DNA of 64,000 bases, taken from sequence record ON568341.1; one strand, written 5' to 3'. Positions 1 to 64,000 of the stretch are shown here, one piece after another. The notes beneath the pieces were generated by a model. The model was not told the origin of the DNA and did no database searches. It worked only from the letters and a program-made list of their open reading frames with translations. Position 1 is the first letter of the stretch, and the number at the start of each line of letters is the position of its first letter. Source of the DNA: Escherichia phage UE-S1. Both the position numbers and the translations under genes were made by a program.

Positions 1-258
1 AATTACGGTTTCAATTCAGGCGGTTGTGAAAAATATCAGTACTTTATAACTGCTGATGGCGGTGTCCTGGGTATTAATACAGTTATTGTAAACATTCAGA
101 AAATTAATTTCAATGATCCAGACGATAGCCAGTTTTACATTATAGGCGTAGACGTGAACTATGAGGATGACTCACTAACTGATGATTACACTGGCGAGAA
201 GTTAGAAAGTGCATACGGTGAAGATGATTATCAGTCAGTACCAGAAGATTTCGAATAA
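1..258 (+). CDS. hypothetical protein, 5-prime truncated at window edge
   Basis: frame 1 open from base 1 to TAA 256-258; promoter follows immediately. Confidence 0.45.
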   Translation, partial: NYGFNSGGCEKYQYFITADGGVLGINTVIVNIQKINFNDPDDSQFYIIGVDVNYEDDSLTDDYTGEKLESAYGEDDYQSVPEDFE

Positions 259-272
259 TATTAAAAAATAGT

Positions 273-300
273 TTGACAATAGATTATAGTACTGTATAAT
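273..300 (+). promoter_or_regulatory. sigma70-type promoter (TTGACA-16-TATAAT)
   Basis: TTGACA 273-278, TATAAT 295-300. Confidence 0.6.
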
Positions 301-317
301 AGTTTACATCAAGAAAC

Positions 318-337
318 GGGAAGTAACAGTACTTCCC
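318..337 (+). promoter_or_regulatory. 5-prime UTR stem-loop (GGGAAGTA / TACTTCCC)
   Basis: perfect 8-bp stem, 4-nt loop, between promoter and RBS; same architecture recurs upstream of many early genes. Confidence 0.5.
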
Positions 338-358
338 TACTAACAGAGAGAAAACAAA

Positions 359-571
359 ATGGCTGATATCCGCACTTTACTGAAAAATGCAAAACGAGTT
401 TTATTTTCTGATCACGAACATTTAAACAAGGATATTACTGGCGTTCGGAATATCAAAGATGTAAAACGTGTTATGGGTATCTATTGCAATATGAAACGTG
501 TTGGCACGTTCGGTAATAAATTTCTATACCAGGCGGGGGATTACAATTTTACACTGACTATCATTAACTAA
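359..571 (+). CDS. hypothetical small early protein (70 aa)
   Basis: ORF track; promoter + hairpin + A/G-rich RBS upstream. Confidence 0.6.
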   Translation: MADIRTLLKNAKRVLFSDHEHLNKDITGVRNIKDVKRVMGIYCNMKRVGTFGNKFLYQAGDYNFTLTIIN

Positions 572-590
572 AAATATTATCACAGTACTA

Positions 591-619
591 TTGACATAGT
601 TTGATAGTACTGGCATAAT
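591..619 (+). promoter_or_regulatory. sigma70-type promoter (TTGACA-17-CATAAT)
   Basis: TTGACA 591-596, CATAAT 614-619. Confidence 0.55.
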
Positions 620-653
620 AGATTTTATCAACTACACTACTAAGGAATTAAAA

Positions 654-833
654 ATGGCTATCATCGCAAAAACTGAAATCATCGGCCTGGATTCTATCAT
701 CATGACGTTTGAAGATCAAAAAGGTATGTATGTAGTTTCCTATGGTGATTATGTTCGGGAGTATGAAACAGTAGACGAAGCCTTTGAAAGTTACATTCGC
801 CAGGTGAATAAAGCATACGACGATTACCGCTAA
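654..833 (+). CDS. hypothetical small protein (59 aa)
   Basis: ATG 654 after RBS AAGGAA; not in ORF track (below 60 aa); stop TAA 831-833. Confidence 0.5.
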   Translation: MAIIAKTEIIGLDSIIMTFEDQKGMYVVSYGDYVREYETVDEAFESYIRQVNKAYDDYR

Positions 834-860
834 AATATATTACCAGTACTATTAAAGATA

Positions 861-889
861 TTGACAACGTTTGATAGTACTGGCATAAT
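861..889 (+). promoter_or_regulatory. sigma70-type promoter (TTGACA-17-CATAAT)
   Basis: near-identical copy of promoter at 591-619. Confidence 0.55.
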
Positions 890-946
890 AAGTTTTATAA
901 ACAGTAGTCAAATAGTAGTTAACTTAACAAAAGAGAGAGAAACAAA

Positions 947-1090
947 ATGATCGCACTGGATTCATTCATCGATGCAGTTCTGGCAAAAACTGGCGAGGAT
1001 CTGACCGCAGAACAATACGCAATGATCGAGCAATGCCAGCAAGACGGTAAATCGGTGAAAGATACTGTTAAGATTATCCGCAAGATGTAA
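947..1090 (+). CDS. hypothetical small protein (47 aa)
   Basis: ATG 947 after AGAGAGAGAAACAAA RBS; terminator-like hairpin follows. Confidence 0.45.
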   Translation: MIALDSFIDAVLAKTGEDLTAEQYAMIEQCQQDGKSVKDTVKIIRKM

Positions 1091-1096
1091 GATTAT

Positions 1097-1124
1097 AAGC
1101 CCATTAGTTAACGCTGGTGGGCTT
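1097..1124 (+). terminator. terminator-like hairpin (AAGCCCA / TGGGCTT)
   Basis: 7-bp stem, weak T-run. Confidence 0.3.
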
Positions 1125-1196
1125 TAATCATTTACCCTATACAATGCCAGTACTAAACCGTTTATCTCATTAGAATGCATTACAGGACGTTTAACA

Positions 1197-1394
1197 ATGA
1201 TTAGCATGAAATCAGTACAAAAACAAATAGAAACATTATCAAAAATTAAACGTAAACAGTACTCATTAGAATATAATATCAATGGTAACTATCATCTAAT
1301 GAAAGAGAATAATTTTATCGTCATTGATGAATCATTGCAAATTATTAGTATAGTACTGAAAGCATTAATTAATGATAGAAAAAGGTTAAAATAA
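1197..1394 (+). CDS. hypothetical protein (65 aa)
   Basis: ORF track; weak RBS; 1-nt overlap with next gene. Confidence 0.4.
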   Translation: MISMKSVQKQIETLSKIKRKQYSLEYNINGNYHLMKENNFIVIDESLQIISIVLKALINDRKRLK

Positions 1395-1651
1395 TGGCAG
1401 TAGGATTCGCGAAAGATGGAGCCGAGCAAGATGAGATTAACGCAGTTATTCAAGCCGCCGTTAACCACGCTAGAAAGCAAATTAACGCACAAATAGAATC
1501 ACTGATACATTGCCTCGACTGCGGCGATAAAATCCCTGAGAATCGCCGACAGGCTGTTAAGGGATGTAAGTACTGCATTAATTGCCAAGTGGATCATGAT
1601 AGTACTTTTAAAAGAGATCCGCGTAATTGTTGGCATAGATCTATGAGATAA
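1394..1651 (+). CDS. putative TraR/DksA-like C4 zinc-finger protein
   Basis: CLDCGDKIPENRRQAVKGCKYCINCQ matches the Cx2C-x17-Cx2C pattern of TraR/DksA zinc fingers. Confidence 0.5.
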   Translation: MAVGFAKDGAEQDEINAVIQAAVNHARKQINAQIESLIHCLDCGDKIPENRRQAVKGCKYCINCQVDHDSTFKRDPRNCWHRSMR

Positions 1652-1658
1652 AAAGTAA

Positions 1659-1686
1659 TTGACAGTACTGAAAGATAGTGTATAAT
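1659..1686 (+). promoter_or_regulatory. sigma70-type promoter (TTGACA-16-TATAAT)
   Basis: TTGACA 1659-1664, TATAAT 1681-1686. Confidence 0.6.
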
Positions 1687-1715
1687 GTTTTATATCTTAA
1701 CTGAGGATAGAAATC

Positions 1716-2072
1716 ATGGGAATACAACATATCACGCGGACCACTGACAATGGCGAGATCACTGGTTATCAAGTACAGGGCAAAGTAGCACAATTGCAGT
1801 ACTGGTTTGTTAAACGTGGAATCATTGCACCGGATCTTGATTATGACCGTGTAGCGTTTATTGATTCTCTTTATGTTGATCCTGATAGTCGGGGCAATGG
1901 TGAAGGTAACGAATTAATGAATGCCTTTATCGATGCCGCCGATGATTCAGATTGTATCATCTTAGAATGCGATACGGGAGAAGATAACGCCTTTAATCTT
2001 AAAGAATGGTACGAAGGATTCGGATTCGAGGTACTGATCGATAGTGAATATCCTATCATGATTTTATCATAG
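1716..2072 (+). CDS. hypothetical protein, possible GNAT-like acetyltransferase
   Basis: VDPDSRGNGEGNELMNAF resembles GNAT motif A (R-x-x-G-x-G); 118 aa. Confidence 0.45.
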   Translation: MGIQHITRTTDNGEITGYQVQGKVAQLQYWFVKRGIIAPDLDYDRVAFIDSLYVDPDSRGNGEGNELMNAFIDAADDSDCIILECDTGEDNAFNLKEWYEGFGFEVLIDSEYPIMILS

Positions 2073-2150
2073 TACTTGCATTTAGTTTTCAGTACTGTTA
2101 TAGTACTTGCATCAAGGGGAAACATCTTCCCCTACTAAGAGGAAATAAAA

Positions 2151-2339
2151 ATGGAAAACTTATCAAGTATTTTAGTACAAGATGATTTCGGTAATCCTGG
2201 AAGTGCTATCATTGTTCGGGGCAATAAAGCAACGTTTGTTATTGCTGGTGGACCCGTACAGCGTAGCATTAAAAATAATGCTGTTACCATTAATAATGTA
2301 CGCTATCGCTTAGATAAAGAATTAATTCATAAACTGTAA
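2151..2339 (+). CDS. hypothetical small early protein (62 aa)
   Basis: promoter, GGGGAA..TTCCCC hairpin and RBS upstream. Confidence 0.55.
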   Translation: MENLSSILVQDDFGNPGSAIIVRGNKATFVIAGGPVQRSIKNNAVTINNVRYRLDKELIHKL

Positions 2340-2347
2340 AAAAGTAC

Positions 2348-2375
2348 TGGACAATAGATTATAGTACTGTATAAT
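2348..2375 (+). promoter_or_regulatory. sigma70-type promoter (TGGACA-16-TATAAT)
   Basis: near-copy of promoter at 273-300. Confidence 0.55.
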
Positions 2376-2424
2376 AGTTTACATGAAGGGGAGAAATGAT
2401 TCTCCCCACTAAGAGGAAAGAAAA

Positions 2425-2637
2425 ATGCAAGGTCAACTAATCGTTCGTAAATGGTCTGATACTAACGAAAAACCGTGGGATGTACAATACATCGCCCCAA
2501 ATGGTGAATCCAGATATCAACCAGGTGTAACGCATAGTACTGAGCAATTCGCCGCCGCTCATCGCGAACGTCTGTTACAATCAATGCAGCACGGTTCCGG
2601 TGAAAAATTCATTCAGGATCATTGGCTGAAAGATTAA
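2425..2637 (+). CDS. hypothetical small early protein (70 aa)
   Basis: promoter, hairpin and RBS AAGAGGAAAG upstream. Confidence 0.6.
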   Translation: MQGQLIVRKWSDTNEKPWDVQYIAPNGESRYQPGVTHSTEQFAAAHRERLLQSMQHGSGEKFIQDHWLKD

Positions 2638-2644
2638 AAAGTAC

Positions 2645-2672
2645 TTGCACAGTACTGAATAAAGTGTATAAT
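2645..2672 (+). promoter_or_regulatory. sigma70-type promoter (TTGCAC-16-TATAAT)
   Basis: TTGCAC 2645-2650, TATAAT 2667-2672. Confidence 0.55.
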
Positions 2673-2723
2673 GTTTTATATCGGAAGGGGAATAGTTCCC
2701 CTCCTAACAAAGAGGAAAGTATA

Positions 2724-2897
2724 ATGGTCCAGGTAGAATTAACAGTACTGAAAGATCTGTTTTATCGGATTGGTACTACTGGCGAATATCCGAAGGGTGA
2801 TAATGCAAAACTTTACGTATCACTCGACTTATGGCAACGCGAACAATTAGCAACGGCCTGGCGTAAAGGCAAAGCAGATAGCGAGGTGAAAGCATGA
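2724..2897 (+). CDS. hypothetical small protein (57 aa)
   Basis: ATG 2724 after RBS; track ORF 2622-2897 would run through the promoter, so the internal start is preferred. Confidence 0.5.
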   Translation: MVQVELTVLKDLFYRIGTTGEYPKGDNAKLYVSLDLWQREQLATAWRKGKADSEVKA

Positions 2898-3043
2898 AAG
2901 AATTCTTATTTGAAGTAGTGTTTCAAGGTGTCGGTAATAACCAACTGATTCGAACAAGTGGTTATAATGTTAACCAGGCATGGAATAACATTAAACAAAT
3001 GTACCCGAACGCTATCACATATCGCAACCCGAAAGAAGTTTAA
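2894..3043 (+). CDS. hypothetical small protein (49 aa)
   Basis: ATGA overlap with upstream stop; not in track (below 60 aa). Confidence 0.4.
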   Translation: MKEFLFEVVFQGVGNNQLIRTSGYNVNQAWNNIKQMYPNAITYRNPKEV

Positions 3044-3052
3044 AAATAATTG

Positions 3053-3093
3053 AAAAAGGGATTGACTCCGGTCAGTCCCTTTGCTATTATATA
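3053..3093 (+). promoter_or_regulatory. repeated promoter-like dyad element, copy 1 (TTGACT-17-TATTAT)
   Basis: AAAAAGGGATTGACTCCGGTCAGTCCCTTTGCTATTATATA; exact copies at 6060 and 8319. Confidence 0.55.
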
Positions 3094-3191
3094 CGCATAG
3101 AAACAAATTAGCCCACCGGGTGCATAAATGTATCTATTGTTTGCTGGTGGCTAGTACTATCAAGTACTGAAAACTATTTTTAAAAAAGTAC

Positions 3192-3219
3192 TTGCAAAGT
3201 ATCACGATAAGCGTATAAT
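3192..3219 (+). promoter_or_regulatory. sigma70-type promoter (TTGCAA-16-TATAAT)
   Basis: TTGCAA 3192-3197, TATAAT 3214-3219; structured ORF-less segment downstream. Confidence 0.5.
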
Positions 3220-3307
3220 GTTTTACATCAGGACGGGGAACGAAATAAGTAACCCCGTTAAGTAGTCCAGGAGTAAGACATACGAAAAACTCCCCTGATA
3301 AAATAGT

Positions 3308-3335
3308 TTGACAATAGAAAGTAAACGAGTATAAT
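3308..3335 (+). promoter_or_regulatory. sigma70-type promoter (TTGACA-16-TATAAT)
   Basis: TTGACA 3308-3313, TATAAT 3330-3335. Confidence 0.55.
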
Positions 3336-3368
3336 ACTTACATCAACCACTGATAAGGAAACATTAAA

Positions 3369-3644
3369 ATGCGGACTTTACTTACAGCTAACGAAATCGA
3401 GCAAGTACTGACTACTAATCTGGAACAATGGAAACGTGAAGCAGATATCCAGGCGGTTCAATGCCTTAACGATAAGTTAACGCCAGATGACTTAAGCACG
3501 ATTGTTGATCCACAATTTTATGAAGATATTCACGACACGTCTTTAAGCGTCGAGGATGTACTTGATAAGCACTACATTGATACTGATTTACATGTTTACG
3601 GTCGTAAAAACTTTATCACTATTCACGACATTTACAATACTTAA
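3369..3644 (+). CDS. hypothetical early protein (91 aa)
   Basis: promoter and RBS upstream. Confidence 0.6.
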   Translation: MRTLLTANEIEQVLTTNLEQWKREADIQAVQCLNDKLTPDDLSTIVDPQFYEDIHDTSLSVEDVLDKHYIDTDLHVYGRKNFITIHDIYNT

Positions 3645-3647
3645 GTA

Positions 3648-3675
3648 TTGACAAAGTATCTTAGTACTGTATAAT
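3648..3675 (+). promoter_or_regulatory. sigma70-type promoter (TTGACA-16-TATAAT)
   Basis: TTGACA 3648-3653, TATAAT 3670-3675. Confidence 0.55.
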
Positions 3676-3731
3676 AGTTTACATCAAGCGAGGGGAATGG
3701 TTCCCCTCCTAACAAAGAGAGAGAAATAAAA

Positions 3732-4055
3732 ATGGCTATGATCCTTACCCAGAAAGTAGAACTGAAAATTGTAACCTCCTTTGACATTAAAGTTAATCGG
3801 TGGACTGATAGCCACGGCAATACTTACCACTCCTGCTACGTGTCCGCATTGATTGGTGATCGCTGGGAAGACCTGGGACACGAAACCTTTACATACGGTT
3901 ACGGCACACAAGGCGAGTACACGGGTTTAGAAATCATTAAGGAAACTGTAATAGGTTTCAACCCGAAAGAGAAAGTACTACACAGAATTGAGAAAGAGAT
4001 CAACAAAGAAATTACAGTTCGCTACTACGATGTAAAACGTAAGAAAGACATGTAA
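3732..4055 (+). CDS. hypothetical early protein (107 aa)
   Basis: promoter, GGGGAATGGTTCCCC hairpin, RBS. Confidence 0.6.
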   Translation: MAMILTQKVELKIVTSFDIKVNRWTDSHGNTYHSCYVSALIGDRWEDLGHETFTYGYGTQGEYTGLEIIKETVIGFNPKEKVLHRIEKEINKEITVRYYDVKRKKDM

Positions 4056-4077
4056 TAGAATCCATTTAAAGTACTAT

Positions 4078-4106
4078 TTGACATTGCCCAGATAGTACTT
4101 TATAAT
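4078..4106 (+). promoter_or_regulatory. sigma70-type promoter (TTGACA-17-TATAAT)
   Basis: TTGACA 4078-4083, TATAAT 4101-4106. Confidence 0.55.
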
Positions 4107-4150
4107 AGACTCTAACTTGTAGTACTAACTCAACTAATAGGATGTATACC

Positions 4151-4546
4151 ATGATTACTAAATTCTACGCTACCCGTGAAGCTGCCCGTATTGTTGCACG
4201 CGAGGAAGGAGCAGCATTTAAAGACATGGGCAAAGATGCAACGAAAGGTCAACGCTGGGCCGTACAGTTCAAAGAAATCTCTGATATTGTGAATTCACCT
4301 GAGCCAGTACTGACAGCAGCAGAACTAAAACGAGCGGATATGCTGGCGGCAATACTTGACGCACAAGATGAGTTTATCGCTGACTCTGATATCAAAGTAC
4401 AGGTAAACCACACCGCATGGACTCACGCGGATCACCTGGCAAACCTTAAGCGTCCAAGTGAACTGATTCGCAACCAGAAAGAGATCCGACATGATCGTAA
4501 GGGTAATCGTGTAACAGTATACAGTAAACGCCGCCAGGTTATCTAA
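4151..4546 (+). CDS. hypothetical protein (131 aa; alternative start 4142)
   Basis: AGGA RBS 9 nt upstream of ATG 4151; intrinsic terminator follows. Confidence 0.6.
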   Translation: MITKFYATREAARIVAREEGAAFKDMGKDATKGQRWAVQFKEISDIVNSPEPVLTAAELKRADMLAAILDAQDEFIADSDIKVQVNHTAWTHADHLANLKRPSELIRNQKEIRHDRKGNRVTVYSKRRQVI

Positions 4547-4568
4547 TAACTTGCAGTACTAACAACAC

Positions 4569-4593
4569 GGCGGGATCAGTTCCCGCCTTTTTT
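4569..4593 (+). terminator. rho-independent terminator
   Basis: GGCGGGA / TCCCGCC stem followed by TTTTTT. Confidence 0.7.
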
Positions 4594-4607
4594 ATAGGAC
4601 AAACAAA

Positions 4608-4862
4608 ATGATTAAGGTTCAACTATATAAAGATAACATCTTACGGGTACACTATAAAGCACCTCAGAGAATCATCACAAAGGCCGTACAGCTTGCTAAT
4701 GAGTTTATTAATGGTAACCTATTACCTAGGAAGTTAAGCAACGGAAAACTGCGTGTAATCGACGTGGACACTAACAACAGGATAGTAATCGAGAACACAG
4801 GAAAAATAAACCTATATGAACACCAACAATACAATAAGAAAATAAAACTAATATCACGTTGA
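4608..4862 (+). CDS. hypothetical protein (84 aa)
   Basis: RBS GGACAAACAAA upstream. Confidence 0.5.
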   Translation: MIKVQLYKDNILRVHYKAPQRIITKAVQLANEFINGNLLPRKLSNGKLRVIDVDTNNRIVIENTGKINLYEHQQYNKKIKLISR

Positions 4863-4887
4863 CAGTACTCAAATGTTTTAGTATTAT
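4859..4887 (+). promoter_or_regulatory. sigma70-type promoter (TTGACA-17-TATTAT), duplicated unit A
   Basis: 60-bp promoter/5-prime UTR block nearly identical to 5135-5191. Confidence 0.5.
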
Positions 4888-4915
4888 GTACACATACCAA
4901 CACGGGAGAAACAAA

Positions 4916-5134
4916 ATGAAATTATCTAAAATCGAAAAGAAAACTATTGATGAAGCAGTTAAGCACGGTTATACCTTTCGTAATGATTCACATTTTACCA
5001 ATTTTCAACAGGGGTATCGTACTATTAAAAAACTAATTGACAAAGGTTTATTAGTTGAAGTCAATAATGGGAACGGTATCGAGTATCAGCCAACCCAAGA
5101 CGCATTATCTTTAAAGAAATATAATATTATCTAA
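4916..5134 (+). CDS. hypothetical protein (72 aa)
   Basis: ATG 4916 after GGGAGAAACAAA RBS; track ORF from 4859 includes the promoter. Confidence 0.55.
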   Translation: MKLSKIEKKTIDEAVKHGYTFRNDSHFTNFQQGYRTIKKLIDKGLLVEVNNGNGIEYQPTQDALSLKKYNII

Positions 5135-5163
5135 TTGACAGTACTCAAATGTTTTAGTACTAT
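5135..5163 (+). promoter_or_regulatory. sigma70-type promoter (TTGACA-17-TACTAT), duplicated unit B
   Basis: copy of 4859-4887 block. Confidence 0.5.
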
Positions 5164-5191
5164 ATGTACATACCAACACGGGGGAAACAAA

Positions 5192-5434
5192 ATGATTACT
5201 TTAGAAAAACGTATCAAAGAAACTACATCGCTGGTGGAACTGTTAACAGTACTCAAATGTAAAACAACACCATTTAGCACGCCGGACTTTATTAATATGG
5301 TTGATGTTAATGGTCGCTATCGTATCACGGTCGAACAAGGAGCGGCGAAAGTATTCAGTACTAAAAACACGAAGGAAGTGATCCACGCCGTTAATGTTAA
5401 AAAAGTAGTTGCCATTGATAGTAAAGTACTGTAA
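5192..5434 (+). CDS. hypothetical protein (80 aa)
   Basis: ATG 5192 after GGGGGAAACAAA RBS. Confidence 0.55.
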   Translation: MITLEKRIKETTSLVELLTVLKCKTTPFSTPDFINMVDVNGRYRITVEQGAAKVFSTKNTKEVIHAVNVKKVVAIDSKVL

Positions 5435-5465
5435 TATAGTTTCATTAACTCAAGGAGAACATGCA

Positions 5466-6050
5466 ATGCGTAATTATACTAAATTCATCCGTACACTGTC
5501 AGAAATGGAAACCAACAAAGAGATCCTTTCAGCTTGTCGGTTAGCTGGCCTGGAGATCATCGGTGCTGGTTCTTCCCGTATAGTTTTCGCTTTAAATGAT
5601 CGGTTAGTGATTAAGGTCGCGAATTGTGATGCGGGTGTAGAACAAAATGAAACTGAATGTAAGGTATGGAATTTTTTAGACTATGACCGCCCTCAGTTGA
5701 AACAGTACTTTGCAAAGGTGCATATGCATTTATGCGATCCTGATAATATGTTTATCGTTATGGATCGGTTGAGTACTGCAAGCAAAGGTAGTGTGAAGCA
5801 CGTAAACGCGTGCAATGAATTAAAGTACAATATTAAACGTAATGCAATCGAACGCCATCACCGCTTTGCTGATGCACTACAACACGTCGATGATACATTA
5901 TCAACACTAACGATAAGAGATATCAGAAAACAGAATATCGGCCAGGATCGTAATGGCCTTATTAAAGTACTTGATTACGGTTTAACCTGCAATATCTGGA
6001 ATCAGTACTATAAAAAGCGTGATGTGGCAGCAAGTAAGGTAACACGATAA
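5466..6050 (+). CDS. putative minimal Hanks-type protein kinase-like protein
   Basis: GAGSSRIV (Gly loop), VIK (lysine), IRDIRKQNIG (catalytic loop), LDYG (DFG-like) in canonical order; RBS AAGGAGAA. Confidence 0.45.
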   Translation: MRNYTKFIRTLSEMETNKEILSACRLAGLEIIGAGSSRIVFALNDRLVIKVANCDAGVEQNETECKVWNFLDYDRPQLKQYFAKVHMHLCDPDNMFIVMDRLSTASKGSVKHVNACNELKYNIKRNAIERHHRFADALQHVDDTLSTLTIRDIRKQNIGQDRNGLIKVLDYGLTCNIWNQYYKKRDVAASKVTR

Positions 6051-6059
6051 AAAAGATTA

Positions 6060-6100
6060 AAAAAGGGATTGACTCCGGTCAGTCCCTTTGCTATTATATA
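6060..6100 (+). promoter_or_regulatory. repeated promoter-like dyad element, copy 2
   Basis: TTGACT 6069-6074, TATTAT 6092-6097. Confidence 0.55.
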
Positions 6101-6191
6101 TCCATTGAGAGATAACTCACTGACCCATAGGGTGCGGAAGTGTATCTATTATATAAGTATTCAGTACTGAAAACTATTTTTAAAAAAGTAC

Positions 6192-6219
6192 TTGCAAACT
6201 ATCTCAATGAGCGTATAAT
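6192..6219 (+). promoter_or_regulatory. sigma70-type promoter (TTGCAA-16-TATAAT)
   Basis: copy of promoter at 3192-3219. Confidence 0.55.
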
Positions 6220-6274
6220 GTTTTATATCGAGAGGGGGAAATGGTTCTCCCTAGTACTAAAAGGAATCAAGACG

Positions 6275-6496
6275 ATGACTACTATGACCTGCGTTCACGC
6301 TTCAAATCTTCTGAATGATGCAGCATTTAAAGCAGGTGAAGAATATCAATGCTATCGGGATGAAAATAAAAAAGTTTTTGTAGTTGATAATAATGGTTTC
6401 CATATTGAATTACAATCCGGCTTCACTGGTTTAAATGGTAAATCAGTATGGGGCGTACAGGATGATAAAGGTACATATCATTTTAAACGTAATTAA
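6275..6496 (+). CDS. hypothetical protein (73 aa)
   Basis: ATG 6275 after hairpin and AAAAGGAA RBS; track start 6140 lies upstream of the promoter. Confidence 0.5.
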   Translation: MTTMTCVHASNLLNDAAFKAGEEYQCYRDENKKVFVVDNNGFHIELQSGFTGLNGKSVWGVQDDKGTYHFKRN

Positions 6497-6499
6497 GTA

Positions 6500-6527
6500 T
6501 TGACAAAGTATATCAGTACTGTATAAT
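6500..6527 (+). promoter_or_regulatory. sigma70-type promoter (TTGACA-16-TATAAT)
   Basis: TTGACA 6500-6505, TATAAT 6522-6527. Confidence 0.55.
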
Positions 6528-6577
6528 AGTTTACATCAAGGGGAGAATGGTTCTCCCCACTAAAAGGAAACAAAATT

Positions 6578-6850
6578 ATGTCCAGCTACTCCGCTACTAT
6601 GATCATTAAAGATATGAACGGTAATCCTACTTCTGCTGGTGGATCATTTGGAAACATTAATTTAGATGGTCGGTTATCCATGCAATCAGCCATCGATGCA
6701 GCGAAAGAAGTTTTTAAGAATGAATGTACTGTTAGTAAGCTGGATTATATGGGTTTCGCTATCGAGAAAACTACTCGTTTTGTGAACTACAAAAATCCAC
6801 TGATGATTGATACTAACCTGAAAGCTAACGAAGTGGGGTACTTATTATGA
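6578..6850 (+). CDS. hypothetical protein (90 aa)
   Basis: promoter, hairpin, RBS. Confidence 0.6.
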   Translation: MSSYSATMIIKDMNGNPTSAGGSFGNINLDGRLSMQSAIDAAKEVFKNECTVSKLDYMGFAIEKTTRFVNYKNPLMIDTNLKANEVGYLL

Positions 6851-7038
6851 CAGTAGAAGAAGTAAAAAAAGTACTGGCAGTACTACGATATCATAATCAT
6901 TGCAAGGTGAAGAATGATCCTGATTATCTTGATTCATCCCTGGAGGAAGACACCTTGAACGCTATAAGCCATATGCAGACATTAGCAAAGCGTATGACTG
7001 AAAAGAACATGCCGGACTATATCGGAAATAAAATTTAA
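6847..7038 (+). CDS. hypothetical protein (63 aa)
   Basis: ATGA overlap with upstream gene. Confidence 0.5.
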   Translation: MTVEEVKKVLAVLRYHNHCKVKNDPDYLDSSLEEDTLNAISHMQTLAKRMTEKNMPDYIGNKI

Positions 7039-7045
7039 AAAGTAC

Positions 7046-7073
7046 TTGCATTGTAGTTAGATTAACGTATAAT
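7046..7073 (+). promoter_or_regulatory. sigma70-type promoter (TTGCAT-16-TATAAT)
   Basis: TTGCAT 7046-7051, TATAAT 7068-7073. Confidence 0.5.
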
Positions 7074-7124
7074 GTTTTATATCGAGAGGGGAAATGGTTT
7101 CCCCTCAAGTCCAGGAGATACACC

Positions 7125-7388
7125 ATGAACACTATCGAAATCACTATCAATGCACACGTATACGACAACGTAGTACTGCAAACTACTATGACCGCCAATG
7201 ATACCAGTACTTTGCGGAATACTGTTATTAGTGCTGTATGTGCCGCTATCGGTGATGTATCCCTGGAAAATTCAGAACACATCAACAACGGTTTCACTAT
7301 GTGCAAACGTGATAACGCAAAACATATCATCGTGGAAGGTTACGGCGGTGTAGAATTTAATGTTTATATGAAAAAAGTACTTGCATAA
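7125..7388 (+). CDS. hypothetical protein (87 aa)
   Basis: promoter, hairpin, RBS CAGGAGA. Confidence 0.6.
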   Translation: MNTIEITINAHVYDNVVLQTTMTANDTSTLRNTVISAVCAAIGDVSLENSEHINNGFTMCKRDNAKHIIVEGYGGVEFNVYMKKVLA

Positions 7389-7408
7389 TAACTAAAACAA
7401 AGTATAAT
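7381..7408 (+). promoter_or_regulatory. sigma70-type promoter (TTGCAT-16-TATAAT)
   Basis: overlaps 3-prime end of preceding gene. Confidence 0.5.
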
Positions 7409-7455
7409 GTTTTGCATAGGGGGAGATATCCTCCCCCACTAAAAGGAGTAATAAA

Positions 7456-7680
7456 ATGGCTAACTTTGATGAACTGATGCGGGAAGTAGCTTACCTGGCA
7501 GAAGAGAAGAAATCATTCGATTCTATCTATAACACCGCTCACCGTGATTCAGTACTGGCATGTAACCAGGATCAAAAAGATGAACTAATCGCCACCTATC
7601 ATGAAGCATGGAAGTACTACCGACAATGGGAGAAAGAAGAAAGTGAGTCTACCATTGACGGCCTCAATAATCTAATCTAA
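7456..7680 (+). CDS. hypothetical protein (74 aa)
   Basis: promoter, GGGGGAGATATCCTCCCCC hairpin, RBS. Confidence 0.6.
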   Translation: MANFDELMREVAYLAEEKKSFDSIYNTAHRDSVLACNQDQKDELIATYHEAWKYYRQWEKEESESTIDGLNNLI

Positions 7681-7699
7681 AAGTTTTATTTCAGTACTA

Positions 7700-7728
7700 T
7701 TGACATAGCTTGATAGTACTGATGTAAT
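7700..7728 (+). promoter_or_regulatory. sigma70-type promoter (TTGACA-17-TGTAAT)
   Basis: TTGACA 7700-7705. Confidence 0.5.
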
Positions 7729-7756
7729 AACTTTACTAACTACAAGGGGAAACATA

Positions 7757-8014
7757 ATGGATCAATTCACACAATATCGGGTAAATCCTCAAGCTATGGC
7801 CTACGTAGAAGACCATAAAACGTTACCAGTACTGCAACCAGTTAAAGGCCGTATCTATCGTGGCCTTGCCTGGGATACGGCCCAGGATGGATATAAAACC
7901 GTCGCCGTGGGTATGTATTGCGGTGATGGTGAATGGTTTGATCCAAATAATCCGGTATCCATTGACAGTACTGAAAAAATGAAATGGGCCGACTACATCG
8001 AAGATATTTCATAA
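7757..8014 (+). CDS. hypothetical protein (85 aa)
   Basis: promoter and RBS upstream. Confidence 0.6.
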   Translation: MDQFTQYRVNPQAMAYVEDHKTLPVLQPVKGRIYRGLAWDTAQDGYKTVAVGMYCGDGEWFDPNNPVSIDSTEKMKWADYIEDIS

Positions 8015-8021
8015 AAACTAT

Positions 8022-8049
8022 TTGACAGTACTAACCAGTAATGTATAAT
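8022..8049 (+). promoter_or_regulatory. sigma70-type promoter (TTGACA-16-TATAAT)
   Basis: TTGACA 8022-8027, TATAAT 8044-8049. Confidence 0.55.
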
Positions 8050-8104
8050 GTTTTACATAGAGCGGGGGAATAGTTCTCCCGCCAATAGTTTGGAGTAAAA
8101 CATT

Positions 8105-8305
8105 ATGTCTATCGCTATCGCCCTGGTTGAAGTACTGAAAGAAGCTAAAGCCAACCTTATCGACGTAAAGATCCAGGAACTACAAAACGGCTTAATCGGC
8201 TGTACTTGTACCGCTGGTGGAGCGGCAGACTATCGAGAACACGAATCACTCGAATCACTGGTTCGGTATCTTACCATGATCGTTGATGATTGGAGAATCA
8301 TCTAA
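8105..8305 (+). CDS. hypothetical protein (66 aa)
   Basis: promoter, hairpin, RBS. Confidence 0.55.
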   Translation: MSIAIALVEVLKEAKANLIDVKIQELQNGLIGCTCTAGGAADYREHESLESLVRYLTMIVDDWRII

Positions 8306-8318
8306 CAAAAAAGAATAA

Positions 8319-8359
8319 AAAAAGGGATTGACTCCGGTCAGTCCCTTTGCTATTATATA
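8319..8359 (+). promoter_or_regulatory. repeated promoter-like dyad element, copy 3
   Basis: TTGACT 8328-8333, TATTAT 8351-8356. Confidence 0.55.
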
Positions 8360-8468
8360 CGCATAGACAAAAACTAGCCCACAGGGTGCATAGGTGTATC
8401 CAAAATATATAGTTAATAACGGTGAGTAACTATCTGCTGGTGGAACTAAAACTATTAATAAAAAAGTA

Positions 8469-8497
8469 TTGACAAAGTATATCAGTACTGCAATAAT
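8469..8497 (+). promoter_or_regulatory. sigma70-type promoter (TTGACA-17-AATAAT)
   Basis: TTGACA 8469-8474; weaker -10. Confidence 0.45.
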
Positions 8498-8550
8498 GTA
8501 TCTCGTAGGGCGGCAATGGTGCGACGGCCCACAAAGTTAGGAGATTCACC

Positions 8551-8883
8551 ATGAGTACTTCAATCGCTATCGTTAAAGCTTTCATCCGTACTAATGTTTC
8601 CTCTGTATTCATCGACGGCCTCGACCGTAACGTAGAATACTCAATCATTATCGCACAAACGGCAAACGGTTCTCGGTACATCCTGAATGATAGTGAAGCA
8701 AATCACTACTACTTCACTAAAGCCACTGGCTTTAAACGCATCGATGCTGATGTAGTATACGCTAAGATGAATAAGCTGGTAGACAAGATTAACGCGAAAG
8801 GTACTATCGATTTACAGTACTGGACCGAAACCGATCCAGAATATGGATCTCACCGCTACCTGAATCCAGGTATCAAAATGTAA
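8551..8883 (+). CDS. hypothetical protein (110 aa)
   Basis: RBS AGGAGA upstream. Confidence 0.6.
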   Translation: MSTSIAIVKAFIRTNVSSVFIDGLDRNVEYSIIIAQTANGSRYILNDSEANHYYFTKATGFKRIDADVVYAKMNKLVDKINAKGTIDLQYWTETDPEYGSHRYLNPGIKM

Positions 8884-8890
8884 AAAGTAC

Positions 8891-8918
8891 TTGCATAGTA
8901 CTTAGATTCATGTATAAT
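8891..8918 (+). promoter_or_regulatory. sigma70-type promoter (TTGCAT-16-TATAAT)
   Basis: TTGCAT 8891-8896, TATAAT 8913-8918. Confidence 0.5.
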
Positions 8919-8972
8919 GTTTTACATAGAGAGGGGGAAATGGTTCTCCCTCCTAAATTAAGGAGTTTTATC

Positions 8973-9374
8973 ATGACCTTCTCAATCACTTCCTTCGCTG
9001 ACGTTTTAGTACTGGCCCGGACTTTTGGTAAAGCTGGCCTTGAGCACGCTGTAAGTAATGGTCATATGCACCCTGAATATTGCCGCATCATCGGTAGCTG
9101 CAAACGTTGGGCCGTGTCCCGTAACATTGAGATTGAAAACTTCAATGACGGCAACAACGAATATACAGTTGATGCAGTATTCGAAGCCGTTGATCTCGGC
9201 GGTATCTATAACACTAACCTGAATGATGTGCGTATCGTTCGCACGGGGTTCGGTGCTTATGATGTATCTATCCGTGAAGCTATGGACAAGGGATACATTA
9301 GCAAGGACCAGTTAGCTTACATCATGCAGCAAACTAAGGAACGTAACGAAGCACGTACTATCTTAGGGTTGTAA
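8973..9374 (+). CDS. hypothetical protein (133 aa)
   Basis: ATG 8973 after AAGGAG RBS; track start 8910 lies in the promoter. Confidence 0.6.
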   Translation: MTFSITSFADVLVLARTFGKAGLEHAVSNGHMHPEYCRIIGSCKRWAVSRNIEIENFNDGNNEYTVDAVFEAVDLGGIYNTNLNDVRIVRTGFGAYDVSIREAMDKGYISKDQLAYIMQQTKERNEARTILGL

Positions 9375-9442
9375 GCGTTACACATCACCAAACATCATAG
9401 GCCGCCTTGTAGCGGCCTTAACTATATCAGGAGTTCATACAC

Positions 9443-9652
9443 ATGAACTATACAGTATACAGCGTTCTAGGCACTATTGCAGGCGTACATGATAACGTCG
9501 ATGGTGCTATGCGTACAGTACTGCAACAGGTTCCACTAAAGCCTAAGACCATTAAGCAGATGACAGCACGACTAACCAGGGCGACGGCTGGCGTGGAAGT
9601 ATGGCAGGACTATGGGGATACACAGATAATCGTAAGCGTAACGAAGGATTAA
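9443..9652 (+). CDS. hypothetical protein (69 aa)
   Basis: RBS CAGGAG upstream. Confidence 0.55.
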   Translation: MNYTVYSVLGTIAGVHDNVDGAMRTVLQQVPLKPKTIKQMTARLTRATAGVEVWQDYGDTQIIVSVTKD

Positions 9653-9680
9653 TGCGTAAAAGGATTTAGTACTGATTCAG

Positions 9681-9747
9681 AAAAAAGTCAAGGCGTTTTT
9701 TAAATTATGCGTTAAAAAAATGCATAGGTAATCCCTTGACTTTTTTG
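9681..9747. promoter_or_regulatory. long inverted repeat at module boundary (13-bp arms AAAAAAGTCAAGG / CCTTGACTTTTTT)
   Basis: perfect arms ~40 bp apart, T-run after right arm; possible terminator of early unit. Confidence 0.4.
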
Positions 9748-9843
9748 AAATAAAAGGGATTGGACTATGGCAAAATGCGTAGGGGGCTAAAGGGCGGGTA
9801 ACCTTAGCGACTTCGTTAAAGGGGTATTACGAATAAAATGTTA

Positions 9844-9871
9844 TTGACTTTTTATATAAATCGTATAAAAT
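9844..9871 (+). promoter_or_regulatory. sigma70-type promoter (TTGACT-16-TAAAAT) for FamA array
   Basis: TTGACT 9844-9849; only clear promoter before a 6-kb run of overlapping genes. Confidence 0.45.
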
Positions 9872-9901
9872 ATGATTGATAATAATTTTAAGGGAGTCCC
9901 T

Positions 9902-10099
9902 GTGCGTATTTTAACTCAAGCAGAACACCACGAAAGACTTATCAATAACATGGCTATGATAATGTATAAGTCCCATGACCGTGGTATTGCATATAAGCGT
10001 GAATTAGTACTGGAACTATTCATTGGGACTAACTATCAGGAAAGGTATGTCAACGATTGGATTTGGTATTTAATTGAAGATATAACGAGTAAACTATGA
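9902..10099 (+). CDS. FamA small paralog (LGTNYQE family)
   Basis: GTG 9902 after AAGGGAG RBS (track ATG 9872 sits inside promoter); motif FIGTNYQERYV. Confidence 0.6.
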   Translation: MRILTQAEHHERLINNMAMIMYKSHDRGIAYKRELVLELFIGTNYQERYVNDWIWYLIEDITSKL

Positions 10100-10290
10100 T
10101 AATTTTAACTAAAGAAGAATATCAATCACTGTTACGTAAAAACTACGTAAAGATTTACAATACAGCCACACACGTAGAACGAATGGAGTTATACCTTTTG
10201 ATTACATTGGGAACTAACTATCAGGAAAGATGGGTGATTCAATATATGGATACATTGAAAAATAAAATATTGTCCACGAGGAAACAATGA
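10096..10290 (+). CDS. FamA small paralog
   Basis: motif LGTNYQERWV; 4-nt overlaps. Confidence 0.65.
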   Translation: MIILTKEEYQSLLRKNYVKIYNTATHVERMELYLLITLGTNYQERWVIQYMDTLKNKILSTRKQ

Positions 10291-10496
10291 AAATCATAAC
10301 ACACAGACAAGCATTGAGTCGTATGGTGAAGTATCTTGAATTGATGGTGTCTATACCAAAGAGCTTACCAAAAACTGAAAGAGAGATACATTCAGCAGAG
10401 TATCGTCTATTAGCAGTACTGAATACTAACTACCAAGATGAATATGTTGACGATTGGATTCTATCATTAATAGAAGATATAAAGAGTAAACTATGA
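10287..10496 (+). CDS. FamA small paralog
   Basis: motif LNTNYQDEYV. Confidence 0.65.
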   Translation: MKIITHRQALSRMVKYLELMVSIPKSLPKTEREIHSAEYRLLAVLNTNYQDEYVDDWILSLIEDIKSKL

Positions 10497-10708
10497 ATAT
10501 CATTGCGAACTCACATCAATATACCGAACGCGTCGCTGCCAGACAACTTGAAATCCTCATAATATACGAAGAAACTTCTGATTTAAACTTAGCTGAGGTA
10601 TTGGAAAATGAAATACTTTTGGGTGCATTCTTGGGAACAGACTATCAGGAGTATTATGAGGAAAAGTATTTGTCATCTCTTGAGAAATACATCAGGAGTA
10701 AACAATGA
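10493..10708 (+). CDS. FamA small paralog
   Basis: motif LGTDYQEYYE. Confidence 0.65.
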   Translation: MNIIANSHQYTERVAARQLEILIIYEETSDLNLAEVLENEILLGAFLGTDYQEYYEEKYLSSLEKYIRSKQ

Positions 10709-10932
10709 AACATTTAAGTATAAGAGAGAAGAATAAAATTATCATCAATGTCATGAACCGATATAATCAACTATTGGATAGAGAATACTCAAGTTCATAT
10801 GTGCACAGGATAAACACTACGGATGTACGCATGATGGCTGTACTGGGGACAAACTATCAGGAAAGTTATGTTCATGAGCACATAGTTGCACTCACTAATT
10901 ACATAATGGACAAATGTAATGAACATCATTAA
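10705..10932 (+). CDS. FamA small paralog
   Basis: motif LGTNYQESYV. Confidence 0.65.
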   Translation: MKHLSIREKNKIIINVMNRYNQLLDREYSSSYVHRINTTDVRMMAVLGTNYQESYVHEHIVALTNYIMDKCNEHH

Positions 10933-11143
10933 TAACTTTGAATACGAGGCCCGTGTTAAGAGTGCCAGAGAAAAAGAGAACACCATTTACTTCACTATGA
11001 TGTACTTACAATGGACTGAAATTGAAGAAAAGGTTGCTGAAGTATGGATGTTGGAATTCATGGGGACGCAGTATCAGAATATGTTTGCGGGTGAGTATAT
11101 CAATGTTCTTATGAAACAAATAGAAAGGAAGGAAAAGAACTAA
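10919..11143 (+). CDS. FamA small paralog
   Basis: motif MGTQYQNMF. Confidence 0.6.
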   Translation: MNIINNFEYEARVKSAREKENTIYFTMMYLQWTEIEEKVAEVWMLEFMGTQYQNMFAGEYINVLMKQIERKEKN

Positions 11144-11232
11144 TGGAGGGATGCTGTACTTTATTTGAACTTTTATATATTCATGAACACATAGTTGCCC
11201 TCACAAATCTAATAAAGGATAAATGTAAATGA
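11143..11232 (+). pseudogene. truncated FamA paralog remnant (29 codons)
   Basis: encodes MEGCCTLFELLYIHEHIVALTNLIKDKCK; 3-prime part matches C-terminus of gene 10705-10932 (HEHIVALTNYIMDKC); central motif deleted; start/stop overlaps retained. Confidence 0.4.
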
Positions 11233-11486
11233 AACACTTGACTGATGATGAACATGAAACTATAATTCGTAAACTAACCCCCATCACAAGGATAGTATAC
11301 GGTGATCCCAGCCTTACATGGAACCAAATGCAAGCTAAAGTTAATGAGCTATGGTTGCTGTACTTTATGGGGACTCAATATCAAGATAAGTTTTGCACAG
11401 AATATATCGAACAATTAACGAATGTTATACAGGATAAACTAAATGAACGAATTGTGGAAAAATATGAAAACTTTATCAAGCATTGA
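11229..11486 (+). CDS. FamA small paralog
   Basis: motif MGTQYQDKF. Confidence 0.6.
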   Translation: MKHLTDDEHETIIRKLTPITRIVYGDPSLTWNQMQAKVNELWLLYFMGTQYQDKFCTEYIEQLTNVIQDKLNERIVEKYENFIKH

Positions 11487-11715
11487 GTATCAGACTGCCC
11501 TCTTCTCTCTTCTAAATACCCTCCGCACGAACAATAAACTTTATAATTCCCGTGAAGCTGATATTGTCAACGCTGATGTATATCTTAATAAATTCATTGG
11601 GACTAACTATCAAGAACTGTTTGTTTTACGATATATCTCTGCACTAAGAAACGAAATATCAGATAAAACCCGACAAGCCAGAAGAGAATGGAAGAAACAA
11701 TGCGACACAGACTAA
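11443..11715 (+). CDS. FamA small paralog
   Basis: motif IGTNYQELFV. Confidence 0.6.
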   Translation: MNELWKNMKTLSSIEYQTALFSLLNTLRTNNKLYNSREADIVNADVYLNKFIGTNYQELFVLRYISALRNEISDKTRQARREWKKQCDTD

Positions 11716-11951
11716 ATCACAAAATGTATTGTAAACTATTACAGGAACTGACACAGAAACACTATAATACAATATCTTCCATATTACCCTATGATATCAT
11801 GCGTTTAATTCATAGTGAGGCAGAGATGTTAGTACTGATGACCGGTACTGATAAAATAGCAATCACCAGATCGATAGAGCAATATATTGATGCACACTGT
11901 CAATGTATTAGAACTGAGATATGGAGGCGAGTAAATGAAAGTACTGAATGA
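11688..11951 (+). CDS. FamA-like divergent paralog
   Basis: motif degenerate (MTGTDKIAI); same size and packing. Confidence 0.5.
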   Translation: MEETMRHRLNHKMYCKLLQELTQKHYNTISSILPYDIMRLIHSEAEMLVLMTGTDKIAITRSIEQYIDAHCQCIRTEIWRRVNESTE

Positions 11952-12150
11952 GTATCAGTATCATTGGAGGTTACAAACTATAAGAGGGAAAGTTGTTAGT
12001 ATTTCTTTAGACAAGTCTATTGCACAAGAGGACAAATGTGTTATAATAGCTGAAATGAAGTTGGGTGTATTTGTAGGAACAAACTATCAAAACATCTACA
12101 CTGACGTATTATTAAGTGCCTTACGCAACAAGGTGTTATCCAGAGAATGA
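11935..12150 (+). CDS. FamA small paralog
   Basis: motif VGTNYQNIYT. Confidence 0.65.
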   Translation: MKVLNEYQYHWRLQTIRGKVVSISLDKSIAQEDKCVIIAEMKLGVFVGTNYQNIYTDVLLSALRNKVLSRE

Positions 12151-12365
12151 GAAAATTAATAGGTTACGAATATGTTAAGCTTCTGAAAACCTGTAGTATT
12201 AGCAGGGTAAAGATTCAATCTGATAAGAGTATTCCTGTTGAACTAAAGTACGCAATGATGGCTGAACTTTATGTAGGTGCACTATTGGGGACAAACTATC
12301 AACAAATGTATGTAGACCTATGGGTTGACGCTCTACAGAAAGAGGTCCAAAGTAAATGCAAATGA
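12147..12365 (+). CDS. FamA small paralog
   Basis: motif LGTNYQQMYV. Confidence 0.65.
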   Translation: MRKLIGYEYVKLLKTCSISRVKIQSDKSIPVELKYAMMAELYVGALLGTNYQQMYVDLWVDALQKEVQSKCK

Positions 12366-12577
12366 TTCATTTATCTTACTATGAATATCAAAAACGTTTA
12401 AATGCATCAAGAGGTATAAGGATTCAAATCTTCAATAACAAAAGATTGAAATCTGAAGCCAAAAAAATCAAAATCATAGAAGCAGAGTTGTGCAACTTTC
12501 TAGGGACGAACTATCAGGAAGGTAAGATAAAAAACTATCTTAGAGAACTAATGATTAGTATCAAGAGTAAATGTTAG
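12356..12577 (+). CDS. FamA small paralog
   Basis: motif LGTNYQEGKI. Confidence 0.65.
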   Translation: MQMIHLSYYEYQKRLNASRGIRIQIFNNKRLKSEAKKIKIIEAELCNFLGTNYQEGKIKNYLRELMISIKSKC

Positions 12578-12581
12578 GCAG

Positions 12582-12839
12582 ATGTACATGAAAATGATTA
12601 AATTATCTCAAGCAAAATATAAAGAACGCCTGGAAAAAATTACACCTAAACTTAATGAAATCCATCACGGAGAAGTCATTAAACACGGAAATAAGATGAT
12701 TATGAAACTTGAGTTAAAGGTGGGTGCATTCATAGGAACAAACTATCAGGAGTATTATGTAGATGAATACATAATCGCACTTAAGAGATACATTGGAAGA
12801 AAACTATATCTACAAACTAAAGAATTGTATTGCAAATAA
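12582..12839 (+). CDS. FamA small paralog
   Basis: motif IGTNYQEYYV. Confidence 0.65.
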   Translation: MYMKMIKLSQAKYKERLEKITPKLNEIHHGEVIKHGNKMIMKLELKVGAFIGTNYQEYYVDEYIIALKRYIGRKLYLQTKELYCK

Positions 12840-12850
12840 ATGTGAGGTTG

Positions 12851-13120
12851 ATGAACATGCAAATGATTAATTTAAGTAAAGATGAATATACCGAGCGTAT
12901 GACAAAAATTACGCACAAACGTAATACAATCTATCACAACCCAGAAATTCAACACAGTAAGAAAATGATTATGATGCGTGAGTTAAAGATGGGTGTATTC
13001 TTAGGAACAAACTATCAAGATACAGAAGTAAATCGCTTAATCGCGGAGTTACTACTGGAAATCAGAGGTAAGCTGTACTTTCATCAAATGACCCAACCAC
13101 TGAGGTGTACTAAGAAATGA
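12851..13120 (+). CDS. FamA small paralog
   Basis: motif LGTNYQDTEV; start chosen downstream of previous stop. Confidence 0.6.
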   Translation: MNMQMINLSKDEYTERMTKITHKRNTIYHNPEIQHSKKMIMMRELKMGVFLGTNYQDTEVNRLIAELLLEIRGKLYFHQMTQPLRCTKK

Positions 13121-13332
13121 TCAACATCACATTGCAAGAAAGATTCATCCGAATCAACTATGCAATTACCAAATTAGATGCTACTATAGGATTCCAAAGT
13201 CTACCGTTCCAAACAAGAATGATATTAGAGTGCGAAGCTAAATTGGGTGTACTGTTAGGAACGCAACACCAACAACGATATGTGGAAATCTGGATTGATC
13301 TTTTAACCCAAAATGTACATGAGAAAATGTAA
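13117..13332 (+). CDS. FamA small paralog
   Basis: motif LGTQHQQRYV. Confidence 0.65.
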   Translation: MINITLQERFIRINYAITKLDATIGFQSLPFQTRMILECEAKLGVLLGTQHQQRYVEIWIDLLTQNVHEKM

Positions 13333-13569
13333 ATGAAAAATGAAATGATATACTTAACGAATGAAGAGTTTCAAGAGAAGATGTTAAAAATCTATGATAA
13401 TACTCTTGAGTACGTTCCAAATCAATCAATATATGAAGTGTCTGCGAATGTATTATTTCAGAAGCTACCATACGTTCTTGGTACTGATAAACAAGAATTT
13501 ATGGTCAAAAATATGATTGAACATCTTATGATGAGTATTAAGGAAAAAGTAAATGCAAAAACAAAATAA
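13333..13569 (+). CDS. FamA small paralog
   Basis: motif LGTDKQEFMV. Confidence 0.6.
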   Translation: MKNEMIYLTNEEFQEKMLKIYDNTLEYVPNQSIYEVSANVLFQKLPYVLGTDKQEFMVKNMIEHLMMSIKEKVNAKTK

Positions 13570-13570
13570 A

Positions 13571-13816
13571 ATGATATACTTAACACCTGCTGAGTTAACA
13601 GAAAGACTAGTTAAATCCAGAAGATATACAAATCAACTTCCTCACAACCCAAATCAAAGCCCAGCGGAAAGGAGTGCAGAAGTTTTATTCCAATCACTAC
13701 CATACCTTCTTGGAACTAATAGACAAGAGTATCATATCGAACGTATAATTAAATATCTTAAAATTACTATTAAGGAAAAGATACATGCTCAAGAATTTAA
13801 AAATCCTAACAGCTAA
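13571..13816 (+). CDS. FamA small paralog
   Basis: motif LGTNRQEYHI. Confidence 0.6.
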   Translation: MIYLTPAELTERLVKSRRYTNQLPHNPNQSPAERSAEVLFQSLPYLLGTNRQEYHIERIIKYLKITIKEKIHAQEFKNPNS

Positions 13817-14027
13817 TGAATATCATAAGATTGTAATGACGACTAATAGTGCAATTTCTAAAAAATCAAATCCCAAATACATACTGGAACACACATTTGA
13901 AGAACGACAATTAACTTTAGTTGAAGCAAAACTTCTTGCACTCCTAGGAACAAACTATCAAGAAGAGTACGTTAGAAAACTAATATACCTTTTAACTAAA
14001 CATATTAGAAAAAAGAAAAACGCATGA
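13785..14027 (+). CDS. FamA small paralog
   Basis: motif LGTNYQEEYV. Confidence 0.6.
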   Translation: MLKNLKILTANEYHKIVMTTNSAISKKSNPKYILEHTFEERQLTLVEAKLLALLGTNYQEEYVRKLIYLLTKHIRKKKNA

Positions 14028-14254
14028 AACACTTGACAGATGATGAACATGGGCTTATAGTAATGGATGTAATCAACATCGAATACAAAAAGTTGATACG
14101 CTACCGTTGTTATGAAGATAAGCAACTCGTTCTAGAAGAACAGAAGTTGTTTCGACTCTTAAACACAAACTACCAAGCACAATACGAAGAATCGTATATG
14201 TACCTTTTGGCGAGGAAAGCAAAAAGAGATTATGAAAATTTTAAGCGAAGGTGA
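14024..14254 (+). CDS. FamA small paralog
   Basis: motif LNTNYQAQYE; N-terminus MKHLTDDEH shared with gene 11229. Confidence 0.65.
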   Translation: MKHLTDDEHGLIVMDVINIEYKKLIRYRCYEDKQLVLEEQKLFRLLNTNYQAQYEESYMYLLARKAKRDYENFKRR

Positions 14255-14447
14255 TGCAGTAATATTACTTATCGAGAATTCACGTAAATTCGTAAACATA
14301 ACACTGTCTGATATAGATGAAGATGACAAAGAAGTACTGAGAGCAGATTTAAGAGTACTGTTACATCTCGGAACAAACCTACAAGAAAGATATGTAGAGT
14401 TCTACATTGATGAACTTAAAGAATCAGTACTGAAAAGATGCAAATGA
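14232..14447 (+). CDS. FamA small paralog
   Basis: motif LGTNLQERYV. Confidence 0.6.
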   Translation: MKILSEGDAVILLIENSRKFVNITLSDIDEDDKEVLRADLRVLLHLGTNLQERYVEFYIDELKESVLKRCK

Positions 14448-14665
14448 AAATCATTACTGACGAAGAATACCTAACAATCATAAATGGACTGTTTTTGAAG
14501 CTATATGCTATTAACATATCAAACCTACCAGATATGGATAAAATTATTAAGAGAAATGAAATCTATGTTCTAGCTACCCTGGGAACTAACTATCAAGAAT
14601 ACGATATTAATGATTATATTAAGACACTTAAACGAGCGATTGAACTAAAATGCCAAAACCACTAG
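14438..14665 (+). CDS. FamA small paralog
   Basis: motif LGTNYQEYDI. Confidence 0.65.
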   Translation: MQMKIITDEEYLTIINGLFLKLYAINISNLPDMDKIIKRNEIYVLATLGTNYQEYDINDYIKTLKRAIELKCQNH

Positions 14666-14865
14666 GAACAGCAGAATACATTGAACTCATGGGATTACAC
14701 TTCTCATCCTTTCAGAAACTTATGCGAGAATCAAAGAATGATTTAGAATATACCATCAGAGGTTCAGATTTAAGAATGCTTCTCACCCTAGACACAGATT
14801 CCCAAGAGCGATTTGTCAATGAGCACATTAGAGCACTTTTAATGGAAATTCAAAGTAAACTATGA
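14650..14865 (+). CDS. FamA small paralog
   Basis: motif LDTDSQERFV. Confidence 0.6.
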   Translation: MPKPLGTAEYIELMGLHFSSFQKLMRESKNDLEYTIRGSDLRMLLTLDTDSQERFVNEHIRALLMEIQSKL

Positions 14866-15077
14866 AGGAAATATCAAACCAAGAGTACTTGGCACTATTC
14901 AGAAAGAATAATCATAAATTTATGGCACTTGATACAAGAACTGATATAGGGGAACTTGAAAAAAATCTTTTGCGTTCAGAGATGATAGTACTGACACTTT
15001 TAGGAACACAGCATCAAGAGAGAACTGTTAATTCATATATTGAGATTCTTACGAAGCTTATACAGGAAAAACTATGA
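14862..15077 (+). CDS. FamA small paralog
   Basis: motif LGTQHQERTV. Confidence 0.65.
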   Translation: MKEISNQEYLALFRKNNHKFMALDTRTDIGELEKNLLRSEMIVLTLLGTQHQERTVNSYIEILTKLIQEKL

Positions 15078-15295
15078 GAATCATAACACAAACAGACATA
15101 TTTAAGTTAGCAAGAGAACATACATCTGAAATTGATGCTATAGTATCAAAAAGTTACAATGACCCTTATACACAAGATGTACACTACAATGAATTATGGG
15201 TGTATATACTTTTAGGTACAAATTATCAAGAGCAAGCAGTACAGAAGTATTTGACAGCCTTAAGTACTGCTATTGCTAATGGAATAGGTGTTTAA
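15074..15295 (+). CDS. FamA small paralog
   Basis: motif LGTNYQEQAV. Confidence 0.65.
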   Translation: MRIITQTDIFKLAREHTSEIDAIVSKSYNDPYTQDVHYNELWVYILLGTNYQEQAVQKYLTALSTAIANGIGV

Positions 15296-15539
15296 AATGC
15301 TAGTACTGACAGAACTAGAAATGTATCATAGATTTAACAAGTACTATCATTTACTTAAGCCTATACAGAGGATTAAATGTCCATTTGAAGAGAAACAGGT
15401 ATTAATTTATGAGCATAAGTTATTTGTATCATTAGGTACGAATGAACAAGAGTATTATTTGAAGTTGTACTTAATTACTTTAATTGAATTGATTAATCAC
15501 AAAACTCAGAAAGCTAAGAAATCTAAAAATGAAAACTAA
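15288..15539 (+). CDS. FamA small paralog
   Basis: motif LGTNEQEYYL. Confidence 0.6.
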   Translation: MFKMLVLTELEMYHRFNKYYHLLKPIQRIKCPFEEKQVLIYEHKLFVSLGTNEQEYYLKLYLITLIELINHKTQKAKKSKNEN

Positions 15540-15867
15540 TATTCAACTCAAGGTATACATATCTTATGAATCTATATACATCAAATGCAGTCTATGTAAA
15601 GATGTAATGGATTATAAAGGTAAGCCATTCACAATTACTTACAGTCTAACAGGAGGTTTTTATATATCTTTTGTTGATTACGAAAATAAAATATACAAGC
15701 ACATTGATATTAAAGATTTAAGTACCTTGTCAGATGAGGAATACTTTCAAGAATCATTAGTATGGGATTTAGAGTTTCCTATGACATTAGTACACAAAAT
15801 GATAGTTCTAATGAAAGAAACTAAACCTGAGCCGAGTGGTTATGAAGAATTCATTATTGAGTATTAA
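15529..15867 (+). CDS. FamB paralog (FQ-S motif family)
   Basis: motif SDEEYFQESLVWD. Confidence 0.6.
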   Translation: MKTNIQLKVYISYESIYIKCSLCKDVMDYKGKPFTITYSLTGGFYISFVDYENKIYKHIDIKDLSTLSDEEYFQESLVWDLEFPMTLVHKMIVLMKETKPEPSGYEEFIIEY

Positions 15868-15879
15868 GAGTACTGATAT

Positions 15880-16095
15880 ATGAAAATATTATCATACAAA
15901 GATTATAGTAAGCTTATCAGTGCTTTGCAACCAGAAATTAGGAGAATTAATTCTCTTCCTGTATCTAATGCAGAATGTACAGTACTGAAAAAAGAGTTAA
16001 TATTAAAACGCACAGTAGGTACTAACTATCAGGATAATAGTGTTCGAGATTTAATTAGAGGGTTAATGAACACAATAAAGGCCAAGTGCCATTGA
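15880..16095 (+). CDS. FamA small paralog
   Basis: motif VGTNYQDNSV. Confidence 0.6.
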   Translation: MKILSYKDYSKLISALQPEIRRINSLPVSNAECTVLKKELILKRTVGTNYQDNSVRDLIRGLMNTIKAKCH

Positions 16096-16101
16096 CAGTA
16101 C

Positions 16102-16130
16102 TTGACGGAGCTTTTCATTACTGATATAGT
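16102..16130 (+). promoter_or_regulatory. sigma70-type promoter (TTGACG-17-TATAGT)
   Basis: TTGACG 16102-16107, TATAGT 16125-16130. Confidence 0.45.
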
Positions 16131-16159
16131 ACACAAACGTTAATCATAGGGTAGAAATT

Positions 16160-16405
16160 ATGTTAAAATTTTTAAATTTCCTTATCGTCTTGTGTATTGT
16201 TCTTGGGATTGCACCGTTTGTACTGGTGTATATGGATTCAGATGAAATGCAAAAGATGAATTGCACAAAGACGGGACAGAGTAGAGAAGAGACGATTCTT
16301 ATGCCTGTTACCGTTATTGTTAATAATATGCCCATTACAAACATGGTCCCTAACCTAACGACAACGTACCAGTACTCTTGTACAGACGGGGAGAGGTGGA
16401 GATGA
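16160..16405 (+). CDS. hypothetical small membrane protein
   Basis: N-terminal hydrophobic segment FLNFLIVLCIVLGIAPFVLVY. Confidence 0.5.
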   Translation: MLKFLNFLIVLCIVLGIAPFVLVYMDSDEMQKMNCTKTGQSREETILMPVTVIVNNMPITNMVPNLTTTYQYSCTDGERWR

Positions 16406-16722
16406 AATTTAATATAGCAAAAACATCGAATGTATGTATATTTGGTTATGCAGATGAGTTAGGTGATCTTGACATTCTTTTGTACAAAAAGGATGGTGTT
16501 ATGCATTTCAAGTACCAGGATGAAGAGGCAGACAATTATCCTTTACCTAATTTAGTACAAATGCAGGAAGAGGAATTATTCCAGTACAGCTTAGTATATG
16601 ACATTGATATTTGCACGATGCCAGTACTAATTAATATTCAAAAAGTGATGCTCGATGTGTTTGATAGGCTAATACAAGGCACACAAGGAAGAACCATATA
16701 TGTCAATGTACAAGACAATTAA
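16402..16722 (+). CDS. FamB paralog
   Basis: motif EEELFQYSLVYD; ATGA overlap. Confidence 0.6.
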   Translation: MKFNIAKTSNVCIFGYADELGDLDILLYKKDGVMHFKYQDEEADNYPLPNLVQMQEEELFQYSLVYDIDICTMPVLINIQKVMLDVFDRLIQGTQGRTIYVNVQDN

Positions 16723-16915
16723 TCAAGAATGGAAGACCCAAAAATACAGAGAATTCAATAGGAATTTTACAAAAGACGAATTGAATATAAAAACAACAGA
16801 ATTTGATATGTTTATTTTTCTCGGAACACGTTCACAGGAGCAATTTGTTCATTATTATATAAATTCGTTGCGAACGGAGATAGTATGCAAAACAAAGGGT
16901 ATTATAAAAAGGTAA
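16700..16915 (+). CDS. FamA-like paralog
   Basis: motif LGTRSQEQFV. Confidence 0.55.
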   Translation: MSMYKTINQEWKTQKYREFNRNFTKDELNIKTTEFDMFIFLGTRSQEQFVHYYINSLRTEIVCKTKGIIKR

Positions 16916-17151
16916 ACCAACATTTGTACGCTACAAAGTACAGGGATTTTTGTTTAAAGGGTGGTGATGAAGATTTTTCTTTGCGATTATCAGAATTTAA
17001 TCTGTTATTTTATCTTGGTACATCGGAACAAGAAGAAATGGCACAGAAATTTATCAAGCACCTTGTACAAAAAATTAATATGCAAATTTTGATGCTTAAG
17101 TTACAGAATGAGATAAATGAATATGAACCCAACAATAGTACTGGATCTTAA
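16885..17151 (+). CDS. FamA-like paralog
   Basis: motif LGTSEQEEMA. Confidence 0.55.
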   Translation: MQNKGYYKKVNQHLYATKYRDFCLKGGDEDFSLRLSEFNLLFYLGTSEQEEMAQKFIKHLVQKINMQILMLKLQNEINEYEPNNSTGS

Positions 17152-17506
17152 AAAAGTAATATTTCTATTGAATGCCAGAAGTGAATTGTATACAGAGTTA
17201 AAAGAGATTAATGCATTTTATCAGAATTTTGTAATCCAAGAGTTCAGTGATTTAATTACAGATGCATTATTTGAATTCTCGGAGAAATACAAAGGAGCCG
17301 AGTTCAGTGTTAAGAATGTATTACGTCCTTTATCTAAGCGTATAATAAAATTGGATCATTTTAAATTTGACAATAAAGATTTATTCAGCTATAATCCTAA
17401 TACAGCTTTATATTTTATTCCTGATTCAGACAAAGATCACCCAATTCATTACGGATGGATTCTGTCGTACATAGAACAAGGAAAGGAGTATCCTATTAAA
17501 TGGTAA
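17117..17506 (+). CDS. hypothetical protein (129 aa)
   Basis: ORF track. Confidence 0.5.
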   Translation: MNMNPTIVLDLKKVIFLLNARSELYTELKEINAFYQNFVIQEFSDLITDALFEFSEKYKGAEFSVKNVLRPLSKRIIKLDHFKFDNKDLFSYNPNTALYFIPDSDKDHPIHYGWILSYIEQGKEYPIKW

Positions 17507-17660
17507 GATTATGGCGTTTAGATTATTACACAATTAATGTAAATTATTTGCTGAGTAATATAAAATCCGATTACAAAATATGGATAAAGAACAGAGATAG
17601 TATGTGTTATGAATTTTATTTAGATTATGCTATCAAACGATTTTTAAGAGAAGAACATTA

Positions 17661-17864
17661 GTGCAAAATAGTAATACGATAACATTAAATGCATTACAGG
17701 ATTCATTATTAGATAGTATTAAGATGTATTACAATATACATTTGAGGGGTGGCATTGATGATTATAATTATTATTTGAGTTTAATTGTAATTGAGCACCT
17801 TTCAGTACAGGACAGGATTTTACATCCTACAAATCCTATGTATCCATCAATAGGTAAATTATGA
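17661..17864 (+). CDS. hypothetical protein (67 aa)
   Basis: ORF track; ATGA overlap with next gene. Confidence 0.4.
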   Translation: MQNSNTITLNALQDSLLDSIKMYYNIHLRGGIDDYNYYLSLIVIEHLSVQDRILHPTNPMYPSIGKL

Positions 17865-18418
17865 ATGAGATAGAGTTATTAGCACACAAGATAAGTACAA
17901 TAATGCTTATCCTCAATAACAACCATCCTATATCGCAGATAGATGGAATCCTGAGTCAGAGGACAGGTGGTAGTTTATATTTGTCCATAAACGCAAATAT
18001 CGCAAGGAAATACATTGACATTGGTGATGTTGATGCTGAAATCGAATGTGATACAACTGGAATTGTTGATGTAGGTGCATTAATCAGTTCAAATCCTGTA
18101 TCAGTATCCCCATTGACCAAAGGTGTTAGTACAGGATTCGAAGGATATTTGTGGTATAATGCTAATGATAATTATTTTATATATCAGCATTCCAATACAA
18201 ATTATGATGAAGATAAATTTGAGTTCATTGACCCTTATGATGAAGCTGGAGTATTTCAACAATCATTAATCACAAAACCACATCAAATGATGTATCTAAT
18301 GTTATTCAGTACAATGAATTTGAATCCATTAATTAATGGTTTAAAGTTTTATATTCAATTGAATCTGGTTCATATAGTTTATGATTTATTAATGCAAGGA
18401 TATAGTTATGAAGTATAA
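17861..18418 (+). CDS. FamB paralog
   Basis: motif EAGVFQQSLITK. Confidence 0.55.
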   Translation: MNEIELLAHKISTIMLILNNNHPISQIDGILSQRTGGSLYLSINANIARKYIDIGDVDAEIECDTTGIVDVGALISSNPVSVSPLTKGVSTGFEGYLWYNANDNYFIYQHSNTNYDEDKFEFIDPYDEAGVFQQSLITKPHQMMYLMLFSTMNLNPLINGLKFYIQLNLVHIVYDLLMQGYSYEV

Positions 18419-18710
18419 AATGATGTATACTCCAGATATGATTTATGTTGAATTAGAAGACGATGACGACGGGTGGAATTTGATTTATTCAATTAGTTCA
18501 GGTTGGTACATGGCACATTTAAATGATAACAAAGTTACAGATTATTTTGTAGATTTCAACACCTTATCCGATGAAGAATTGTTTCAACAACAATTAGTGA
18601 TTGATACAGGTGGTTATGATGTGTTATTATTAAAAAAGATACAGAAAGCTGTTATTGATTTTAAGCCCAATATGTTGCAAAGGAAATATTATGACATCGA
18701 AGTACAATAA
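18408..18710 (+). CDS. FamB paralog
   Basis: motif DEELFQQQLVID. Confidence 0.6.
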   Translation: MKYKMMYTPDMIYVELEDDDDGWNLIYSISSGWYMAHLNDNKVTDYFVDFNTLSDEELFQQQLVIDTGGYDVLLLKKIQKAVIDFKPNMLQRKYYDIEVQ

Positions 18711-19044
18711 TGTATTTGATATTAAGAAATTAAAAGAATGGGTTTATAGTATTGAAATTGAAGCAATTCCTTATCATAGATACAAACAATATGATTTATG
18801 TAATATAGATATTCGTGAGTTGTACGCATATTATCAGAGTGCATTAGAGATGCATAAGATATTTTTGAGTTCAAATTACATGACACGTTGTAATGATGCT
18901 TTTAAAGAATTTAATAATTATAATTTAGTACAAAAATATGTAGTATCAAAGTACATGTACAATCAAGGAATTAAAGGTTGTATTGAATTCAATTCGGTCT
19001 TTGCTTTAGTTGAGATAATTTTATGCAGTACATGTCTGATTTAG
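18691..19044 (+). CDS. hypothetical protein
   Basis: ATG 18691 after AAGGAAA RBS; no FamB motif. Confidence 0.45.
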   Translation: MTSKYNNVFDIKKLKEWVYSIEIEAIPYHRYKQYDLCNIDIRELYAYYQSALEMHKIFLSSNYMTRCNDAFKEFNNYNLVQKYVVSKYMYNQGIKGCIEFNSVFALVEIILCSTCLI

Positions 19045-19520
19045 AGTTTAGTTTAGATGCTGCTTTTAAATTTGTACACAAGATAGAAACAATATATCGT
19101 ACATTATGTGCAATACGATTAGTAACATCTGAACTTGATGTTGGTAAAAGGTATCAGGTATGGAATAACACATTTCTAGACAAAGAGCGTTGTTCAACTG
19201 GGTTTAATATTTTATCATTTAATCCAAGTAATTGTTACCCAGAGAAGCATGAGCGTTATCCGAATGATGACATGTGGTTTGAGTACAAAGAAGATGGTGA
19301 TATGTCGTTCATTGAAGTTCCTGATGATTTTAATGCACAAGATTTAACTGAAGAATGGTGGTTCCAGCAGAATTTAGTCCACGATGATATTGATTTATTT
19401 TTTTATGTAGTATTTAAAATGCTTTATCATAACAAGATAGTACAAGATAGTGTATTTTTTTCATGTCTATATATTGATGATTTGTACAATGAAATTCAAA
19501 TCAACATGCCTGTATCGTAA
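19023..19520 (+). CDS. FamB paralog
   Basis: motif EEWWFQQNLVHD. Confidence 0.6.
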   Translation: MQYMSDLEFSLDAAFKFVHKIETIYRTLCAIRLVTSELDVGKRYQVWNNTFLDKERCSTGFNILSFNPSNCYPEKHERYPNDDMWFEYKEDGDMSFIEVPDDFNAQDLTEEWWFQQNLVHDDIDLFFYVVFKMLYHNKIVQDSVFFSCLYIDDLYNEIQINMPVS

Positions 19521-19545
19521 GATATGGGCTTTTTTTGTTTTGGTA

Positions 19546-19574
19546 TTGACATAGAAGTACAAAACTGTTATCAT
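19546..19574 (+). promoter_or_regulatory. sigma70-type promoter, extended -10 (TTGACA-17-TGTTATCAT)
   Basis: TTGACA 19546-19551; followed by strong RBS AAAGGAGGAA. Confidence 0.5.
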
Positions 19575-19600
19575 GGGTAATCATTTTAAAGGAGGAATTT

Positions 19601-20134
19601 ATGGCGAGTTTTATGGTTCCAAGTACATACGAAGATGCATCAAGTGCAGTGCATAAGGTTCATCATATTTTTAATTTAATTATTAATGCATCAAAAAATA
19701 AAATGTATGCACCTCTAGTGAAATTTAATAAAAATGAGGAAATTTTTGTTAGTACAGAACAAACGATTTTTCCATATTTCAATAAAGATAGATTATGGTT
19801 CATGCATTCAGTCGCATTACAAAGATATAATATAACAAGATCCAACGAAAATCATAATCCAAGATATTTGCATATATCGTTATACCATCCCGATATTGGA
19901 GAGGATGAATATTTTCAGTACAGCACAGTACACCACCATGAAGATATCTTTGCTGCTATGCTTATTGCTAAATTGAACACCGTTGATTTGGAGAAGCACA
20001 AATACAATAATAAATCATGTAAGATCATAATCCCTGCATTCATAGCTCTTTATGATTATGTGGTGCATAACAAAAAAGATGATACATATGCTTTCAATGA
20101 AGAGTATTTGAATTTTTTTAAGGAGAACATATGA
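19601..20134 (+). CDS. FamB paralog
   Basis: motif EDEYFQYSTVHH; RBS AAAGGAGG. Confidence 0.65.
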   Translation: MASFMVPSTYEDASSAVHKVHHIFNLIINASKNKMYAPLVKFNKNEEIFVSTEQTIFPYFNKDRLWFMHSVALQRYNITRSNENHNPRYLHISLYHPDIGEDEYFQYSTVHHHEDIFAAMLIAKLNTVDLEKHKYNNKSCKIIIPAFIALYDYVVHNKKDDTYAFNEEYLNFFKENI

Positions 20135-20661
20135 GCAGTACAACAGTACAGAAAGCAATGACATTCAATGAAATTGGTACATTTAAAGATAAGATCATTG
20201 ATTGCCTTGAATACATGATTTGTAGTAATATTGAGAGTATCGAAATATTTAACAAGAGAAATCGCTCTTACCATATGATGTACACTGCAAAAAATACTGG
20301 TATCATTCCATTTATTTCGGATAGCACAATATGGTACGCATGTGATACGAAAAAATACACAGCAGGTTCGTATAGCGTAGGGTCACATACGGAATTGATT
20401 ATTCCTGAGCATTGTATACAAGAAGAAGAATATTTTCAAATGCAATGTGTACATTCACCATTAGAGTTGTTTAGTTTATATATGATACCGTATATTTCTA
20501 AATGTGTTCATGAGAATAAAGCTCCGTGGAATCATGAATTTGTATCGTTGAAGTTATTGTATAATGTATTAGTAGAATATTATGATTACAGGCACAATGG
20601 TACAATCAGTGATGTATGGGATTTTGAATCGCTAAGGGTGAAAACATACACAGGTGAATGA
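20131..20661 (+). CDS. FamB paralog
   Basis: motif EEEYFQMQCVHS. Confidence 0.6.
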   Translation: MSSTTVQKAMTFNEIGTFKDKIIDCLEYMICSNIESIEIFNKRNRSYHMMYTAKNTGIIPFISDSTIWYACDTKKYTAGSYSVGSHTELIIPEHCIQEEEYFQMQCVHSPLELFSLYMIPYISKCVHENKAPWNHEFVSLKLLYNVLVEYYDYRHNGTISDVWDFESLRVKTYTGE

Positions 20662-21277
20662 TATGACCAGAATTAAAATGTATGATTTGATGCAGTACAG
20701 TAAAATTGCAATTCCAGTACTTAATAAAGTGCTGGATGCATTCATTGCCAAATACCCTGAGAATTCAGAGTTACGCATTCCATTTCGTGTACCAGATAAA
20801 GATGATATATTCCAAGTGAATGTCAGTACACGTGGTATTACATTGCAGCAGAAATACATGGATACAGAATATTATGGAATAAAGTTGGATTCAGTTCAGG
20901 GTTCGAAATCAGCCTATGATTTTTTTGTTCCTAATAATATAGAGTCATGGGAAACAAACATTTCAAAGAAAGATGAAAATGATGTTCCTATTAGCGGTGA
21001 ATTAAACAATAAAGTTTTTTATTATTACGAAACTGATAAATTCCCTGAAGAGTTATATTACAATTCAGAAATGAGTGAAGATGTAGATGCATTTATGTTT
21101 CAATTATCTTTAGTACATGATATCATCGACGTTCAAGAGTTAAGAGCAGAAATCAATTTAGCTAAAGAGTTGTCGGACATGTTGCCACCGTTTAGTATGA
21201 TTTTTTGTGAAGGAGGTTATTTTACAAAAGAAGTGTTTGAACATTTCGTAGATGTTGTAAAAGGGTTGGATATATAG
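20654..21277 (+). CDS. FamB paralog
   Basis: motif DAFMFQLSLVHD. Confidence 0.6.
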   Translation: MNDMTRIKMYDLMQYSKIAIPVLNKVLDAFIAKYPENSELRIPFRVPDKDDIFQVNVSTRGITLQQKYMDTEYYGIKLDSVQGSKSAYDFFVPNNIESWETNISKKDENDVPISGELNNKVFYYYETDKFPEELYYNSEMSEDVDAFMFQLSLVHDIIDVQELRAEINLAKELSDMLPPFSMIFCEGGYFTKEVFEHFVDVVKGLDI

Positions 21278-21278
21278 T

Positions 21279-21473
21279 ATGCTTACTGATGATATTAAAC
21301 AAAAATACCGTAAGTTTGATTGGTTCACCGACAGTTTCCAGCTTGAATTACTGCATTTGAATATAAGTGAGACATTATGTGCAGAAACACAAGATGAATT
21401 TGATGACAGAGTTCTTAACATAGTAATGCTTTCTTGCTTTAAACATTTTGGTTATTTTTTCGAACAGGATTAA
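21279..21473 (+). CDS. hypothetical protein (64 aa)
   Basis: ORF track. Confidence 0.4.
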   Translation: MLTDDIKQKYRKFDWFTDSFQLELLHLNISETLCAETQDEFDDRVLNIVMLSCFKHFGYFFEQD

Positions 21474-21481
21474 GGTACAAA

Positions 21482-21997
21482 ATGCATCAACACAAGCATC
21501 ATTCATATGATTTTGCAATTAACATTATGAAGTTCATTCGAGCGTTGGAGGATGGGAAGCTTAGTCATAAGTACAGGAAAGAGGGTAACAATTGGTTCAG
21601 AAATGATTCCGAGTTCAGGAGTCATAACATCGTGTATAGCAATCAGTACAGTGCCAATTACCTACAAGATGTAGTGATGTGTTTTGAATATGTATTGCAG
21701 TTCAGGGGTACAATCCAGAATGAATTAATGGATCACATGTACATCCGATACCTTCCAATGCATAAAGATGAAAATGCATTATTAGGTTCAATATACCAAC
21801 GAGTAAGGGAAATTGAGTGCAGGGATATATTAGATACAGAAGAATCGTATTTCCAGCAATCTCTTATTACTGCACCTGATTCATTACAGGCACATAATTT
21901 GTTTAATACATTACGTCAGAACATCAGTACAGACATATTTTTGTCATTATTGGATTATGATACATTTGTCAAAGATTTAGAGGAAATAGGTTTATGA
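21482..21997 (+). CDS. FamB paralog
   Basis: motif EESYFQQSLITA. Confidence 0.6.
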   Translation: MHQHKHHSYDFAINIMKFIRALEDGKLSHKYRKEGNNWFRNDSEFRSHNIVYSNQYSANYLQDVVMCFEYVLQFRGTIQNELMDHMYIRYLPMHKDENALLGSIYQRVREIECRDILDTEESYFQQSLITAPDSLQAHNLFNTLRQNISTDIFLSLLDYDTFVKDLEEIGL

Positions 21998-22350
21998 GTA
22001 TATTTTCGGTTTGTGTGGTAAACATAAAAAGTGATGGTAGTTTAATTGAATTTGAACTAGTTGATGACGATTATAATGCATATGGTATTAAAGTACAGGG
22101 CAATGATGTACAGTTCAGTGCAAGAACAGATTATGAAAATCCAGTCCATGTTCCTAATTTCATAGAAGATGAAGCAACCCGATTCCAATACGAAACGGTA
22201 TATGACAATGTACATATGCATATTGTTATGCAACAAAGTTTAGTTCAATTAGTTCCTTTGTTCAGACAAAATATATATGTACACGAGATAACGATTGGTG
22301 GCATAAGTAAATCCGTGTTATTCCGTACAATTGATTCCTATGATATGTAA
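21994..22350 (+). CDS. FamB paralog
   Basis: motif EATRFQYETVYD. Confidence 0.55.
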   Translation: MSIFSVCVVNIKSDGSLIEFELVDDDYNAYGIKVQGNDVQFSARTDYENPVHVPNFIEDEATRFQYETVYDNVHMHIVMQQSLVQLVPLFRQNIYVHEITIGGISKSVLFRTIDSYDM

Positions 22351-22359
22351 GGAAGTACA

Positions 22360-22908
22360 ATGAGTTTATTAGATACATTAGAAAAAGACAGAAGTGCAAT
22401 TAAGCGTTTAAAAGAGCAAGTACAAAAGATTGTATACAACGTTGATAAGTTTGAGGTTCCCGGAAGATTTGGTGATATTTCCCATACGGAGATCAAATCC
22501 CTGAAGTCAGATTTGTTGATTAAAAATAAAAATGAGTTGATTTTAGTTTTGAGTTCAGATATGATGGGGGCAAGATATGGTTTTAATTCAATATCAGTAC
22601 ATCCTAAGAGTGAAGGGTTATATCTATCACAGGGTTTCAATAGCAACGAGCAGAAGTGTTTTTGTGATGCCGTGCATGATCCTATGAAGTTCAGGAGAAG
22701 TGAAGCCCAAGCGTTATTAGAGCTATCAGACGAAAGTTTGTTTCAGTACAGTACAATATACGACAATGACAAGCTTCGTTGTATGTACGCAGTGAAGCAT
22801 TATGCACATGAGTTCTCTGGATTTGAATACCTTTTAGTCAGAACCAATACAATGTATCTTGATATGTTAGAAGAATACATCGATAAAGTTGTCAATGAGT
22901 ATTACTAA
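22360..22908 (+). CDS. FamB paralog
   Basis: motif DESLFQYSTIYD. Confidence 0.6.
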   Translation: MSLLDTLEKDRSAIKRLKEQVQKIVYNVDKFEVPGRFGDISHTEIKSLKSDLLIKNKNELILVLSSDMMGARYGFNSISVHPKSEGLYLSQGFNSNEQKCFCDAVHDPMKFRRSEAQALLELSDESLFQYSTIYDNDKLRCMYAVKHYAHEFSGFEYLLVRTNTMYLDMLEEYIDKVVNEYY

Positions 22909-23069
22909 TGAAAGAGTTATTTGAAGATCAGTTCAATACCTATGTGGATAATATTCTTTATTCCAGTCGTGACAGTCAACGAGGGAATCGTGCTTACAAT
23001 ATTGATTACCTATTAGTGGTACTGAGTTCACAGTACACACACGCTGTACAGAGGATGTATTATGAATAG
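22908..23069 (+). CDS. hypothetical small protein (53 aa)
   Basis: TAATG overlap with upstream gene; not in track. Confidence 0.3.
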   Translation: MKELFEDQFNTYVDNILYSSRDSQRGNRAYNIDYLLVVLSSQYTHAVQRMYYE

Positions 23070-23265
23070 TTATCACGATATTGCAAAGGAGAAGTTGGAG
23101 TGCAGTTTAGATTACGGTTTAAATGATTTTCTTACATGCACAATGTACAGGAATGATGATTATGAGCAATCCGTAATTTCGTTGCACAGATATTTCGAAA
23201 TAATTTACGCAAGATATCTTAGAAGGTTAGAGGGAATAGGGGATTGGAATTATGATTACGTTTGA
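23062..23265 (+). CDS. hypothetical protein (67 aa)
   Basis: ORF track. Confidence 0.4.
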   Translation: MNSYHDIAKEKLECSLDYGLNDFLTCTMYRNDDYEQSVISLHRYFEIIYARYLRRLEGIGDWNYDYV

Positions 23266-23497
23266 AGAGCCGGAAACAATGAGTCCATATACGATGAAAG
23301 GTTTTGAATTCATGATGGATTCGATTTTGAAGAGTTCGTGTTTAGTACACAATCCTGGATGTGCTACAGTGAGGGAATATCAGGACAATGCATTGCATCG
23401 TGTAATGAATATGTACAGGAATACGAGCCGTAAGCTTTGTGCGATTAAAAGGATTAAAGAAATCAAGGCTTCTAAGATGAATAAAATCAATCCGTGA
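23252..23497 (+). CDS. hypothetical protein (81 aa)
   Basis: ORF track. Confidence 0.4.
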   Translation: MITFEEPETMSPYTMKGFEFMMDSILKSSCLVHNPGCATVREYQDNALHRVMNMYRNTSRKLCAIKRIKEIKASKMNKINP

Positions 23498-23542
23498 GAT
23501 TTTTGAAATCTTCGTATTCATATATCATAAGGTTTAATAAAA

Positions 23543-24271
23543 ATGAAATATAAAGAATTTTGTATAAAAACATGGATGTACACTGGTGAATTGCTTACGT
23601 GTTGTAATTTGTACAAGCGTGATGTAAACTTCACAAAGGACAAAGTTATCAAGTATGAAAATTCTCAATTTTATTTGATGGATTTTAGTACTGGGTTTCA
23701 TGGTAAATCAACCGAGATGCTGGATTATACATTAATGGATGAGGCGGCACTATTTCAAGAATCATTAGTATTTGATAAGAAGTACATCTGTACATTAGAA
23801 GAGATGATTGAAATTCAGAATAAAATTAAATGTGTTCACAGGGAATGTATTGATAAATGGTGTAAAACTGGTGAAACTGATTTTAGTAATCATTTTAATC
23901 TAGGAGAAAGAGTGATGGAATTTGATTTTTTAATATCAGTGCATACATTCAAGAATACACATCAGTACTTTTGTAATTTAAACAAAGGTGATTTAATGCA
24001 CAGTGCGAATGAGTATATTCATTTTATGGATGGTAAATTCACATTCATTGATTACAGTTCATTACAATATCCACATCAAGATATGCCGGACTATACAATA
24101 ATGAATGAGGCTGAACTATTTCAAGCTTCATTAGTATTTGACAAGAAGTACATCTGTACATTTGAAGAAGTAATTACTATACAAAATGAAATGAAGGAGT
24201 ATGCATCTTTGAATAAACCCAATGAAGGTATTAATCAAGAATACAAATTCAATATAGAGATTCCAAAATGA
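23543..24271 (+). CDS. FamB paralog with two tandem copies of the conserved module
   Basis: DEAALFQESLVFDKKYICTLEEMIEIQNKIK and NEAELFQASLVFDKKYICTFEEVITIQNEMK in one 242-aa ORF. Confidence 0.6.
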   Translation: MKYKEFCIKTWMYTGELLTCCNLYKRDVNFTKDKVIKYENSQFYLMDFSTGFHGKSTEMLDYTLMDEAALFQESLVFDKKYICTLEEMIEIQNKIKCVHRECIDKWCKTGETDFSNHFNLGERVMEFDFLISVHTFKNTHQYFCNLNKGDLMHSANEYIHFMDGKFTFIDYSSLQYPHQDMPDYTIMNEAELFQASLVFDKKYICTFEEVITIQNEMKEYASLNKPNEGINQEYKFNIEIPK

Positions 24272-24627
24272 CATATGATTACTCTATGTACTATTATAAG
24301 TTACCTAAAGGATGGGACTTGTGCTGTAATCTTATTAAGGGAGACTCGGAACATGAGTTGAATTTATATATGCACTACAAAGATTCTTGTTTTAAATTTA
24401 TTCATGTATCACATGATGACTATGACTATGAATCTGAGAGTCTTATAGATTATACAGTACTGGACGATGGCGAACTATTTCAGGAAGCATTAGTGTTTGA
24501 TAAGAATAAGTACTCCTGTACATTTGAAGAAATGGTTTCTTTGCAAACTGAAATGAAGAGATTTGAAAAAGAAAACGTATTTAATCCATCCCCATCAAGA
24601 ACGAATAATTATTATTTCAATATATGA
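24268..24627 (+). CDS. FamB paralog
   Basis: motif DGELFQEALVFDKNKYSCTFEEMVSLQTEMK, near-identical to modules of upstream gene. Confidence 0.6.
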   Translation: MTYDYSMYYYKLPKGWDLCCNLIKGDSEHELNLYMHYKDSCFKFIHVSHDDYDYESESLIDYTVLDDGELFQEALVFDKNKYSCTFEEMVSLQTEMKRFEKENVFNPSPSRTNNYYFNI

Positions 24628-24636
24628 GATTATAAA

Positions 24637-25110
24637 ATGACATTACAGAGTTCATTGGAAAAAGCAAAGAAGATCCATGAGTACATGAATATGGCAAAAG
24701 AAGGTTCAGTTTACGGTGTTTTCAAAGACACAAGTACTCAATATTATGTGCCGGATAACCTCCTTTATAATGACTACTCAGATACAGAAACGTGCGTACT
24801 GGATACCGACCCTAAAGATTATGAATGTTTCATTGATATGCATTATGAGTACATGGTCTATATTAATGATGCAGATATTACCATCTACAGTACTGACAGC
24901 GATTCCGATGACATTATAATTCCGAGTGAAGTTCTGGAAGGTCCGTGGGATAGTGAAGAGTATTACTTCCAACAAAGTACTGTGTATGATGAAGAAGTTT
25001 TAGATGTTATTGTAATTATGTGGTATTTTAAAAGTATTGGTTCTGGGAACTTCTATTTCGATTACAAATACGTAAAGAAAACTGTAGATAACGGTATTAA
25101 CAGGGGTTGA
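24637..25110 (+). CDS. FamB paralog, subfamily B2
   Basis: N-terminus MTLQSSLEKAKKIHEY; motif EEYYFQQSTVYD..IVIMWYFKS. Confidence 0.65.
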   Translation: MTLQSSLEKAKKIHEYMNMAKEGSVYGVFKDTSTQYYVPDNLLYNDYSDTETCVLDTDPKDYECFIDMHYEYMVYINDADITIYSTDSDSDDIIIPSEVLEGPWDSEEYYFQQSTVYDEEVLDVIVIMWYFKSIGSGNFYFDYKYVKKTVDNGINRG

Positions 25111-25111
25111 A

Positions 25112-25582
25112 ATGAGTTTAGAAAGAGCATTAGAGATTGCGAAGTTAATTGATTTATGCAGCAAAGAAATTGTATCAAATTGTCTCAATGGATATCTATT
25201 CAAGGAAGGTAAATCATATTGTCGAATGAGATACGATGACAGTAGTGAGTATATTCACATGTATGAAGAAGACCTTGATGATTCCGAAATAACACTGAAT
25301 GGGTGTGATGTTAATCTGGAAGATAATTACATTTACTTCAGTCGTGGTGCTGATATTTTAATACAAGAAACATCAATTCAACATGTGAATCCAGATGTAT
25401 ATCTTCCATATTCAGTACTGGATAATGACTGGGGAAGTGAAGAGGTTTACTTTCAGCATAATACTATCTATGATGAAGATGTGCTTGACAAGCTTGTCAT
25501 TCTGTGGTACTTTAAGAACACTGATACTCCCAACTTCTATATGGATTTGGATCTACTACGAGTTATAAAAGAGGATATATGA
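25112..25582 (+). CDS. FamB paralog, subfamily B2
   Basis: motif EEVYFQHNTIYD..LVILWYFKN. Confidence 0.65.
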   Translation: MSLERALEIAKLIDLCSKEIVSNCLNGYLFKEGKSYCRMRYDDSSEYIHMYEEDLDDSEITLNGCDVNLEDNYIYFSRGADILIQETSIQHVNPDVYLPYSVLDNDWGSEEVYFQHNTIYDEDVLDKLVILWYFKNTDTPNFYMDLDLLRVIKEDI

Positions 25583-26022
25583 GTTTAGCAAGTGCACTTA
25601 AACTGGCACACAAAATACATCACTTCCACGATAACATAAAAAGTGGGTTTTATGGTGATAAAGTACATACATATGGAAATGAATATTATCTATCAGGTGT
25701 GACAAGATACTCTAATGATATTTTACTTATGGGATGTGATAAAGATAACTTCATGCAGTACACGTCATGTAGCTTATACACTAATTTTATTGTATATATG
25801 CCTGGTGCTAATATTACATTTGACACATCAAATACCTCGGTAGATTTTGGAATACTGGATGGGCCGTGGGGGACTGAAGAGTATTACTTCCAACAGAGTT
25901 TTATTTTCAGCCAAGAAATGCTTGATTCCTTGGTTGTTTTGTGGTACTTTAAGGAATTAGATATAGAACCCTTCTTTATGGACTGGGGGGCGTGTGAGTA
26001 TTTAGAGACAGAGGTATATTAA
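25579..26022 (+). CDS. FamB paralog, subfamily B2
   Basis: motif EEYYFQQSFIFS..LVVLWYFKE. Confidence 0.65.
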   Translation: MSLASALKLAHKIHHFHDNIKSGFYGDKVHTYGNEYYLSGVTRYSNDILLMGCDKDNFMQYTSCSLYTNFIVYMPGANITFDTSNTSVDFGILDGPWGTEEYYFQQSFIFSQEMLDSLVVLWYFKELDIEPFFMDWGACEYLETEVY

Positions 26023-26510
26023 TGTCATTGCAGAGTGCATTAAAAGAGGCAAAGAAGATTCATGAGTACATGATTATGGTACAGGAAGGTTTAGTGCCTG
26101 GTGTATACAAAACATCAGATACGGAATTCTTTGTTCTGGACAGGGATGATTATGATGAGTCCGAGGTACATGCTGAAACATTAGTTCTGCACACTGATAC
26201 TGGTGATAGTGACAACTGTGAATATCATATGTACAATCAATACATTAGTTATTGCCGTAATGAAGATATTACCATCTACAACACAGATATTGATGCTGAT
26301 GACACTATCATTCCATATTCAGTTCTGGAAGGTCCGTGGGATAGTGAAGAGTATTACTTTCAGAATAGTACTATCTACAGTGAAGAAGAACTGGATGTTA
26401 TTGTGATTATGTGGTACTTTAAAAGTATTGACTCCAGTAGTTTCTATTTTGATTATGAATATGTAGAGAATACAGTAGGAGAAGGTAATGTCATTACAAA
26501 GTGCTCTTGA
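26022..26510 (+). CDS. FamB paralog, subfamily B2
   Basis: motif EEYYFQNSTIYS; near-duplicate of 24637-25110. Confidence 0.65.
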   Translation: MSLQSALKEAKKIHEYMIMVQEGLVPGVYKTSDTEFFVLDRDDYDESEVHAETLVLHTDTGDSDNCEYHMYNQYISYCRNEDITIYNTDIDADDTIIPYSVLEGPWDSEEYYFQNSTIYSEEELDVIVIMWYFKSIDSSSFYFDYEYVENTVGEGNVITKCS

Positions 26511-26934
26511 AAAAGCAAAAGAACTACATGGATACTTTGAAGATATAAAGGCAGGAAAGTTCAAAGAAGTATACAAAACCGAGAACGGTAACTACTACAA
26601 AGATGAAATATATAATAATTCCGTTGGTGTAAGGGTTATTCTTGGGTTGAATTCCAATAGTCCTGTGTCGTTTTCTGAATACAATAGAGATGCAGAATTC
26701 ATTAGTTATGTTGAAAATGGTAGCATTCGTTTTATTAATAGACAAAAACCATTAATTTTGAATTATGAAGTTCTGGATGGTCAGTGGAATAATGAAGAGT
26801 ATTACTTCCAAAACAGTACTGTATACGACGATGAAGTACTTGAAGCATTAGTTATTATGTGGTACTTCAAGAGTATTAACTGTCCTCGATTTTATTTGGA
26901 TTTCGAAGAACTTGGTAAAGATCCAGAGGTATAG
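26488..26934 (+). CDS. FamB paralog, subfamily B2
   Basis: motif EEYYFQNSTVYD. Confidence 0.65.
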   Translation: MSLQSALEKAKELHGYFEDIKAGKFKEVYKTENGNYYKDEIYNNSVGVRVILGLNSNSPVSFSEYNRDAEFISYVENGSIRFINRQKPLILNYEVLDGQWNNEEYYFQNSTVYDDEVLEALVIMWYFKSINCPRFYLDFEELGKDPEV

Positions 26935-26935
26935 A

Positions 26936-27250
26936 ATGAAAAACTTATTCAGTGTTCAGTACGTTCCAGGTGAAATTAGTTTATTGTATCTCTTTGACCA
27001 TGATAATTCATTATTACTAGTAGTGAAGAAATGCCAAGCTAGTTCGTTTGTTGAATACATTCACGATAATGAATATATACCTGATTTTTTAGAGTGTGAT
27101 TATCACGATGAACATGAATCATTTATTTTCCAGGAATCGCTAGTATGGGATAAGTCGATTAACTTTTTTACGTTAATTGAATTACAAAAGCAGGTGAAAT
27201 ATCATTGGGATTACTTAATTACCCAAGACTACATAGAGATAGAAATATAA
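26936..27250 (+). CDS. FamB paralog
   Basis: motif ESFIFQESLVWD; ATG 26936 just after upstream stop. Confidence 0.55.
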   Translation: MKNLFSVQYVPGEISLLYLFDHDNSLLLVVKKCQASSFVEYIHDNEYIPDFLECDYHDEHESFIFQESLVWDKSINFFTLIELQKQVKYHWDYLITQDYIEIEI

Positions 27251-27558
27251 TGACTAAAAATGAATTTGATTCACTTTGTACGGTTTATAATTCATTGACA
27301 GCAATACCTGACTTTATTAATTATATTTCAGCTTTAAATCACATTATGCATAGTTTTGAACAATCATTTGAAGAGAAATATGCTGGAAGAAAAGTTCTAT
27401 GTCATATGACAATGTACTTAGGAGATGGTGAGCCTTACACTACAAGTACTACATGTGAAATAAAAAAATATAATATATTATTGGGAACTATAGAATTCAC
27501 AGTATCCAATGGCGGTAGTTATATGTACTTTAGAGATGGAGTGGTTGAATTATTATGA
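27250..27558 (+). CDS. hypothetical protein
   Basis: TAATG overlap; no FamB motif. Confidence 0.45.
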   Translation: MTKNEFDSLCTVYNSLTAIPDFINYISALNHIMHSFEQSFEEKYAGRKVLCHMTMYLGDGEPYTTSTTCEIKKYNILLGTIEFTVSNGGSYMYFRDGVVELL

Positions 27559-28004
27559 GTTACGAAAGTGCAATCAAGAAAGCAAATGATATTCTACGCG
27601 TCGTTCAATTCTTCAAAGAAAATCCTGAATACGTAGATGATAAAAACCAAGAGAACGATGAGAGATTGAGACGAAAAATTATCTCTTTATTTGACACTAA
27701 TAAAGATAATTGGAGTCTATGTGAGTTAGCATACGATTATATTTCATTGAACCGAAATGATGATGTAGTTAAGATAGAAAGGCATGAATCAGAAGAATCT
27801 TTTAAAATTTCAGATATTTTATCCCTGAGTACTGAAGAAGGGTACTTCCAGGGTAGCACTCTTTATAATGAAGAAACACTTGACAATCTATGCACATTCA
27901 GTGTAATATATCAGAAATCTGTACTAGATATATTTTATCTTGACACTGCTGAACTGCATACCCTAACCAATTTTGTTACTACCGAAGAGGCTACATTCGA
28001 GTGA
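27555..28004 (+). CDS. FamB paralog
   Basis: motif EEGYFQGSTLYN. Confidence 0.6.
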   Translation: MSYESAIKKANDILRVVQFFKENPEYVDDKNQENDERLRRKIISLFDTNKDNWSLCELAYDYISLNRNDDVVKIERHESEESFKISDILSLSTEEGYFQGSTLYNEETLDNLCTFSVIYQKSVLDIFYLDTAELHTLTNFVTTEEATFE

Positions 28005-28537
28005 TGAAAGTTAACATTAATGACTTTGATGCATTACAAGATTTATCAAAAAAGATTCGCACCATCGTACCAGTACTTAAAAAATGCAGTACTGGTTTAA
28101 TCGATCCTAGTACTGTTGTTAATGAGAAGTACAATTTTCATCGTGTATTACAGGGGACAGGTGCATTTCAGAAGTGTGAGGTACGTGAGAAACATGTAAT
28201 TGATACATCGTTGTTTTCTATTGGTGCACCTGTGTCAAACAATACTATTTTCCTGGATGCCTCTGGAAATATTCAACAATTAACATTTAAGAAAAGGAAA
28301 AAGAATAATAACATTGGTGTGTACGCGATGAAGTGGGGACAGCCAGCGTTGATGCGTGACATTCACATTCCTAAGTACAATTTCAATGCATTTGAAGAAC
28401 AGTGTTTTCAACTTTCTTGTACTGACCCTGACTATGCTATCATTCAATTCTATATGGAATTGCAGATTGCATTTAATAGTAATTTGTATATTAACTTATT
28501 GGCAATGAACATAGATGAAGTATTCAAAAACATTTAA
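28001..28537 (+). CDS. FamB-like paralog
   Basis: motif EEQCFQLSCTDP (divergent). Confidence 0.5.
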   Translation: MMKVNINDFDALQDLSKKIRTIVPVLKKCSTGLIDPSTVVNEKYNFHRVLQGTGAFQKCEVREKHVIDTSLFSIGAPVSNNTIFLDASGNIQQLTFKKRKKNNNIGVYAMKWGQPALMRDIHIPKYNFNAFEEQCFQLSCTDPDYAIIQFYMELQIAFNSNLYINLLAMNIDEVFKNI

Positions 28538-28733
28538 TCGAATTGAATACATGAGAACTGTGAGAGCGGTGTGGAATATATGGTACACTACTAAACCAAA
28601 AATGGATTACCATGATTTTAAGCTCTTGTTCTTTGTTGGCTCTAACAAACAGGATGTTGCAATGAAGGGTTATATTCAGCACTTACAGGAACTAATCCAG
28701 AAGAGAATATATGAAAATAATAGACCAAAATGA
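28515..28733 (+). CDS. FamA-like paralog inside FamB array
   Basis: motif VGSNKQDVAM; start uncertain. Confidence 0.5.
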   Translation: MKYSKTFNRIEYMRTVRAVWNIWYTTKPKMDYHDFKLLFFVGSNKQDVAMKGYIQHLQELIQKRIYENNRPK

Positions 28734-28902
28734 CATTGCTAAACTATTCAATATATATTCTACTAGAATGATGCAAACAGATTCATATAGTACTAAATTC
28801 AAAGAGTTGAAAGTACTGATGTACTTGGGAACACAATATCAGGAACAAGTTATTTTAGAATATATTAATTCATTAAAGAAGGATATCCGTGATGTACGAT
28901 GA
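28711..28902 (+). CDS. FamA paralog inside FamB array
   Basis: motif LGTQYQEQVI. Confidence 0.55.
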   Translation: MKIIDQNDIAKLFNIYSTRMMQTDSYSTKFKELKVLMYLGTQYQEQVILEYINSLKKDIRDVR

Positions 28903-29452
28903 TTTAGATCTTGCGTTTGAACGCATGAAAATTTTAATGCAATGCAATGAAATGCATGAGACAATCCGTCGCACCAAAGGGATTGAATATACAAGTAAAC
29001 TATTCTCATACGAAAGTCGTCGAGGGATGGATCATTTTTACTGCACTGATTGTTCAAAGTTTTCAGTACTGAAATATTATCATCCTACTGTTTCCAATAA
29101 TAGTTTAATATCCACATATGACGGTGATCTGTTTAGTGTAATGTATGACACATTACATCCATCAATTTCAATATATAAAGATTGCGATAGTAGTCTATCG
29201 TATATAATTGAAGATTACTTATCTCCTAATACTGAAGAGAATATATTTCAAAACAGTGTATTGCATGATGAATTAAGTATAAAATGCATCTATATGTTCA
29301 ATAAGTTAAAAGAATACGTTGATAATAATTACTTAATTGATGAGTTAGCTGTGTTTTCGGTTTCAGTTTTCAATACAAATGATGTTGATATGAAATACTA
29401 TAATGAAATTTGTAAAGTACATAACATGTATAAGGAACTCTTATGCTACTAA
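28889..29452 (+). CDS. FamB paralog
   Basis: motif EENIFQNSVLHD. Confidence 0.6.
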   Translation: MMYDDLDLAFERMKILMQCNEMHETIRRTKGIEYTSKLFSYESRRGMDHFYCTDCSKFSVLKYYHPTVSNNSLISTYDGDLFSVMYDTLHPSISIYKDCDSSLSYIIEDYLSPNTEENIFQNSVLHDELSIKCIYMFNKLKEYVDNNYLIDELAVFSVSVFNTNDVDMKYYNEICKVHNMYKELLCY

Positions 29453-30045
29453 ATGCCAATAAATGTTGTAGTGCAGATGTGCATTTGTTTTTTAAGAAAT
29501 TGGCAAATGATATTATATATATGCAGGAAATGATTTACCACAAACGAACAGATTTAGAAAAAGCATTAGTACAGTTCTCCTTTATGCTTGATGGTGATAT
29601 ATTTCTACATGGTGATACATTGCGAACAGTACTGGACGGAAATTCAAATAGAAGTTTCATTTGTACAAATAATAAATTTTCTTCCACGATGTGCCGTACT
29701 TTTTATAATCCTGATTCGGACTTATATCAAGTGTCGTATTCTAAAGGTGCAGTTGAATCATCATATTGTGATAGTTCAGCTTTAGGTAAAAGTCGTCCAT
29801 ATATGCAATCATTTGAAATTGAACTCATCAGTACTGATGAAGATGCAATGTTCACAAATGATATAACGATGGATCGTGAATCGGCAATGATATATATTAC
29901 AAATTCTATGCATACATTCTTTCAACGATTAGAATTTGATAATGTATATATATCAAATGTAAATATTTTCAATGATCTGTGTCAGTACTTGAAAAGTGTT
30001 TGTGATTTTGATGAAAGCTATTGTAAGCTTTATACTGAGGTATAA
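29443..30045 (+). CDS. FamB-like divergent paralog
   Basis: degenerate motif EDAMFTNDITMD. Confidence 0.5.
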   Translation: MLLNANKCCSADVHLFFKKLANDIIYMQEMIYHKRTDLEKALVQFSFMLDGDIFLHGDTLRTVLDGNSNRSFICTNNKFSSTMCRTFYNPDSDLYQVSYSKGAVESSYCDSSALGKSRPYMQSFEIELISTDEDAMFTNDITMDRESAMIYITNSMHTFFQRLEFDNVYISNVNIFNDLCQYLKSVCDFDESYCKLYTEV

Positions 30046-30050
30046 AACAA

Positions 30051-30413
30051 ATGAACACATTAAGTATTACATACTATACAACTAAAAAATTAATTACTTG
30101 TTTAATATCATTGAAGTCAAAAAATGATGATATGTTTGATATGGCTGCATATGAATTAGAATTATCAGAAGATGGTTTCAAGATCTATGAAGTATATAGC
30201 TATGTTCGTGAAGATGTAATTGACACTACACTAATGCAAGAGGATGAGTTATTCCAAGAAAGTTTAGTATGGGATAATAAGTACGATTGTAACTTTGATT
30301 TCTTATGTTTAATCCAAAAAGAAATGAAAAGAATCTTTGATAATTATCCAATCAAACGTTTCAGTACTGCACCTGAGCAATATAAAAGGATTATATTCAC
30401 CTATGAAGATTGA
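30051..30413 (+). CDS. FamB paralog
   Basis: motif EDELFQESLVWD. Confidence 0.6.
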   Translation: MNTLSITYYTTKKLITCLISLKSKNDDMFDMAAYELELSEDGFKIYEVYSYVREDVIDTTLMQEDELFQESLVWDNKYDCNFDFLCLIQKEMKRIFDNYPIKRFSTAPEQYKRIIFTYED

Positions 30414-30780
30414 ATTTGAAGTTATTACATATAGTATAGGTGATGGTATCCGTTGCTACGTACAAGCAAGGCATATTGTTCCTGATGATAAACTGTCACC
30501 CAAAAGTTTCCTTATTACACAAGAACTCTTAGATATTAACAGAGAGAACAAGTATACATATTATCTCACTAAGGGTTATTGTGGTTCGCGTGGATTTAAT
30601 ATTGTAGCTGTTTCTAGAGATGAAATTGATGATTTAACTGAGTACGGTGAAGAAGAGATGTTCCAGTACAGTACTGTTTTTAATGAACTGGATGTGTTTC
30701 TGTTACGAAAAATACAACACATTATGAAAGAATGTTTGCATCATAAGAGAGGTATTGTATGCGACGTGAATCTGAATTAG
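30403..30780 (+). CDS. FamB paralog
   Basis: motif EEEMFQYSTVFN; ATG 30403 overlapping upstream stop. Confidence 0.55.
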   Translation: MKIEFEVITYSIGDGIRCYVQARHIVPDDKLSPKSFLITQELLDINRENKYTYYLTKGYCGSRGFNIVAVSRDEIDDLTEYGEEEMFQYSTVFNELDVFLLRKIQHIMKECLHHKRGIVCDVNLN

Positions 30781-31100
30781 TTAAAGTAATGTACGCTACT
30801 CATATTAAACTACTACTTGTGAAATTTGATTATAATATAAAACATAATAATTTCTATACGTTGATTCGTGATGAAAATTCATTCTCATTGCGATGCAACA
30901 ATATACAGTGGACGATAAGTGATTTTACTTCACTTGACGAGGGTGAATTATTTCAAGAATCATTAGTTTTTAATAGTAATATAAAAGTTGATATAGAAGC
31001 AATTAAACAGTATCAAATATTATTAAACAAAATTATGGATTGTTATCCATGTGAAATAGGTGGTCATATGCAGTTCAAATCAAAAATGTACGAGTTATGA
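30759..31100 (+). CDS. FamB paralog
   Basis: motif EGELFQESLVFN. Confidence 0.55.
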   Translation: MRRESELVKVMYATHIKLLLVKFDYNIKHNNFYTLIRDENSFSLRCNNIQWTISDFTSLDEGELFQESLVFNSNIKVDIEAIKQYQILLNKIMDCYPCEIGGHMQFKSKMYEL

Positions 31101-31107
31101 GGTCTTT

Positions 31108-31644
31108 ATGTTAGATAAAAAAATGAACACTGGAACTCTATACAATCATCTTAAGTTGGATACTTTCGAATCAGCTATCAGTACTGCACAAGATATTATC
31201 GATATTATTAAGTACATTAAAGAAAATAAGTTAAAATGTGTGAAAACACCCGAACGTACAATGTATAAAGATGACTGTATTCACGTATCTGTTGTTAATC
31301 CAAAAGATAAGGATGGTAATAGAGATTTCTATAATAACAGTGAGCAGTTCGAATGTGAATATGATCCAGAATTCAGAGGTGGTTTCATGTGTTACAGTAT
31401 GAAGGATACCTCACACATTGAGATACGTTCATCTAAAGGTGGCATACGTACATTAGAGTTCATTGATATAGTTTTAAATCAGGAATACTACTTTCAACTA
31501 TCATTATTGTTTCCTGCATACGATTTAGGAGTTCTATTCATGTATAAGTACTTTCATGAGCACTGGAATGAAGACTTCTATCTGGACTTAGAAGATTACC
31601 AATTAGTTTGGGAAGAAATGGTAGAACTTCGCAACCACTCTTGA
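31108..31644 (+). CDS. FamB paralog
   Basis: motif QEYYFQLSLLFP; start after TGAGG RBS. Confidence 0.55.
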   Translation: MLDKKMNTGTLYNHLKLDTFESAISTAQDIIDIIKYIKENKLKCVKTPERTMYKDDCIHVSVVNPKDKDGNRDFYNNSEQFECEYDPEFRGGFMCYSMKDTSHIEIRSSKGGIRTLEFIDIVLNQEYYFQLSLLFPAYDLGVLFMYKYFHEHWNEDFYLDLEDYQLVWEEMVELRNHS

Positions 31645-31670
31645 CACCCACCGATTTTTTGTGATATAAT
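31641..31670 (+). promoter_or_regulatory. sigma70-type promoter, extended -10 (TTGACA-18-TGATATAAT)
   Basis: TTGACA 31641-31646, TATAAT 31665-31670; hairpin CCCTTTA..TAAAGGG follows. Confidence 0.5.
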
Positions 31671-31703
31671 CCCTTTATATTAATTTTAAAGGGTTATAAC
31701 ACA

Positions 31704-32180
31704 ATGTCCAACGAACTCACATTCACCAATGCACAAAAAATAGCAAAAGACATTATCAGGGTTTATAAATTCCTTGCGAATGTTACTGAAGATTTTTTAA
31801 TTGATAAAAATAAAGTTATTAAGCGAAATGGATACCTTTCCTTTATGGATGGGTTGCTCTATAGTTCAGATGAGTCAGCTTGTAGTATTAGAGTACTTGA
31901 TACTGTACCAAGTGGTGATTTTATTTCATACCATTTTCCAAGTTCAGATAAGTTCAAATACTACAATAGTATTCTCATAGCAGAAGACTTTGATACGATT
32001 GTAATTAACACTGAAGAAGAGTTCTTCCAGTACAGTACTGTGTACCCAGAGAGGATTGTTTTCAGTTCAGTGATTTACACTACCCTTAAAAATGAACTAA
32101 ATTCCGATAGTGATCATTTCTACTTGGACCTGAATAATATCGATTGTATTATTGAGTACATGGAGAAAAATGGTTTATGA
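31704..32180 (+). CDS. FamB paralog
   Basis: motif EEEFFQYSTVYP. Confidence 0.6.
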   Translation: MSNELTFTNAQKIAKDIIRVYKFLANVTEDFLIDKNKVIKRNGYLSFMDGLLYSSDESACSIRVLDTVPSGDFISYHFPSSDKFKYYNSILIAEDFDTIVINTEEEFFQYSTVYPERIVFSSVIYTTLKNELNSDSDHFYLDLNNIDCIIEYMEKNGL

Positions 32181-32680
32181 TTACTACAGAATATGATTAC
32201 AATAGTGTCCTTGAATTTGCAGAAAATATATATCGTATTGCAAAGGAGTTCAGAAGTCCTGAGCCGTTTGGTGGTATGTTCGAATACGATGAGTTTAGTT
32301 CATCAAAAGGAAGACTTGCATTTACTAATGGTAGAGGTAATCAAATCTACACAGAGTACTTTGATGACAATGACTTTCATCACAAAGCCGAATACATTTC
32401 ATATTGCCCTGGGTCTGATTTGAAGATTCATATTGAAAGAGATATAGAAAATGTATTTGTTCCATATACTGATTTAGTCTTCATGTCAGAGGAAATGTAC
32501 TTTCAGGAATCATTGATTCATGATACAAAAGTACTTAATACTATATTATTATATGGTACACTACTTAATCATTACAAATACAATCAAAGATTCTTTTTAG
32601 ATTTAGTAGTATACCATCAATGTGTGGATTATTTGAATGCAAAATCAGACAACAATTCAGTACATGACCGATGGTTCTGA
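32177..32680 (+). CDS. FamB paralog
   Basis: motif EEMYFQESLIHD. Confidence 0.6.
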   Translation: MITTEYDYNSVLEFAENIYRIAKEFRSPEPFGGMFEYDEFSSSKGRLAFTNGRGNQIYTEYFDDNDFHHKAEYISYCPGSDLKIHIERDIENVFVPYTDLVFMSEEMYFQESLIHDTKVLNTILLYGTLLNHYKYNQRFFLDLVVYHQCVDYLNAKSDNNSVHDRWF

Positions 32681-32999
32681 ATACTTTGTTTCAAGATATG
32701 TAATAAATCACAACCATTATGTAACCTATATTCCAGAGTACAATCAATTTTATATCCAGATTTATCAACATAATGGAAAGAGAAATGATATATATTCAGA
32801 AATAAAAATCCCTGATTATAGTTCTTTATCAGAAGAGGAATTGTTTCAGGAGAGCACTATCAGTACTGAAGATGTGTACGAAATAATGGAGTACCAGAAG
32901 GTACTTAAACATTTTCATGAAACAAATGATATACAAATAGATATTGTTAAACCGTGGTGTTACAATACATATGAGGTAAATTATGTTAGAAATGATTAA
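32664..32999 (+). CDS. FamB paralog
   Basis: motif EEELFQESTIST. Confidence 0.55.
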   Translation: MTDGSEYFVSRYVINHNHYVTYIPEYNQFYIQIYQHNGKRNDIYSEIKIPDYSSLSEEELFQESTISTEDVYEIMEYQKVLKHFHETNDIQIDIVKPWCYNTYEVNYVRND

Positions 33000-33396
33000 A
33001 ATTATGCAACGCTGTCTTATTGACAAATACGGGATATATGGATATCGTTTAAGTGCTCCTATTGACAAAAATAAAACAACCTATGTAAGCTATAATGCTG
33101 TACAAGGGTTTGATATATTCATTAGTACTAATTATCAAATCAAACAAGCTAAAGATGTGTCTATAATGACCCCTGATGAGTTATTTCAGTACAGCTTAGT
33201 TCTTCCTACATGTATCGATTTACAACGTCTAGGAGCGATACAGAAGGTTTTACGCGAACATAAAATACAACCCAATAAAGTTACACACATTCCAGAAACA
33301 ATCTTCAAAACAATAGAAGTAGAAACCCCTGATTATATGTTAAGTGATGATGAATTCTACGAGAAGCACTTCCCTGGTAAAGTTTGGAGAGACTAA
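32983..33396 (+). CDS. FamB paralog
   Basis: motif PDELFQYSLVLP. Confidence 0.6.
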   Translation: MLEMIKIMQRCLIDKYGIYGYRLSAPIDKNKTTYVSYNAVQGFDIFISTNYQIKQAKDVSIMTPDELFQYSLVLPTCIDLQRLGAIQKVLREHKIQPNKVTHIPETIFKTIEVETPDYMLSDDEFYEKHFPGKVWRD

Positions 33397-33878
33397 TGAA
33401 CCGAAAGTACAGAGAAACTATGAAGTTCGCTAAGGAGTGTTTAGAGACATTTGATTTCATTTTCGATAACAACGAATCACTAGGTCATTACTTCGTAATT
33501 ACAAAGGAAGAAGATAATAGATACAAGTGTCAAAGATTAGGATACAGTATTGAGTTATCCTTAATGAGTGATGGTTTGATAAACTCCGTCTATGAATCTG
33601 GTAAGACAGATTACATTTCATTTAGATCATGGAGTGATAATATAATGTTCTTGAGTCCTAATGGAAGTAAATATCCATTCATTAATGATTTATCAGAAGA
33701 AAGTTACTTTCAAAACAGTTTAATTTATACAGAAAAAGAACTCAAAATGTTATTCATAATGTCGTACTTTAAAAAGTACTGTAAATTTAAATCATTATCT
33801 TTTGAGATTTCTGCGATGAAAGTATTCATTAAAAATGTAAAAGAATTAAAGAGGGCTTTTAATGTACATAGAAAATGA
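33384..33878 (+). CDS. FamB paralog
   Basis: motif EESYFQNSLIYT. Confidence 0.6.
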   Translation: MERLMNRKYRETMKFAKECLETFDFIFDNNESLGHYFVITKEEDNRYKCQRLGYSIELSLMSDGLINSVYESGKTDYISFRSWSDNIMFLSPNGSKYPFINDLSEESYFQNSLIYTEKELKMLFIMSYFKKYCKFKSLSFEISAMKVFIKNVKELKRAFNVHRK

Positions 33879-34404
33879 GAATGTAAAATGCATCACTGAC
33901 ATTTGTATAAAATTAATGAAAATTTTCATTAACCCAAAATACAAGACTCGTTCTTTACGTCATAATATTGATGAGCATTGTACCATTAATATCCTAGGTA
34001 GTATTCTTGATGTAAAATATGATGGTAAACTGTTATTCGGTATAAGAGAAGAGAAAATGGATGATGCATTCTTTTCTTGTAAAGATAAATTTGAACCTTC
34101 TGATTATAAAGTAATTATTCGTGATGATAGCATCTATATTAGTAGTGATTATTCAAATTACTTCGATAAAATATACACTGAAAACGTTGATTACCATTAT
34201 GAAATGCTAGATTTACCAGTAACAGACATTGATATGGAGAGAATCAAATTTTCATTATCAGATAATGAGTACTTAGGTATACAAACATATTATTCACTAC
34301 AAGGAAAGATTCCACCTGCTATGTATATAAGGATTGAGATTGGTAATGTATTCAATGATAAGGTTATATCAATTGCTGATAAAATATTGAGGGTTGAATT
34401 ATGA
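33862..34404 (+). CDS. hypothetical protein, possible divergent FamB
   Basis: same size and packing; motif not clear. Confidence 0.45.
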   Translation: MYIENENVKCITDICIKLMKIFINPKYKTRSLRHNIDEHCTINILGSILDVKYDGKLLFGIREEKMDDAFFSCKDKFEPSDYKVIIRDDSIYISSDYSNYFDKIYTENVDYHYEMLDLPVTDIDMERIKFSLSDNEYLGIQTYYSLQGKIPPAMYIRIEIGNVFNDKVISIADKILRVEL

Positions 34405-34964
34405 ATGGCCATGATTACCAATTCCATAGACTAGAATTTAGACACTGTGTTGCATATGCAAAAACATTAATGTGCATCATTGACACTCTTTCATCCGAAC
34501 AATTTCGTAAGGATAATGATTTATTGCTGAAAAAAGGTCGTATAACATCATCCGATATCGGTATTGAACTATTTGTTGAAATCAGTGTTGATACCGGAGA
34601 CAGTACAAGGGCTGGTTGTATAGGTCATATTGGTACACATTGTTTCACATGGAATCCAAATACAAGTCAAGTTAGAATTGATTATAGAAATTCACGTTGG
34701 GTTGATCTTAGTACTGAATCAGATTTAGAATCAGTTATGTTCCAGCTAAGTTTAATTCACGATCCTAATGAACTTCTTTATATTATTACTTTCAGTTATC
34801 TGTTACAAAACTACGATAGTCCATCAGGGTTTTTCATAGAATCAGATATAGATGAAATTATGGAAGAGATTCCTAGTTTAAAGAATATTCTGGAAAAAAA
34901 AGATTTCTATAATGACTTCAGAGATTTATACGACATGCACTTGGAGTTATTTAAGAATGGATAA
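34401..34964 (+). CDS. FamB paralog
   Basis: motif ESVMFQLSLIHD. Confidence 0.6.
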   Translation: MNGHDYQFHRLEFRHCVAYAKTLMCIIDTLSSEQFRKDNDLLLKKGRITSSDIGIELFVEISVDTGDSTRAGCIGHIGTHCFTWNPNTSQVRIDYRNSRWVDLSTESDLESVMFQLSLIHDPNELLYIITFSYLLQNYDSPSGFFIESDIDEIMEEIPSLKNILEKKDFYNDFRDLYDMHLELFKNG

Positions 34965-35475
34965 AGATGATATTCTAATTAGACTAGTTCAAAGTTTGAT
35001 AAAGTTCGCAAATAATGATATCAATACATACAAAGTAGGTGATATTGAATTCAAATCATTTGGTATGTACGGTGATGACGAAACATATTATGCTTCAATG
35101 AAATTTCAAGAATTTCACGAGATGTTAATATCGTTATCATACGAAGATGTTGACCCAAGATGGAGTTCCAGTATTTCACTATCGAGAATGGTAATTCGTA
35201 GTAAGCATCGTTACATTTCGTCAAAGAATACTCCTAACTTGATTAATATTGTGTTGAATGAAAATACAAACCCCCTATCTAAATATGATATCGTACCTTT
35301 AACCGATGAAGCAATTTTTCAATTGAGTACCATTTGTGATGAAGATGTGATATCATGTATGAAAATTTATGAGAAAGTTGGGGGTGATATTCCCATGAAC
35401 TATTACCTAACTATAGATGAAACGTATCTCCAAGATGATGTTCTGGCGTACATTGACAGTGTTTTACCAAAATAA
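34957..35475 (+). CDS. FamB paralog
   Basis: motif DEAIFQLSTICD; ATGGATAA start/stop overlap. Confidence 0.55.
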   Translation: MDKDDILIRLVQSLIKFANNDINTYKVGDIEFKSFGMYGDDETYYASMKFQEFHEMLISLSYEDVDPRWSSSISLSRMVIRSKHRYISSKNTPNLINIVLNENTNPLSKYDIVPLTDEAIFQLSTICDEDVISCMKIYEKVGGDIPMNYYLTIDETYLQDDVLAYIDSVLPK

Positions 35476-35496
35476 AGACCCGTTATGGGTCTTTTT
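35475..35496 (+). terminator. rho-independent terminator
   Basis: AAGACCC / GGGTCTT stem plus T-run. Confidence 0.65.
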
Positions 35497-35551
35497 GTGT
35501 TTATGGCTTTACAAGAGCATTCAGGTGTGTTATACTTGATTTCAAATAGAG

Positions 35552-36130
35552 TTGGAGGAATCTATGAGTACTGAATTAATTAAAGAAGTTACCTTACTTC
35601 TGAAGCATTGTTTTAAGTTCATTCCTGATACTGGTTCACGCCAGTACATTAAAGTTAATGAGAAATATAACATCAATATCCTTGTATCTGAAACTGCGAG
35701 CAGCTATGCTAACATTGAGTTGGATTCTGAAGAAAAATATACAGTATTACAAATCATAGCAGATGTACAACGTAAACAAGATTATCGTTCTTCATTTGAC
35801 AACGATTATCTGTGTGTTTGCTCAAACTTCAGTGAGAATAAAATTGTGTATAAGAATTTATACACACATGAAGTGATTGATACATATAATTATAAAATTT
35901 CATCTGATGAATACAATGTGCTAATGTTCAACGCAAACCTTTTGTATGATGCCAGTACTGTACGCTGTTTAGAGTTAGCATATAAAATTCCAAAGATCAT
36001 GGAAAGAAAAGATTTGATTCACTTTAAAACTATTTTAAAATACAGTACAAAAGAATTAGAAGATTTAGTACAGGCTCTTAAGAATTTCATTAATGAACAT
36101 GTACCTGTTAAATTCGAGGATGCACAATGA
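35552..36130 (+). CDS. hypothetical protein, possible divergent FamB
   Basis: RBS GGAGGAA; degenerate motif. Confidence 0.5.
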   Translation: MEESMSTELIKEVTLLLKHCFKFIPDTGSRQYIKVNEKYNINILVSETASSYANIELDSEEKYTVLQIIADVQRKQDYRSSFDNDYLCVCSNFSENKIVYKNLYTHEVIDTYNYKISSDEYNVLMFNANLLYDASTVRCLELAYKIPKIMERKDLIHFKTILKYSTKELEDLVQALKNFINEHVPVKFEDAQ

Positions 36131-36711
36131 ACCATATCAGAACTAAAATTTTGAGACTCATGCATGACATTTCAGAACTTTCAGAGATTCATGACATTAC
36201 AGAAATTGTTGAATTTGATGATTATCGACTGAAAATTGAAAACAAATCCAAACATCGTTTTGGTTCAGTTCAGTTGGATGTATATAAAACTTATGAATTT
36301 TCTAAAAAAATTAAAAGTTCATGGGATACGATTACTATGTACATTCGCACATCCAGAAATCGTGAACGTATTGGTTCTATTTCTTCTAATATGATATTTG
36401 CGAATGCATTACATGAAAAAATGAATAAAATTGTAGAATCTGATTTCAGTAAAGATGATGGTTTTATTGGTTTGGATGTTCCACCAGAATTAGATCAAAG
36501 TGAAGATATTCGAGATGCATTCATTTTCCAGAAATCATTGTTGGACAATTACAAAGAATTCGAGTACTTAATGCTTTGTTACGATACTGCAAAAATTCTT
36601 GATTGTGGTGAACTAGTTATGTACAATGATTTTATCAATTGCAAGACTGATGTTCTGAATACACTACTTCAAAATATAGAATCTGTTAAGGAAAAATATG
36701 AACGCTTATAG
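36127..36711 (+). CDS. FamB paralog
   Basis: motif DAFIFQKSLLDN. Confidence 0.55.
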   Translation: MNHIRTKILRLMHDISELSEIHDITEIVEFDDYRLKIENKSKHRFGSVQLDVYKTYEFSKKIKSSWDTITMYIRTSRNRERIGSISSNMIFANALHEKMNKIVESDFSKDDGFIGLDVPPELDQSEDIRDAFIFQKSLLDNYKEFEYLMLCYDTAKILDCGELVMYNDFINCKTDVLNTLLQNIESVKEKYERL

Positions 36712-37276
36712 TTATATGACAGAACGTCATCAGATATTATATGATATCAGTGCTAAAATGTTATCAATTGTTAGTAGTACAAAAGAAATTGAAAAACAAT
36801 ACCTCATCCGTGATGTAGCAATTTCATCTAAATGTTGGTCCAATGAATATTACGATCACGGTATTCTTACTATTTCTGGGGCTAGAAATATTTGTATTGT
36901 AAAAAATAAGAAAAAATGCAATGAAGAGTGTGAAATTAGTTCTGATATCCAAATAAAGGATGATGGAAGCTTTTCTCATCATCCATTCCATATTAGTACT
37001 ATTGGTGTTTTATATAATATTAAAGTACTATTCGGTGATGAAGAGTATGTGTTAAAAGCTATCAATCCAGAATCAAGTACAGTTGAAGAAGAACTGTTCC
37101 AGATGAGCACGGTTATACCTGAAGAGGTTCTTAGTACTGTTATTTTTTGTAGTTTAATTTATCATGAATACAAAAAGAACCAGTTCGATTTCCACATGTT
37201 AGGAACGTACATCTTCAATAATTTGAGCGTAGATCGTTTAAAAGCATTAAATTCAGCGATGGATAAGGTTCTATAA
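36698..37276 (+). CDS. FamB paralog
   Basis: motif EEELFQMSTVIP. Confidence 0.6.
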   Translation: MNAYSYMTERHQILYDISAKMLSIVSSTKEIEKQYLIRDVAISSKCWSNEYYDHGILTISGARNICIVKNKKKCNEECEISSDIQIKDDGSFSHHPFHISTIGVLYNIKVLFGDEEYVLKAINPESSTVEEELFQMSTVIPEEVLSTVIFCSLIYHEYKKNQFDFHMLGTYIFNNLSVDRLKALNSAMDKVL

Positions 37277-37704
37277 TGACAAGAGATGATTGTTTGTACA
37301 TATGGGATGTAGTTGAAAATACACTTTCAAATCCAGAAAATTATAAAACACAAAAAAGACAGCGACACAAAACATGGATAGATTTGTTCGTTGAGGACAT
37401 ACATGCAGTGACTATTTGGGATTCACCGAGGGCATCAGCATCTACTCTATTGGACAATGAATGCATTGATTGCATTAATTCCACTTTTCATCTACACGGT
37501 TCTACAATTTTTGGTACATTTCTGGATATTGAAAATAAAGATGATATTGATTCACTTGCGTTACAATATCAAGTACTGTATAATACTAAATTAATTTACG
37601 ATTTAGTACTAGCTTCTTATGTGTATAAATTAATGATGAAATATAATCACATTTCTGTATCAGTTTATACCAAGGATATTCTTTCATTAAGAGACAAAAC
37701 ATGA
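37276..37704 (+). CDS. hypothetical protein, possible divergent FamB
   Basis: degenerate motif SLALQYQVLYN. Confidence 0.45.
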   Translation: MTRDDCLYIWDVVENTLSNPENYKTQKRQRHKTWIDLFVEDIHAVTIWDSPRASASTLLDNECIDCINSTFHLHGSTIFGTFLDIENKDDIDSLALQYQVLYNTKLIYDLVLASYVYKLMMKYNHISVSVYTKDILSLRDKT

Positions 37705-38210
37705 GTTTATTAAATGCACGAGAATTAGTTGAGATGTATGAGATCTTATCTTCATATAAAAATTCCCCAAAAGATGTAATTCTCAACAAAAAGTTCCATG
37801 TCAATGTTGATCATATGAAAAATATAGATATGATTTCTTTAGTGGAAAGTAGTAAATCGGGTCTTGAGCGTGATATCATGCGTTTGATTTATATTACCAA
37901 ACCATCATATACTAATGATAGTTCAATTAGTAATGAGACGTTTTTGTACACTCCTTATACTGATTGTACTTTAGTTTCAGTGTCTAATCAGAAACAAGAT
38001 ACTATCCAATTCATCAATACCAGTACTGATAACATTGAAGAAAATGAATTCCAAAACAATACATTAAGTTCATGTAGTAGTGTTATAACCTTTATGTCAT
38101 ATCTGTGGTCAATAAAATCAAATGCAATTGTATATAGTTCTAATTACACACAAGATAGTATTGTTGAATCATATAAAGCTCTGAAGGAATACTATGAAAA
38201 TAACAAATGA
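37701..38210 (+). CDS. FamB-like paralog
   Basis: motif EENEFQNNTLSS. Confidence 0.5.
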   Translation: MSLLNARELVEMYEILSSYKNSPKDVILNKKFHVNVDHMKNIDMISLVESSKSGLERDIMRLIYITKPSYTNDSSISNETFLYTPYTDCTLVSVSNQKQDTIQFINTSTDNIEENEFQNNTLSSCSSVITFMSYLWSIKSNAIVYSSNYTQDSIVESYKALKEYYENNK

Positions 38211-38775
38211 TTTTTTTAAATGTTTAGTACACCCTATGCTGAGTGTTATGAAAAAATTACAGAATCTACCGGAAGACAACGATTACAAGTTTAATCGTTT
38301 TGATTCAGATGTATTTTGTATTGAAATTGAAATGAATAATAATCGTAATTTGCATTTAAAATTCAAAGAATCGTCAAGTCCGTATTACAACTTTGATATG
38401 AATTTTAAAATAGATACTGACATTGAAGAAAACGTAATATCAAATCATACTAGCAAAAATGGTTTTAAGCATAGAACTACTATGTACAATAATAAAAATA
38501 GTATTATATCTAAATGGTTTCACCAATTCACAAAAATTGGTGAAATTGAATATAGTGATTTTGGTGAAGAGCAATACTTTCAGTTGAGTACAATTCATGA
38601 ACTTCCACCATATGATTATGTTAAAACATGGTTTGATATTCATAATATAATTGATGATGCAATCAAACTTCCATTTGGGGTATCAATATCATATACTGCT
38701 CCTAAAACATTTGTTTTTACTGAAGATATGATTATGAAAAAGATATGGGCAATTATCCCACTTATGATGGATTAA
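38194..38775 (+). CDS. FamB paralog
   Basis: motif EEQYFQLSTIHE. Confidence 0.6.
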   Translation: MKITNDFFKCLVHPMLSVMKKLQNLPEDNDYKFNRFDSDVFCIEIEMNNNRNLHLKFKESSSPYYNFDMNFKIDTDIEENVISNHTSKNGFKHRTTMYNNKNSIISKWFHQFTKIGEIEYSDFGEEQYFQLSTIHELPPYDYVKTWFDIHNIIDDAIKLPFGVSISYTAPKTFVFTEDMIMKKIWAIIPLMMD

Positions 38776-38836
38776 ATTTATACCAGGGGTTGACTCTGGT
38801 ATTTTTGTATGATACATTATCCTAAAGGAGAATTTT

Positions 38837-39388
38837 ATGAACTACAATCATGATCTTTTTACATTATGTGCATCAAAATGTGTTGATGGTTGGGCAGATA
38901 AAATCAATACCATAATTCATCGATATCTCGTCTTTAGTTCCCGTGCACGAAGTGAGGGGGCTATGGATTTCAAATATACACTATCTATTGATGGTGTAAC
39001 TATCCATGCAGACGAAGAACGTCTGAGCATTAATTTGTATGATTCCTGTGTATTTGCTATTCACCAAAAGATGGGGACAGGATGGGGTTGTAATAACATT
39101 AACTCCAAAGCTATCTTTTGGGTTGGTCACCATCAGACAGTACTTGATCCTTCAATTAAATCTAATCTTTTATCCGATAATATGGTTTATGATTTATTGT
39201 ACTCCGAAGAACAACATTTTCAATTAAGTACATTGCATGATCTGGCACAGTACGAGGATTGTTACAAAACATTAGAACTATGCCATTCCCTTGAACTCAA
39301 AGATAAATTGATACAAGTTTACCCTTCATTCTTTCATGAAGAAGTACAATGCACACTAGAACATATTTTATATGGGTACGACAAATGA
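38837..39388 (+). CDS. FamB paralog
   Basis: motif EEQHFQLSTLHD; RBS AAAGGAGAA. Confidence 0.6.
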   Translation: MNYNHDLFTLCASKCVDGWADKINTIIHRYLVFSSRARSEGAMDFKYTLSIDGVTIHADEERLSINLYDSCVFAIHQKMGTGWGCNNINSKAIFWVGHHQTVLDPSIKSNLLSDNMVYDLLYSEEQHFQLSTLHDLAQYEDCYKTLELCHSLELKDKLIQVYPSFFHEEVQCTLEHILYGYDK

Positions 39389-39987
39389 GAAAAAGTTATC
39401 AAGAAACTATTGACCTAATTAGAGAAGTTATTAAAGTGGCCCCTGGTGCGATAGCATTCAAGAAGTCCCTATATAAAAAGTATGGCTCCATGTCAAATAT
39501 GTGTTGTCAAAAGAAACGTAGTAAATTCACTACGCAGTACTGGCATGATTCTATTATCCTTAGTAATGAACATCAGCGTATTTTAACAATCGAATCAGTA
39601 GATAATCAATATGGTGAAGGAATGATTTGTGTACCTGATTATGATGAAATTAACTTCAACTGCGGTGATTTTGAAACAACATTATTACTTCACGAGGGTT
39701 ATCCAGAAGGTGATGTATTAGCTGAGTACAATCCAAAAACTAAAATTCTCAAAAGAGGAATCCAGTTCACTATTAATAACAAAGATGATGTTGAAGCAGC
39801 ACTAATGCAACTGAGTACAAGTGAACCTATTACTATTAGTGTAGAAGAGTTATGGGGAATTATTTCAGTCCTCAATGAATGCTACAAAGTAAAATCATTG
39901 CGTAATCACACCCTTATATTGCATACTAATATGGCAAATATAAAATGTAAGCACATTCAAGAAATGGCGGTTCCAGATGGACTTTAA
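39385..39987 (+). CDS. FamB-like divergent paralog
   Basis: motif EAALMQLSTSEP; ATGA overlap. Confidence 0.5.
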   Translation: MRKSYQETIDLIREVIKVAPGAIAFKKSLYKKYGSMSNMCCQKKRSKFTTQYWHDSIILSNEHQRILTIESVDNQYGEGMICVPDYDEINFNCGDFETTLLLHEGYPEGDVLAEYNPKTKILKRGIQFTINNKDDVEAALMQLSTSEPITISVEELWGIISVLNECYKVKSLRNHTLILHTNMANIKCKHIQEMAVPDGL

Positions 39988-40561
39988 AGAAATTGAAAGT
40001 AAATTAAAGTACTTCAAAGATATCAAACTTCTTTGGGAAAAGTATAAAATTGATTACAAATTCAGTGATGATGAGACAATAAAATCCATTGATATTAATA
40101 TCAAAATCAAGTTCAAGAATAATAATTATGGTGAAGTAAGCTTAAATCATACTGGTGTATCACTCAGGGACTATGATGGTTCAACACTCGCATATTTCGA
40201 CTTCATTCCAGAACCAGGTGAAACACTACTTAGTGAGATAAATTCCTATGATATGGAAATATTCGGCGGGAATCCGTTACTGTTCCGACTGTCTGAAGAG
40301 TGGAGTGAAGAATACTACACTTACAAAGATGGTGTAGTACTTGACATTAATGGAGAAGTTGTGAATGACTTGGAAGAACGTTTGTTCCAAGAATTGTGTG
40401 TTTCAAATACTTCATATGCATACAATCATATCCTTGACATGTTTGATTTATATAGTAAAATAGATGCTGAAATGAATGCACATGGTATTCATTACCTTAC
40501 AATTAACGACTATGCTCAACTCGAAACCGCTGTGAAAGCATTGACTAAAGTACTGAAATAG
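39977..40561 (+). CDS. FamB-like paralog
   Basis: motif EERLFQELCVSN. Confidence 0.5.
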   Translation: MDFKEIESKLKYFKDIKLLWEKYKIDYKFSDDETIKSIDINIKIKFKNNNYGEVSLNHTGVSLRDYDGSTLAYFDFIPEPGETLLSEINSYDMEIFGGNPLLFRLSEEWSEEYYTYKDGVVLDINGEVVNDLEERLFQELCVSNTSYAYNHILDMFDLYSKIDAEMNAHGIHYLTINDYAQLETAVKALTKVLK

Positions 40562-40570
40562 GAATGAAAT

Positions 40571-40984
40571 ATGAAACTGTATCATGCGAGTACTGTAAAA
40601 ATTGATAACTTTTATATCCCGTATGGTGGTCTTCATATGGGAGGTAAACACAGTGCTTTGGAAGCTGCATTACGCAAGCTGAGAAGCCCACTGAACGTAG
40701 TAGACGCATGTACAGTATACTTGCATACCTTAGAAGTTGATGTTGATAACGTGCTTCTGTGTGAAGATTTAGGCAGTGATGATGAGTGGCGTTCACTTAT
40801 TGAGAATTGCACTGCTCAAGGTTATGATGCTGTTCAGTACAAAAATGATTACGAGCCAGACAATGTTCCTAGCTTTATGATTTGGGATGCATCTAAAGTT
40901 CGCATCATTGAAGTTGATGCTATGCATATGGATGAAGCTGAAATGATTATCGAAGATTTTCTTGATGAATATGAAGGTGTATAA
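40571..40984 (+). CDS. hypothetical protein (137 aa)
   Basis: ORF track; no family motif. Confidence 0.5.
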   Translation: MKLYHASTVKIDNFYIPYGGLHMGGKHSALEAALRKLRSPLNVVDACTVYLHTLEVDVDNVLLCEDLGSDDEWRSLIENCTAQGYDAVQYKNDYEPDNVPSFMIWDASKVRIIEVDAMHMDEAEMIIEDFLDEYEGV

Positions 40985-41520
40985 TGACTGACCCGATGGT
41001 AGCACTGGCACGTACTAAGTTACTATTAAAGATTGGTGAGATTTTTACGGTTCTTCTGTCCAATAATATTGATATTACTGAGCTAGATATTAAGCAACCG
41101 TGGGAAGTGACTATGTTCTCGGCGTTCCACCGATTGTCATATAAAGGTGAAAGTGTTCTTGATTTTAACCCTAAAGCAAAATTCATAGATTATGCTGCGT
41201 TGTACAGAGAGTTGCACCGAAATATTTATTCCGGTTGTATAACCAATAACTTCAAAGAAATTAAAGTTCAAACTGCATCACATGAGTTCAATGATTTACT
41301 CTATCCAGAATTTAATCTAACTGAAGAATTACTTTTTCAGTACTCGTTAATTCTCACAAATCTAGAATCACTCGAGTACTACACAAAGTTAGTAGATATT
41401 TTTATGAATACACGACTTTCAAAAGATATTGTGATATTCTGGTATACAGAGCATGTTACGGAGGAATTGCTTACTGAATTTCTTCTAAATATGACAGCTA
41501 TAAAGGAGAAGTTATGTTAG
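40984..41520 (+). CDS. FamB paralog
   Basis: motif EELLFQYSLILT. Confidence 0.6.
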   Translation: MTDPMVALARTKLLLKIGEIFTVLLSNNIDITELDIKQPWEVTMFSAFHRLSYKGESVLDFNPKAKFIDYAALYRELHRNIYSGCITNNFKEIKVQTASHEFNDLLYPEFNLTEELLFQYSLILTNLESLEYYTKLVDIFMNTRLSKDIVIFWYTEHVTEELLTEFLLNMTAIKEKLC

Positions 41521-41987
41521 ATATTTTAGGAAACATCGATACTGCAAATTATTTTATCCAAGACGCACTGTTTAATACACTACAAAAAGGTTTAGAAGTT
41601 CGTTACAACGTATATCAAGGTGATGGATATTTTGTTGATATTCTAGAAACACGTAAAAATACATTTAATGTTAACATTACGACGTTTGGAAGACAGAACA
41701 TTGCACGAATTTTAGTAAGTAAAGATGAAATAGTACTGAGATACAGTGCTAAGTTTATGTTGACGTACAAGAAAAAAACAGACATGTTCAGTACTAATTT
41801 ATTTGATGAACCATTTGACCTTGTAGATATTGAAGCTACTTTCTTTACTCAAAGTACTATGGTAAAATACACTGATGTTCAATTTTCATCAGACGTTATG
41901 TCTGAAACATTACAAATGATCAAGGTATTATTTTATGCATTTGAGCAATTCAGAGAAGAAAGAAACAAGGTTAACAACCACAGATGA
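41514..41987 (+). CDS. FamB-like divergent paralog
   Basis: motif EATFFTQSTMVK. Confidence 0.5.
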   Translation: MLDILGNIDTANYFIQDALFNTLQKGLEVRYNVYQGDGYFVDILETRKNTFNVNITTFGRQNIARILVSKDEIVLRYSAKFMLTYKKKTDMFSTNLFDEPFDLVDIEATFFTQSTMVKYTDVQFSSDVMSETLQMIKVLFYAFEQFREERNKVNNHR

Positions 41988-42348
41988 ACTAATAGAGGCG
42001 ATCACTAAGGAGTCAAAATACCACAAAGGGATTCGTCTATATTTTATAGATCTTGGTTCGATGGAAGGTACATACATTTATGGTTCACAATCATTGTCTT
42101 ATGATGCAATGCCAGATAAACATGTTAAAATCTTTCTAGGTTCAAGTAATAAAACTTTCTTGACAATTAATGATAACAGTGTTATTATGAATTCCCTGGG
42201 TCATGACAAAGTAGAAATTGACCTAAACACATTAGAAGAAATGGATTTTTTTCAATACGAGTGTTTAGGCGTTGACTTACATGGTATCAGTAGTGATATG
42301 ATAAAATCATTAATTAAATATTTCGAAGGTGTTTATAAATGTATCTAA
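41935..42348 (+). CDS. FamB-like paralog
   Basis: motif EEMDFFQYECLG; start uncertain (53-nt overlap). Confidence 0.45.
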   Translation: MHLSNSEKKETRLTTTDELIEAITKESKYHKGIRLYFIDLGSMEGTYIYGSQSLSYDAMPDKHVKIFLGSSNKTFLTINDNSVIMNSLGHDKVEIDLNTLEEMDFFQYECLGVDLHGISSDMIKSLIKYFEGVYKCI

Positions 42349-42845
42349 CTAAATCGATGAAAAATTCATTAGATAATATAAAGAGTGTAATTAGTGGTGA
42401 GTATATTGCTAGTGTAACACAAACTGCTGACCAGATACAAAGTAGTTCTAGTGATTGTACTGTGATTCTCGGTTTACACAGTCTACGTTTATCAATAGTA
42501 AATAATATTGACAACACTGCTATTGTAATCACACCATGTCATATTCAAAATGAGAATGGTGTATATCTTCATCACATGGGAACAGTATTTTACATTTTCA
42601 ATACAAACAATACACTCGAAACAATTGTCAAAGAATATAATACACTTAACATTGATCCGGGTGAATTATTTCAGATGAGTACGTTGTATTCATGTGATTT
42701 TACAGATACCTCACATATTTTACCATTTTTCTTGGAAATTCTAAAGAAAATGGAAAAATTAAATCGTGAATACAATAAAAAAATGGTTCCAGAAGCTATA
42801 TTAAATATTACTGATGCTATGAAAAAATATAAAGCAGTGCCTTAA
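42339..42845 (+). CDS. FamB paralog
   Basis: motif PGELFQMSTLYS. Confidence 0.6.
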   Translation: MYLTKSMKNSLDNIKSVISGEYIASVTQTADQIQSSSSDCTVILGLHSLRLSIVNNIDNTAIVITPCHIQNENGVYLHHMGTVFYIFNTNNTLETIVKEYNTLNIDPGELFQMSTLYSCDFTDTSHILPFFLEILKKMEKLNREYNKKMVPEAILNITDAMKKYKAVP

Positions 42846-42890
42846 TAAAAAAAACGCACATGGAGTGCATATGAAGATCAAGGATAGATC

Positions 42891-43364
42891 ATGGAGATTA
42901 AAACTGTTGAAAATGGGAAAATTGATGACATTTTAGACTTGGACGCATTCAAAGTTCATGATATAATGTTTAATGTGAAGGACATTATTCAATGTCTGTT
43001 TTTATGCAGCAAGACTATGCATGATTTTTTTCACAACCCGAATACTAATGTTTTTATACTTACAATCAGTACTGAAAACTCGTTTATCATGGGTATGCCC
43101 ATGAGTACAAATGAACAGTATATTGATTGTGTTATTCGCAATAATGATTGTATTACCCCACAATCTGAAGTTCGCAAAAAGAAAAACACTTACACAATCA
43201 AAGATGATAAAATCATGATGTGTTGCAGTAAAGGATTTATATTGGACAATTTCATCGTCAAAGATAGTTATCATGACTTTAAAATTTCCGAAAATCAATC
43301 CAATGTAGTTCTTTATGCTAGTGATATCGAAAGTTTAACAGTCAAAGATCCTAGTTTGGAGTAA
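42891..43364 (+). CDS. hypothetical protein (157 aa)
   Basis: ORF track. Confidence 0.5.
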   Translation: MEIKTVENGKIDDILDLDAFKVHDIMFNVKDIIQCLFLCSKTMHDFFHNPNTNVFILTISTENSFIMGMPMSTNEQYIDCVIRNNDCITPQSEVRKKKNTYTIKDDKIMMCCSKGFILDNFIVKDSYHDFKISENQSNVVLYASDIESLTVKDPSLE

Positions 43365-43366
43365 GT

Positions 43367-43498
43367 ATGGCTAAGAAAGTAAACAATTTCGTACAGAAAC
43401 ACATGAATGAGTTTAACAAGCCTCAGACACATGTGGATCGTAAAAAAGAAATGAAAAATGGTAAAGTAAAACACAAGTCGAGATTTATTCTCGACTAA
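43367..43498 (+). CDS. hypothetical small basic protein (43 aa)
   Basis: ATG after GGAGT RBS; lysine-rich; ends inside terminator hairpin; not in track. Confidence 0.3.
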   Translation: MAKKVNNFVQKHMNEFNKPQTHVDRKKEMKNGKVKHKSRFILD

Positions 43499-43505
43499 TT
43501 TTTTG
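43477..43505 (+). terminator. rho-independent terminator
   Basis: GTCGAG / CTCGAC stem followed by TTTTTT. Confidence 0.5.
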
Positions 43506-43527
43506 TCTAAATTTTTGAGGATTGTAT

Positions 43528-44376
43528 ATGTTGGACATTTCAGATTTTCTTAATTTTAAAAAGTATTCAGTACTTGAACATATCAACGAATTTCTGAATT
43601 CCCCAACACCATTTGGTATCAGTACATCAGATTCATACGATGGATATAGAATCTTCCCATGCAATGACTTTCAAATTTCTGTCAAAAAAGGTTTTACAAA
43701 AGAAGTTGCAATTCGTGATGTAGTAATGTATAGCGATTCTTCTATTTCTTACTGTCATGATGTGAACAATTTTGAATCTCTTTCAACACCTAATTGTTCA
43801 TACTACAAATCCCATGACACGATGATGTATAAAGAACAACATATCAATGGTGTTTCGTTCTACAAAACTAGCAGTGATAAATCATATACATCTAGAGATG
43901 ATTTTGGAAAATACACATGTACTATGCACACGGATAATGAAAAAACAAATTACACTCATTCATTCGAGTCCAAATTCCAAGAGAGTGAAGTTTCAAATAT
44001 CACTATACAAGAACAGGTTTCAGAAGGCATTGTATATCGTAGTACTGCATTCTTTCGCATGAAAGATGTTGCCACAGGCAGACCAATGATGTACAATATT
44101 GACATATACATGAAAGGTGATATATCAGAAGTAGTGATTAGTACTGGTTATCGTGAAAAATATACAGTTACAATGGAATCACCAGATGCATCGTTAGTTC
44201 ACCTCTTTAACAATTTATATACATTCCAATTCGAACTTAGTTTAGACTACAATGAATATCAAATATTCGATATATTAAAAAGTAATATTATTAATAAGTT
44301 AGAATATTACTACAAGTTAGGTGGTAAGATGTGCATAGTTAATACTATGTTACATAACATAAAAGAAACATTATAA
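43528..44376 (+). CDS. hypothetical protein, possible divergent FamB (283 aa)
   Basis: ATG 43528 after GAGG RBS; C-terminal YTFQFELSLDY. Confidence 0.5.
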   Translation: MLDISDFLNFKKYSVLEHINEFLNSPTPFGISTSDSYDGYRIFPCNDFQISVKKGFTKEVAIRDVVMYSDSSISYCHDVNNFESLSTPNCSYYKSHDTMMYKEQHINGVSFYKTSSDKSYTSRDDFGKYTCTMHTDNEKTNYTHSFESKFQESEVSNITIQEQVSEGIVYRSTAFFRMKDVATGRPMMYNIDIYMKGDISEVVISTGYREKYTVTMESPDASLVHLFNNLYTFQFELSLDYNEYQIFDILKSNIINKLEYYYKLGGKMCIVNTMLHNIKETL

Positions 44377-44392
44377 ATCTGGAGGATTTGGT

Positions 44393-44686
44393 ATGGATAC
44401 TAAATTCAAAATTATTTTTAAAACTAAGCCGTATATTCCACATACAGCAGAACGTTTTATACCACATGATGCAGAGGAAATTATTCATCAAGATGGTACA
44501 AAGTTATATCTAGTGCCATGTTCATATGAACGTGCAGTAGAAATGTTACTCATGAATTCTAAATTATGTACAAACAAGTACATTAGTTACTTATATAATG
44601 AACATATTTTAGATTTTAATGATGAAAATATGTTTATTCTGGCAATTGAAGATTTTAATAATTGGTACAACATTATTAAAATCTGA
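44393..44686 (+). CDS. hypothetical protein (97 aa)
   Basis: RBS GGAGGA upstream. Confidence 0.5.
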   Translation: MDTKFKIIFKTKPYIPHTAERFIPHDAEEIIHQDGTKLYLVPCSYERAVEMLLMNSKLCTNKYISYLYNEHILDFNDENMFILAIEDFNNWYNIIKI

Positions 44687-44693
44687 TAAAATA

Positions 44694-44731
44694 TTGTGAA
44701 CATATTAAATCTTTATGATATAATGTTCACA
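44694..44731 (+). promoter_or_regulatory. promoter flanked by 9-bp inverted repeat (TGTGAACAT / ATGTTCACA)
   Basis: TTGTGA -35 and TATAAT 44719-44724 lie inside a perfect palindrome; candidate operator. Confidence 0.45.
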
Positions 44732-44756
44732 TCTTTTTTTGATAATGGAGATATAG

Positions 44757-45143
44757 ATGAATACAAGTTCAATCCTAAAAGCAATTGGTGGTGTTTTACT
44801 TATTGAAGTGAAAGGTGAACCAAAACTGTGCTGTTTGGAAGATATGAAGAATACAAAACACTTCAGTACTGGTCAGATTTTTAATGCCATTCGTGTTCTA
44901 AATGATAAATCAATCGCTGATTATGGTAAAGTTTGGCCTGTATATCAAAACGCAGATGGTGATATCAGTTCTGACTGGAAAACCATTGAAGCAGTCCGAC
45001 AAAGTTGTGATAGCGACTGGGACTTCATTGTAGAAGTATGTGACCAACTTCAAGAAGATGTACCAGAAATTGTGGAACGAAAGGAAGTTCTGGCAAATCT
45101 AGAAAAGTTCCGTCATGGAACACTACCATATGATACAATCTAA
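44757..45143 (+). CDS. hypothetical protein (128 aa)
   Basis: RBS GGAGATA; downstream of palindromic promoter. Confidence 0.5.
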   Translation: MNTSSILKAIGGVLLIEVKGEPKLCCLEDMKNTKHFSTGQIFNAIRVLNDKSIADYGKVWPVYQNADGDISSDWKTIEAVRQSCDSDWDFIVEVCDQLQEDVPEIVERKEVLANLEKFRHGTLPYDTI

Positions 45144-45193
45144 TCTACTTATTAAAAAATAGCTAGTTAACATTATATAAAAAGGAATTTAAA

Positions 45194-45499
45194 ATGGAAG
45201 ATAATGGAATGAAATTTGATATGTTTGAGGGTGTACCTGAGTTTGATTTTAACAAACTAGAAAATGGTGAAGAGTCAGAACTCGTTAGTGTTACACTTAA
45301 AGCAGATTCTAAAAAGAAATATTCATCAACGGTACGTTCACGTTCACAAGAAGAATATGAATCTTTCATTGAGAGTATTCATTATGAAACATTATATCAT
45401 AAAGATGGAACTCCATATGAAGTACGTGTAACAGTACTGAAGCCTGAAGTGAATCCAATGGAAAATCTACGTCCTGTTTACTGCTGGGCAAGTCACTAA
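45194..45499 (+). CDS. hypothetical protein (101 aa)
   Basis: RBS AAGGAA; terminator follows. Confidence 0.5.
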   Translation: MEDNGMKFDMFEGVPEFDFNKLENGEESELVSVTLKADSKKKYSSTVRSRSQEEYESFIESIHYETLYHKDGTPYEVRVTVLKPEVNPMENLRPVYCWASH

Positions 45500-45508
45500 T
45501 AAACCAAT

Positions 45509-45537
45509 GGACGGGATTTCATATCTCGTCCTTTTTT
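45509..45537 (+). terminator. rho-independent terminator
   Basis: GGACGGGAT / ATCTCGTCC imperfect stem plus TTTTTT. Confidence 0.5.
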
Positions 45538-45550
45538 ATATGGAGATTTT

Positions 45551-46405
45551 ATGAAACTTTATCTAATAGTTGACTATAATAAGGATTATGCTGGTAACTT
45601 CACCGAAGATTCGGATGGATATTGCACATCGACTAATGTCAATGTACGTAGCAGTAGTGCTCATGAACATGAATCTTGTAAAAATCTAAAAGATTTTATC
45701 ACATACCGAGCATTTGAAAAGAACTTCTGCCGCAGTAGATATTCTAAGTTTGAGTACCCATTAATTGATGTTCCTGATGAATTGATGTTCCAGCTAATGT
45801 TAACTGGAGTTCAAGATTATGATTATATTGCTTATAATCACATAACAAAGAAGATTTACATTGGAACATCAGTACACGATACTTCCATGTATGCATCATG
45901 CCCAGATGATCGAATGAAGCATAGAAATTCATACTATAGTGGATCAGTTGGTTCAAATAATTCATCAAATAAAAATTCATTCTTTGAGTACGTGTATGAT
46001 TACCATCACGAGAAAAAAGAACGTGAAGATTACTGTATAGAGATTGATAGTACTAATGGATATGAAGACGTAAAAGAAGCTCTTATGCCATACATTATAG
46101 AAAAATACTACAAAGATTTTCAGTACTGTAGTAATTTTCTAATCAGAAATTCTATTCAAATCGGTCGTCAATCCACTGCATACGCTATGTACTACAGTGA
46201 TTCTCCAGTTGTAGCAGGAAATGAAAGGGGTGATATCCTACCAATTCCACGTGAAGATATGACATTCATTTTTACATCTTTTATTGAGGATGATGAATTG
46301 TACGTTAAAAATAAGCATCGTTTCATGCCAAGTAAAATTGAGATTATTAGAAGCATCAGTGTTGATATATTAACCAATTTTACTGAAAAAACTGAATATA
46401 ACTGA
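45551..46405 (+). CDS. hypothetical protein with FamB-like motif (284 aa)
   Basis: motif DELMFQLMLTGV at residues 67-78; RBS GGAGA. Confidence 0.55.
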   Translation: MKLYLIVDYNKDYAGNFTEDSDGYCTSTNVNVRSSSAHEHESCKNLKDFITYRAFEKNFCRSRYSKFEYPLIDVPDELMFQLMLTGVQDYDYIAYNHITKKIYIGTSVHDTSMYASCPDDRMKHRNSYYSGSVGSNNSSNKNSFFEYVYDYHHEKKEREDYCIEIDSTNGYEDVKEALMPYIIEKYYKDFQYCSNFLIRNSIQIGRQSTAYAMYYSDSPVVAGNERGDILPIPREDMTFIFTSFIEDDELYVKNKHRFMPSKIEIIRSISVDILTNFTEKTEYN

Positions 46406-46435
46406 GACAAAATAGAAGTTAATGATATAATGTGA

Positions 46436-46463
46436 GGTGACAGTATATACTGTCACCTTTTTT
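46436..46463 (+). terminator. rho-independent terminator
   Basis: GGTGACAGTAT / ATACTGTCACC stem followed by TTTTTT. Confidence 0.7.
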
Positions 46464-46554
46464 AATCCTGAAAGGTTCCTATAAGGAAATGATTAAAAGC
46501 CTAATCCACTCGAAAATGTAGAGGGTAGATGAGTAGTCCTTTCAGTACGAACAG

Positions 46555-46664
46555 CAGAAGAAACCCGTCAGATGTGGGCATAGTTTGAACCCCTCACGGC
46601 AATGCGGCTCAGAAGAAACCCGTCAGATGTGGGCATAGTTTGAACCCCTCACGGCAATGCGGCT
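46555..46664. repeat. perfect 55-bp direct tandem repeat (2 copies)
   Basis: CAGAAGAAACCCGTCAGATGTGGGCATAGTTTGAACCCCTCACGGCAATGCGGCT at 46555-46609 and 46610-46664. Confidence 0.9.
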
Positions 46665-47083
46665 GTATAAAGAACTCCAATAGGATAAAGAGAGTTCCTC
46701 GATAGACATATAAGGATCGCACCTTACCAATTATCTAAGGGAGATTTCATAAGAAATATGCGGTCGGAATTATACAATATAGTTGCGTCCAAATTTTGTG
46801 AAATCAAATACAAGTACTGGTCATATGGTATTTGTATTATGTGTCGGGATGTTTAAGACCGACGACCGTTGCTACAAGAACCGCGATAGAGAGAAACAGA
46901 GCAACCCGCTTTCGTCTCGTAAGAGAATTCGTGATATGAACTATGTGAAGGCCACCAGCGTCAAACTTTTTTGTTCTTTCCCCTGCGGGGGGATGAAATA
47001 TGCTCAAGCAAACCTCGTCAATATTAATTAAAAGACTTTATAATACTTGTAGAATTGTACATGCACCGCATGGAGAATTCTAC

Positions 47084-47106
47084 TGATGTTGATGTAATCA
47101 ACATCA
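47084..47106. promoter_or_regulatory. palindrome TGATGTTGAT-gta-ATCAACATCA upstream of gene 47137
   Basis: 10-bp perfect arms, 3-bp spacer, ~30 bp before ATG. Confidence 0.4.
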
Positions 47107-47136
47107 CGTATATTCATTGATGTTTCCATAGGAATA

Positions 47137-47682
47137 ATGATGGCATTTATTAAAAAAGAAAAAACTATTACTTATAAAACTTTGAATTTTGATGATTGTA
47201 TTAATCAATCACAGGACGAAAATATTTTTACTGGATATGTGGTTATTAAAGAAAAAGGATGCATTTCTTATATAAAGGAATTGCAAAATGGCATTGAAGT
47301 CACTTCAGTTAAATTACTTCCTACACAAAAACCAACAATATCAAAAGCCCAGTACGGTAATTATTTCGAGGAAAGATACAGTAATAATTTAATAAGTGTT
47401 AAAGCTCATATTGTAAAAGGAGAACTAGAAGGAGAATATAGAAAATTCAACCCACAAGGAAAATGTGTTTGGGTTAAATACTACAATTCAGGTGTTGACA
47501 TAACATCTGAAATTATTGAGTTTTTAGGATTGACATGTACACCTGAAACTCTTCATGACTACAAATTTAATACTGAAGAAGAGTTTAATCTGATGATGCG
47601 TTATGGATCACATTTTAAATTTTTATATGAATATAACGTTGACAGTAGTATTTTTGATAAAATAGTACATAATTGTCTATAA
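47137..47682 (+). CDS. hypothetical protein (181 aa)
   Basis: ORF track; first gene after noncoding island. Confidence 0.55.
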   Translation: MMAFIKKEKTITYKTLNFDDCINQSQDENIFTGYVVIKEKGCISYIKELQNGIEVTSVKLLPTQKPTISKAQYGNYFEERYSNNLISVKAHIVKGELEGEYRKFNPQGKCVWVKYYNSGVDITSEIIEFLGLTCTPETLHDYKFNTEEEFNLMMRYGSHFKFLYEYNVDSSIFDKIVHNCL

Positions 47683-47698
47683 CAAAAGGATTTATATA

Positions 47699-48220
47699 AT
47701 GTCGAAGAAGGATACTTCGAATAAACATTCAGTACATTTCAGTACTGGAAAAGATAACTGGACAACCCCAAAAGATTTTTTTGAAGATTTAGATGAGTTA
47801 TGGGGATTTACACTTGATGCTGCTTGTGTAGATGAGACTGCATTGTGTGATAATTTTTTCACTCCAGAAGATGATTCACTGTCACAGGATTGGGGAAATA
47901 ATATAGTTTGGTTGAATCCACCATATAGTGACTTAAAAACATGGTTATCTAAAGCTGTAGATGCATATAATAACGGAGCAACTGTAGTTATTCTTGTACC
48001 CTCAAGAACCGATACAATTGCTTTTCAGGATTATGCTGCTAAAATATGTGATTGTATTTGTTTTATTAAGGGAAGATTGCGATTTGGTATACCAGAAGAA
48101 CCCGATAAGAAAACTGATTCAGCACCATTTCCTTCGTGTCTGATAGTTCTGGATAAGTACTTAACCACTGCTAAAATCAATTGTCTTAAATCTCTCGGAT
48201 TGGTGATGAAGAATTTATGA
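47699..48220 (+). CDS. dam: DNA N6-adenine methyltransferase, phage Dam type
   Basis: catalytic NPPY motif (WLNPPYSD) and overall resemblance to small phage Dam methylases; 173 aa. Confidence 0.75.
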   Translation: MSKKDTSNKHSVHFSTGKDNWTTPKDFFEDLDELWGFTLDAACVDETALCDNFFTPEDDSLSQDWGNNIVWLNPPYSDLKTWLSKAVDAYNNGATVVILVPSRTDTIAFQDYAAKICDCICFIKGRLRFGIPEEPDKKTDSAPFPSCLIVLDKYLTTAKINCLKSLGLVMKNL

Positions 48221-48750
48221 AAGAAACATGTATATTATCATTTATGAGATGTAACCCAGTCCACAATGGACATGGTTTAGTTTTTGAAAAGGCCAAAACA
48301 TTACAAGAACAGTACAATGCTGATTTAAAAATTTATCTAAGCACTAGTACTGACAATATAAAAAACCCACTACCACCTGAACTAAAAATGTATTATACAG
48401 AGGGATTCTATCCTTCAGTGCAAGAGAACATCTACACAGAGGACAATCTATTTGATATAATGAGAGAACTGGATGGAAAGTACTTAGATGTTCTCTTCAT
48501 ATGTGGTTCTGACCGTATTGATTCTTTTCAGAAAACCCTTGACACTTACAATGGGAAGTTGTATAATTTTTGTAATATAAAAGTAATTCAAGCAGGTATT
48601 GACCGCCAATCAAGTCGATATAGCTCAACACAAATGCGTAAGTTTGCCAAAAATGAAGATTTTGATAGTTTTCGTGAGTTTTTGCCTGGAAATGACGAGA
48701 ACTTAAAAATTCAATTATTTGAAGATGTTATAAAATACATGAGGAAATAA
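48217..48750 (+). CDS. HxGH-motif nucleotidyltransferase (cytidylyltransferase superfamily, NMN adenylyltransferase-like)
   Basis: N-terminal FMRCNPVHNGH matches the (T/H)xGH nucleotidyltransferase signature; ATGA overlap with dam. Confidence 0.5.
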   Translation: MKETCILSFMRCNPVHNGHGLVFEKAKTLQEQYNADLKIYLSTSTDNIKNPLPPELKMYYTEGFYPSVQENIYTEDNLFDIMRELDGKYLDVLFICGSDRIDSFQKTLDTYNGKLYNFCNIKVIQAGIDRQSSRYSSTQMRKFAKNEDFDSFREFLPGNDENLKIQLFEDVIKYMRK

Positions 48751-48752
48751 TT

Positions 48753-49046
48753 ATGTCAGTACTGTTCAAAACTAATCCAGTACTTTGGGAACAAAATGAA
48801 CAATCAGGATTTCGTTCCATCCATGTTGAATACAAAGGTAATACAGTAGTTGCAATTATTGCTAACAAAACTCTAGGAAAATGGACCGCACAGGTTGTTC
48901 CTATGGGCTATTCTTATACATCTGATGAGGTTCAATTTTTAGCTGAACTTTATCGTCAAGTTCCTTTTATTATTAATGTGTTAGAAGGCAATGATACATT
49001 ATCACATGAAGATGTGATTGATTTTCTTGGAAACTTACATGTGTGA
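48753..49046 (+). CDS. hypothetical protein (97 aa)
   Basis: ORF track. Confidence 0.5.
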   Translation: MSVLFKTNPVLWEQNEQSGFRSIHVEYKGNTVVAIIANKTLGKWTAQVVPMGYSYTSDEVQFLAELYRQVPFIINVLEGNDTLSHEDVIDFLGNLHV

Positions 49047-49326
49047 TGAAATAAATCTTACAGGATATTTTTTACAAGAATCTATGATTAAATTTAGTGA
49101 ACATTTCCCAGTACTGGATGGTATCGAAATGTGGCATGTCAAACCACTGTTCCACACTTTCAGTAAAGAGCACAAAATGTTATTGACTGAGGCGAGTAAA
49201 TCAAATAACATATGTGAAATCAAAATTGGTGTAAATGTCTATAAAGGGATGGTTATCTTTTTTGACAATAACAGCAACTACTTTTATATTGTTAAGGAGC
49301 ATTACGTTGACAAATACAAATACTAA
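49039..49326 (+). CDS. hypothetical protein (95 aa)
   Basis: ATG 49039 overlapping upstream stop. Confidence 0.45.
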   Translation: MCDEINLTGYFLQESMIKFSEHFPVLDGIEMWHVKPLFHTFSKEHKMLLTEASKSNNICEIKIGVNVYKGMVIFFDNNSNYFYIVKEHYVDKYKY

Positions 49327-49915
49327 TACATACTTCCGTTATCTTCGCTTAGGTCTTTCCCTGCGACCGATCCGTGGAAAGTGCGATTCACTCGCGGACC
49401 TTGACTATGCATATGCATTACATCATGAAGGTGTACAGTATGTATTGGGTGATTATGGTGAATTTGAAGAAACAAATGACAGTACTGGAATTAATGCTGG
49501 TGTAGATAATCTCAACAACATTGCAAACAGTTCTCGTCATGATATTGTATTACAAATCCAGAACTTTATTGAGCAACACACAGGAAAACGTGTTTGGTGC
49601 TATGTCGGAACTGATGCACAAATGTCTATTTCATTCGGTAATGATGATGGATATGTCGCACAGCTAATTATGGATTTTGAATCTGAAGAGAAGTTTTTAG
49701 AATTTAAAGAGAAAATCATCAAATCACTCGTTGATATGGGTGTCCCCGAAAATAAAATGCCAGAAGTTCAAAATATTGATGAATTTGTTTTGATTCCATC
49801 TGATGAGAAATATGATGCAATGTTTACTGCTCTTGATATTCCTGGAGTTATTGTGGAGTACTTTGATGATGGTGATGATAGTATCTATATAGATCTAGAT
49901 GACGACGATGAATAA
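49235..49915 (+). CDS. hypothetical acidic protein; start uncertain
   Basis: 226-aa ORF with DDGDDSIYIDLDDDDE tail; first 92 nt overlap previous gene; no in-frame ATG after 49326. Confidence 0.4.
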   Translation: MSIKGWLSFLTITATTFILLRSITLTNTNTNTYFRYLRLGLSLRPIRGKCDSLADLDYAYALHHEGVQYVLGDYGEFEETNDSTGINAGVDNLNNIANSSRHDIVLQIQNFIEQHTGKRVWCYVGTDAQMSISFGNDDGYVAQLIMDFESEEKFLEFKEKIIKSLVDMGVPENKMPEVQNIDEFVLIPSDEKYDAMFTALDIPGVIVEYFDDGDDSIYIDLDDDDE

Positions 49916-49920
49916 TATAT

Positions 49921-49947
49921 AGCCCGACATAAGTTCGGGCTATTTTT
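49921..49947 (+). terminator. rho-independent terminator
   Basis: AGCCCGA / TCGGGCT stem followed by ATTTTTG. Confidence 0.65.
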
Positions 49948-49959
49948 GTAAGGGGATAT

Positions 49960-50235
49960 ATGAATTATAAAGTTCTACAATATACATACAGTGTTTTGTT
50001 TGATTTACATCACAATGGAAGATATCTCAATACAATACGAGAAAACACATTTACTCATATGTTATGGATTGATTACTTAGAAACGATTCGTGCATATTTT
50101 GTTAATACTGAGATAATCATTCGTGGTAAAAAACAGAAGATTCAACATGTTAATAGTTATGGTGGTAAATTAACTCTAACATTTACCGATAATAATACTA
50201 ATGAAATGTGTTGTATCGAGTTGGTGAACATATGA
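49960..50235 (+). CDS. FamC small paralog
   Basis: N-terminus MNYKVLQYTYSVLFDL. Confidence 0.55.
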   Translation: MNYKVLQYTYSVLFDLHHNGRYLNTIRENTFTHMLWIDYLETIRAYFVNTEIIIRGKKQKIQHVNSYGGKLTLTFTDNNTNEMCCIELVNI

Positions 50236-50498
50236 ATTATAAAGATTTCCAATTAACATATAAGATTATTCGCAATCTAGCACACAACAATGATAGCCCT
50301 AGTCTAGAAGACACATGCACAGAAATGATCCATACGATTCGTGCAAAGATTGAAGAAAATTTCAGTACTGTTATTATTAATGATGACCATGCAGAATTTT
50401 CTGATATAATCATTAGACGTGATGGTAAAGTTGAGGTTCAGTACTACACTGATTTTGGATTTACAAGTGTACCGTTGGAGATATTCCCTTGGGATTAA
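50232..50498 (+). CDS. FamC small paralog
   Basis: N-terminus MNYKDFQLTYKII; ATGA overlap. Confidence 0.55.
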   Translation: MNYKDFQLTYKIIRNLAHNNDSPSLEDTCTEMIHTIRAKIEENFSTVIINDDHAEFSDIIIRRDGKVEVQYYTDFGFTSVPLEIFPWD

Positions 50499-50800
50499 AT
50501 TTAAATGATATACAATTCACTTATAAGGTACTATATGATTTGTATGATGCATACCTTGTTAGTAACAAAATAGGTTCACATAACCCAACCAAAGAACAAT
50601 CATTTATTGATTTATATATTGAGTACTTAGATTCTATTGAAAACTATCTCAAAAAGAATTACAGTACTTTTATCGATGGAAATGATACATTCGATTTCTA
50701 TGGTGTGCAATCATATGATGGTATAATCCATGTTCAATTTCAGGAAAGAACCGATAGGGAATTTATCGAAATTAAAGTTGTGAAGTTGGTGAATTTATAA
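50489..50800 (+). CDS. FamC small paralog
   Basis: N-terminus LNDIQFTYKVLYDL. Confidence 0.55.
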   Translation: MGLNLNDIQFTYKVLYDLYDAYLVSNKIGSHNPTKEQSFIDLYIEYLDSIENYLKKNYSTFIDGNDTFDFYGVQSYDGIIHVQFQERTDREFIEIKVVKLVNL

Positions 50801-50810
50801 GAGGTTACAT

Positions 50811-51122
50811 ATGTTATTAAATGATATACAATTTACATACAAATTTTTGTATATCCAATTCGCAACGGTTGATGCTGGTCAATATATCTACAGTGAAGTT
50901 TATCGTTCGATATGGATAAAGTTTTTGGATGAATTACATGATTATTACCATGATTTGTGTATAGTTCGTGATAATAAAATATACAAATTCCGCGATATTG
51001 TTAGCCATAGCGGTAAGCTAAGATTGGAATTAAGTACTGATAAGGATGTTGATTGGATTGGTGTAAATTTACTGGAGTTGGAGAATGAAAAACAACTTAA
51101 AGGAAATACAAGTATTTTATAA
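50811..51122 (+). CDS. FamC small paralog
   Basis: N-terminus MLLNDIQFTYKFLY. Confidence 0.55.
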   Translation: MLLNDIQFTYKFLYIQFATVDAGQYIYSEVYRSIWIKFLDELHDYYHDLCIVRDNKIYKFRDIVSHSGKLRLELSTDKDVDWIGVNLLELENEKQLKGNTSIL

Positions 51123-51369
51123 ATTCTTATACTTATCATATGTAAAAGATGAGTATTATGAAAGTGTGTATTATTTTTTATGGCAACATTACCGTACTAT
51201 AGTAAGAGATTTATATATAGGAAAATCTATCATATCCAATGGTGAAAAATGTACCTGTACGGATGTAGTTAGTTTTAATGGTTCTTTAACACTGTGTTTC
51301 AGATGCGATAATAATAGTGGGTCATTTTCATTAAACGTATATCAGTTAGAAGGAATAAATTTTGAATAA
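51085..51369 (+). CDS. FamC small paralog
   Basis: N-terminus LKEIQVFYKFLYL. Confidence 0.5.
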   Translation: MKNNLKEIQVFYKFLYLSYVKDEYYESVYYFLWQHYRTIVRDLYIGKSIISNGEKCTCTDVVSFNGSLTLCFRCDNNSGSFSLNVYQLEGINFE

Positions 51370-51562
51370 ATGTCCATACTGTAACAGTACTCAATTAGCT
51401 CGTTTCCGTTTAGATTCAGACTGGGCGACTGGTGCTGGTGATTTCTTTCCTATTAATGATGATGCGGAATACACCGAAGAACAACTCAAAGATTTTGATA
51501 AATCATGGCGACCTGACATTGAGTGTATTTATTGCCTTAATTGTGAGCGTGTCCATGACTAA
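51362..51562 (+). CDS. putative zinc-ribbon protein (66 aa)
   Basis: CPYCNS ... CIYCLNC (Cx2C-x40-Cx2C). Confidence 0.5.
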   Translation: MNKCPYCNSTQLARFRLDSDWATGAGDFFPINDDAEYTEEQLKDFDKSWRPDIECIYCLNCERVHD

Positions 51563-51818
51563 AGCTGAACTAATAGTTCATACATATAAAATGATATCAA
51601 GTACTGAGTCTTCGTATAGTGAAGATAATCCGGTACTGGATTATTTTGTTGAATTATTGAAAGAGCATTATATTGGTAAATCACTGATTCTCAATAATAT
51701 TAATTTCACGGTAAAGGATGTAGCACCTGGAAAAAACATACTAATAGTATGTGTTACTTCATCTGATAACCCAGTATACCCAATATCAATAATTTTTGAG
51801 ATATTAGGAGATTTATGA
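51555..51818 (+). CDS. hypothetical small protein, FamC-like
   Basis: ATG 51555 overlapping upstream stop; track start 51432 rejected. Confidence 0.45.
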   Translation: MTKAELIVHTYKMISSTESSYSEDNPVLDYFVELLKEHYIGKSLILNNINFTVKDVAPGKNILIVCVTSSDNPVYPISIIFEILGDL

Positions 51819-52105
51819 ATATCATTTTAATGCAGAAAACATATGCTATATTGGTGAAAGATTATTCCATTACTTTCGATTTACAAGAAAGTGCTCTGCA
51901 TAACCTATACAAAAACGTAACACAAGAATACAGAAATATGTTTTCTGACTTAGTAGTAGGAAGGTATTTCAGAACTAGAAAATACCCAAAACTTCAAATA
52001 GTTGATGTTTCTTTTTATTTCAATGGTCATATTACTATTCATAGTTTAGACCAAGATTCAACAACGTACTTAAACTTTTCATTTGATGAGGTAACATTTT
52101 TATGA
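51815..52105 (+). CDS. hypothetical small protein, FamC-like
   Basis: ATGA overlap. Confidence 0.45.
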   Translation: MNIILMQKTYAILVKDYSITFDLQESALHNLYKNVTQEYRNMFSDLVVGRYFRTRKYPKLQIVDVSFYFNGHITIHSLDQDSTTYLNFSFDEVTFL

Positions 52106-52278
52106 GAACAGTATTTTTTATCTGGAGTCTTTTTTCATTGGCAGTACTGACAGTATGTGGGATTTGTTTCCTTTCATCAATTAATACTTGGTATATCAAT
52201 TTACTATTTCCATTTGTCGGTGTTGGTTTAGGGTTTACTTTGCATAGTGTATGTAAGGATTACAATGAGAACAAATGA
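52102..52278 (+). CDS. hypothetical small membrane protein (58 aa)
   Basis: two hydrophobic segments; fills a 160-bp gap; not in track. Confidence 0.3.
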   Translation: MRTVFFIWSLFSLAVLTVCGICFLSSINTWYINLLFPFVGVGLGFTLHSVCKDYNENK

Positions 52279-52543
52279 AGTACTTATTGCTGAAACAATG
52301 AAGATGATTTACAATATCACGTCAGCACAGAATATGCCCTATCCAACTAAGTCTTTATTGAGGACTGTGTATCTGGGGATAGTACAGGAGTACTACAAAT
52401 CCAAGCACCTAAGCATTATTAGTGTTTATCGTGATTATGAAAGGATTCGTATTTTATTCTGGAACAAGAATCGAGTACGTTCTGAATGTGACCTAGTGGA
52501 CTTTAAATTAGAGAATCTTTATTGCTATAAACAGGGACAATAG
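52265..52543 (+). CDS. hypothetical small protein (92 aa)
   Basis: ATG 52265 after AAGGA RBS (track start 52247 is GTG). Confidence 0.45.
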   Translation: MRTNEVLIAETMKMIYNITSAQNMPYPTKSLLRTVYLGIVQEYYKSKHLSIISVYRDYERIRILFWNKNRVRSECDLVDFKLENLYCYKQGQ

Positions 52544-52601
52544 TTTAATTCATGATATAATAATGGGTAAGGAACAATAATTAACACAAGGAGTGTGTGA
52601 A

Positions 52602-53330
52602 ATGCTTGACCGTATCCGTTTCGCTACAGAGATGGCGAATGAATTAAACATGGCAAATTTCCAAATGTTAACATCAGTAATGGCTGAACATGCATGTGCT
52701 TATTCTGTAAGTGGTGTGCAGTGTGGTCAGGAGAATATGTTAGCAGATGTTTATAGTGAAGTGCAAAGTAAGCAATATAGTGTAAAGACATATAAGGATA
52801 AGTTTGTTAGTCTTTATATGAACGAAGATATTGCCGAAGACCGTAAATTCACTGATTTTATTATTGAACGCCGAGTATCAGGTGTATCTAATCCTAATGC
52901 ATCAAGCGAGGAAGTTTTTGCAGAAGTACTGAAAGATATATACGAAAATGAATTAAAAAGTAAGAATCATTACAATGTACGTGAAACTAACACAGTGCTC
53001 TTGGGATATGATGAAGACGAAGAATACTATTATTTTCGTATGACTGAAGTTCCTTTTGAATACAAATCTCCATATACAACTACAGTGAAAGAATTTACTG
53101 AAAAAAGTAAAAACTTCATGAAGCATGAAGGAAATCGTTGTAGTATAAATGGTTATGACGAAAATGGCATTCACATTTATGAATGGGTTCACCCAAATTG
53201 TCAGACATACACTCGTTGCTTGAAAAAACGTTATAATTTAGAAGAGCATGAATCATTCTATTTTAAAGTTAAGAAGCAAGGTTATACTCGCCCCGCCGAT
53301 TCTGAATTGATGGGTATGATATATTTCTAA
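52602..53330 (+). CDS. hypothetical protein (242 aa)
   Basis: ATG 52602 after AAGGAG RBS. Confidence 0.55.
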   Translation: MLDRIRFATEMANELNMANFQMLTSVMAEHACAYSVSGVQCGQENMLADVYSEVQSKQYSVKTYKDKFVSLYMNEDIAEDRKFTDFIIERRVSGVSNPNASSEEVFAEVLKDIYENELKSKNHYNVRETNTVLLGYDEDEEYYYFRMTEVPFEYKSPYTTTVKEFTEKSKNFMKHEGNRCSINGYDENGIHIYEWVHPNCQTYTRCLKKRYNLEEHESFYFKVKKQGYTRPADSELMGMIYF

Positions 53331-53340
53331 GGAAACTTCT

Positions 53341-53622
53341 ATGGATTTTTATCTACACACATGGACATACGAACAATATATTACATTATATCTTGAAATT
53401 ATTAACACAGAACCTAGGTGTGGTTGTTGGTTCGCAGATATCATAAAAGAGTATGCTGACGAGTTCGAGTTTGTGTATCTTGGGTCTGATATATTTGTAA
53501 AAAGTGTAGGTAAAACCGGACGAATCACTGATATAGATTACGACACTGTTAGTGTCAATTTCTATGTTGATTTTCCTGATGCTGGCGTTGATGGTGTATA
53601 TTGTCTTTATGAAATAATTTAA
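53341..53622 (+). CDS. hypothetical small protein
   Basis: ORF track; terminator follows. Confidence 0.5.
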   Translation: MDFYLHTWTYEQYITLYLEIINTEPRCGCWFADIIKEYADEFEFVYLGSDIFVKSVGKTGRITDIDYDTVSVNFYVDFPDAGVDGVYCLYEII

Positions 53623-53630
53623 ATTCTTAG

Positions 53631-53654
53631 GCCAGCGTTTGCTGGTCTTTTTTC
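53631..53654 (+). terminator. rho-independent terminator
   Basis: CCAGC / GCTGG stem followed by TCTTTTTTC. Confidence 0.55.
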
Positions 53655-53666
53655 GCAGGTACAAAG

Positions 53667-53969
53667 ATGTTCAGTATAGATTTAATTAACAGTACTATCA
53701 AAATGTTGGCTGATTTGGTGAGACAATCCAATGGAACTTTATATCCATCAATGTATAAAATGTTTGACCGATACATCAAGGATTGTAACATATCATTATA
53801 TGGACTTGCTGTTGATATAGACGATTACTATGGAATTAATACTTCATATGAAAGAGGAATTTTGATTGGTATTAATATAAAGATGGGATATTATCCTTAT
53901 TACTGTATAGGATTACCAGATAATACTTTTGTAGAATATCCAGCCAGTACTATTAAATTAAGAGGATAA
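53667..53969 (+). CDS. hypothetical protein (100 aa)
   Basis: ORF track. Confidence 0.5.
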   Translation: MFSIDLINSTIKMLADLVRQSNGTLYPSMYKMFDRYIKDCNISLYGLAVDIDDYYGINTSYERGILIGINIKMGYYPYYCIGLPDNTFVEYPASTIKLRG

Positions 53970-53976
53970 AACTAAA

Positions 53977-54555
53977 ATGAATGTATTAGAATTAAGTACT
54001 AAGCTGATTAGTATGCGTAATGAGTGGTACGATTGGTTTTATAATGGTACTGATATGGATTTTTCAAAATATCCATTTATGGAATCAGGATGTGATGCAA
54101 GATACCGCTGGTTGAGCAAAGATTGTTCTGGTTTACATATTCTAGTTGACGATAGTGGTCAGGGAATTATAAAAGATTTACTTCAAGTTGAACAACTCGT
54201 CCATGATAATTGGTGTGATAACGATCCATACCTTGGAAATATGATTTATGTAAGTGAAGATGATTGCATATTCGTTATCCAGCGTCATGGTAATTCTATG
54301 TTTTATGTAGCAGATAGCAGTACTCCAGAAGGTGCAGCAGCCGATGGACTTATGCCTAAGATTGATATATTGGAATTTGGATTACCTGAGCACTTCCAGA
54401 TTAGTACTTTATACGATATTCCACCACTTGAGTTCTTTGAAGAATTTAAATTGTACTACAATGATCTTCAAAAATTGAGTACTGATCGACGCATTGAAAT
54501 AACTGTTAAGTACATGGACGGAACGAAATTAACTGATACGGGGATAGAATTTTGA
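53977..54555 (+). CDS. FamB paralog outside main array
   Basis: motif PEHFQISTLYD; RBS AAGAGGA. Confidence 0.55.
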   Translation: MNVLELSTKLISMRNEWYDWFYNGTDMDFSKYPFMESGCDARYRWLSKDCSGLHILVDDSGQGIIKDLLQVEQLVHDNWCDNDPYLGNMIYVSEDDCIFVIQRHGNSMFYVADSSTPEGAAADGLMPKIDILEFGLPEHFQISTLYDIPPLEFFEEFKLYYNDLQKLSTDRRIEITVKYMDGTKLTDTGIEF

Positions 54556-55241
54556 TTAAAGATTTAGATAGAATTTTATATGTACTAAGGGGTGTAATTA
54601 CATTACATCCACAAATCAATCGAATTGAAAGTACATTTCAGTTGGAGTCAAGAGAAACTCCATATTCACATATATCAAATGTAGTTGGTTCACTCAGTAC
54701 TGAAGACTCGTCTTACGATATTTGTGTATGTGAAGTACAACCAAGTTCGGATCTTGGATTTGCTATTTTTGATAAAGATCAAAATCTCATTAGTATGTTT
54801 CAGTGCAATAATCCTTTTTGGAAAACATGCCTGTATCCAGAGTGGGCTATGCTTGATCCAACCAAGAGTACCATTAAAGTTTATGACTCTAAAAATGATG
54901 AAGTCGTTATTGATTTGGATGAGTCAATGTCAGAGGAAGAACACTTTCAGCTAATGATGATGCGTGCTATGCCGGAATACAATGCAATGATTAACACTGT
55001 GCAATACATTAAGGATACCATGCCAGCGTTGCGTACACATGAGTTTTGTCATCCGGTATTGTATGAACATCTAGATTTAGACTTCAGTACTATTAAATTT
55101 AAAGATAGTGTTAAAAAATATATTCAAGAGAATGTTAAATTTGATTTTATTAGTACTATGAACAATAATCCAAAAACTAATTTTAGGCATCAGTACAATG
55201 AATCTTTGTCTAATGGACGTGATACCAGTTGGTGGAAATAA
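54552..55241 (+). CDS. FamB paralog outside main array
   Basis: motif EEEHFQLMMMRA; probable TTG start overlapping upstream stop. Confidence 0.5.
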   Translation: MIKDLDRILYVLRGVITLHPQINRIESTFQLESRETPYSHISNVVGSLSTEDSSYDICVCEVQPSSDLGFAIFDKDQNLISMFQCNNPFWKTCLYPEWAMLDPTKSTIKVYDSKNDEVVIDLDESMSEEEHFQLMMMRAMPEYNAMINTVQYIKDTMPALRTHEFCHPVLYEHLDLDFSTIKFKDSVKKYIQENVKFDFISTMNNNPKTNFRHQYNESLSNGRDTSWWK

Positions 55242-55242
55242 T

Positions 55243-55506
55243 ATGAATATTCAAGATAGATTACAATTACTGTACACACTTGAACAGGCTGCTTATGATC
55301 TTGTTCGAAAAATCTCAGATGAACTACCTAAAGGAACTAAAGTTCGTGTACGTGAGATGAATTATTTTTCTGGAGTAATTGAAGAACAAGTACTAACAGT
55401 GAATAAAGTAACATACTATGAATCTGAGTTGTCTATTCAGTGTGAATCTGATGATGGATTAATATCATATTATGGAACTGATGTAGATATAGAGGTAATA
55501 AAATGA
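55243..55506 (+). CDS. hypothetical small protein
   Basis: ATG 55243 just after upstream stop. Confidence 0.45.
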   Translation: MNIQDRLQLLYTLEQAAYDLVRKISDELPKGTKVRVREMNYFSGVIEEQVLTVNKVTYYESELSIQCESDDGLISYYGTDVDIEVIK

Positions 55507-56645
55507 CCCTTTTGCAAATATATGAAGATTTAATGCACTTATGTAATACAAACGATGCATTCTTTTATGTGGATCATAAAAGTCCTGCTGGTGGCACGTA
55601 TCGTGTATTCAGTTATCGCCTAGCATCATACAATGATTTCATGCAACCAAATGCACTAGAAACCCGTGGCTCTATGTGGGAAATTGATGAAGAAGGTAAT
55701 ATGATTCGTTGTGCTGCTCGTACTATGAAAAAGTTCTTCAATGCTTACGAGAATCCTGCTACAATGTTCCCTGCTAACACCACATGCGATGACATTGCGG
55801 TAGTGATGCCTAAATTAGATGGTTCAGTGATCAGTACTTACCGTGATAATGATGGTGAGATTCGTTGTAAATCACATACTGCATTGTATTCTGACCATGC
55901 GATTAACAGTACTCGACTTATTAACGAAAACCAGAATTTGTATCAGTACATCGACGAAGCTGAACGTTTAGGTTACACAGTTAATATGGAGTATACAAGC
56001 CCAGAGTACCGAATTGTATTACCATATCAGGTAGAACAACTGTTTGTATTGAACGTTCGTCATCGTGTGAGTGGTGAGTTGCTATGTGGTAAAGCACTAC
56101 GTGATAAGTTTCCATGTCTTGCACAGTACAGCACTAACATGACAGGCCAAGATATTCATCACACTTTTCCTGTACGAAATACATTCCGTGAAAGTGTTGA
56201 TGAAGTTCATAAAATGCTTGATATTGAGGGGTTTGTGTGCATCTTAAATAATGGGACAATGTGTAAAATAAAGACTGACTGGTACAGTTCATTACATCTT
56301 ACAAAAGATAGTATTATTATTGATTCTCATTTATATGAAGCTGTATTAAATGGTTCAAGTGATGATTTAAAACAATTGTTCAGTACTGATGAATATGCTA
56401 TGCAAAAGATATTAAGAATGGAACAGTTGGTTTTTTCGTGCTATAATGCATTACAAGATGAAGTAGAAAGCTTCGTCAATGAACACAAGCACTTAGAGCG
56501 AAAGGAATTCGCATTGAAGGTTCAGTCGTGTTTATCTAGTGAACTGAATCGTCAGGGCTTGGCATTTGCAATGTATAATAATAAGAAAGTTGATTATAAA
56601 GATACTCTTATCAAATACATGAAAATTATACTAAAAGATTTTTAG
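55503..56645 (+). CDS. rnlA: RNA ligase 1 (T4 RnlA-like ATP-dependent RNA ligase)
   Basis: collinear with T4 Rnl1 as I recall it: FFYVDHKSPAGGTYRVFSY, active-site KLDGS (KxDG), KIKTDWYSSLHLTK, GSSDDLKQLFSTDEY; 380 aa. Confidence 0.9.
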   Translation: MTLLQIYEDLMHLCNTNDAFFYVDHKSPAGGTYRVFSYRLASYNDFMQPNALETRGSMWEIDEEGNMIRCAARTMKKFFNAYENPATMFPANTTCDDIAVVMPKLDGSVISTYRDNDGEIRCKSHTALYSDHAINSTRLINENQNLYQYIDEAERLGYTVNMEYTSPEYRIVLPYQVEQLFVLNVRHRVSGELLCGKALRDKFPCLAQYSTNMTGQDIHHTFPVRNTFRESVDEVHKMLDIEGFVCILNNGTMCKIKTDWYSSLHLTKDSIIIDSHLYEAVLNGSSDDLKQLFSTDEYAMQKILRMEQLVFSCYNALQDEVESFVNEHKHLERKEFALKVQSCLSSELNRQGLAFAMYNNKKVDYKDTLIKYMKIILKDF

Positions 56646-56675
56646 TACTAACTAGCCTAAGCACAAGGAGAAGTG

Positions 56676-56930
56676 ATGGCTAAACCTAAGTATAAAAATG
56701 ACGGTTCCCTTTCTCCAACTGAGTTCAGGAAAATACAACAAGAAATCGATGAATTACAGCACAAACGCTCAATGAAAGGTGTGAAGATAAGTAAGAAGAG
56801 AATCGAGAATACTTTCGGATGTAGTAGTACTGAATATAAGAAGAAAAGGAAACCGAAGGGTGTTAAGCCGAGAATACATGATGTAACTCGCTATACATCA
56901 AAACGTGAAAATAAATTTGATCCACTATAA
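56676..56930 (+). CDS. hypothetical highly basic protein
   Basis: ATG 56676 after AAGGAGAA RBS; Lys/Arg-rich. Confidence 0.5.
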   Translation: MAKPKYKNDGSLSPTEFRKIQQEIDELQHKRSMKGVKISKKRIENTFGCSSTEYKKKRKPKGVKPRIHDVTRYTSKRENKFDPL

Positions 56931-56939
56931 GGAGTTCAT

Positions 56940-57170
56940 ATGAAAGTTGAAGTTCAGCATAGTATTGTTCAAGATATGTCTGTAGTTAAATTTCTTTCAT
57001 TAAAAGATTACTTTAGATGTATCAAGTTCCTAGAAGAATCTCATTTAAAATGGACTCCATTAAAGTACAGTTCATCCAAAGACACTGCTAGTATTCGTTG
57101 TGATGAAGCTGTACTCGTAAAAATCTCTAAAAGATTTGGGATAGGTAAAGTGAATGAGCACAGTAAATGA
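56940..57170 (+). CDS. hypothetical protein (76 aa)
   Basis: RBS AAGGAG. Confidence 0.5.
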   Translation: MKVEVQHSIVQDMSVVKFLSLKDYFRCIKFLEESHLKWTPLKYSSSKDTASIRCDEAVLVKISKRFGIGKVNEHSK

Positions 57171-57408
57171 ACTAAAATACTACAACAAAATTGCGGATAC
57201 GTTTATTACTCATTTATATGAAGAATTCAGTAGTATCCGCAAGGAATATACAGGTAAATGTATTTTATATAGTTCTTATCTTAGTGGAAGAATTGAACGT
57301 GCTTACATTACTAAAGTGAAGTTTTCTGATGATTATCAATTACTATTTGAATTGGATGATTGTTTAGTCATTGAAGCTGATTTAATAGTAGATGTGCTGA
57401 ACAATTGA
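57154..57408 (+). CDS. hypothetical small protein
   Basis: ORF track. Confidence 0.45.
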   Translation: MSTVNELKYYNKIADTFITHLYEEFSSIRKEYTGKCILYSSYLSGRIERAYITKVKFSDDYQLLFELDDCLVIEADLIVDVLNN

Positions 57409-57414
57409 GGACAT

Positions 57415-57729
57415 ATGAATAAAGAACTTGCATATAAGGGTATCGAAAAGCTAAAGTTCGTTGAAAAGGAACTAATAGAATCAGTTGAAACAATGGTTGA
57501 AGATTACGTTTTTGATTTTAAGAAAACATTAATTGGATGTAAAGTCAAATGCTGGGATCATACCATTAGAGAATGGTTCAGTGCTATAATTCTTGATGTT
57601 AAAGTATCTCGAACTGGTATTGGTAACTTAGTAAATGGTGAATGCTTTGTATACACTGAATACAATAACGGTACAAGACACCTTTCAAAAGGATGGCACA
57701 ATCTCGAAGATGTAGAATTCATTGAGTAA
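57415..57729 (+). CDS. hypothetical small protein
   Basis: RBS GAGGA. Confidence 0.5.
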   Translation: MNKELAYKGIEKLKFVEKELIESVETMVEDYVFDFKKTLIGCKVKCWDHTIREWFSAIILDVKVSRTGIGNLVNGECFVYTEYNNGTRHLSKGWHNLEDVEFIE

Positions 57730-57741
57730 CAAGGAGTAATA

Positions 57742-58674
57742 ATGCCAACTATCACCTTAACAATTGGGTTGCCTGGGTGTGGTAAAACTACATGGGCAGT
57801 GCAAGAGATTAAAAACGCCAAATCTAAGACTATCAACATCAACCGTGATGATATTCGTGAATCTATGGCGGGGTCACATGATGCTTACAAATTCAACGAT
57901 GCTAATGAGCAGTACGTAACTACTTTACAGTTCAGTGCAGCAAATTTAGCAGCAGAGAATGGTTGGAACATCATCATATCCGATACGAACCTTAAACAAC
58001 ATTTCCGTGATCTCTGGAAAGTATGGGCTAAAGATAATGATTATGATTACAAAGAAAAGAACTTCTATGATGATTTTGTACCTAATGAAGACCGTGGTGC
58101 AGATGTTCATGAATTCTTTAAGATTAAAGAGTTCGTAAAACTTTGTAAGAAATATAACCGCCAGCGTGAGCGTTCAGTACAAGATAATATCATTGATACG
58201 ATGGCAGATACTTACTATTATAGTAAAGCAATGCACATTGGTTACTATGGTAATTCAAGAGAAGCCTCTGTTATCGTTGATATCGACGGAACTCTTGCTC
58301 ATAAATGGGGTCGTAATCCTTACGATGAAAGTACTGTACTACAAGATACACCAGATGAAGAAGTTATTTTGTCTATTATCGCTGAAGCAGTTTTCCATAA
58401 ACGTAAGATTATTGTAATGAGTGGGCGTACTGAAGGGTGTCGTGCAGACACAGAACAGTGGCTTAAGAATTGGGGTGTTCCTTACGATGCATTGTTTATG
58501 CGAGGCATCGATGATAAACGACCCGATGATGTGGTAAAATATGAGTTGTATATGAATAACGTCGTGCATCATTACGATGTTAAAAAAGTATACGATGACA
58601 GATCACAAGTCGTATTCATGTGGCGTAAACTACTTGGATTAAAAGTGATGCAAGTTGCAGAAGGAAATTTCTGA
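57742..58674 (+). CDS. pseT: polynucleotide 5-prime kinase / 3-prime phosphatase (T4 Pnk-like)
   Basis: N-terminal P-loop GLPGCGKTT, NINRDD, ISDTNL; C-terminal DxDGT phosphatase motif VIVDIDGTLA; collinear with T4 Pnk as I recall it; RBS AAGGAG. Confidence 0.85.
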   Translation: MPTITLTIGLPGCGKTTWAVQEIKNAKSKTININRDDIRESMAGSHDAYKFNDANEQYVTTLQFSAANLAAENGWNIIISDTNLKQHFRDLWKVWAKDNDYDYKEKNFYDDFVPNEDRGADVHEFFKIKEFVKLCKKYNRQRERSVQDNIIDTMADTYYYSKAMHIGYYGNSREASVIVDIDGTLAHKWGRNPYDESTVLQDTPDEEVILSIIAEAVFHKRKIIVMSGRTEGCRADTEQWLKNWGVPYDALFMRGIDDKRPDDVVKYELYMNNVVHHYDVKKVYDDRSQVVFMWRKLLGLKVMQVAEGNF

Positions 58675-58677
58675 CAC

Positions 58678-58706
58678 AAAAGGGATCAATGTATGATCCC
58701 TTTTTC
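58678..58706 (+). terminator. rho-independent terminator
   Basis: AAAGGGATCA / TGATCCCTTT stem plus T-run. Confidence 0.65.
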
Positions 58707-58723
58707 TTTTAAGGTATATTATA

Positions 58724-58900
58724 ATGAATGTAAAAACACAGATGTTATTACAAAAAGAATACTTAGAAAATATAGAAATGTTCTATAGATTGTCTTTATA
58801 CGAAAATAAACATAAAAAATATAACTTTTCTAAACAACTAACCACAAGTACTAATGATTATCTATTTTCATCAATGTTTTATGTGAGAGGTTTATTATAA
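58724..58900 (+). CDS. hypothetical small protein (58 aa)
   Basis: ATG after AAGG; TAATG overlap with next gene; not in track. Confidence 0.3.
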   Translation: MNVKTQMLLQKEYLENIEMFYRLSLYENKHKKYNFSKQLTTSTNDYLFSSMFYVRGLL

Positions 58901-59157
58901 TGGATAAATTTCACACAGATATAACACAGATAGGTAATCTTATCAATAGTCTAATTACTGATTTAGAAGAAAAGTACTTAGGTCGAAATGTATACGTTGA
59001 AATGTATGAAACATATGGTGTTATTGATATGATTTATTACAGTGCATTGAAGTGTGAAATACGTTTAACAGTATGTTTGTTTGAAAAAGATACATTCAAC
59101 AGAAGTACTGCAATTCGTCAGGTTGGTGTAGATGACATTGAATTATATGAGGAATAA
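58900..59157 (+). CDS. hypothetical small protein
   Basis: ORF track. Confidence 0.5.
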   Translation: MDKFHTDITQIGNLINSLITDLEEKYLGRNVYVEMYETYGVIDMIYYSALKCEIRLTVCLFEKDTFNRSTAIRQVGVDDIELYEE

Positions 59158-59411
59158 TGATGTTTGAACAGGACGTAGAGCTATTCAAAAGACATATTGA
59201 ATATTTGACTGTTTTAGAGAATGATTTAACCACAAAATACAAAGGAATTAGAGTCCAGTGTTGGTATGATGACTGGGATTATAAAAGGGAACTTACTATT
59301 GACCGAATTTATTTCAGTGATGGTGTACTGAATGTACATGGTGTAAATGATTTTGGTCATTCATATACATATTCTAATAATGCTAAATTTAAAAGGATCT
59401 GCAATGAATGA
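59157..59411 (+). CDS. hypothetical small protein
   Basis: TAATG overlap. Confidence 0.5.
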   Translation: MMFEQDVELFKRHIEYLTVLENDLTTKYKGIRVQCWYDDWDYKRELTIDRIYFSDGVLNVHGVNDFGHSYTYSNNAKFKRICNE

Positions 59412-59706
59412 ATATTATCATAATTTATTCGATTACATAAAACTAATAGATGATCTTTCTTTTGAATTTCTCAGTACTGAAAAAGTTGATGAACCTCTCT
59501 ATTATGATTGTATTAGTTCACTGTGTTTAGATGAAAAAGAGATATTAGCAAATAACTTACCATCCACGGTCTGTGTAATCAATGGTTCCAAGGCTGTGGT
59601 GTCTGAGGTTAATTTTCATAAATCACTTAATACAATTGTTTACAAGTTCGATAACACTTGGTTTAATCACGTAACTAGTAATATTAAATCTGTGAGATTT
59701 TTATGA
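59404..59706 (+). CDS. hypothetical protein
   Basis: ATG 59404 overlapping upstream stop. Confidence 0.45.
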   Translation: MNEYYHNLFDYIKLIDDLSFEFLSTEKVDEPLYYDCISSLCLDEKEILANNLPSTVCVINGSKAVVSEVNFHKSLNTIVYKFDNTWFNHVTSNIKSVRFL

Positions 59707-59999
59707 ATATAAAAAAATTATTTGAACAAGTAAATTTATTGTACTTGTGTTCAGACGGCTCAGATAAGGAATATAGTGAAGTTTATTTAGAACTATTTAG
59801 AACTGAAATACATCTAATTCGAAGATACCTAATTGATAACAAAACTGAAGTAAAAGTTAGATACCATAATGGTACTTTAAAGAATGGTATAATTATTGGA
59901 TTGATAGTTACAAGAATGTCCAGTAATATTAAAGTTGCAGTAAGATTAATGACTGATGATGGTGTCTACACAATAGAAGCTAATGAGATTATATATTAA
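59703..59999 (+). CDS. hypothetical small protein
   Basis: ATGA overlap. Confidence 0.5.
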   Translation: MNIKKLFEQVNLLYLCSDGSDKEYSEVYLELFRTEIHLIRRYLIDNKTEVKVRYHNGTLKNGIIIGLIVTRMSSNIKVAVRLMTDDGVYTIEANEIIY

Positions 60000-60305
60000 A
60001 TGGATATACAAACATTCAATAAACTAAAGTACTATGATAATGGTTTTGTATTAATAATTAACGAACTTGATAGTATACCATACGAATATCATAATCAAGT
60101 AATGAATATAGTAAAAAATATATGTGAAGAACTAAAAAGTATATTTAAAAATGAATATGTTTATGATTTAGGTAATAATAGAACAAAACTATACATAAAG
60201 AAATTCTGGGGAACACATTGTGGTTTGATGGTCGATTTGGGTTTAAGTTTAGACAATAATTTCGAATCATGTTCATTATATTTGGACGAAATGAGAATCT
60301 CATGA
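60000..60305 (+). CDS. hypothetical protein (101 aa)
   Basis: ORF track. Confidence 0.5.
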   Translation: MDIQTFNKLKYYDNGFVLIINELDSIPYEYHNQVMNIVKNICEELKSIFKNEYVYDLGNNRTKLYIKKFWGTHCGLMVDLGLSLDNNFESCSLYLDEMRIS

Positions 60306-60362
60306 GACATAAGGACATTCGGTGATATAATTTGATTATATCATTAATAAGGAGAGGTTGAA

Positions 60363-60689
60363 GTGAATGGGTCGTTTTTAGAAATACTAGAAAAGACAAC
60401 TGGGATGCTTTCAAGTTCACTAATGCACATTTTCAGTACTAGTAATTTTTACGATTCGCGTGTGTTAGATGTAATTTGTAATAGCTATGTTGAATGTGTG
60501 TCTAATACAATATGTCCATTTAACGCTTATTCAAATGATGGTGTTGAAAAGTTTATTATATCCAAGATTCAATGTGGTTTTGGTGATTGGATAGTTCTAT
60601 GTGAACGTAGTGGTGTGTCTTTATACATCGAAGAAATTGGAAAATTTATATACAAAGGAGTAGAATATGTTAGTCCCAATTATTATTAG
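60363..60689 (+). CDS. hypothetical protein (108 aa)
   Basis: GTG start after AGGAGAGG RBS. Confidence 0.45.
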   Translation: MNGSFLEILEKTTGMLSSSLMHIFSTSNFYDSRVLDVICNSYVECVSNTICPFNAYSNDGVEKFIISKIQCGFGDWIVLCERSGVSLYIEEIGKFIYKGVEYVSPNYY

Positions 60690-61314
60690 TAGTGCATATG
60701 TCATCGGTATTATTATTTCTGGTATGCTTGCATATAACTATAACAGAAGTATTCTAGGTTATGCAGTACTTGGTGCAGTTCTAAGCCCAGTAATTGCAAT
60801 TGGTGTTCTTATCATCTTAGGTGAGAAAAACACAAAATATTTTATTACTGAAGAACTTGATAAAATCACTCCAGCACCGGAGACGGTTATTCCAGAAGTT
60901 GAAGAAGAAGTAAAAGAAGTTGAAGTTCAAATGCAAGTTAAAGTACATAATACACTCGAAGAAACTGATCCTAAAGTTGTGGTGAATGTAGTTCCTGTCG
61001 TTGAAGATGTAAAACCAAAAGCCCAAAGATCCAAAAAAACCACTAAAACACAGAAAAATACTAAAACTGCAAAAAAATCACGTAACACTAAAGGTAAGAA
61101 TAAAGGGAAATCGACGGATGAACAACAACTAGGTGTTCATAACCATACTGCACAAATTACATCGGCAGCGGCAGCGGGGGCAATCGTAACATCACCAATC
61201 TACAACAATGATGATTACAGTGATTATAGTCGTCACAGTAGTTCCCCTTCTGATTCTTGTTCTTATGATAGTTCTAGCTCTGATTCAAGTTCATCTTCTG
61301 GAAGTTGTGATTAA
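60667..61314 (+). CDS. membrane protein with low-complexity charged and Ser-rich tail
   Basis: two hydrophobic helices, then EVEEEVKEVE / KKTTKTQKNTKTAKK / SSSSDSSSSSGSCD. Confidence 0.55.
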   Translation: MLVPIIISSAYVIGIIISGMLAYNYNRSILGYAVLGAVLSPVIAIGVLIILGEKNTKYFITEELDKITPAPETVIPEVEEEVKEVEVQMQVKVHNTLEETDPKVVVNVVPVVEDVKPKAQRSKKTTKTQKNTKTAKKSRNTKGKNKGKSTDEQQLGVHNHTAQITSAAAAGAIVTSPIYNNDDYSDYSRHSSSPSDSCSYDSSSSDSSSSSGSCD

Positions 61315-61643
61315 TGTCAATGAAACCACTAATTCAACATAATATTTTTTATAGTTCATTATTCAAAATACAAGATGATTTTTATCAGACGTTGAGTAAT
61401 GATCTTATAGGTAAAACTGTACGATATTCAGACCAATACATCAAACGTATGACAAGTCAGTATATTGACCCTGAATACGAATACGACATTGAACACATTA
61501 ATCCCAATACTAGAATGAAAATCATTGAGATATTTAAGAATGGGAGAACTATAGGTGCTGAAATTGAGTACTTGAATTGTGATTGTTACATAGATACTGA
61601 GTTGAGTTTAGATTATCTTGTTTTAGTGGATGATGAGGAATAA
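61314..61643 (+). CDS. hypothetical small protein
   Basis: ORF track. Confidence 0.5.
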   Translation: MSMKPLIQHNIFYSSLFKIQDDFYQTLSNDLIGKTVRYSDQYIKRMTSQYIDPEYEYDIEHINPNTRMKIIEIFKNGRTIGAEIEYLNCDCYIDTELSLDYLVLVDDEE

Positions 61644-61645
61644 TT

Positions 61646-61861
61646 ATGATAACATTTTTCGCAATATATGGATTTGTAACATTTGTTACATTTATAACCA
61701 ACTTTTTAGTACTTAATTGGGGTTGTTTTAAAGATGAAATCATGATTGCCATGAATCTCCAAACAGCAGCACTAATGGCTATTATTTGGCCTGTAACGTT
61801 AGTATACCTTTTTATTTCACTTACTCAAGATATTATTAACAAATATAAGAGAAAGAACTAA
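61646..61861 (+). CDS. small membrane protein (71 aa)
   Basis: two hydrophobic segments, basic C-terminus KYKRKN. Confidence 0.5.
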   Translation: MITFFAIYGFVTFVTFITNFLVLNWGCFKDEIMIAMNLQTAALMAIIWPVTLVYLFISLTQDIINKYKRKN

Positions 61862-62118
61862 TGTTCAAAACCGACTTATCACATTTTCGATATCTTAGGT
61901 CTTTGGCTGATGATTTTATAAATGATCTTAAGCCAAAATATATTGGTCAAGAAGTACGATTAATAAACTCCAGAGGGTATGGAAAGTATATTATAACGGA
62001 TATGTATATTAGTGCTGGTGAGTGGTGTTTTAAAATTAACACTTATCTTAAAGATGGTTCTTTTGCTGGAACACAAGTTACTAAACATACTAATATTATA
62101 TGGTTGGAGCAACAATGA
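61861..62118 (+). CDS. hypothetical small protein
   Basis: ORF track. Confidence 0.5.
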   Translation: MFKTDLSHFRYLRSLADDFINDLKPKYIGQEVRLINSRGYGKYIITDMYISAGEWCFKINTYLKDGSFAGTQVTKHTNIIWLEQQ

Positions 62119-62858
62119 AACACTTTTTAGAAGTAACCGTGCCTGATGATAAAGATTTATATATTGTAGGTGATTTGCATGGTAATGGTAAACTATGGGA
62201 TGCTACAGTAAAAGAATTTGGTATTACACACAATGATTATGTTTTCAGTGTAGGTGATGTTATCGACCGTGGAGAACAAAATTCAAAGCTCCTTTTTGAA
62301 TTTTTGTTCGGTGAAAATCGTTACATGATTGCTGGTAATCATGAGATGATGTGTGTTGATTCTGAAACACTTCGAGATTGGTATCATTGTTGGATAAGTA
62401 ATGGTGGTGATAAATTCCTTGATGAAGTTGGAGGGACAGGTATTCAATTCTTTCGTCAGTACTTGAAAGATTTACCTATGATTATCCAAATCAACCATAG
62501 AGGCTTGAAGATCGGGTTAGTTCATGCTGGAGTTCCTTTGGAATATACAACATGGGAACGATTTGTTAATGGGACAAAATCACTTAGTGCTGATATAGTT
62601 GATAAGTGCTTGTGGGATAGGAAAACATTCGATTATTGTAGGACAAATAATACTTATTATGCACCTAAGTTAGATGGAGTGCATTGTGTCTTTAGTGGAC
62701 ATACAGCAGTTACTGAACCACTCATTTATGGCAATCGCATTTGGATTGATAGTCAGTTCTTGACGGGTGACTTAACTCTCGCTACTCCACAAAGTGGTGG
62801 GATGAGATACTTACGTAAAGAAAAAGATGAGTACTCATTCAGTCGTTTCAAAAGGTAA
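62115..62858 (+). CDS. Ser/Thr protein phosphatase (lambda-PPase-like metallophosphoesterase)
   Basis: GDLHG, GDVIDRG, GNHE motifs in canonical order; ATGA overlap. Confidence 0.8.
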   Translation: MKHFLEVTVPDDKDLYIVGDLHGNGKLWDATVKEFGITHNDYVFSVGDVIDRGEQNSKLLFEFLFGENRYMIAGNHEMMCVDSETLRDWYHCWISNGGDKFLDEVGGTGIQFFRQYLKDLPMIIQINHRGLKIGLVHAGVPLEYTTWERFVNGTKSLSADIVDKCLWDRKTFDYCRTNNTYYAPKLDGVHCVFSGHTAVTEPLIYGNRIWIDSQFLTGDLTLATPQSGGMRYLRKEKDEYSFSRFKR

Positions 62859-62863
62859 TAATT

Positions 62864-63133
62864 ATGCATGATGTAGTTAAAAAATATTTGAATGATAGAT
62901 ATATCATGGAAAAATCTATTAATTCTATCCTAAAAGATCATGATAATCAAATACGTGAGATTCTATCAAATAAACTTATTGGTTGTTCAGTTGAGTTCAA
63001 CTACAAAAAGAATGTAGTGAAGATTGGAGTTATTAAACGTGTAGTTGCTGTTTATGACCAAAATGTATATGTTGAAATTGAATATGATGGTAAATTATCA
63101 CAATTAAGTACTGAAGATTTAACATTTTTATAA
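62864..63133 (+). CDS. hypothetical small protein
   Basis: ORF track. Confidence 0.5.
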   Translation: MHDVVKKYLNDRYIMEKSINSILKDHDNQIREILSNKLIGCSVEFNYKKNVVKIGVIKRVVAVYDQNVYVEIEYDGKLSQLSTEDLTFL

Positions 63134-63143
63134 GGAAATAGAA

Positions 63144-63371
63144 ATGAAAGTAATTCAAGTTATGGTAGAAAAATACCAAACTGAAGATGGTCGTATTTTT
63201 GATTCAGCTAAACAAGCTGAACATCATGAACGTATTATTTCGGGTACACGTAAAGTGTGTCCTACATGTAATGGAACACAACAAGTGCCGTCAGAAGATT
63301 ACCGCAGCTTTTATGCTTGTCCATACTGTGATGGGAAAGGCTATGTAGAAAAACAAGAGGTATGGAAATGA
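63144..63371 (+). CDS. putative zinc-ribbon protein (75 aa)
   Basis: CPTCNG ... CPYCDG; RBS AAGGAAA. Confidence 0.5.
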   Translation: MKVIQVMVEKYQTEDGRIFDSAKQAEHHERIISGTRKVCPTCNGTQQVPSEDYRSFYACPYCDGKGYVEKQEVWK

Positions 63372-63781
63372 AATTGTATTGCTTAACTAATATGTACTGT
63401 CAAGGTGTCCAAGCTGGTATTCAAGCATTTCATGCTGGTGTTAAACTAATCAAAGAATATGAAGGTACTGCTTTCAGTACTATGATTGATGAATGGTATA
63501 ATGAGCACGAAACTATTGTAGTACTAAATGCGGGTGGACATGATAAATTAAATTCTTATTATAAAGACCTTAACAAACAGGGAACAGTTCCGTTTGCCAA
63601 ATTCAATGAAGCTGGATTGAATGATGCTATTACATGTATCGCAGTACTGTGTACATCTGAAATGATTGAAGACATGGCTGTTATGCGTATGAATCTTCCT
63701 GCTGGTGATCAGCTAATGCAAGTGAAATATGGTGCATTGTTTGACACACTTAAAGCAATCAGTACGATGAGGACAATTTGA
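63362..63781 (+). CDS. hypothetical protein (139 aa)
   Basis: ORF track. Confidence 0.5.
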   Translation: MEMKLYCLTNMYCQGVQAGIQAFHAGVKLIKEYEGTAFSTMIDEWYNEHETIVVLNAGGHDKLNSYYKDLNKQGTVPFAKFNEAGLNDAITCIAVLCTSEMIEDMAVMRMNLPAGDQLMQVKYGALFDTLKAISTMRTI

Positions 63782-64000
63782 TGGATTTTCCAGAGAAGTT
63801 ATTTGTTGCACGTTCCTATGTAAACCACAACCAAGTTGATGGTTTTATCATTGATGCAACCAAATCACACACAAAAGCATTTGAAACAAAGAAAGAAAGA
63901 GCAGAGTATTGGGCAAAGAAGAACAATCTTCCATCGTTGTTTATTGACAACGTTCCAACCACTGGATTTTGTGTAGTTGATAAATTAACAATTCATGCAC
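63781..64000 (+). CDS. hypothetical protein, 3-prime truncated at window edge
   Basis: ATG 63781 overlapping upstream TGA; open to window end. Confidence 0.4.
   Translation, partial: MDFPEKLFVARSYVNHNQVDGFIIDATKSHTKAFETKKERAEYWAKKNNLPSLFIDNVPTTGFCVVDKLTIHA

What the first reader, a model, noticed from the sequence alone, without database searches (positions are those of the whole stretch)
15529..46405. Hyper-expanded FamB family: >50 paralogs over ~30 kb sharing an EE-x-[LY]-F-Q-x-S-[LT]-V-x-D module
Roughly 50 consecutive + strand genes of 100-285 aa (and two more at 53977-55241) carry a conserved ~40-residue module beginning with acidic residues then [LYF]-F-Q-x-S-[LT]-[VI]-[YHF]-D and an amphipathic stretch, usually near the C-terminus. 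N-terminal regions differ in length and sequence. The array has only a few internal promoters (19546, 31641) and terminators (35475, 43477). Nearly half of the window is one family of unknown function; variable domain fused to constant module is the architecture expected for cargo with a shared targeting, packaging or partner-binding module.
Basis: seen in the sequence. Interest (0 to 1): 0.9.

Follow-up and report, generated by a model that had tools for sequence, protein, structure and literature searches.

The report
Giant uncharacterised gene family in jumbo phage
A jumbo E. coli phage devotes about 8% of its genome to some 60 diverged copies of one small protein with a fold seen nowhere else; the copies are real, conserved and apparently made early in infection, but nobody has described them or knows what they do.

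Summary
The window comes from an Asteriusvirus jumbo coliphage, about 91% identical in nucleotides to 121Q, PBECO4 and phAPEC6. Forty-five + strand ORFs carry the [ST]-E-E-x-[YLF]-F-Q-x-S-[TL]-[IVL]-[YH]-D motif: 43 within 15529-46405 and two at 53977-55241. A profile built only from foreign sequences recovers 34, with no hits on the minus strand. A whole-genome census of a relative finds 61 copies, including a second cluster outside the window.

The family recurs as a syntenic array in RaK2 (31 or more copies), Salmonella phage 7t3 (18), Eneladusvirus (5) and metagenomic contigs. Each copy has a 1:1 ortholog under purifying selection (median dN/dS 0.23). No family gene is among the 62 phAPEC6 virion proteins.

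The proteins are acidic and soluble, and conserved sigma-70-type promoters sit in the array gaps. My best reading is an early-expressed battery of host-takeover or counter-defence binders. That mechanism is inferred, not shown.

The parts
15529..15867 (+). FamB member, short form (112 aa), motif SDEEYFQESLVWD
   Evidence: External-only profile E=4.2e-8.
16378..16722 (+). FamB member, short form (true start probably later than the TTG)
   Evidence: External-only profile E=3.2e-9.
17861..18418 (+). FamB member, long form (185 aa)
   Evidence: External-only profile E=3.7e-12. N-terminal-only profile E=6.8e-4.
18408..18710 (+). FamB member, short form (100 aa)
   Evidence: External-only profile E=1.1e-4. 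Module HMM E=5e-11.
19023..19520 (+). FamB member, long form (165 aa)
   Evidence: External-only profile E=1e-14.
19601..20134 (+). FamB member, long form (177 aa)
   Evidence: External-only profile E=6.2e-9.
20131..20661 (+). FamB member, long form (176 aa)
   Evidence: External-only profile E=1.4e-13.
20654..21277 (+). FamB member, long form (207 aa)
   Evidence: Combined profile E=3.5e-5. Module HMM E=9e-7.
21482..21997 (+). FamB member, long form (171 aa)
   Evidence: External-only profile E=8.7e-15.
21994..22350 (+). FamB member, short form (118 aa)
   Evidence: External-only profile E=2.1e-4.
22360..22908 (+). FamB member, long form (182 aa)
   Evidence: External-only profile E=1.1e-9.
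23543..24271 (+). FamB ORF with two short-form units (modules at aa 58-101 and 180-234). phAPEC6 has separate genes at this place.
   Evidence: Two module-HMM domains, E=1e-11 and 2e-12. External-only profile E=3.7e-7. Indel comparison with phAPEC6.
24268..24627 (+). FamB member, short form (119 aa)
   Evidence: Module HMM E=5.7e-10 (this profile includes the ORF itself). Closest paralogs are 23543 and 30051.
24637..25110 (+). FamB member, long form. First of a recent tandem cluster of five.
   Evidence: External-only profile E=8e-21. 58% identical to 26022.
25112..25582 (+). FamB member, long form (recent cluster)
   Evidence: External-only profile E=2.2e-18.
25579..26022 (+). FamB member, long form (recent cluster)
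   Evidence: External-only profile E=8e-19.
26022..26510 (+). FamB member, long form (recent cluster)
   Evidence: External-only profile E=2.4e-20.
26488..26934 (+). FamB member, long form (148 aa). This is the protein that was modelled.
   Evidence: External-only profile E=1.1e-24. AlphaFold2 pLDDT 92.4, pTM 0.87.
26912..27250 (+). FamB member, short form
   Evidence: External-only profile E=3.5e-4.
27555..28004 (+). FamB member, long form (149 aa), motif STEEGYFQGSTLYN
   Evidence: External-only profile E=2.4e-20.
28001..28537 (+). FamB member, long form (178 aa). One of the few basic members (pI 8.6).
   Evidence: Combined profile E=1.4e-8. pI.
28889..29452 (+). FamB member, long form (187 aa)
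   Evidence: External-only profile E=1.3e-8.
30051..30413 (+). FamB member, short form (120 aa)
   Evidence: External-only profile E=2.5e-4. Matches phrog_13866.
30337..30780 (+). FamB member (true start probably later than the TTG)
   Evidence: External-only profile E=4.8e-7.
30759..31100 (+). FamB member, short form (113 aa)
   Evidence: Combined profile E=2.3e-6.
31060..31644 (+). FamB member, long form
   Evidence: External-only profile E=6.3e-24.
31704..32180 (+). FamB member, long form (158 aa). First protein modelled.
   Evidence: External-only profile E=2.5e-19. AlphaFold2 pLDDT 75.8.
32177..32680 (+). FamB member, long form (167 aa)
   Evidence: External-only profile E=1.9e-21.
32637..32999 (+). 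FamB member, short form (120 aa)
   Evidence: External-only profile E=1.2e-9.
32983..33396 (+). FamB member, short form (137 aa)
   Evidence: External-only profile E=3.1e-5.
33384..33878 (+). FamB member, long form (164 aa, basic, pI 8.8)
   Evidence: External-only profile E=2e-20.
33862..34404 (+). Probable divergent FamB member (degenerate motif MERIKFSLSD)
   Evidence: An iterative search from this ORF recruits family members. hhalign probability 98.7%. No direct HMM hit.
34401..34964 (+). FamB member, long form. Has collinear orthologs in RaK2 and in the metagenome contig.
   Evidence: External-only profile E=2.9e-14. Best hits L004 22147 and L002 12929.
34912..35475 (+). FamB member, long form (187 aa)
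   Evidence: External-only profile E=1.8e-9.
36127..36711 (+). FamB member, long form (194 aa)
   Evidence: Combined profile E=3.6e-6.
36698..37276 (+). FamB member, long form (192 aa)
   Evidence: External-only profile E=2.4e-8.
37276..37704 (+). Probable divergent FamB member (degenerate motif SLALQYQVLYN)
   Evidence: An iterative search from this ORF recruits family members. hhalign probability 98.7%.
37701..38210 (+). FamB member, long form (169 aa)
   Evidence: Module HMM E=2.8e-8. hhalign probability 99.1% over 136 columns.
38194..38775 (+). FamB member, long form (193 aa)
   Evidence: External-only profile E=2.7e-7.
38837..39388 (+). FamB member, long form (183 aa)
   Evidence: External-only profile E=4.4e-6.
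39977..40561 (+). Weakly supported FamB member (motif LEERLFQELCV)
   Evidence: Module HMM E=6.3e-9, but that profile includes the ORF itself. hhalign E=0.005, motif region only.
40984..41520 (+). FamB member, long form (178 aa)
   Evidence: External-only profile E=6.6e-7.
41935..42348 (+). Weakly supported FamB member (137 aa)
   Evidence: Combined profile E=9.3e-4.
42339..42845 (+). FamB member, long form (168 aa)
   Evidence: External-only profile E=0.0048. Combined profile E=8.9e-7.
45551..46405 (+). Weakly supported member (284 aa; motif PDELMFQLMLTG sits near the N-terminus)
   Evidence: Module HMM E=7.3e-8, but that profile includes the ORF itself. Not recovered by the combined or external profiles. 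hhalign E=0.037.
53977..54555 (+). FamB member outside the main array (192 aa)
   Evidence: Combined profile E=9.2e-8.
54552..55241 (+). FamB member outside the main array (229 aa; motif SEEEHFQLMMM)
   Evidence: External-only profile E=7.7e-6.
16102..16130 (+). Sigma-70-type promoter-like site in an array gap (TTGACG-17-TATAGT)
   Evidence: Found. Hexamers conserved in phAPEC6 and EC22.5-2.
19508..19574 (+). Terminator-like hairpin (19508-19529) followed by a promoter-like site (19546-19574, TTGACA-17-TATCAT)
   Evidence: Found. Hexamers conserved in phAPEC6 while the flanks vary.
31641..31670 (+). Perfect sigma-70-type promoter-like site with extended -10 (TTGACA-18-TG-TATAAT) in a 60-bp gap
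   Evidence: 12 of 12 matches. Identical in phAPEC6 and EC22.5-2.
35474..35536 (+). Terminator-like hairpin (35474-35494) followed by a promoter-like site (35508-35536, TTTACA-17-TATACT)
   Evidence: Found. Conserved in phAPEC6 and EC22.5-2.
38780..38818 (+). Terminator-like hairpin overlapping a promoter-like site (TTGACT-17-TACATT)
43476..43496 (.). Two-way terminator-like hairpin near the end of the array

Best explanation
This is a lineage-specific multigene family of the RaK2-like jumbo phages.

**What it is**
- Each gene encodes one small, soluble and usually acidic protein of 100-210 aa.
- The protein is a single alpha/beta domain: an N-terminal helix, a seven-stranded sheet, a short helix, a long helix and a final strand. 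No solved structure resembles it.

**What the shared 'module' is**
- The module is the most constrained part of that domain: the short helix and the turn into the long helix.
- Its flanking polar positions have the residue preferences of helix N-caps. It therefore acts mainly as the folding core rather than as a separable tag.

**How it evolved**
- The family arose by tandem duplication long ago, before Asteriusvirus, Alcyoneusvirus and the 7t3 lineage split.
- It now stands at about 60 copies per Asteriusvirus genome, in a main array and a second cluster.
- Each copy is kept as its own ortholog under purifying selection, while paralogs have diverged to about 20% identity.

**How it most likely works (inferred)**
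- The genes are transcribed by the host sigma-70 RNA polymerase early in infection and are not built into the virion.
- One stable scaffold presents many different surfaces, each binding a different host or competitor target.
- Together they would form a battery for host takeover and counter-defence.
For: **Shown here**
- Family membership is supported by 45 window ORFs, 34 of them by a fully external profile, with no minus-strand hits.
- A relative's whole genome holds 61 copies, 28.8 kb or 8.2% of the genome, all on one strand. This includes a second cluster of 14.
- The protein is a single confident domain (pLDDT 92.4, pTM 0.87).
- Homology runs the full length, and an N-terminal-only profile hits 13 members.
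- Positions 102 (T/S/D/N) and 114 (D/S/N/T) show helix N-cap preferences.
- Purifying selection acts on 1:1 syntenic orthologs against phAPEC6: dN/dS is 0.02-0.62 with a median of 0.23.
- Shine-Dalgarno-like sequences precede 29 of 44 starts, against 8-13% at control positions.
- The array is old and collinear. Orthologs in RaK2 and a metagenome contig are 23-31% identical, while the neighbouring cytidylyltransferase is 57% identical.
- Copy number differs by lineage: 61 per Asteriusvirus genome (41 in the window-equivalent stretch of phAPEC6), RaK2 31 or more, a metagenome contig 34 in 20 kb, Salmonella phage 7t3 18, Eneladusvirus 5.
- The proteins are soluble and acidic, with median pI 4.8, median net charge -10 and no membrane segments.
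- Sigma-70-type promoter-like sites in the array gaps are conserved between phages.

**From papers**
- None of the family genes is among the 62 phAPEC6 virion proteins (PMC7247149; mapping).
- In the related phage CBB, RpoD-like promoters are concentrated in the block of short hypothetical ORFs, which the authors take to be early host-takeover genes (PMC5259590).

**By association**
- The clusters lie next to counter-defence genes. These are Dam, RNA ligase 1 and PseT kinase/phosphatase near the main array, and a second DNA methyltransferase in the other cluster.
Against: - No experiment or homology bears on function, so the takeover or counter-defence role rests on timing, location and analogy.
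- Early timing is itself inferred from promoter consensus. The overall number of promoter-like matches is not above shuffled expectation; only their placement in gaps and their conservation argue for them.
- The family is not hypervariable between close relatives. Nucleotide identity is 92.5% in the array against 93-94% in the flanks, and no dN/dS exceeds 1. The fast arms-race signature often seen in counter-defence genes is therefore absent.
- Q108 and F107 are invariant, and E103, E104 and S110 nearly so. This is stronger than a purely structural role usually needs and could mark a shared functional site.
- Virion mass spectrometry can miss low-copy proteins.
Confidence: 0.45

Rival explanations
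1. Adaptor family with a shared partner. The conserved acidic-aromatic-Gln-Ser helix is an exposed docking site for one common machine. Candidates include the phage-encoded ClpP protease or a host protease, RNA polymerase or the ribosome. The diverged remainder of each paralog would recruit a different target to that machine. This is the surviving part of the first reader's 'partner-binding module' idea.
For: - The polar residues of the motif are conserved at the level of identity across 150 sequences that are only about 20% identical: E103 and E104 83-84%, Q108 100%, S110 91%.
- Both faces of the short helix are conserved.
- No conserved basic residue elsewhere in the protein pairs with the two glutamates.
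- The phage encodes its own ClpP, gp353c, just beyond the window.
Against: - The motif is not a separable module. It is an internal helix and turn of a single domain with pLDDT above 95.
- Positions 102 and 114 look like ordinary helix N-caps.
- The F/Q invariance is partly circular. Array ORFs with degenerate motifs, such as 39349 LMQLSTS, 35552 LMFNANLL and 41514 FFTQSTM, escape the profile.
- No similarity to F-box, BTB, SOCS or PRANC modules was found.
- Solvent exposure could not be computed here.
Confidence: 0.15
2. Virion cargo. The proteins are packaged into the capsid, or ejected with the DNA, by means of the shared module, like T4 internal proteins or phiKZ inner-body proteins.
For: - phAPEC6 has a capsid inner body (PMC7247149 abstract).
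- A shared motif on many otherwise different small proteins is what a targeting tag would look like.
Against: - None of the family genes located in phAPEC6 (about 60) is among the 62 virion proteins detected (mapping).
- The motif is internal to a folded domain, not an N-terminal targeting peptide.
- The array carries sigma-70-type promoters, not late-type ones.
- It lies in the one-directional block of small ORFs regarded as early in the relative CBB.
Confidence: 0.05
3. Intracellular structural assembly. The paralogs co-assemble into a hetero-oligomeric lattice or scaffold inside the infected cell, for example around replicating DNA. Many copies would then be needed for assembly rather than for many different targets.
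For: - All copies share one conserved core motif.
- All copies are co-oriented and probably co-transcribed.
Against: - Paralogs are only about 20% identical and differ in length from 100 to 210 aa. This is unlike the subunits of a lattice.
- Copy number ranges from 5 to 61 between lineages.
- The Sharanji paper describes subcellular organisation without nucleus-like compartmentalisation for this phage type (PMC11895373).
Confidence: 0.05
4. Non-functional duplication debris. Most copies would be decaying or untranslated ORFs left over from tandem amplification.
For: - Several array ORFs have only degenerate motifs.
- A few copies differ in presence, fusion or truncation between close relatives.
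Against: - All 43 FamB orthologous pairs with measurable divergence have dN/dS of 0.02-0.62.
- Reading frames are intact in window, phAPEC6 and EC22.5-2.
- Collinear orthologs persist across genera at 23-31% identity.
- Shine-Dalgarno-like sequences are enriched upstream of the starts.
Confidence: 0.03

Closest known systems
Multigene families of large eukaryotic DNA viruses (African swine fever virus MGF360/MGF505; poxvirus ankyrin/PRANC and Bcl-2-like families). This comparison rests on my own knowledge.
   Same: - Dozens of tandem, co-oriented and highly diverged paralogs of one small non-structural protein.
- Copy number differs between lineages.
- The genes sit in accessory or early regions and are linked to host manipulation.
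   Different: - This family is in a bacteriophage.
- The fold is unrelated to any of those families.
- Function is untested.
- The array is old and stable, with 1:1 orthologs under purifying selection, rather than a rapidly breathing 'accordion'.
Lineage-specific expansion of about 35 zinc-ribbon proteins in Bacillus phage G (Iyer et al. 2021, PMC7824862)
   Same: A jumbo phage with tens of copies of one small domain, described as a lineage-specific expansion with only guessed function.
   Different: - The domain is different: a new alpha/beta fold here, against a known zinc ribbon there.
- There are more copies here (about 61).
- The family is shared across several genera. The review cited does not mention it.
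PHROGs phrog_9317, 12674, 13866, 15629, 30978, 35776, 34636, 15199, 37163 and others (all 'unknown function')
   Same: The window proteins belong to these clusters, with E-values from 1e-47 down to 1e-136, and show weak cross-hits between them.
   Different: PHROGs splits the family into many separate groups. It gives no function and no indication that they form one superfamily of about 60 copies per genome.
Early host-takeover and anti-defence small proteins of T-even phages and DNA-mimic anti-restriction proteins (Ocr, ArdA). This comparison rests on my own knowledge.
   Same: - Small, acidic, soluble and non-virion proteins.
- Sigma-70-type promoters.
- Located near DNA methyltransferase and RNA-repair counter-defence genes.
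   Different: - Those proteins are single-copy genes, not a 60-member family.
T4 internal proteins and phiKZ inner-body proteins (virion cargo with a targeting sequence). This comparison rests on my own knowledge.
   Same: Several otherwise different small proteins share a short conserved sequence.
   Different: - Those carry an N-terminal targeting peptide cleaved by the prohead protease and are abundant in virions.
- Here the motif is internal to the fold, and no member was found in the virion.

Membership tests
Viral lineage-specific multigene family (tandem paralog expansion) | Many paralogs of one protein clustered in tandem and co-oriented in one genome | tested here: met
   45 ORFs in the window. 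A relative's genome holds 61, in two clusters and all on one strand.
Viral lineage-specific multigene family (tandem paralog expansion) | Copy number and content differ between related viruses | tested here: met
   - Copy numbers are 61 (Asteriusvirus), 31 or more (RaK2), 18 (7t3) and 5 (Eneladusvirus).
- Window and phAPEC6 differ by 2-3 gene gains, losses or fusions.
Viral lineage-specific multigene family (tandem paralog expansion) | Members are non-structural host-interaction factors | tested here: inconclusive
   - Members are absent from the phAPEC6 virion proteome.
- Sigma-70-type promoters sit in the array gaps.
- No functional data exist.
Virion cargo with a capsid-targeting sequence (T4 IP type, phiKZ inner body type) | Protein present in purified virions | tested here: not met
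   None of gp011c, gp054c, gp083c-134c, gp291c, gp378c/379c or gp396c-466c is in Table 1 of PMC7247149. This rests on published mass spectrometry, not on new data.
Virion cargo with a capsid-targeting sequence (T4 IP type, phiKZ inner body type) | Short N-terminal targeting peptide removed by the prohead protease | tested here: not met
   The conserved motif lies at residues 102-114 of 148, inside a folded domain with pLDDT above 95. Cleavage itself could not be tested.
Substrate-adaptor families with a constant docking box (F-box/PRANC, BTB, SOCS-box) | A separable constant module joined to an unrelated variable domain | tested here: not met
   - The protein is a single domain.
- The N-terminal halves are homologous without the motif.
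- Database relatives align over the full length.
Substrate-adaptor families with a constant docking box (F-box/PRANC, BTB, SOCS-box) | Sequence or fold similarity to a known docking box | tested here: not met
   [not shown]
Substrate-adaptor families with a constant docking box (F-box/PRANC, BTB, SOCS-box) | All members bind one common partner | not testable with these tools
   This needs pull-downs or complex prediction.
DNA-mimic anti-restriction proteins (Ocr/ArdA type) | Strongly acidic surface | tested here: inconclusive
   Median pI is 4.8 and median net charge -10, but the range runs from pI 4.05 to 8.8.
DNA-mimic anti-restriction proteins (Ocr/ArdA type) | Fold similarity to Ocr, ArdA or other known mimics | tested here: not met
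   [not shown]
Any curated protein family (Pfam, NCBIfam, PADLOC) | Score above the family threshold | tested here: not met
   Searches returned only isolated chance-level hits.
PHROGs unknown-function clusters (for example phrog_9317, 12674, 13866, 15629) | Significant profile match | tested here: met
   E-values run from 1e-47 down to 1e-136 for the proper cluster, with weak cross-hits between clusters. All are annotated 'unknown function'.

The most novel reading that the evidence does not exclude
The family would be a phage counterpart of the F-box/PRANC logic. About 60 paralogs would share one exposed docking helix (EE-x-Y-F-Q-x-S) that plugs into a single phage or host machine. The phage's own ClpP protease system is one candidate. 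The diverged sheet and loops of each paralog would capture a different host protein. The phage would then carry a programmable library of substrate adaptors that removes or rewires dozens of host factors, defence proteins included, early in infection.
Probability: 0.12. Interest if true: 0.9.

Novelty: new variant of a known kind. Interest (0 to 1): 0.68.

Why it matters
- About one gene in nine of well-known cultured coliphages (121Q, PBECO4, phAPEC6) belongs to a single family, as do many genes of Klebsiella phage RaK2. That family has a fold of its own and no described function.
- None of the papers I searched or read mentions it: phage genome papers, two jumbo-phage reviews and a pan-genome study.
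- Part of the 'dark matter' of jumbo phages thus becomes one tractable question. The hosts are E. coli and Klebsiella, the proteins are small and soluble, and the 61 copies can be screened one by one.
- If they are host-takeover or anti-defence binders, they form a large natural library of inhibitors built on one scaffold.
- If they share a partner, they would be the first large adaptor family in a phage.
- The result also bears on how jumbo genomes grow. Here 8% of the genome came from ancient internal duplication rather than from gene capture.

Tried and rejected
- **TEV-like cleavage site.** Several members read EEGYFQ(G/S), which fits the E-x-x-Y-x-Q-(G/S) site of potyviral NIa protease. 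I rejected this because the segment is a well-ordered helix (pLDDT above 95). No 3C/NIa-like protease was seen, and the flanking conserved residues fit helix capping.
- **Weak Pfam hits.** T4_MRH (E=0.024), CadC_C1 and others scored below their thresholds and did not recur across 150 members.
- **PADLOC and NCBIfam.** Only chance-level hits.
- **AFDB Foldseek.** The library was unavailable. BFVD returned only the family itself.
- **PA5oct RNA-seq as a proxy for timing.** The PA5oct-like phage Callisto has structural genes, not the array, next to its cytidylyltransferase homolog. Those data therefore do not transfer.
- **Extending membership to the remaining array ORFs.** 29443, 35552, 39349, 41514, 42891 and 43522 gave hhalign probabilities of 10% or less, so they are not counted.
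- **Positive selection.** No ortholog pair has dN/dS above 1.
- **Hypervariability between close relatives.** The array is 92.5% identical against 93-94% in the flanks, so it is not hypervariable.
- **Rfam search of the repeat-bearing gap at 46.4-46.8 kb.** Nothing significant.
- **Literature.** I searched on 121Q, PBECO4, paralog, Asteriusvirus and RaK2, and read the main genome papers and two reviews. The only relevant remarks are that '10% of RaK2 products are paralogues' and that 22 CBB ORFs are paralogs. The GAP32 paper was not available to read.

Full report
**Origin of the window.** A 10-kb piece (23000-33000) matches 35 phage records, 31 named Escherichia and 4 Salmonella. The best are about 91% identical over 99% of the query: EC22.5-2, 121Q, phAPEC6, PBECO4 and Sharanji. 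phAPEC6 is classified in Asteriusvirus. The window is therefore part of a roughly 350-kb RaK2-like jumbo coliphage. G+C is 30-34% across the interval and nearly all genes are on the + strand.

**Check of the observation.**
- A crude regex for the core of the motif hits about 45 + strand ORFs between 15529 and 54555. Outside the array it gives only a few isolated matches, none supported by any profile.
- An HMM of the roughly 55-residue module retrieves 44 ORFs with 45 modules, since 23543-24271 carries two.
- That profile contains the window's own sequences, so I built two further profiles.
- The first combines the window members with 143 database representatives. It finds 41 ORFs and adds 54552-55241.
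- The second is built only from 200 external sequences, none more than 50% identical to a window ORF. They come from RaK2, Salmonella phage 7t3, an Erwinia phage, a metagenome contig and database representatives. It finds 34 ORFs at E<1e-3 and 35 at E<0.01.
- No profile search hit a minus-strand ORF or any ORF outside the family.
- The supported count is 45: 43 inside 15529-46405 and two at 53977-55241. Four of these are weak (24268, 39977, 41935, 45551).
- Two more ORFs (33862, 37276) recruit family members in iterative searches. Six others in the array show at most a degenerate motif and stay unsupported.
- The family covers 34.6% of the window.

**The family is larger than the window shows.** I assembled the whole 351,992-bp genome of the unannotated relative EC22.5-2 and scanned all 1283 six-frame ORFs.
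- The combined profile hits 61 ORFs and the external profile 52, all on one strand. Together they make up 28.8 kb, or 8.2% of the genome.
- Beyond the main array there is a second cluster of 14 members at 302,978-323,281. There are also three singletons.
- In phAPEC6 the second cluster corresponds to gp083c-gp134c. It brackets a DNA methyltransferase, gp123c.
- The singletons correspond to gp011c, gp054c and gp291c.

**It is one domain, not a variable domain plus a constant module.**
- Alignment of 30 long-form members shows only F and Q invariant, but a common pattern along the whole length.
- A profile search of 1.84 billion representative proteins finds 145 clusters at E of 1e-3 or better. 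Most are 145-200 aa long and align across most of the profile, for example positions 9-178.
- AlphaFold2 on 31704-32177 with 30 sequences gave pLDDT 75.8.
- AlphaFold2 on 26488-26931 with 150 sequences gave pLDDT 92.4 and pTM 0.87.
- The second model has helix 3-21, seven strands between residues 30 and 91, a short helix 93-97, helix 103-110 (the EE-x-Y-F-Q-x-S motif), helix 115-129 and strand 135-138.
- Column statistics show conserved hydrophobic positions in every one of these elements.
- With the motif and everything after it removed, a profile of external N-terminal halves still detects the N-terminal halves of 13 window members and nothing else.
- Short forms (100-137 aa) lack the N-terminal helix but keep the sheet, the motif, the long helix and the last strand.

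**Reading of the motif.**
- Position 102 is T, S, D or N and position 114 is D, S, N or T. These are the classical helix N-cap residues, placed just before helices 103-110 and 115-129.
- F107, I/L/V112 and Y/H113 are hydrophobic or aromatic.
- Much of the motif is therefore explained as the corner between two helices, which would be a folding core. This is inference, because I had no coordinates with which to measure burial.
- Q108 (150 of 150), S110 (136 of 150) and E103/E104 (124 and 126 of 150) are more constant than that role needs, and remain unexplained.
- Part of this invariance is circular. Array ORFs whose motif has drifted are exactly those the profiles miss: 39349 LMQLSTS, 35552 LMFNANLL, 41514 FFTQSTM and 37276 ALQYQVL.

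**No known relatives.**
- Pfam gives nothing for 10 members or for all 150 members of the alignment.
- NCBIfam and PADLOC give nothing.
- PHROGs places the members in many separate 'unknown function' clusters with weak cross-hits between them.
- A profile search of all PDB sequences gives no hit at E of 1 or better.
- Foldseek against BFVD returns only uncharacterised proteins of 121Q, SP27 and RaK2, and weakly of GAP32 and Serratia phage BF.
- The AFDB library was not available.

**Distribution and age.**
- Single-sequence tblastn finds the family in 35 Asteriusvirus-type records.
- Cluster look-ups show members in Klebsiella phages RaK2, K64-1, Muenster and KP13-7, and in unnamed metagenome contigs. 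Several entries labelled 'Escherichia coli' sit on contigs of 350-358 kb, which are whole phage genomes.
- The RaK2 locus upstream of its dam gene holds at least 31 members.
- A 101-kb ENA metagenome contig holds 34 members in 20 kb.
- Salmonella phage 7t3 holds 18, and Erwinia phage pEa_SNUABM_49 (Eneladusvirus) holds 5. In both cases they lie upstream of the same methylase and cytidylyltransferase pair.
- A PA5oct-like phage has no such array at the homologous gene.
- Best-hit analysis shows collinear cross-genus orthologs. Window 34401 pairs with RaK2 22147 and contig 12929. Window 36698 pairs with RaK2 23287, 38194 with 26046, 40984 with 28827 and 42339 with 30282. Identities are 23-31%.
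- The neighbouring cytidylyltransferase is 57% identical between the same genera. The array is therefore ancient and evolves faster than its enzyme neighbours.
- By contrast, the five genes 24637-26934 are each other's best hits at 30-58% identity, which marks a more recent local expansion.

**The genes are maintained and probably translated.**
- Against phAPEC6, every FamB gene in the window has a syntenic reciprocal-best ortholog.
- Nei-Gojobori dN/dS ranges from 0.02 to 0.62 with a median of 0.23 and is never 1 or more. The known enzymes in the window range from 0.06 to 0.18.
- Shine-Dalgarno-like sequences precede 29 of 44 starts, against 13% of random positions and 8% of internal in-frame ATGs.
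- Between window, phAPEC6 and EC22.5-2 the array is collinear and 92.5% identical from 23913 to 48057.
- The left end shows turnover:
  - a 547-bp FamB gene (gp458c) is absent from the window;
  - a FamB gene (gp465c) is replaced by a FamA gene;
  - three tandem short-form genes in phAPEC6 correspond to a fused two-unit ORF plus one gene in the window.

**Timing and location.**
- Gaps in the array carry sigma-70-type promoter-like sites. One is a perfect TTGACA-18-TATAAT with an extended -10 at 31641.
- Several sit just after terminator-like hairpins. Their hexamers are conserved in phAPEC6 and EC22.5-2 where the flanks vary, and similar sites occur in RaK2 gaps.
- Genome-wide counts of promoter-like matches are not above shuffled expectation. 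The argument therefore rests on placement and conservation.
- In phAPEC6 the array lies inside a one-directional block of mostly small hypothetical genes, gp353c to gp548c. The block starts at a divergent junction.
- For the relative CBB, Buttimer et al. report that RpoD-like promoters are concentrated in the equivalent block. They regard it as the early, host-takeover region (PMC5259590).
- No transcriptome exists for these phages in the library searched.
- The phAPEC6 virion proteome lists 62 proteins, and none of the family genes is among them (PMC7247149; mapping).
- The proteins have no membrane-like segments. They are mostly acidic, with median pI 4.8 and median net charge -10, against pI 5.9 and charge -1 for other window ORFs.

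**Interpretation.**
- Shown: a real family of about 60 members with a new single-domain fold. It is old, syntenic, under purifying selection, and not detected in virions.
- Inferred: early expression from host-type promoters.
- Inferred by analogy and context: a battery of binders for host takeover or counter-defence. A conserved core would support diversified surfaces. Neighbouring genes include Dam, a second methyltransferase, RNA ligase 1 and PseT.
- I give this mechanism a confidence of about 0.45.
- The main rival, at about 0.15, is that the conserved polar helix is an exposed docking site for one shared partner, making the family a set of adaptors.
- Virion cargo, intracellular lattice and non-functional debris are each unlikely, for the reasons listed under the rivals.

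**Novelty.**
- Multigene families from lineage-specific expansion are well known in large eukaryotic viruses. One 35-copy zinc-ribbon expansion has been noted in Bacillus phage G (PMC7824862).
- None of the papers I could search or read describes this family. The nearest statements are that about 10% of RaK2 products are paralogues (PMC3622015) and that 22 CBB ORFs are paralogs.
- I therefore rate it a new variant of a known kind. It has a new fold, sits in a phage, is unusually large in scale and is unusually old and stable.

Noticed in passing
window 9872-17151 and 28515-28902: A second tandem family ('FamA') has 29 + strand genes of 63-96 aa sharing an [LVI]-G-[TS]-[NDQ]-x-Q motif (LGTNYQE). 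It lies directly upstream of FamB, and two copies are embedded inside the FamB array. It matches phrog_4148 (unknown function) and has no NCBIfam hit.
   Followed up: partly
window 49960-51818 (possibly also 51815-53969 and 57154-63133): A third small paralog family has 6 linked copies of 91-128 aa (phrog_21004, unknown function). Further look-alike ORFs of 85-105 aa downstream were not tested.
   Followed up: partly
EC22.5-2 (OR845138.1) 302,978-323,281; phAPEC6 50.6-71.3 kb (L018): A second FamB cluster of 14 members lies outside the window. These are 117-153 aa, and the motif is followed by 'xxGLTxEDI'. The cluster brackets a DNA methyltransferase (gp123c). Singletons correspond to phAPEC6 gp011c, gp054c and gp291c.
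   Followed up: yes
window 46405-46783: This 378-bp non-coding gap follows a strong terminator (46434-46459). It contains a perfect tandem direct repeat of about 55 nt (CAGAAGAAACCCGTCAGATGTGGGCATAGTTTGAACCCCTCACGGCAATGCGGCT, twice). No significant Rfam match was found.
   Followed up: partly
window 23543-24627 versus phAPEC6 L001 14632-15715: The window has one ORF with two short-form units plus one further gene. phAPEC6 has three separate short-form genes here (gp445c, gp444c, gp443c). This is a tandem copy-number change with a gene fusion.
   Followed up: partly
window 15879-16100 and 18706: A FamA gene in the window occupies the place of a FamB gene (gp465c) in phAPEC6. A 547-bp FamB gene (gp458c) present in phAPEC6 is missing from the window, and EC22.5-2 carries about 1.1 kb extra at that point.
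   Followed up: partly
database proteins P0001, P0002, P0010, P0053 and others: Many copies are filed as 'hypothetical protein [Escherichia coli]' on contigs of 350-358 kb. These are complete jumbo-phage genomes sitting inside bacterial assemblies. Two papers in the library report lytic phages in bacterial isolates, but I did not read them.
   Followed up: no
window 47699-48750 and 55503-58674: Genes flanking the array encode a Dam methyltransferase, a cytidylyltransferase, RNA ligase 1 and PseT polynucleotide kinase/phosphatase, going by the phAPEC6 annotation. This is a counter-defence neighbourhood. A phage ClpP (gp353c) lies just beyond the right end of the window.
   Followed up: partly
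window 40571-40984, 44393-45499, 47137-47682: Several non-family ORFs within or just after the array have their own unknown-function PHROGs (11632, 15570, 16210). They are under strong purifying selection (dN/dS 0.04-0.10).
   Followed up: no

What the first reader, a model, noticed from the sequence alone, without database searches (positions are those of the whole stretch)
23543..24627. Internal module duplication and near-identical neighbouring module
Gene 23543-24271 contains two copies of the FamB module (DYTLMDEAALFQESLVFDKKYICTLEEMIEIQNKIK and DYTIMNEAELFQASLVFDKKYICTFEEVITIQNEMK) and the next gene carries a third close copy (DYTVLDDGELFQEALVFDKNKYSCTFEEMVSLQTEMK). This looks like a recent unequal crossover that fused two paralogs, i.e. 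the array is still rearranging.
Basis: seen in the sequence. Interest (0 to 1): 0.5.

Follow-up and report, generated by a model that had tools for sequence, protein, structure and literature searches.

The report
One-base insertion fused two neighbouring paralogs

Summary
ORF 23543-24271 (242 aa) holds two complete units of an uncharacterised phage family (PHROG 15629). ORF 24268-24627 holds a third.

The proposed mechanism is wrong. In all 32 GenBank Asteriusvirus records that carry this junction (121Q, PBECO4, phAPEC6 and others), the two halves are separate genes, A and B. They lie in the same order, in different frames, joined by a TGATG stop/start overlap. The window differs only by one extra A (AA to AAA, 23907-23909), which puts A in frame with B.

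The halves are old paralogs. They share 34.5% aa identity, the same as A versus B in every relative, whereas orthologues share 52-100%.

The fusion is young and inherited, not a read error. It occurs in at least four independent assemblies and in three further 242-aa variants. A close relative has an identical B and an unfused A.

The wider idea that the array is still rearranging holds, but on other evidence:
- a true A::B crossover hybrid in another phage;
- a 529/589-nt indel flanked by ~85-nt direct repeats;
- units C and D present or absent between phages.

Function is unknown. The proteins are acidic, the phAPEC6 orthologues are absent from the published virion protein table, and no solved fold matches convincingly.

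The parts
23543..24271 (+). Fused two-unit ORF (242 aa, 29 kDa, pI 5.1), made of gene A joined in frame to gene B
   Evidence: protein identical to public P0001
23543..23914 (+). Unit A, orthologue of 121Q gp365 / phAPEC6 gp447c. Carries a Cys/His-rich C-terminal tail (KCVHRECIDKWCKTGE..NHFNLGE)
23723..23830 (+). Module copy 1 (DYTLMDEAALFQESLVFDKKYICTLEEMIEIQNKIK)
23903..23906 (+). GGAG Shine-Dalgarno-like element 8 nt upstream of B's ATG. It is retained inside the fused ORF, so free B could still be initiated (inference)
   Evidence: sequence
23907..23909 (+). AAA run holding the extra A. Relatives have AA (GGAGAAGAGTGATGG or GGGGAAGAGTGATGG). This +1 insertion puts A in frame with B
23913..23915 (+). 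Former TGA stop of gene A, now out of frame. Its last base is the first base of B's ATG (TGATG overlap)
23915..24271 (+). Unit B, orthologue of 121Q gp368 / phAPEC6 gp444c. 100% identical in DNA to the unfused B of contig SRR32251462_328
24089..24196 (+). Module copy 2 (DYTIMNEAELFQASLVFDKKYICTFEEVITIQNEMK)
24268..24627 (+). Unit C, a separate gene (119 aa) and orthologue of 121Q gp369. Its start overlaps the stop of the fused gene (ATGA)
24448..24558 (+). Module copy 3 (DYTVLDDGELFQEALVFDKNKYSCTFEEMVSLQTEMK)

Best explanation
The window comes from an Asteriusvirus-type jumbo coliphage, probably UE-S1 or a close relative. Genes A, B and C are three old tandem paralogs of a ~120-aa family. In the ancestral state, A ends in a TGA whose last base is the A of B's ATG (TGATG). 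This layout is typical of translationally coupled neighbours, and it puts B one base out of A's frame. In the window's lineage, one extra A in a short A run six bases upstream of that TGA (GAAGAG to GAAAGAG) shifts A's frame by +1. The TGA is then read through as G-TG-A, and translation continues into B (..NLGE-RV-MEFDF..). The result is one 242-aa protein with two complete domains joined by a very short linker. Shown: the insertion, the collinearity with relatives, the age of the paralogs, and the inheritance of the allele. Inferred: B's own GGAG and ATG survive inside the ORF, so free B is probably still made, while free A is lost. Also inferred: the family consists of small acidic non-virion proteins, most likely host-interaction or anti-defence proteins expressed from a co-directional block, and a viable A-B fusion hints that A and B act together.
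For: Relatives have separate A (125 aa) and B (118 aa) in the same order and with the same junction sequence minus one base. Collinear relatives span 739 nt against 740 nt in the window. A junction peptide searched by tblastn hits all 32 phage records in two frames, spanning 146 nt (30 records) or 145 nt (2 records) instead of 147. Whole-unit identity between A and B is 34.5% in the window and 33-39% elsewhere, against 63-100% among A orthologues and 52-100% among B orthologues. Orthologue dN/dS is 0.16-0.42, so these are real genes under purifying selection. The fused protein is 100% identical to public P0001 (3 NCBI accessions). Three other 242-aa variants with 1-3 substitutions sit on 10, 4 and 2 contigs. 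The same +1 A is present in two NCBI assemblies and two SRA runs. The fused block is 99.5-100% identical between phages that differ by up to 15% in neighbouring genes. A close relative (L019) has an identical B and an unfused A ending GAATAG. Only 1 of 34 family ORFs in the window has two domains. None of the 116 representatives found among 1.84 billion proteins is a true two-domain member. For the functional inference: median pI is 4.7 and gene junctions overlap tightly. No phAPEC6 protein numbered gp40x-gp46x, the range that includes the orthologues gp443c-gp447c, appears in the published virion proteome table (PMC7247149).
Against: No expression data exist, so the fused protein has not been seen and could be non-functional or merely tolerated. 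The allele is so young (2 synonymous differences in 729 nt) that an intact ORF says little about selection. The structure prediction of the fused protein failed (pLDDT 35), so folding of both domains in the fusion is not shown. I could not inspect raw reads. Function is entirely inferred: Pfam, NCBIfam, PDB sequence and fold searches gave nothing convincing.
Confidence: 0.88

Rival explanations
1. One reading: a recent unequal crossover between two paralogs created the two-module gene.
For: The modules are direct repeats 366 nt apart at 82% identity over 116 nt. Recombination between such modules does happen in this family. Contig L020 carries an A::B hybrid with its crossover inside the module. 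A 529/589-nt segment flanked by ~85-nt repeats is present or absent among relatives.
Against: The junction in the window is the native A-stop/B-start overlap, not homologous sequence. Both units are complete. Order and flanks are collinear with relatives, with a net difference of 1 nt. The halves are 34.5% identical, as in every relative. A crossover between modules yields a single hybrid unit (109-122 aa, L020), not a two-unit gene.
Confidence: 0.03
2. The extra A is a sequencing or assembly error, and the phage really has separate A and B genes.
For: The difference is a single base in a homopolymer run. Two UNVERIFIED GenBank records (TH47, CMSTMSU) show a -1 indel in the adjacent G run, so indels at this spot could be artefacts in some records.
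Against: The run is only 3 bases long. The same allele occurs in four independent assemblies (two NCBI, two SRA-derived), and in three protein variants on 16 further contigs. If the window is UE-S1, that genome was assembled from Illumina 150-bp reads at ~6,125x coverage (PMC12805682).
Confidence: 0.04
3. The fusion is real but is the first step of decay. The fused product is non-functional or harmful to A, and the allele is a neutral or slightly deleterious hitch-hiker in a redundant paralog array.
For: The array has at least 34 related genes, so redundancy is plausible. Units are gained and lost freely between phages: JNE01 has only B, TH47 lacks C, and D is absent here. The allele is very young.
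Against: All four 242-aa variants keep the full ORF. Differences from L016/L018 in the gene are synonymous only. B's own translation signals are intact. None of this is strong, given how young the allele is.
Confidence: 0.3
4. The high DNA similarity of the three modules reflects ongoing gene conversion among A, B and C, rather than purifying selection on an old motif.
For: Module pS between paralogs is 0.35-0.55 (dS ~0.5-0.9), while the rest of the units looks saturated. Mosaic A alleles switch type inside the module (P0015, P0022).
Against: Only about 25 synonymous sites are available, so the errors are large. The non-module parts align poorly, which inflates their apparent dS. Module dS of ~0.5-0.7 equals the deepest orthologue divergence in the genus, so there has been no recent homogenisation. 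The F-Q core is invariant across all 35 domains, which shows strong protein-level constraint.
Confidence: 0.2

Closest known systems
PHROG 15629 (and the related PHROG 13866, 34600, 32253): uncharacterised small proteins of RaK2/121Q-like jumbo phages
   Same: Each half of the fused ORF and the next ORF match the full 121-position profile. The predicted fold matches BFVD models of PBECO4, slurp01, 121Q and RaK2 proteins.
   Different: The family profile is about 121 positions long, and every member I examined is a single unit of about 104-125 aa. The window gene carries two units in one polypeptide.
Tandem gene arrays of jumbo phages 121Q and G (Hua et al. 2017, PMC5646251; echoed for phAPEC6 in PMC7247149)
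   Same: The window holds large co-directional arrays of paralogs. At least 34 ORFs carry the F-Q domain (15.5-42.8 kb), and a further 28 small ORFs form a second family (9.9-17.2 kb).
   Different: [quoted passage not shown] They give no family definition, function or structural variants. I cannot tell which of the two arrays they meant.
Fusion of adjacent genes by frameshift or stop loss at an overlapping stop/start codon ('Rosetta-stone' type fusions; general knowledge)
   Same: Two complete collinear parental ORFs, a 1-nt indel next to a TGATG overlap, and the parental stop still present but out of frame.
   Different: The partners here are paralogs of each other, so the product looks like an internal duplication.
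Hybrid genes made by unequal crossover between tandem paralogs (classical example: haemoglobin Lepore; general knowledge)
   Same: This does occur in the same family in other phages. The L020 A::B hybrid has its breakpoint inside the module, and SD-1_S14 P0026 is a hybrid of two other units.
   Different: Those events give one hybrid unit and delete the DNA in between. The window gene keeps both units whole.

Membership tests
PHROG 15629 | Significant full-length match to the 121-position profile | tested here: met
   the fused ORF scores E 1.3e-102 in two stretches (best stretch 125-239 to profile 1-119). ORF C scores E 1.6e-59 (1-119 to 1-118).
F-Q domain superfamily of the window array | A ~75-aa domain with an invariant F-Q dyad in the [DE]E..FQ.S[LT][VI] context | tested here: met
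   One search finds 35 domains in 34 ORFs. One search shows F and Q invariant in all 35.
Unequal-crossover fusion or hybrid gene | Junction lies inside sequence shared by the two paralogs | tested here: not met
   the junction is the native TGATG stop/start overlap, not the module.
Unequal-crossover fusion or hybrid gene | Gain or loss of a unit length of DNA relative to relatives | tested here: not met
   One search gives 740 vs 739 nt. One search gives 147 vs 146 nt across the junction in 30 records.
Unequal-crossover fusion or hybrid gene | Duplicated parts closer to each other than to orthologues in other genomes (recent duplication) | tested here: not met
   A-B 34.5% vs A-A 63-100% and B-B 52-100%; module dS 0.68.
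Frameshift (read-through) fusion of adjacent genes | Both parental genes exist as separate, complete, collinear ORFs in relatives | tested here: met
   in 11 of the 14 GenBank relatives fetched, A and B are complete, adjacent and separate. JNE01 has only B, and the UNVERIFIED records TH47 and CMSTMSU have a frameshifted or broken A. One search adds the metagenomic contig L019, where A and B are also separate.
Frameshift (read-through) fusion of adjacent genes | Small indel that brings the two frames together, with the parental stop still present out of frame | tested here: met
   GAAGAG to GAAAGAG. The TGA at 23913-23915 is retained.
Frameshift (read-through) fusion of adjacent genes | Allele reproducible in independent data (not an artefact) | tested here: met
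   four assemblies carry the same insertion, and three further 242-aa variants exist. Raw reads were not inspected.
Pfam CadC_C1 / DUF7505 / RINGv | Score at or above Pfam's gathering threshold | tested here: not met
   17.5, 15.4 and 14.7 bits against cut-offs of 25, 27 and 21.6.
Amidohydrolase 3 (GenBank product name of the phAPEC6 orthologue gp447c) | Match to an amidohydrolase domain model | tested here: not met
   no amidohydrolase model is hit by the window A-B protein (about 75% identical in the A part) at E up to 1. The name looks spurious.
Virion structural or internal proteins | Detection in purified virions | tested here: not met
   no gp40x-gp46x entry in the phAPEC6 virion MS table (PMC7247149). 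One search found only Gp44. This is literature evidence for orthologues, not for this phage.

The most novel reading that the evidence does not exclude
The viable A-B fusion is a 'Rosetta stone'. On this reading, neighbouring translationally coupled units of the array normally work as hetero-oligomers, and the 34-gene array is a combinatorial set of small acidic binding modules (for example decoys or inhibitors of host defence proteins). These would be diversified by cassette exchange at gene boundaries and by crossovers inside the conserved F-Q helix.
Probability: 0.12. Interest if true: 0.55.

Novelty: new member of a known kind. Interest (0 to 1): 0.2.

Why it matters
The practical lesson is that an apparent internal duplication in a paralog array can be a trivial frameshift fusion of old neighbours. 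Comparison with relatives settles this within a few calls. The biological residue is modest. The locus documents, at base-pair resolution, three different ways a jumbo-phage paralog array changes: a 1-nt fusion, crossover hybrids inside a conserved module, and repeat-flanked indels. It also flags a family of at least 34 genes in the window, found here only in 121Q/RaK2-like jumbo phages, that has a confident predicted fold but no known relative or function. The fusion offers a cheap hypothesis (A and B interact) that could be a first handle on that function.

Tried and rejected
- **Fused-protein structure.** MAFFT aligned A-type homologues to the B half whenever more than three sequences were used. 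The 3-sequence alignment gave a useless model (pLDDT 34.9).
- **Sequence family searches.** Pfam, NCBIfam and a PDB profile search gave no significant hits.
- **Contig look-ups.** I worked around this by looking up the B half alone.
- **Complete E. coli genomes.** No match.
- **Promoter and terminator scan of 22.8-24.8 kb.** No more sites than in shuffles.
- **Literature.** There is no transcriptome for any Asteriusvirus. My first paper search was badly posed.
- **Gene conversion of window A by B.** Considered and dropped. The B-like residues of window A are shared with fEgEco12-type A alleles.
- **TEV-protease-like E..YFQ(G/S) motif as a cleavage site.** Considered and dropped. The motif lies in a predicted core helix.

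Full report
**What the window is.** All ORFs of the region lie on the + strand, GC is about 0.31-0.34, and the genes are small and tightly packed. Megablast of 22.9-25.2 kb hits only Asteriusvirus-type jumbo coliphages and Salmonella phages such as 121Q, PBECO4 and phAPEC6. The best hit is 91.7% identical. The fused protein is identical to a public protein whose longest contig is 358,076 bp. That is the published genome length of phage UE-S1 (PMC12805682), so the window is probably UE-S1 or a very close relative.

The three quoted peptides are present, and they are direct DNA repeats spaced 366 and 359/362 nt apart. One repeat family spans 116 nt at 82% identity, and the 59-nt core is 83-86% identical. 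Each copy is more than a 36-aa module. PHROG 15629, a single-unit profile of 121 positions, matches the 242-aa ORF twice (E 1.3e-102) and the next ORF once (E 1.6e-59). The N-terminal CNLxKGD motif is also repeated. So the gene contains two complete family units, which I call A (23543-23914) and B (23915-24271). It is followed by unit C (24268-24627).

**How the two units came to be one gene.**
- In 121Q, phAPEC6, E9.1, fEgEco12, Turkey3, PBECO4, EC.P1, ph0011, BF17, JP4 and WPEC3, A (125 aa, ending ..NHFNLGE[EV]*) and B (118 aa, MEFDFLISVH..) are separate genes in the same order.
- Their junction reads CTAGGGGAAG[AT]GTGATGG, or CTAGGAGAAGAGTGATGG in WPEC3. A's TGA shares its last base with B's ATG, so the two genes lie in different frames.
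- The window reads CTAGGAGAAAGAGTGATGG, with one extra A in the run at 23907-23909. This +1 shift turns ..GAA GAG TGA into ..GAA AGA GTG ATG.., giving ..NLGERVMEFDF...
- Collinear relatives span 739 nt where the window spans 740.
- A 49-aa junction peptide searched by tblastn hits all 32 phage records that have this junction in two frames. They span 146 nt in 30 records and 145 nt in TH47 and CMSTMSU, never the in-frame 147.

The fusion is therefore a one-base frameshift at an overlapping stop/start, not a crossover.

**Age of the paralogs.** A and B share 34.5% protein identity in the window and 33-39% in six other phages. Orthologues share 63-100% (A) and 52-100% (B). B is closer to C (~42%) and to a fourth unit, D (~45%), than to A. 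Within the module, dS between A and B is about 0.68, against 0.03 for gene C between the window and 121Q. Orthologue dN/dS of 0.16-0.42 shows these are genuine coding genes. The duplication that made A, B and C predates the sampled genus.

**The fusion is real, young and derived.**
- The exact 242-aa protein has three NCBI accessions. It occurs on ~348-kb contigs in two 'E. coli' assemblies and in two SRA-derived assemblies, and all of these carry the same extra A.
- Three more 242-aa variants (K32R, H53R, V124M in combinations) occur on 10, 4 and 2 contigs.
- Between the window and these contigs the fused gene is 99.5-100% identical and differs only synonymously, while neighbouring genes differ by up to 15%.
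- Contig L019 has a B that is 100% identical in DNA, but an unfused A ending GAATAG that is 92.5% identical.
- Unfused alleles with the same derived MKYKEF start also exist (P0011, P0015).
- With every outgroup unfused, the fused state is the derived one.
- It is also architecturally unique. Only 1 of 34 family ORFs in the window has two domains. Among 116 representative clusters found in 1.84 billion proteins, none is a true two-domain member; the one multi-stretch 241-aa hit is a TPR false positive.

**The array does rearrange, but by other events.**
- Contig L020 (SRR27732228) has a single A::B hybrid. It is identical to fEgEco12 A, apart from one substitution, up to ..AAGTACATCTGTACATT inside the module, and 100% identical to fEgEco12 B from there on. 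The shared exact stretch at the switch is far too short for an assembly artefact.
- 121Q, phAPEC6, BF17 and Turkey3 carry an extra 529- or 589-nt segment between A and B. It holds a truncated B' plus a divergent unit X of PHROG 13866, and it is bounded by ~85-nt direct repeats of B's 5' end, up to 96% identical. Turkey3 and fEgEco12 are 98-99% identical on both flanks and differ by exactly this segment.
- Unit D is present in fEgEco12, Turkey3, ph0011, WPEC3 and TH47 but absent from the window. TH47 lacks C, and JNE01 has only B.
- In another part of the array, Salmonella phage SD-1_S14 has a hybrid of the window's 30051-type and 30759-type units, with the gene between them deleted.

**What the proteins are.**
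- Iterated HMM searches find the ~75-aa domain in 34 window ORFs between 15.5 and 42.8 kb. An F-Q dyad is invariant in all 35 copies.
- The family is acidic (median pI 4.7), and its genes are linked by ATGA, TAATG or TGATG overlaps.
- It is narrowly distributed. Only 116 clusters at 50% identity match, and those I inspected come from 121Q/RaK2-like phages.
- AlphaFold2 of unit B with 35 sequences gives a confident model (pLDDT 83.5, pTM 0.79). It has five strands, a short helix carrying the F-Q motif, a long helix and a final strand.
- Pfam, NCBIfam and PDB sequence searches are empty.
- No phAPEC6 protein numbered gp40x-gp46x, the range that includes the orthologues gp443c-gp447c, is listed among the 62 virion proteins found by mass spectrometry.
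- From this I infer, without direct evidence, that these are non-structural host-interaction proteins.

**Consequences of the fusion (inference).** The aligned last strand of A (HFNL) ends about four residues before B's Met, and B's first strand starts at residue 5. The two domains are therefore tethered by a very short linker. GGAG at 23903-23906 lies 8 nt before B's ATG, so B can probably still be made on its own, while free A is lost. The ancestral TGATG coupling, together with a fusion that persists in several sampled phages, hints that A and B act together, but this is untested.

**Relation to the literature.** Hua et al. [quoted passage not shown] The phAPEC6 paper repeats this. The window has two such arrays: the F-Q family, and 28 small ORFs at 9.9-17.2 kb. 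I cannot tell which one they meant. None of the papers I found and read describes the fused gene, the hybrids or the repeat-flanked indel.

**Verdict.** The proposed mechanism is refuted and replaced by a one-base frameshift fusion of ancient neighbours. The general claim of a dynamic array is supported by independent variants. This is an ordinary event in a family that is poorly understood but already noted in the literature, so interest is low.

Noticed in passing
window 9872-17151: A second tandem array: 28 co-directional ORFs of ~64-96 aa form one BLAST cluster with a conserved LGTNYQE.YV..YI..L motif. [quoted passage not shown] 2017.
   Followed up: partly
window 15529-42845: At least 34 ORFs share the ~75-aa domain with an invariant F-Q dyad. 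Short (~100-137 aa) and long (~147-207 aa, with an extra N-terminal MSLQSALEKAKKIH-type helix) architectures are interleaved.
   Followed up: partly
window 20654-26934 vs L016/L018/L019: Gene-by-gene mosaic. Identity to otherwise close relatives jumps between 99-100% and 85-94% at gene boundaries. For example, 21994-22350 is 85% and 25579-26022 is 85%, next to genes at 99.8%. This suggests cassette exchange among alleles.
   Followed up: partly
L020 3001-3330 (SRR27732228 contig): A true A::B single-unit hybrid with its crossover inside the conserved module. This is the product an unequal crossover actually gives in this family.
   Followed up: yes
L001 2667-3256; L002 2643-3172; L005 1574-2103; L012 1574-2103: A 529/589-nt segment (truncated B' plus divergent unit X, PHROG 13866) is present in some phages and absent in the window. 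It is flanked by ~85-nt direct repeats of B's 5' end.
   Followed up: yes
P0026 (Salmonella phage SD-1_S14) vs window 30051-31100: A hybrid of the window's 30051-type N-terminus and 30759-type C-terminus, with the intervening gene (30337-30780 type) deleted. SD-1_S14 has the smallest genome of the group (310,643 bp).
   Followed up: partly
L006 ~1560-1575 (TH47) and L007 ~1558-1573 (CMSTMSU): A -1 indel (GGGG to GGG) within 10 nt of the window's +1 insertion changes A's C-terminus (..NLGKSDGI*). Both records are flagged UNVERIFIED, so this may be a sequencing error or a second frameshift at the same spot.
   Followed up: no
window 23828-23905 (A tail): Unit A alone carries a conserved Cys/His-rich tail (KC.H.EC.D.WC.TGE...NH.FNLGE) and has 7 Cys in total. 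A weak RINGv hit (E 0.034) lies below threshold. It may be a metal-binding knuckle.
   Followed up: no
window 27555-28004 (EEGYFQGS), 24637-26934 (EEYYFQQS / EEYYFQNS): The family motif E-x-x-Y-F-Q-(G/S/Q/N) resembles the TEV protease site ENLYFQ(G/S). In the model it lies in a core helix, so this is probably coincidence. TPR repeats also hit the profile for the same reason (P0135).
   Followed up: partly
L002 2266-2643 (phAPEC6 gp447c): The GenBank product name 'amidohydrolase 3' for the A orthologue has no support from Pfam or NCBIfam scans of the window protein.
   Followed up: partly
L016, L018 (GCA_019326865.1, GCA_024875585.1): Near-complete ~348-kb jumbo-phage genomes sit as contigs in assemblies labelled Escherichia coli. 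This could be a carrier state or contamination. No match was found in complete RefSeq E. coli genomes.
   Followed up: no
window 23498-23542 vs L001 2091-2290: The intergenic spacer upstream of A is ~45 nt in the window lineage but ~200 nt in 121Q, E9.1 and others. A's start codon has also moved (MKYKEF vs MEIKYKEF). In several relatives, annotators extended A through this spacer, giving dubious 153-172-aa products.
   Followed up: no

What the first reader, a model, noticed from the sequence alone, without database searches (positions are those of the whole stretch)
24637..26934. Five tandem subfamily-B2 genes with high DNA identity between non-adjacent copies
Five consecutive ~150-aa genes all start MSLxSAL.(K/E)AKKIHEY and end GPWDSEEYYFQxST.Y..E.LD..VIMWYFKS. 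Copies 24637-25110 and 26022-26510 are near-identical through their last ~50 codons at nucleotide level (compare 24930-25070 with 26325-26470). Such repeats ~1.4 kb apart are substrates for deletion or amplification, consistent with an expanding and contracting array.
Basis: seen in the sequence. Interest (0 to 1): 0.5.

Follow-up and report, generated by a model that had tools for sequence, protein, structure and literature searches.

The report
Old tandem paralogs, jumbo coliphage
Five neighbouring small acidic genes of unknown function in a 121Q-like giant E. coli phage are old, diverged copies kept by selection, not near-identical repeats that are actively causing deletions or amplifications.

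Summary
The five + strand genes (24637-26934) are real. All match phrog_9317 (unknown function). They lie in an Asteriusvirus (121Q/PBECO4-like) jumbo phage.

Copies 1 and 4 are the closest pair, but not "near-identical". They are 71% identical in DNA overall and 82% (116/141) in the cited stretch. The longest exact run is 39 nt.

Silent sites between copies 1 and 4 are as diverged as in every other pair (pS 0.59 against 0.54-0.71). The extra identity comes from protein conservation, not recent DNA exchange. Within-genome 1-4 identity equals between-genome identity, so there is no concerted evolution.

All five genes keep 1:1 orthologues in about 21 related phages and are under purifying selection (dN/dS 0.06-0.39). 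None of 35 phage records shows the predicted 1.4-kb deletion or duplication.

Array content does vary between species: gene 1 or gene 5 can be absent. One 10-nt micro-conversion (gene 5 into gene 1) is supported (P=0.004). Hybrid genes occur only on short metagenome contigs; the one I could dissect looks like an assembly chimera.

The genes belong to a family of at least 28 paralogs in this window that share E-E-x-x-F-Q-x-S. The predicted fold has no known relative. The proteins are not in the published virion protein list of phAPEC6 (a close relative). An early host-takeover or anti-defence role is inferred only.

The parts
24637..25110 (+). g1, 157 aa, pI 4.07, net charge -20; closest paralog of g4
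   Evidence: ORF. phrog_9317 at E 6.6e-65. Charge. Orthologues are 95-96% nt identical in 121Q, CRJP21, JP4, SP27 and EC.P1. Absent in vB_Ec-M-J, ph0011 and WPEC3.
25112..25582 (+). g2, 156 aa, pI 4.14; the member kept most widely (57% identical copy even in JNE01/Turkey5)
   Evidence: Orthologue dN/dS is 0.33-0.39.
25579..26022 (+). g3, 147 aa, pI 4.41; overlaps g2 by 4 nt (ATGA)
   Evidence: Orthologue dN/dS is 0.17-0.22.
26022..26510 (+). g4, 162 aa, pI 4.05, net charge -27; the protein that was modelled
   Evidence: AlphaFold2 model has pLDDT 87.7 and pTM 0.84. Orthologue dN/dS is 0.06-0.08.
26488..26934 (+). g5, 148 aa, pI 4.59; overlaps the g4 3' end by 23 nt; occurs as two allele classes about 75% identical among related phages
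24925..25068 (+). DNA coding the conserved C-terminal module of g1. The matching stretches are 25409-25552 (g2), 25846-25989 (g3), 26316-26459 (g4) and 26764-26907 (g5).
   Evidence: Direct-repeat family D1: identity to the g4 copy is 80%, 69%, 61%, 100% and 75%.
24930..24968 (+). Longest exact run shared by g1 and g4 (39 nt; partner at 26321-26359). It codes VLEGPWDSEEYYF.
   Evidence: The position and length of the longest run differ from genome to genome, 27-39 nt. The junctions of the hybrid genes on contigs L020 and L028 fall in the equivalent stretch.
24636..24684 (+). Conserved 5' end coding the N-terminal helix (partners at 26021-26069 and 26487-26535)
   Evidence: Direct-repeat family D8, 84% and 73% identity. 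The model has a helix at residues 3-21.
19546..19574 (+). Nearest strong sigma-70-type promoter-like site upstream of the array (TTGACA-17-TATCAT with TG). It follows the terminator-like hairpin at 19508-19529.
   Evidence: No terminator-like site on the + strand lies between it and the next perfect promoter at 31641-31670. This is a consensus match only and was not shown to function.

Best explanation
The five genes are an old, stably inherited set of diverged paralogs. They lie inside a much larger family expansion specific to this phage group: at least 28-31 members between about 15.5 and 42.8 kb of this window.

Shown:
- Each of the five has its own 1:1 orthologue in most sequenced relatives, and each is under purifying selection.
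- g1 and g4 come from a later duplication than the other members, but one that still predates the split of the sampled phages.
- Their higher DNA identity at the two ends reflects constraint on the protein (the N-terminal helix and the C-terminal helical module with the invariant E-x-x-F-Q-x-S motif), not recent DNA exchange.
- The proteins are very acidic, about 150 aa, with a confidently predicted alpha/beta fold that has no solved relative.
- The family occurs only in RaK2/121Q-type jumbo phages.
- The orthologues of all five are missing from the published virion protein list of phAPEC6.

Suggested, with weaker support: exchange between paralogs is rare and short. It is confined to the few 20-40-nt stretches that code the conserved motif.

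Inferred (roughly 0.3 confidence): they are early, intracellular host-takeover or anti-defence proteins. The conserved N- and C-terminal helices would form a common scaffold or partner-binding core. The variable central beta-sheet would give each paralog a different target.

The confidence value of 0.75 given for this explanation applies to the evolutionary and structural parts listed under 'Shown', not to the inferred function.
For: - Identity of the phage: 33 Asteriusvirus records match at 83-92%.
- Orthology: five genes in the same order in 121Q, CRJP21, JP4, SP27, EC.P1, phAPEC6, G17, PBECO4, ECO103, ELP-22 and Ecwhy_1, and on two long metagenome contigs.
- Age of the duplication: whole-gene dS between g1 and g4 is 1.26, against 0.10-0.85 for orthologues.
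- C-module pS for g1-g4 is 0.59, against 0.54-0.71 for the other pairs; pN is 0.094 against 0.17-0.33.
- No concerted evolution.
- Purifying selection: dN/dS is 0.06-0.39 for whole genes and below 0.45 in every region.
- Superfamily: an iterated HMM finds 31 ORFs. The motif E..xFQx[STAN] occurs in 28 of 158 ORFs, against 0.5 in shuffles.
- E110, F113 and Q114 are invariant in 27 sequences.
- Rarity: 95 representatives among 1.84 billion proteins. No Pfam, NCBIfam or PDB sequence match.
- Acidity: pI 4.05-4.6.
- Not in the virion: the phAPEC6 orthologues are gp438c-gp442c. Table 1 of PMC7247149 lists nothing between gp347 and gp549.
- Context: tightly packed or overlapping genes downstream of sigma-70 consensus sites.
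- Micro-conversion.
Against: - No expression data exist for this phage group, so the 'early' timing rests on promoter-like consensus sites only. Such sites are not enriched over shuffles in this region.
- The function is pure inference. Acidity and early position fit many phage proteins.
- Some signs point to more paralog exchange than the tests detect. Orthologue silent-site divergence is higher in the C module than elsewhere for g1 and g2. All five genes share the minor codons GAG and TAC in the motif. One silent site (alignment position 323) carries T in g1, g4 and g5 of the window but A in almost all other genomes; the exceptions are g4 of 121Q and of ph0011.
- If the hybrid contigs L020 and L028 are real, unequal crossing-over does occur.
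Confidence: 0.75

Rival explanations
1. g1 and g4 are an active pair of direct repeats. Homologous recombination between them repeatedly deletes or duplicates the 1.39-kb block (g1 3' end, g2, g3, g4 5' end), so the array expands and contracts within populations.
For: g1 and g4 are the most similar pair and share a 39-nt exact run. That is above the roughly 25-nt minimum for RecA-type recombination (general knowledge). The phage group encodes a RecA-like protein (gp203c in Table 1 of PMC7247149). Contig L028 (1396 bp) has exactly the structure of the duplication or circle junction: g3 3' end, then a g4::g1 hybrid, then g2, then g3.
Against: Identity is only 82% and silent sites are saturated. 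No such deletion or duplication occurs in 35 phage records or two long contigs. There is no within-genome excess of similarity. L028 is a three-way mosaic g4>g5>g1 in which every switch falls in an exact shared run. Its ends lie on the repeated motif and its length equals one repeat period. Sister samples carry the normal array. This is the typical look of a short-read graph mis-traversal.
Confidence: 0.12
2. Motif-guided short-tract exchange. The DNA coding the conserved W-D-S-E-E-Y-Y-F-Q and I-M-W-Y-F-K stretches acts as a recurrent joint. At this joint, paralogs g1, g4 and g5 swap short patches or whole C-terminal modules. This keeps these stretches homogeneous and occasionally makes chimeric genes or one-unit deletions.
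For: CRJP21 g1 carries 6 substitutions within 10 nt, all equal to g5 of the same genome (P=0.0036). Protein P0003 and contig L020 show g3, then a g4::g5 hybrid, then the gene that normally follows g5. That is a 439-bp one-unit deletion with its junction in GAAGGTCCGTGGGATAGTGAAGAG. A second hybrid, P0116, has a different junction after WYFKSI. The position of the longest exact run differs between genomes. Orthologue pS is raised in the C module of g1 and g2. All five genes share minor codons in the motif.
Against: Only one event passes a formal test. The four-sequence test shows no excess of concerted sites. All hybrids sit on contigs of 0.6-1.9 kb from short-read metagenomes and never in a complete genome. 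L028 shows that such contigs can be chimeras. Shared codons may be inherited from the common ancestor of the five.
Confidence: 0.25
3. Virion-packaged or protease-processed proteins. The invariant E-E-x-[YLF]-F-Q-x-S would be a cleavage site (it resembles TEV/3C-type sites, from general knowledge). The family would supply the capsid inner body or ejected proteins, like the paralogous inner-body proteins of phiKZ.
For: phAPEC6 has an inner body whose proteins are unidentified (PMC7247149). The motif is present in 28 paralogs at a constant relative position.
Against: None of gp438c-gp442c is among the 62 virion proteins of phAPEC6. In the model the motif lies in a helix (residues 109-117) with pLDDT about 96, not in an exposed loop. 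The genes lie among sigma-70-type promoter-like sites, not in the structural module.
Confidence: 0.04

Closest known systems
PHROG family phrog_9317 (with related phrog_12674, phrog_34017 and phrog_13866), all 'unknown function'
   Same: All five proteins match phrog_9317 end to end (E 1e-51 to 1e-65). They match the related families weakly. Neighbouring paralogs match those other families strongly.
   Different: The PHROG entry carries no function, structure or evolutionary description. The wider superfamily link through the E-x-x-F-Q-x-S motif, and the fold, are not recorded there.
Multigene families and 'genomic accordions' of large DNA viruses (poxvirus K3L amplification, ASFV MGF360/505, poxvirus ankyrin/F-box families); from general knowledge
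   Same: Many tandem paralogs of small accessory proteins sit in a variable genome region. Their content differs between related viruses. A conserved module is joined to a variable part.
   Different: Accordion copies are near-identical and change in number within a few passages. Here the copies are 33-60% identical in protein, keep 1:1 orthologues across the genus, and show no recent amplification.
Paralog sets noted in RaK2-like jumbo phages (for example 22 paralogous ORFs in phage CBB, PMC5259590)
   Same: Same phage group. Paralogs there are attributed to duplication. Structural relatives of g4 are found in 121Q, RaK2, GAP32, BF and fHe-Yen9-04.
   Different: The papers found and read here do not define this family, its motif, its size or its dynamics.
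Small acidic early anti-restriction / DNA-mimic proteins (T7 Ocr, ArdA, T4 Arn); from general knowledge
   Same: Small, strongly acidic (pI 4.05-4.6, net charge -10 to -27), non-virion, encoded among likely early genes.

Membership tests
phrog_9317 | Significant full-length match to the family HMM | tested here: met
   E 6.6e-65, 3.5e-52, 4.1e-51, 4.9e-64 and 8.8e-57, covering profile positions 1-152/158 of 160.
Active recombination repeats (near-identical direct repeats) | Long stretch of near-perfect DNA identity (roughly >=95% over >=100 nt) between the copies | tested here: not met
   82% over 141 nt, longest exact run 39 nt. 75% over 261 nt (family D2).
Active recombination repeats (near-identical direct repeats) | Low synonymous divergence between the copies compared with other paralog pairs | tested here: not met
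   C-module pS is 0.59 (dS 1.17) for g1-g4, against 0.54-0.71 for the other nine pairs.
Concerted evolution by gene conversion | Paralogs within a genome are more alike than the same paralogs compared between genomes | tested here: not met
   The diagonal (0.78-0.87) equals the off-diagonal values in the g1 x g4 matrix. Concerted-pattern sites (0-7) roughly equal control-pattern sites (0-7).
Concerted evolution by gene conversion | Clustered substitutions in one copy that all match a paralog of the same genome | tested here: met
   One case. CRJP21 g1 alignment positions 395-404: six of six changes equal g5. Permutation P=0.0036 for a run of 6.
Copy-number-variable array ('accordion') | Different copy numbers among close relatives, with junctions inside the repeats | tested here: inconclusive
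   Content differs between species: g1 absent in 3 verified genomes and 5 inferred ones, A4 without g5, JNE01/Turkey5 with 3 distant copies. These are whole-gene presence/absence differences without repeat junctions. Junction-type hybrids occur only on short metagenome contigs of doubtful assembly.
Virion / inner-body proteins | Detected in purified particles | tested here: not met
   The orthologues gp438c-gp442c are not in the 62-protein list of phAPEC6 (PMC7247149 Table 1).
Early host-takeover / anti-defence proteins | Early transcription and a host or defence target | not testable with these tools
   Only promoter-like consensus sites are available. No transcriptome for the genus was found.

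The most novel reading that the evidence does not exclude
The short DNA stretches that code the invariant E-E-x-x-F-Q-x-S and WYFK motifs would serve as built-in recombination joints. They would let the 28 or more paralogs of this family exchange variable N-terminal/beta-sheet halves and C-terminal modules. They would also let the array drop or gain units. That would make a homologous-recombination-based way of diversifying a phage counter-defence repertoire. The hybrids on contigs L020 and L028 and protein P0116 would then be real products of this process.
Probability: 0.12. Interest if true: 0.65.

Novelty: new member of a known kind. Interest (0 to 1): 0.3.

Why it matters
The result removes a tempting but wrong reading: similar-looking tandem genes are not necessarily unstable repeats. 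Here the copies are old, individually conserved and selected. All five are therefore probably needed, and a phage used for therapy or engineering should not be expected to lose them spontaneously at high rate.

The wider observation may be more useful. Roughly a quarter of the genes in a 27-kb stretch (probably early genes) of 121Q-type giant phages belong to one family of acidic proteins about 110-240 aa long (mostly 110-190). The family has a confidently predicted fold with no solved relative, an invariant E-x-x-F-Q-x-S motif and no known function. That makes a defined target set for finding out how these very large phages take over or disarm E. coli.

Tried and rejected
- tRNA call. ARAGORN calls a tRNA-Cys at 26070-26154 inside g4. 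I rejected it: no Rfam match at E<=1, and the fold z-score is -0.8.
- CRJP21 'insertion'. The apparent 800-bp insertion is an artefact of joining a paralogous BLAST piece. The array there is the normal five genes.
- 'Remnant of g1'. In vB_Ec-M-J and ph0011 the 186-bp ORF in the g1 position is unrelated to g1. It also exists next to an intact g1 in A4.
- Block duplication (g1-g2 copied as g4-g5). Not supported: g2-g5 identity (37%) is no higher than g2-g4.
- A4 gene 4 as a g4/g5 hybrid. Inconclusive.
- Nucleotide-level conservation of the motif across the whole superfamily. Rejected: codons are mixed outside the five genes.
- Searches that gave nothing or were unavailable: Pfam, NCBIfam and PDB sequence searches were empty. 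afdb50 was unavailable. IMG/VR held only 121Q, RaK2 and one 109-kb uncultivated viral contig with a weak partial match, and the junction pattern found nothing there. The contigs of P0116 and P0117 could not be fetched.
- Literature searches found no description of this family and no transcriptome of the genus.
Full report
WHAT IS THERE

The window comes from a jumbo myovirus of the genus Asteriusvirus (121Q, PBECO4, phAPEC6, G17 and relatives). A 4-kb query around the finding matches 33 phage records of 310-386 kb at 83-92% identity. No closer record is in the collection.

They are packed without spacers. There is a 1-nt gap between g1 and g2. The other junctions overlap by 4, 1 and 23 nt.

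All five match one PHROG family of unknown function, phrog_9317, over their full length (E 1e-51 to 1e-65). They match nothing in Pfam, NCBIfam or the PDB sequence set.

CHECK OF THE OBSERVATION

g1 and g4 are the closest pair. Protein identity is 60% against 33-40% for the other nine pairs. Codon-aligned DNA identity is 71% against 49-54%.

The longest exact run is 39 nt (24930-24968), coding VLEGPWDSEEYYF. The repeat finder gives the same picture: one five-copy family of 144 nt, with 80% (g1), 69%, 61% and 75% identity to the g4 copy.

So the higher identity is real, but 'near-identical' is an overstatement.

WHY g1 AND g4 LOOK ALIKE

I separated silent from replacement changes using the Nei-Gojobori method.

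- In the conserved C-terminal module, the proportion of silent sites that differ between g1 and g4 is 0.59 (dS 1.17). That is inside the range of the other nine pairs (0.54-0.71).
- What differs is the replacement rate: pN is 0.094 against 0.17-0.33.
- Over the whole gene, dS between g1 and g4 is 1.26. Orthologues of the same gene in other phages differ by dS 0.10-0.85.

The g1/g4 duplication is therefore older than the split of the sampled phages. The extra identity is protein-level conservation, not recent DNA exchange.

TESTS FOR CONCERTED EVOLUTION

- In six phages with all five genes, g1-g4 identity in the C module inside one genome (0.78-0.87) is no higher than between g1 of one phage and g4 of another.
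- In a four-sequence test (two genomes, two paralogs), sites grouping paralogs by genome number 0-7. Sites showing the biologically meaningless crosswise pattern also number 0-7. By contrast, 90-200 sites group by orthology.
- Each of the five genes is under purifying selection: dN/dS is 0.06-0.39 for whole genes, and below 0.45 in the N-terminal, middle and C-terminal parts.

DOES THE ARRAY EXPAND AND CONTRACT?

The same five genes in the same order occur in 121Q, CRJP21, JP4, SP27, EC.P1, phAPEC6, G17, PBECO4, ECO103 4-12-1, ELP-22 and Ecwhy_1, and on two 77-87 kb metagenome contigs. Ten further records cover the whole 2.3-kb query.

A g1 x g4 crossover would leave one g1/g4 chimera and remove g2 and g3, or would double them. 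No record shows either outcome.

Content does differ at the species level:

- vB_Ec-M-J, ph0011 and WPEC3 lack g1. By their identical match coordinates, so do Turkey3, fEgEco12, WPEC5, TH47 and CMSTMSU.
- SD-1_S14 has a split g1.
- A4 has g1-g3 plus a divergent fourth gene, and no g5.
- JNE01 and Turkey5 have one g2-like gene and two distant members.

The small ORF in the g1 position of vB_Ec-M-J is unrelated to g1, and it sits beside an intact g1 in A4. These are therefore whole-gene presence/absence differences, not repeat-mediated junctions.

g5 also occurs as two allele classes only about 75% identical, in genomes that are otherwise about 90% alike. This points to exchange between phages.

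SIGNS OF SHORT EXCHANGES BETWEEN PARALOGS

Aligning the C modules of g1, g4 and g5 from ten genomes shows patchy sharing.

The clearest case is CRJP21 g1. It has six substitutions within 10 nt that turn LDVIII into LEVLVI, and all six equal g5 of the same genome. A run of six paralog-matching minority sites occurs in 0.36% of permutations.

Weaker hints:

- The place and length of the longest exact run between g1, g4 and g5 change from genome to genome, 25-39 nt.
- One silent site carries T in g1, g4 and g5 of the window but A in almost all other genomes. The exceptions are g4 of 121Q and of ph0011.
- Silent divergence among orthologues is higher in the C module than elsewhere for g1 (0.162 against 0.072 and 0.026) and for g2.
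- All five genes use GAA GAG .. TAC in the motif, whereas the other family members mix codons.

HYBRID GENES ON METAGENOME CONTIGS

The protein search returned P0003. It is g4-type for residues 1-113 and g5-type for the rest. Its 1882-bp ENA contig (L020) reads g3, then the hybrid, then the gene that normally follows g5. That is a 439-bp one-unit deletion, with its junction inside GAAGGTCCGTGGGATAGTGAAGAG. The same protein cluster holds P0116, a second hybrid with a different junction (after WYFKSI), and a fragment, P0117.

A metagenome scan found L028 (1396 bp). It reads g3 3' end, then a hybrid gene, then g2, then g3 5' part. This is exactly the junction expected for a g4 x g1 duplication or excised circle.

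On close inspection, the L028 hybrid is identical to g4 of a sister contig up to the motif, then identical to g5 for 36 nt, then identical to g1. Every switch falls in an exact shared run. The contig begins and ends on the repeated GAAGAGTATTACTTCCAA, and its length equals one g1-g4 period. That is what a short-read assembly graph produces when it takes wrong turns at shared k-mers.

I therefore treat L028 as a probable chimera. L020 and P0116 remain unresolved. Real recombinants cannot be excluded without the reads.

WHAT THE GENES ARE

An HMM built from the five genes and iterated on the window's ORFs collects 31 ORFs between 15.5 and 42.8 kb. The pattern E-x-x-x-F-Q-x-[STAN] occurs in 28 of 158 ORFs, at 53-74% of the protein length in all single-unit ORFs. 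Shuffled proteins give 0.5 occurrences. In an alignment of 27 members, E110, F113 and Q114 of g4 are invariant, and A10, Y112, S116 and L124 are nearly so.

A profile search of 1.84 billion representative proteins finds only 95 relatives at E<=1e-3. Most are about 110-200 aa, a few are short fragments, and one long low-complexity protein is spurious.

The five proteins are strongly acidic: pI 4.05-4.6, net charge -10 to -27.

Their phAPEC6 orthologues, gp438c-gp442c, are not among the 62 virion proteins found by mass spectrometry (PMC7247149 Table 1).

The array lies downstream of a sigma-70-type promoter-like site at 19546-19574, which follows a terminator-like hairpin. No + strand terminator-like site lies before the next perfect consensus promoter at 31641-31670. 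These are pattern matches only.

MECHANISM

Shown:

- The five genes are an old, stable, selected paralog set.
- The g1-g4 similarity comes from a later but still ancient duplication plus protein constraint.

Suggested, not shown: exchange between copies is rare and limited to 10-40-nt patches in the motif-coding stretches.

Inferred:

- These are non-virion, probably early, cytoplasmic proteins.
- The conserved N- and C-terminal helices form a common core. The variable sheet provides different binding surfaces.
- The likeliest role is host takeover or counter-defence. This rests on analogy with other small acidic early phage proteins, and I hold it at roughly 0.3 confidence.

COMPARISON WITH WHAT IS KNOWN, AND VERDICT

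Membership in phrog_9317 is met. Membership in the class of active near-identical repeats is not met, on either identity or silent divergence. Concerted evolution is not met globally and is met locally once. An accordion-type array is inconclusive. Paralogs in RaK2-like phages have been noted only in passing (22 ORFs in CBB; PMC5259590). I found no paper on this family or on transcription in the genus.

The finding is an ordinary, though uncharacterised, tandem paralog set. Interest is modest for the finding itself. It is somewhat higher for the surrounding 28-31-member family, with its unknown fold and invariant motif.

Noticed in passing
window 15529-42845: At least 28-31 ORFs of one superfamily share E-E-x-x-F-Q-x-S at about two thirds of their length (0.5 expected by chance). 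That is roughly a quarter of the genes in this stretch. The motif resembles TEV/3C protease sites (general knowledge) but lies in a predicted helix.
   Followed up: partly
window 23543-24271: A 242-aa ORF consists of two ~120-aa paralog units fused in frame. In 121Q the corresponding position holds two separate genes (367 and 368), and the first unit there is a different paralog.
   Followed up: partly
window 26070-26154: ARAGORN calls a tRNA-Cys (anticodon aca) inside g4. There is no Rfam match at E<=1 and the fold z-score is -0.8, so it is a false positive. No other tRNA is called in the 64-kb window.
   Followed up: yes
window ~24780-24800 (g1): g1 orthologues differ by a 21-nt in-frame tandem unit coding DTETCVL. 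The window and JP4 have one copy. 121Q, phAPEC6, G17 and others have two.
   Followed up: partly
window 26488-26934 (g5) versus L002, L010: g5 exists as two allele classes only about 75% identical in DNA (the EC.P1/SP27/ph0011 type against the window/121Q type), in genomes otherwise about 90% alike. This suggests replacement by recombination between phages.
   Followed up: partly
L028 (OERJ01002822.1, 1396 bp) and L020 (ERZ28642444 scaffold_10318, 1882 bp): Short metagenome contigs carry hybrid genes (g4::g5::g1 and g4::g5) joined inside the motif-coding stretch. L028 has the hallmarks of an assembly chimera. L020 is unresolved.
   Followed up: partly
window 26488-26510: The last 7 codons and the stop of g4 are read from the DNA that codes the conserved MSLQSAL start of g5 in another frame. 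This 23-nt overlap is kept in the related genomes.
   Followed up: no
window 17367-17395 and 31641-31670: Two perfect sigma-70 consensus promoter-like sites (TTGACA, 17 or 18 nt, TATAAT). The second lies in the 31644-31704 intergenic gap and carries an extended -10 TG.
   Followed up: no
L004 2829-2999 (A4), L008 2826-3011 (vB_Ec-M-J): A 56-61-aa ORF unrelated to the family lies just upstream of the array in A4 (next to g1) and in the g1-less clade. It is absent from the window and from 121Q. This is a second presence/absence cassette at the array border.
   Followed up: partly
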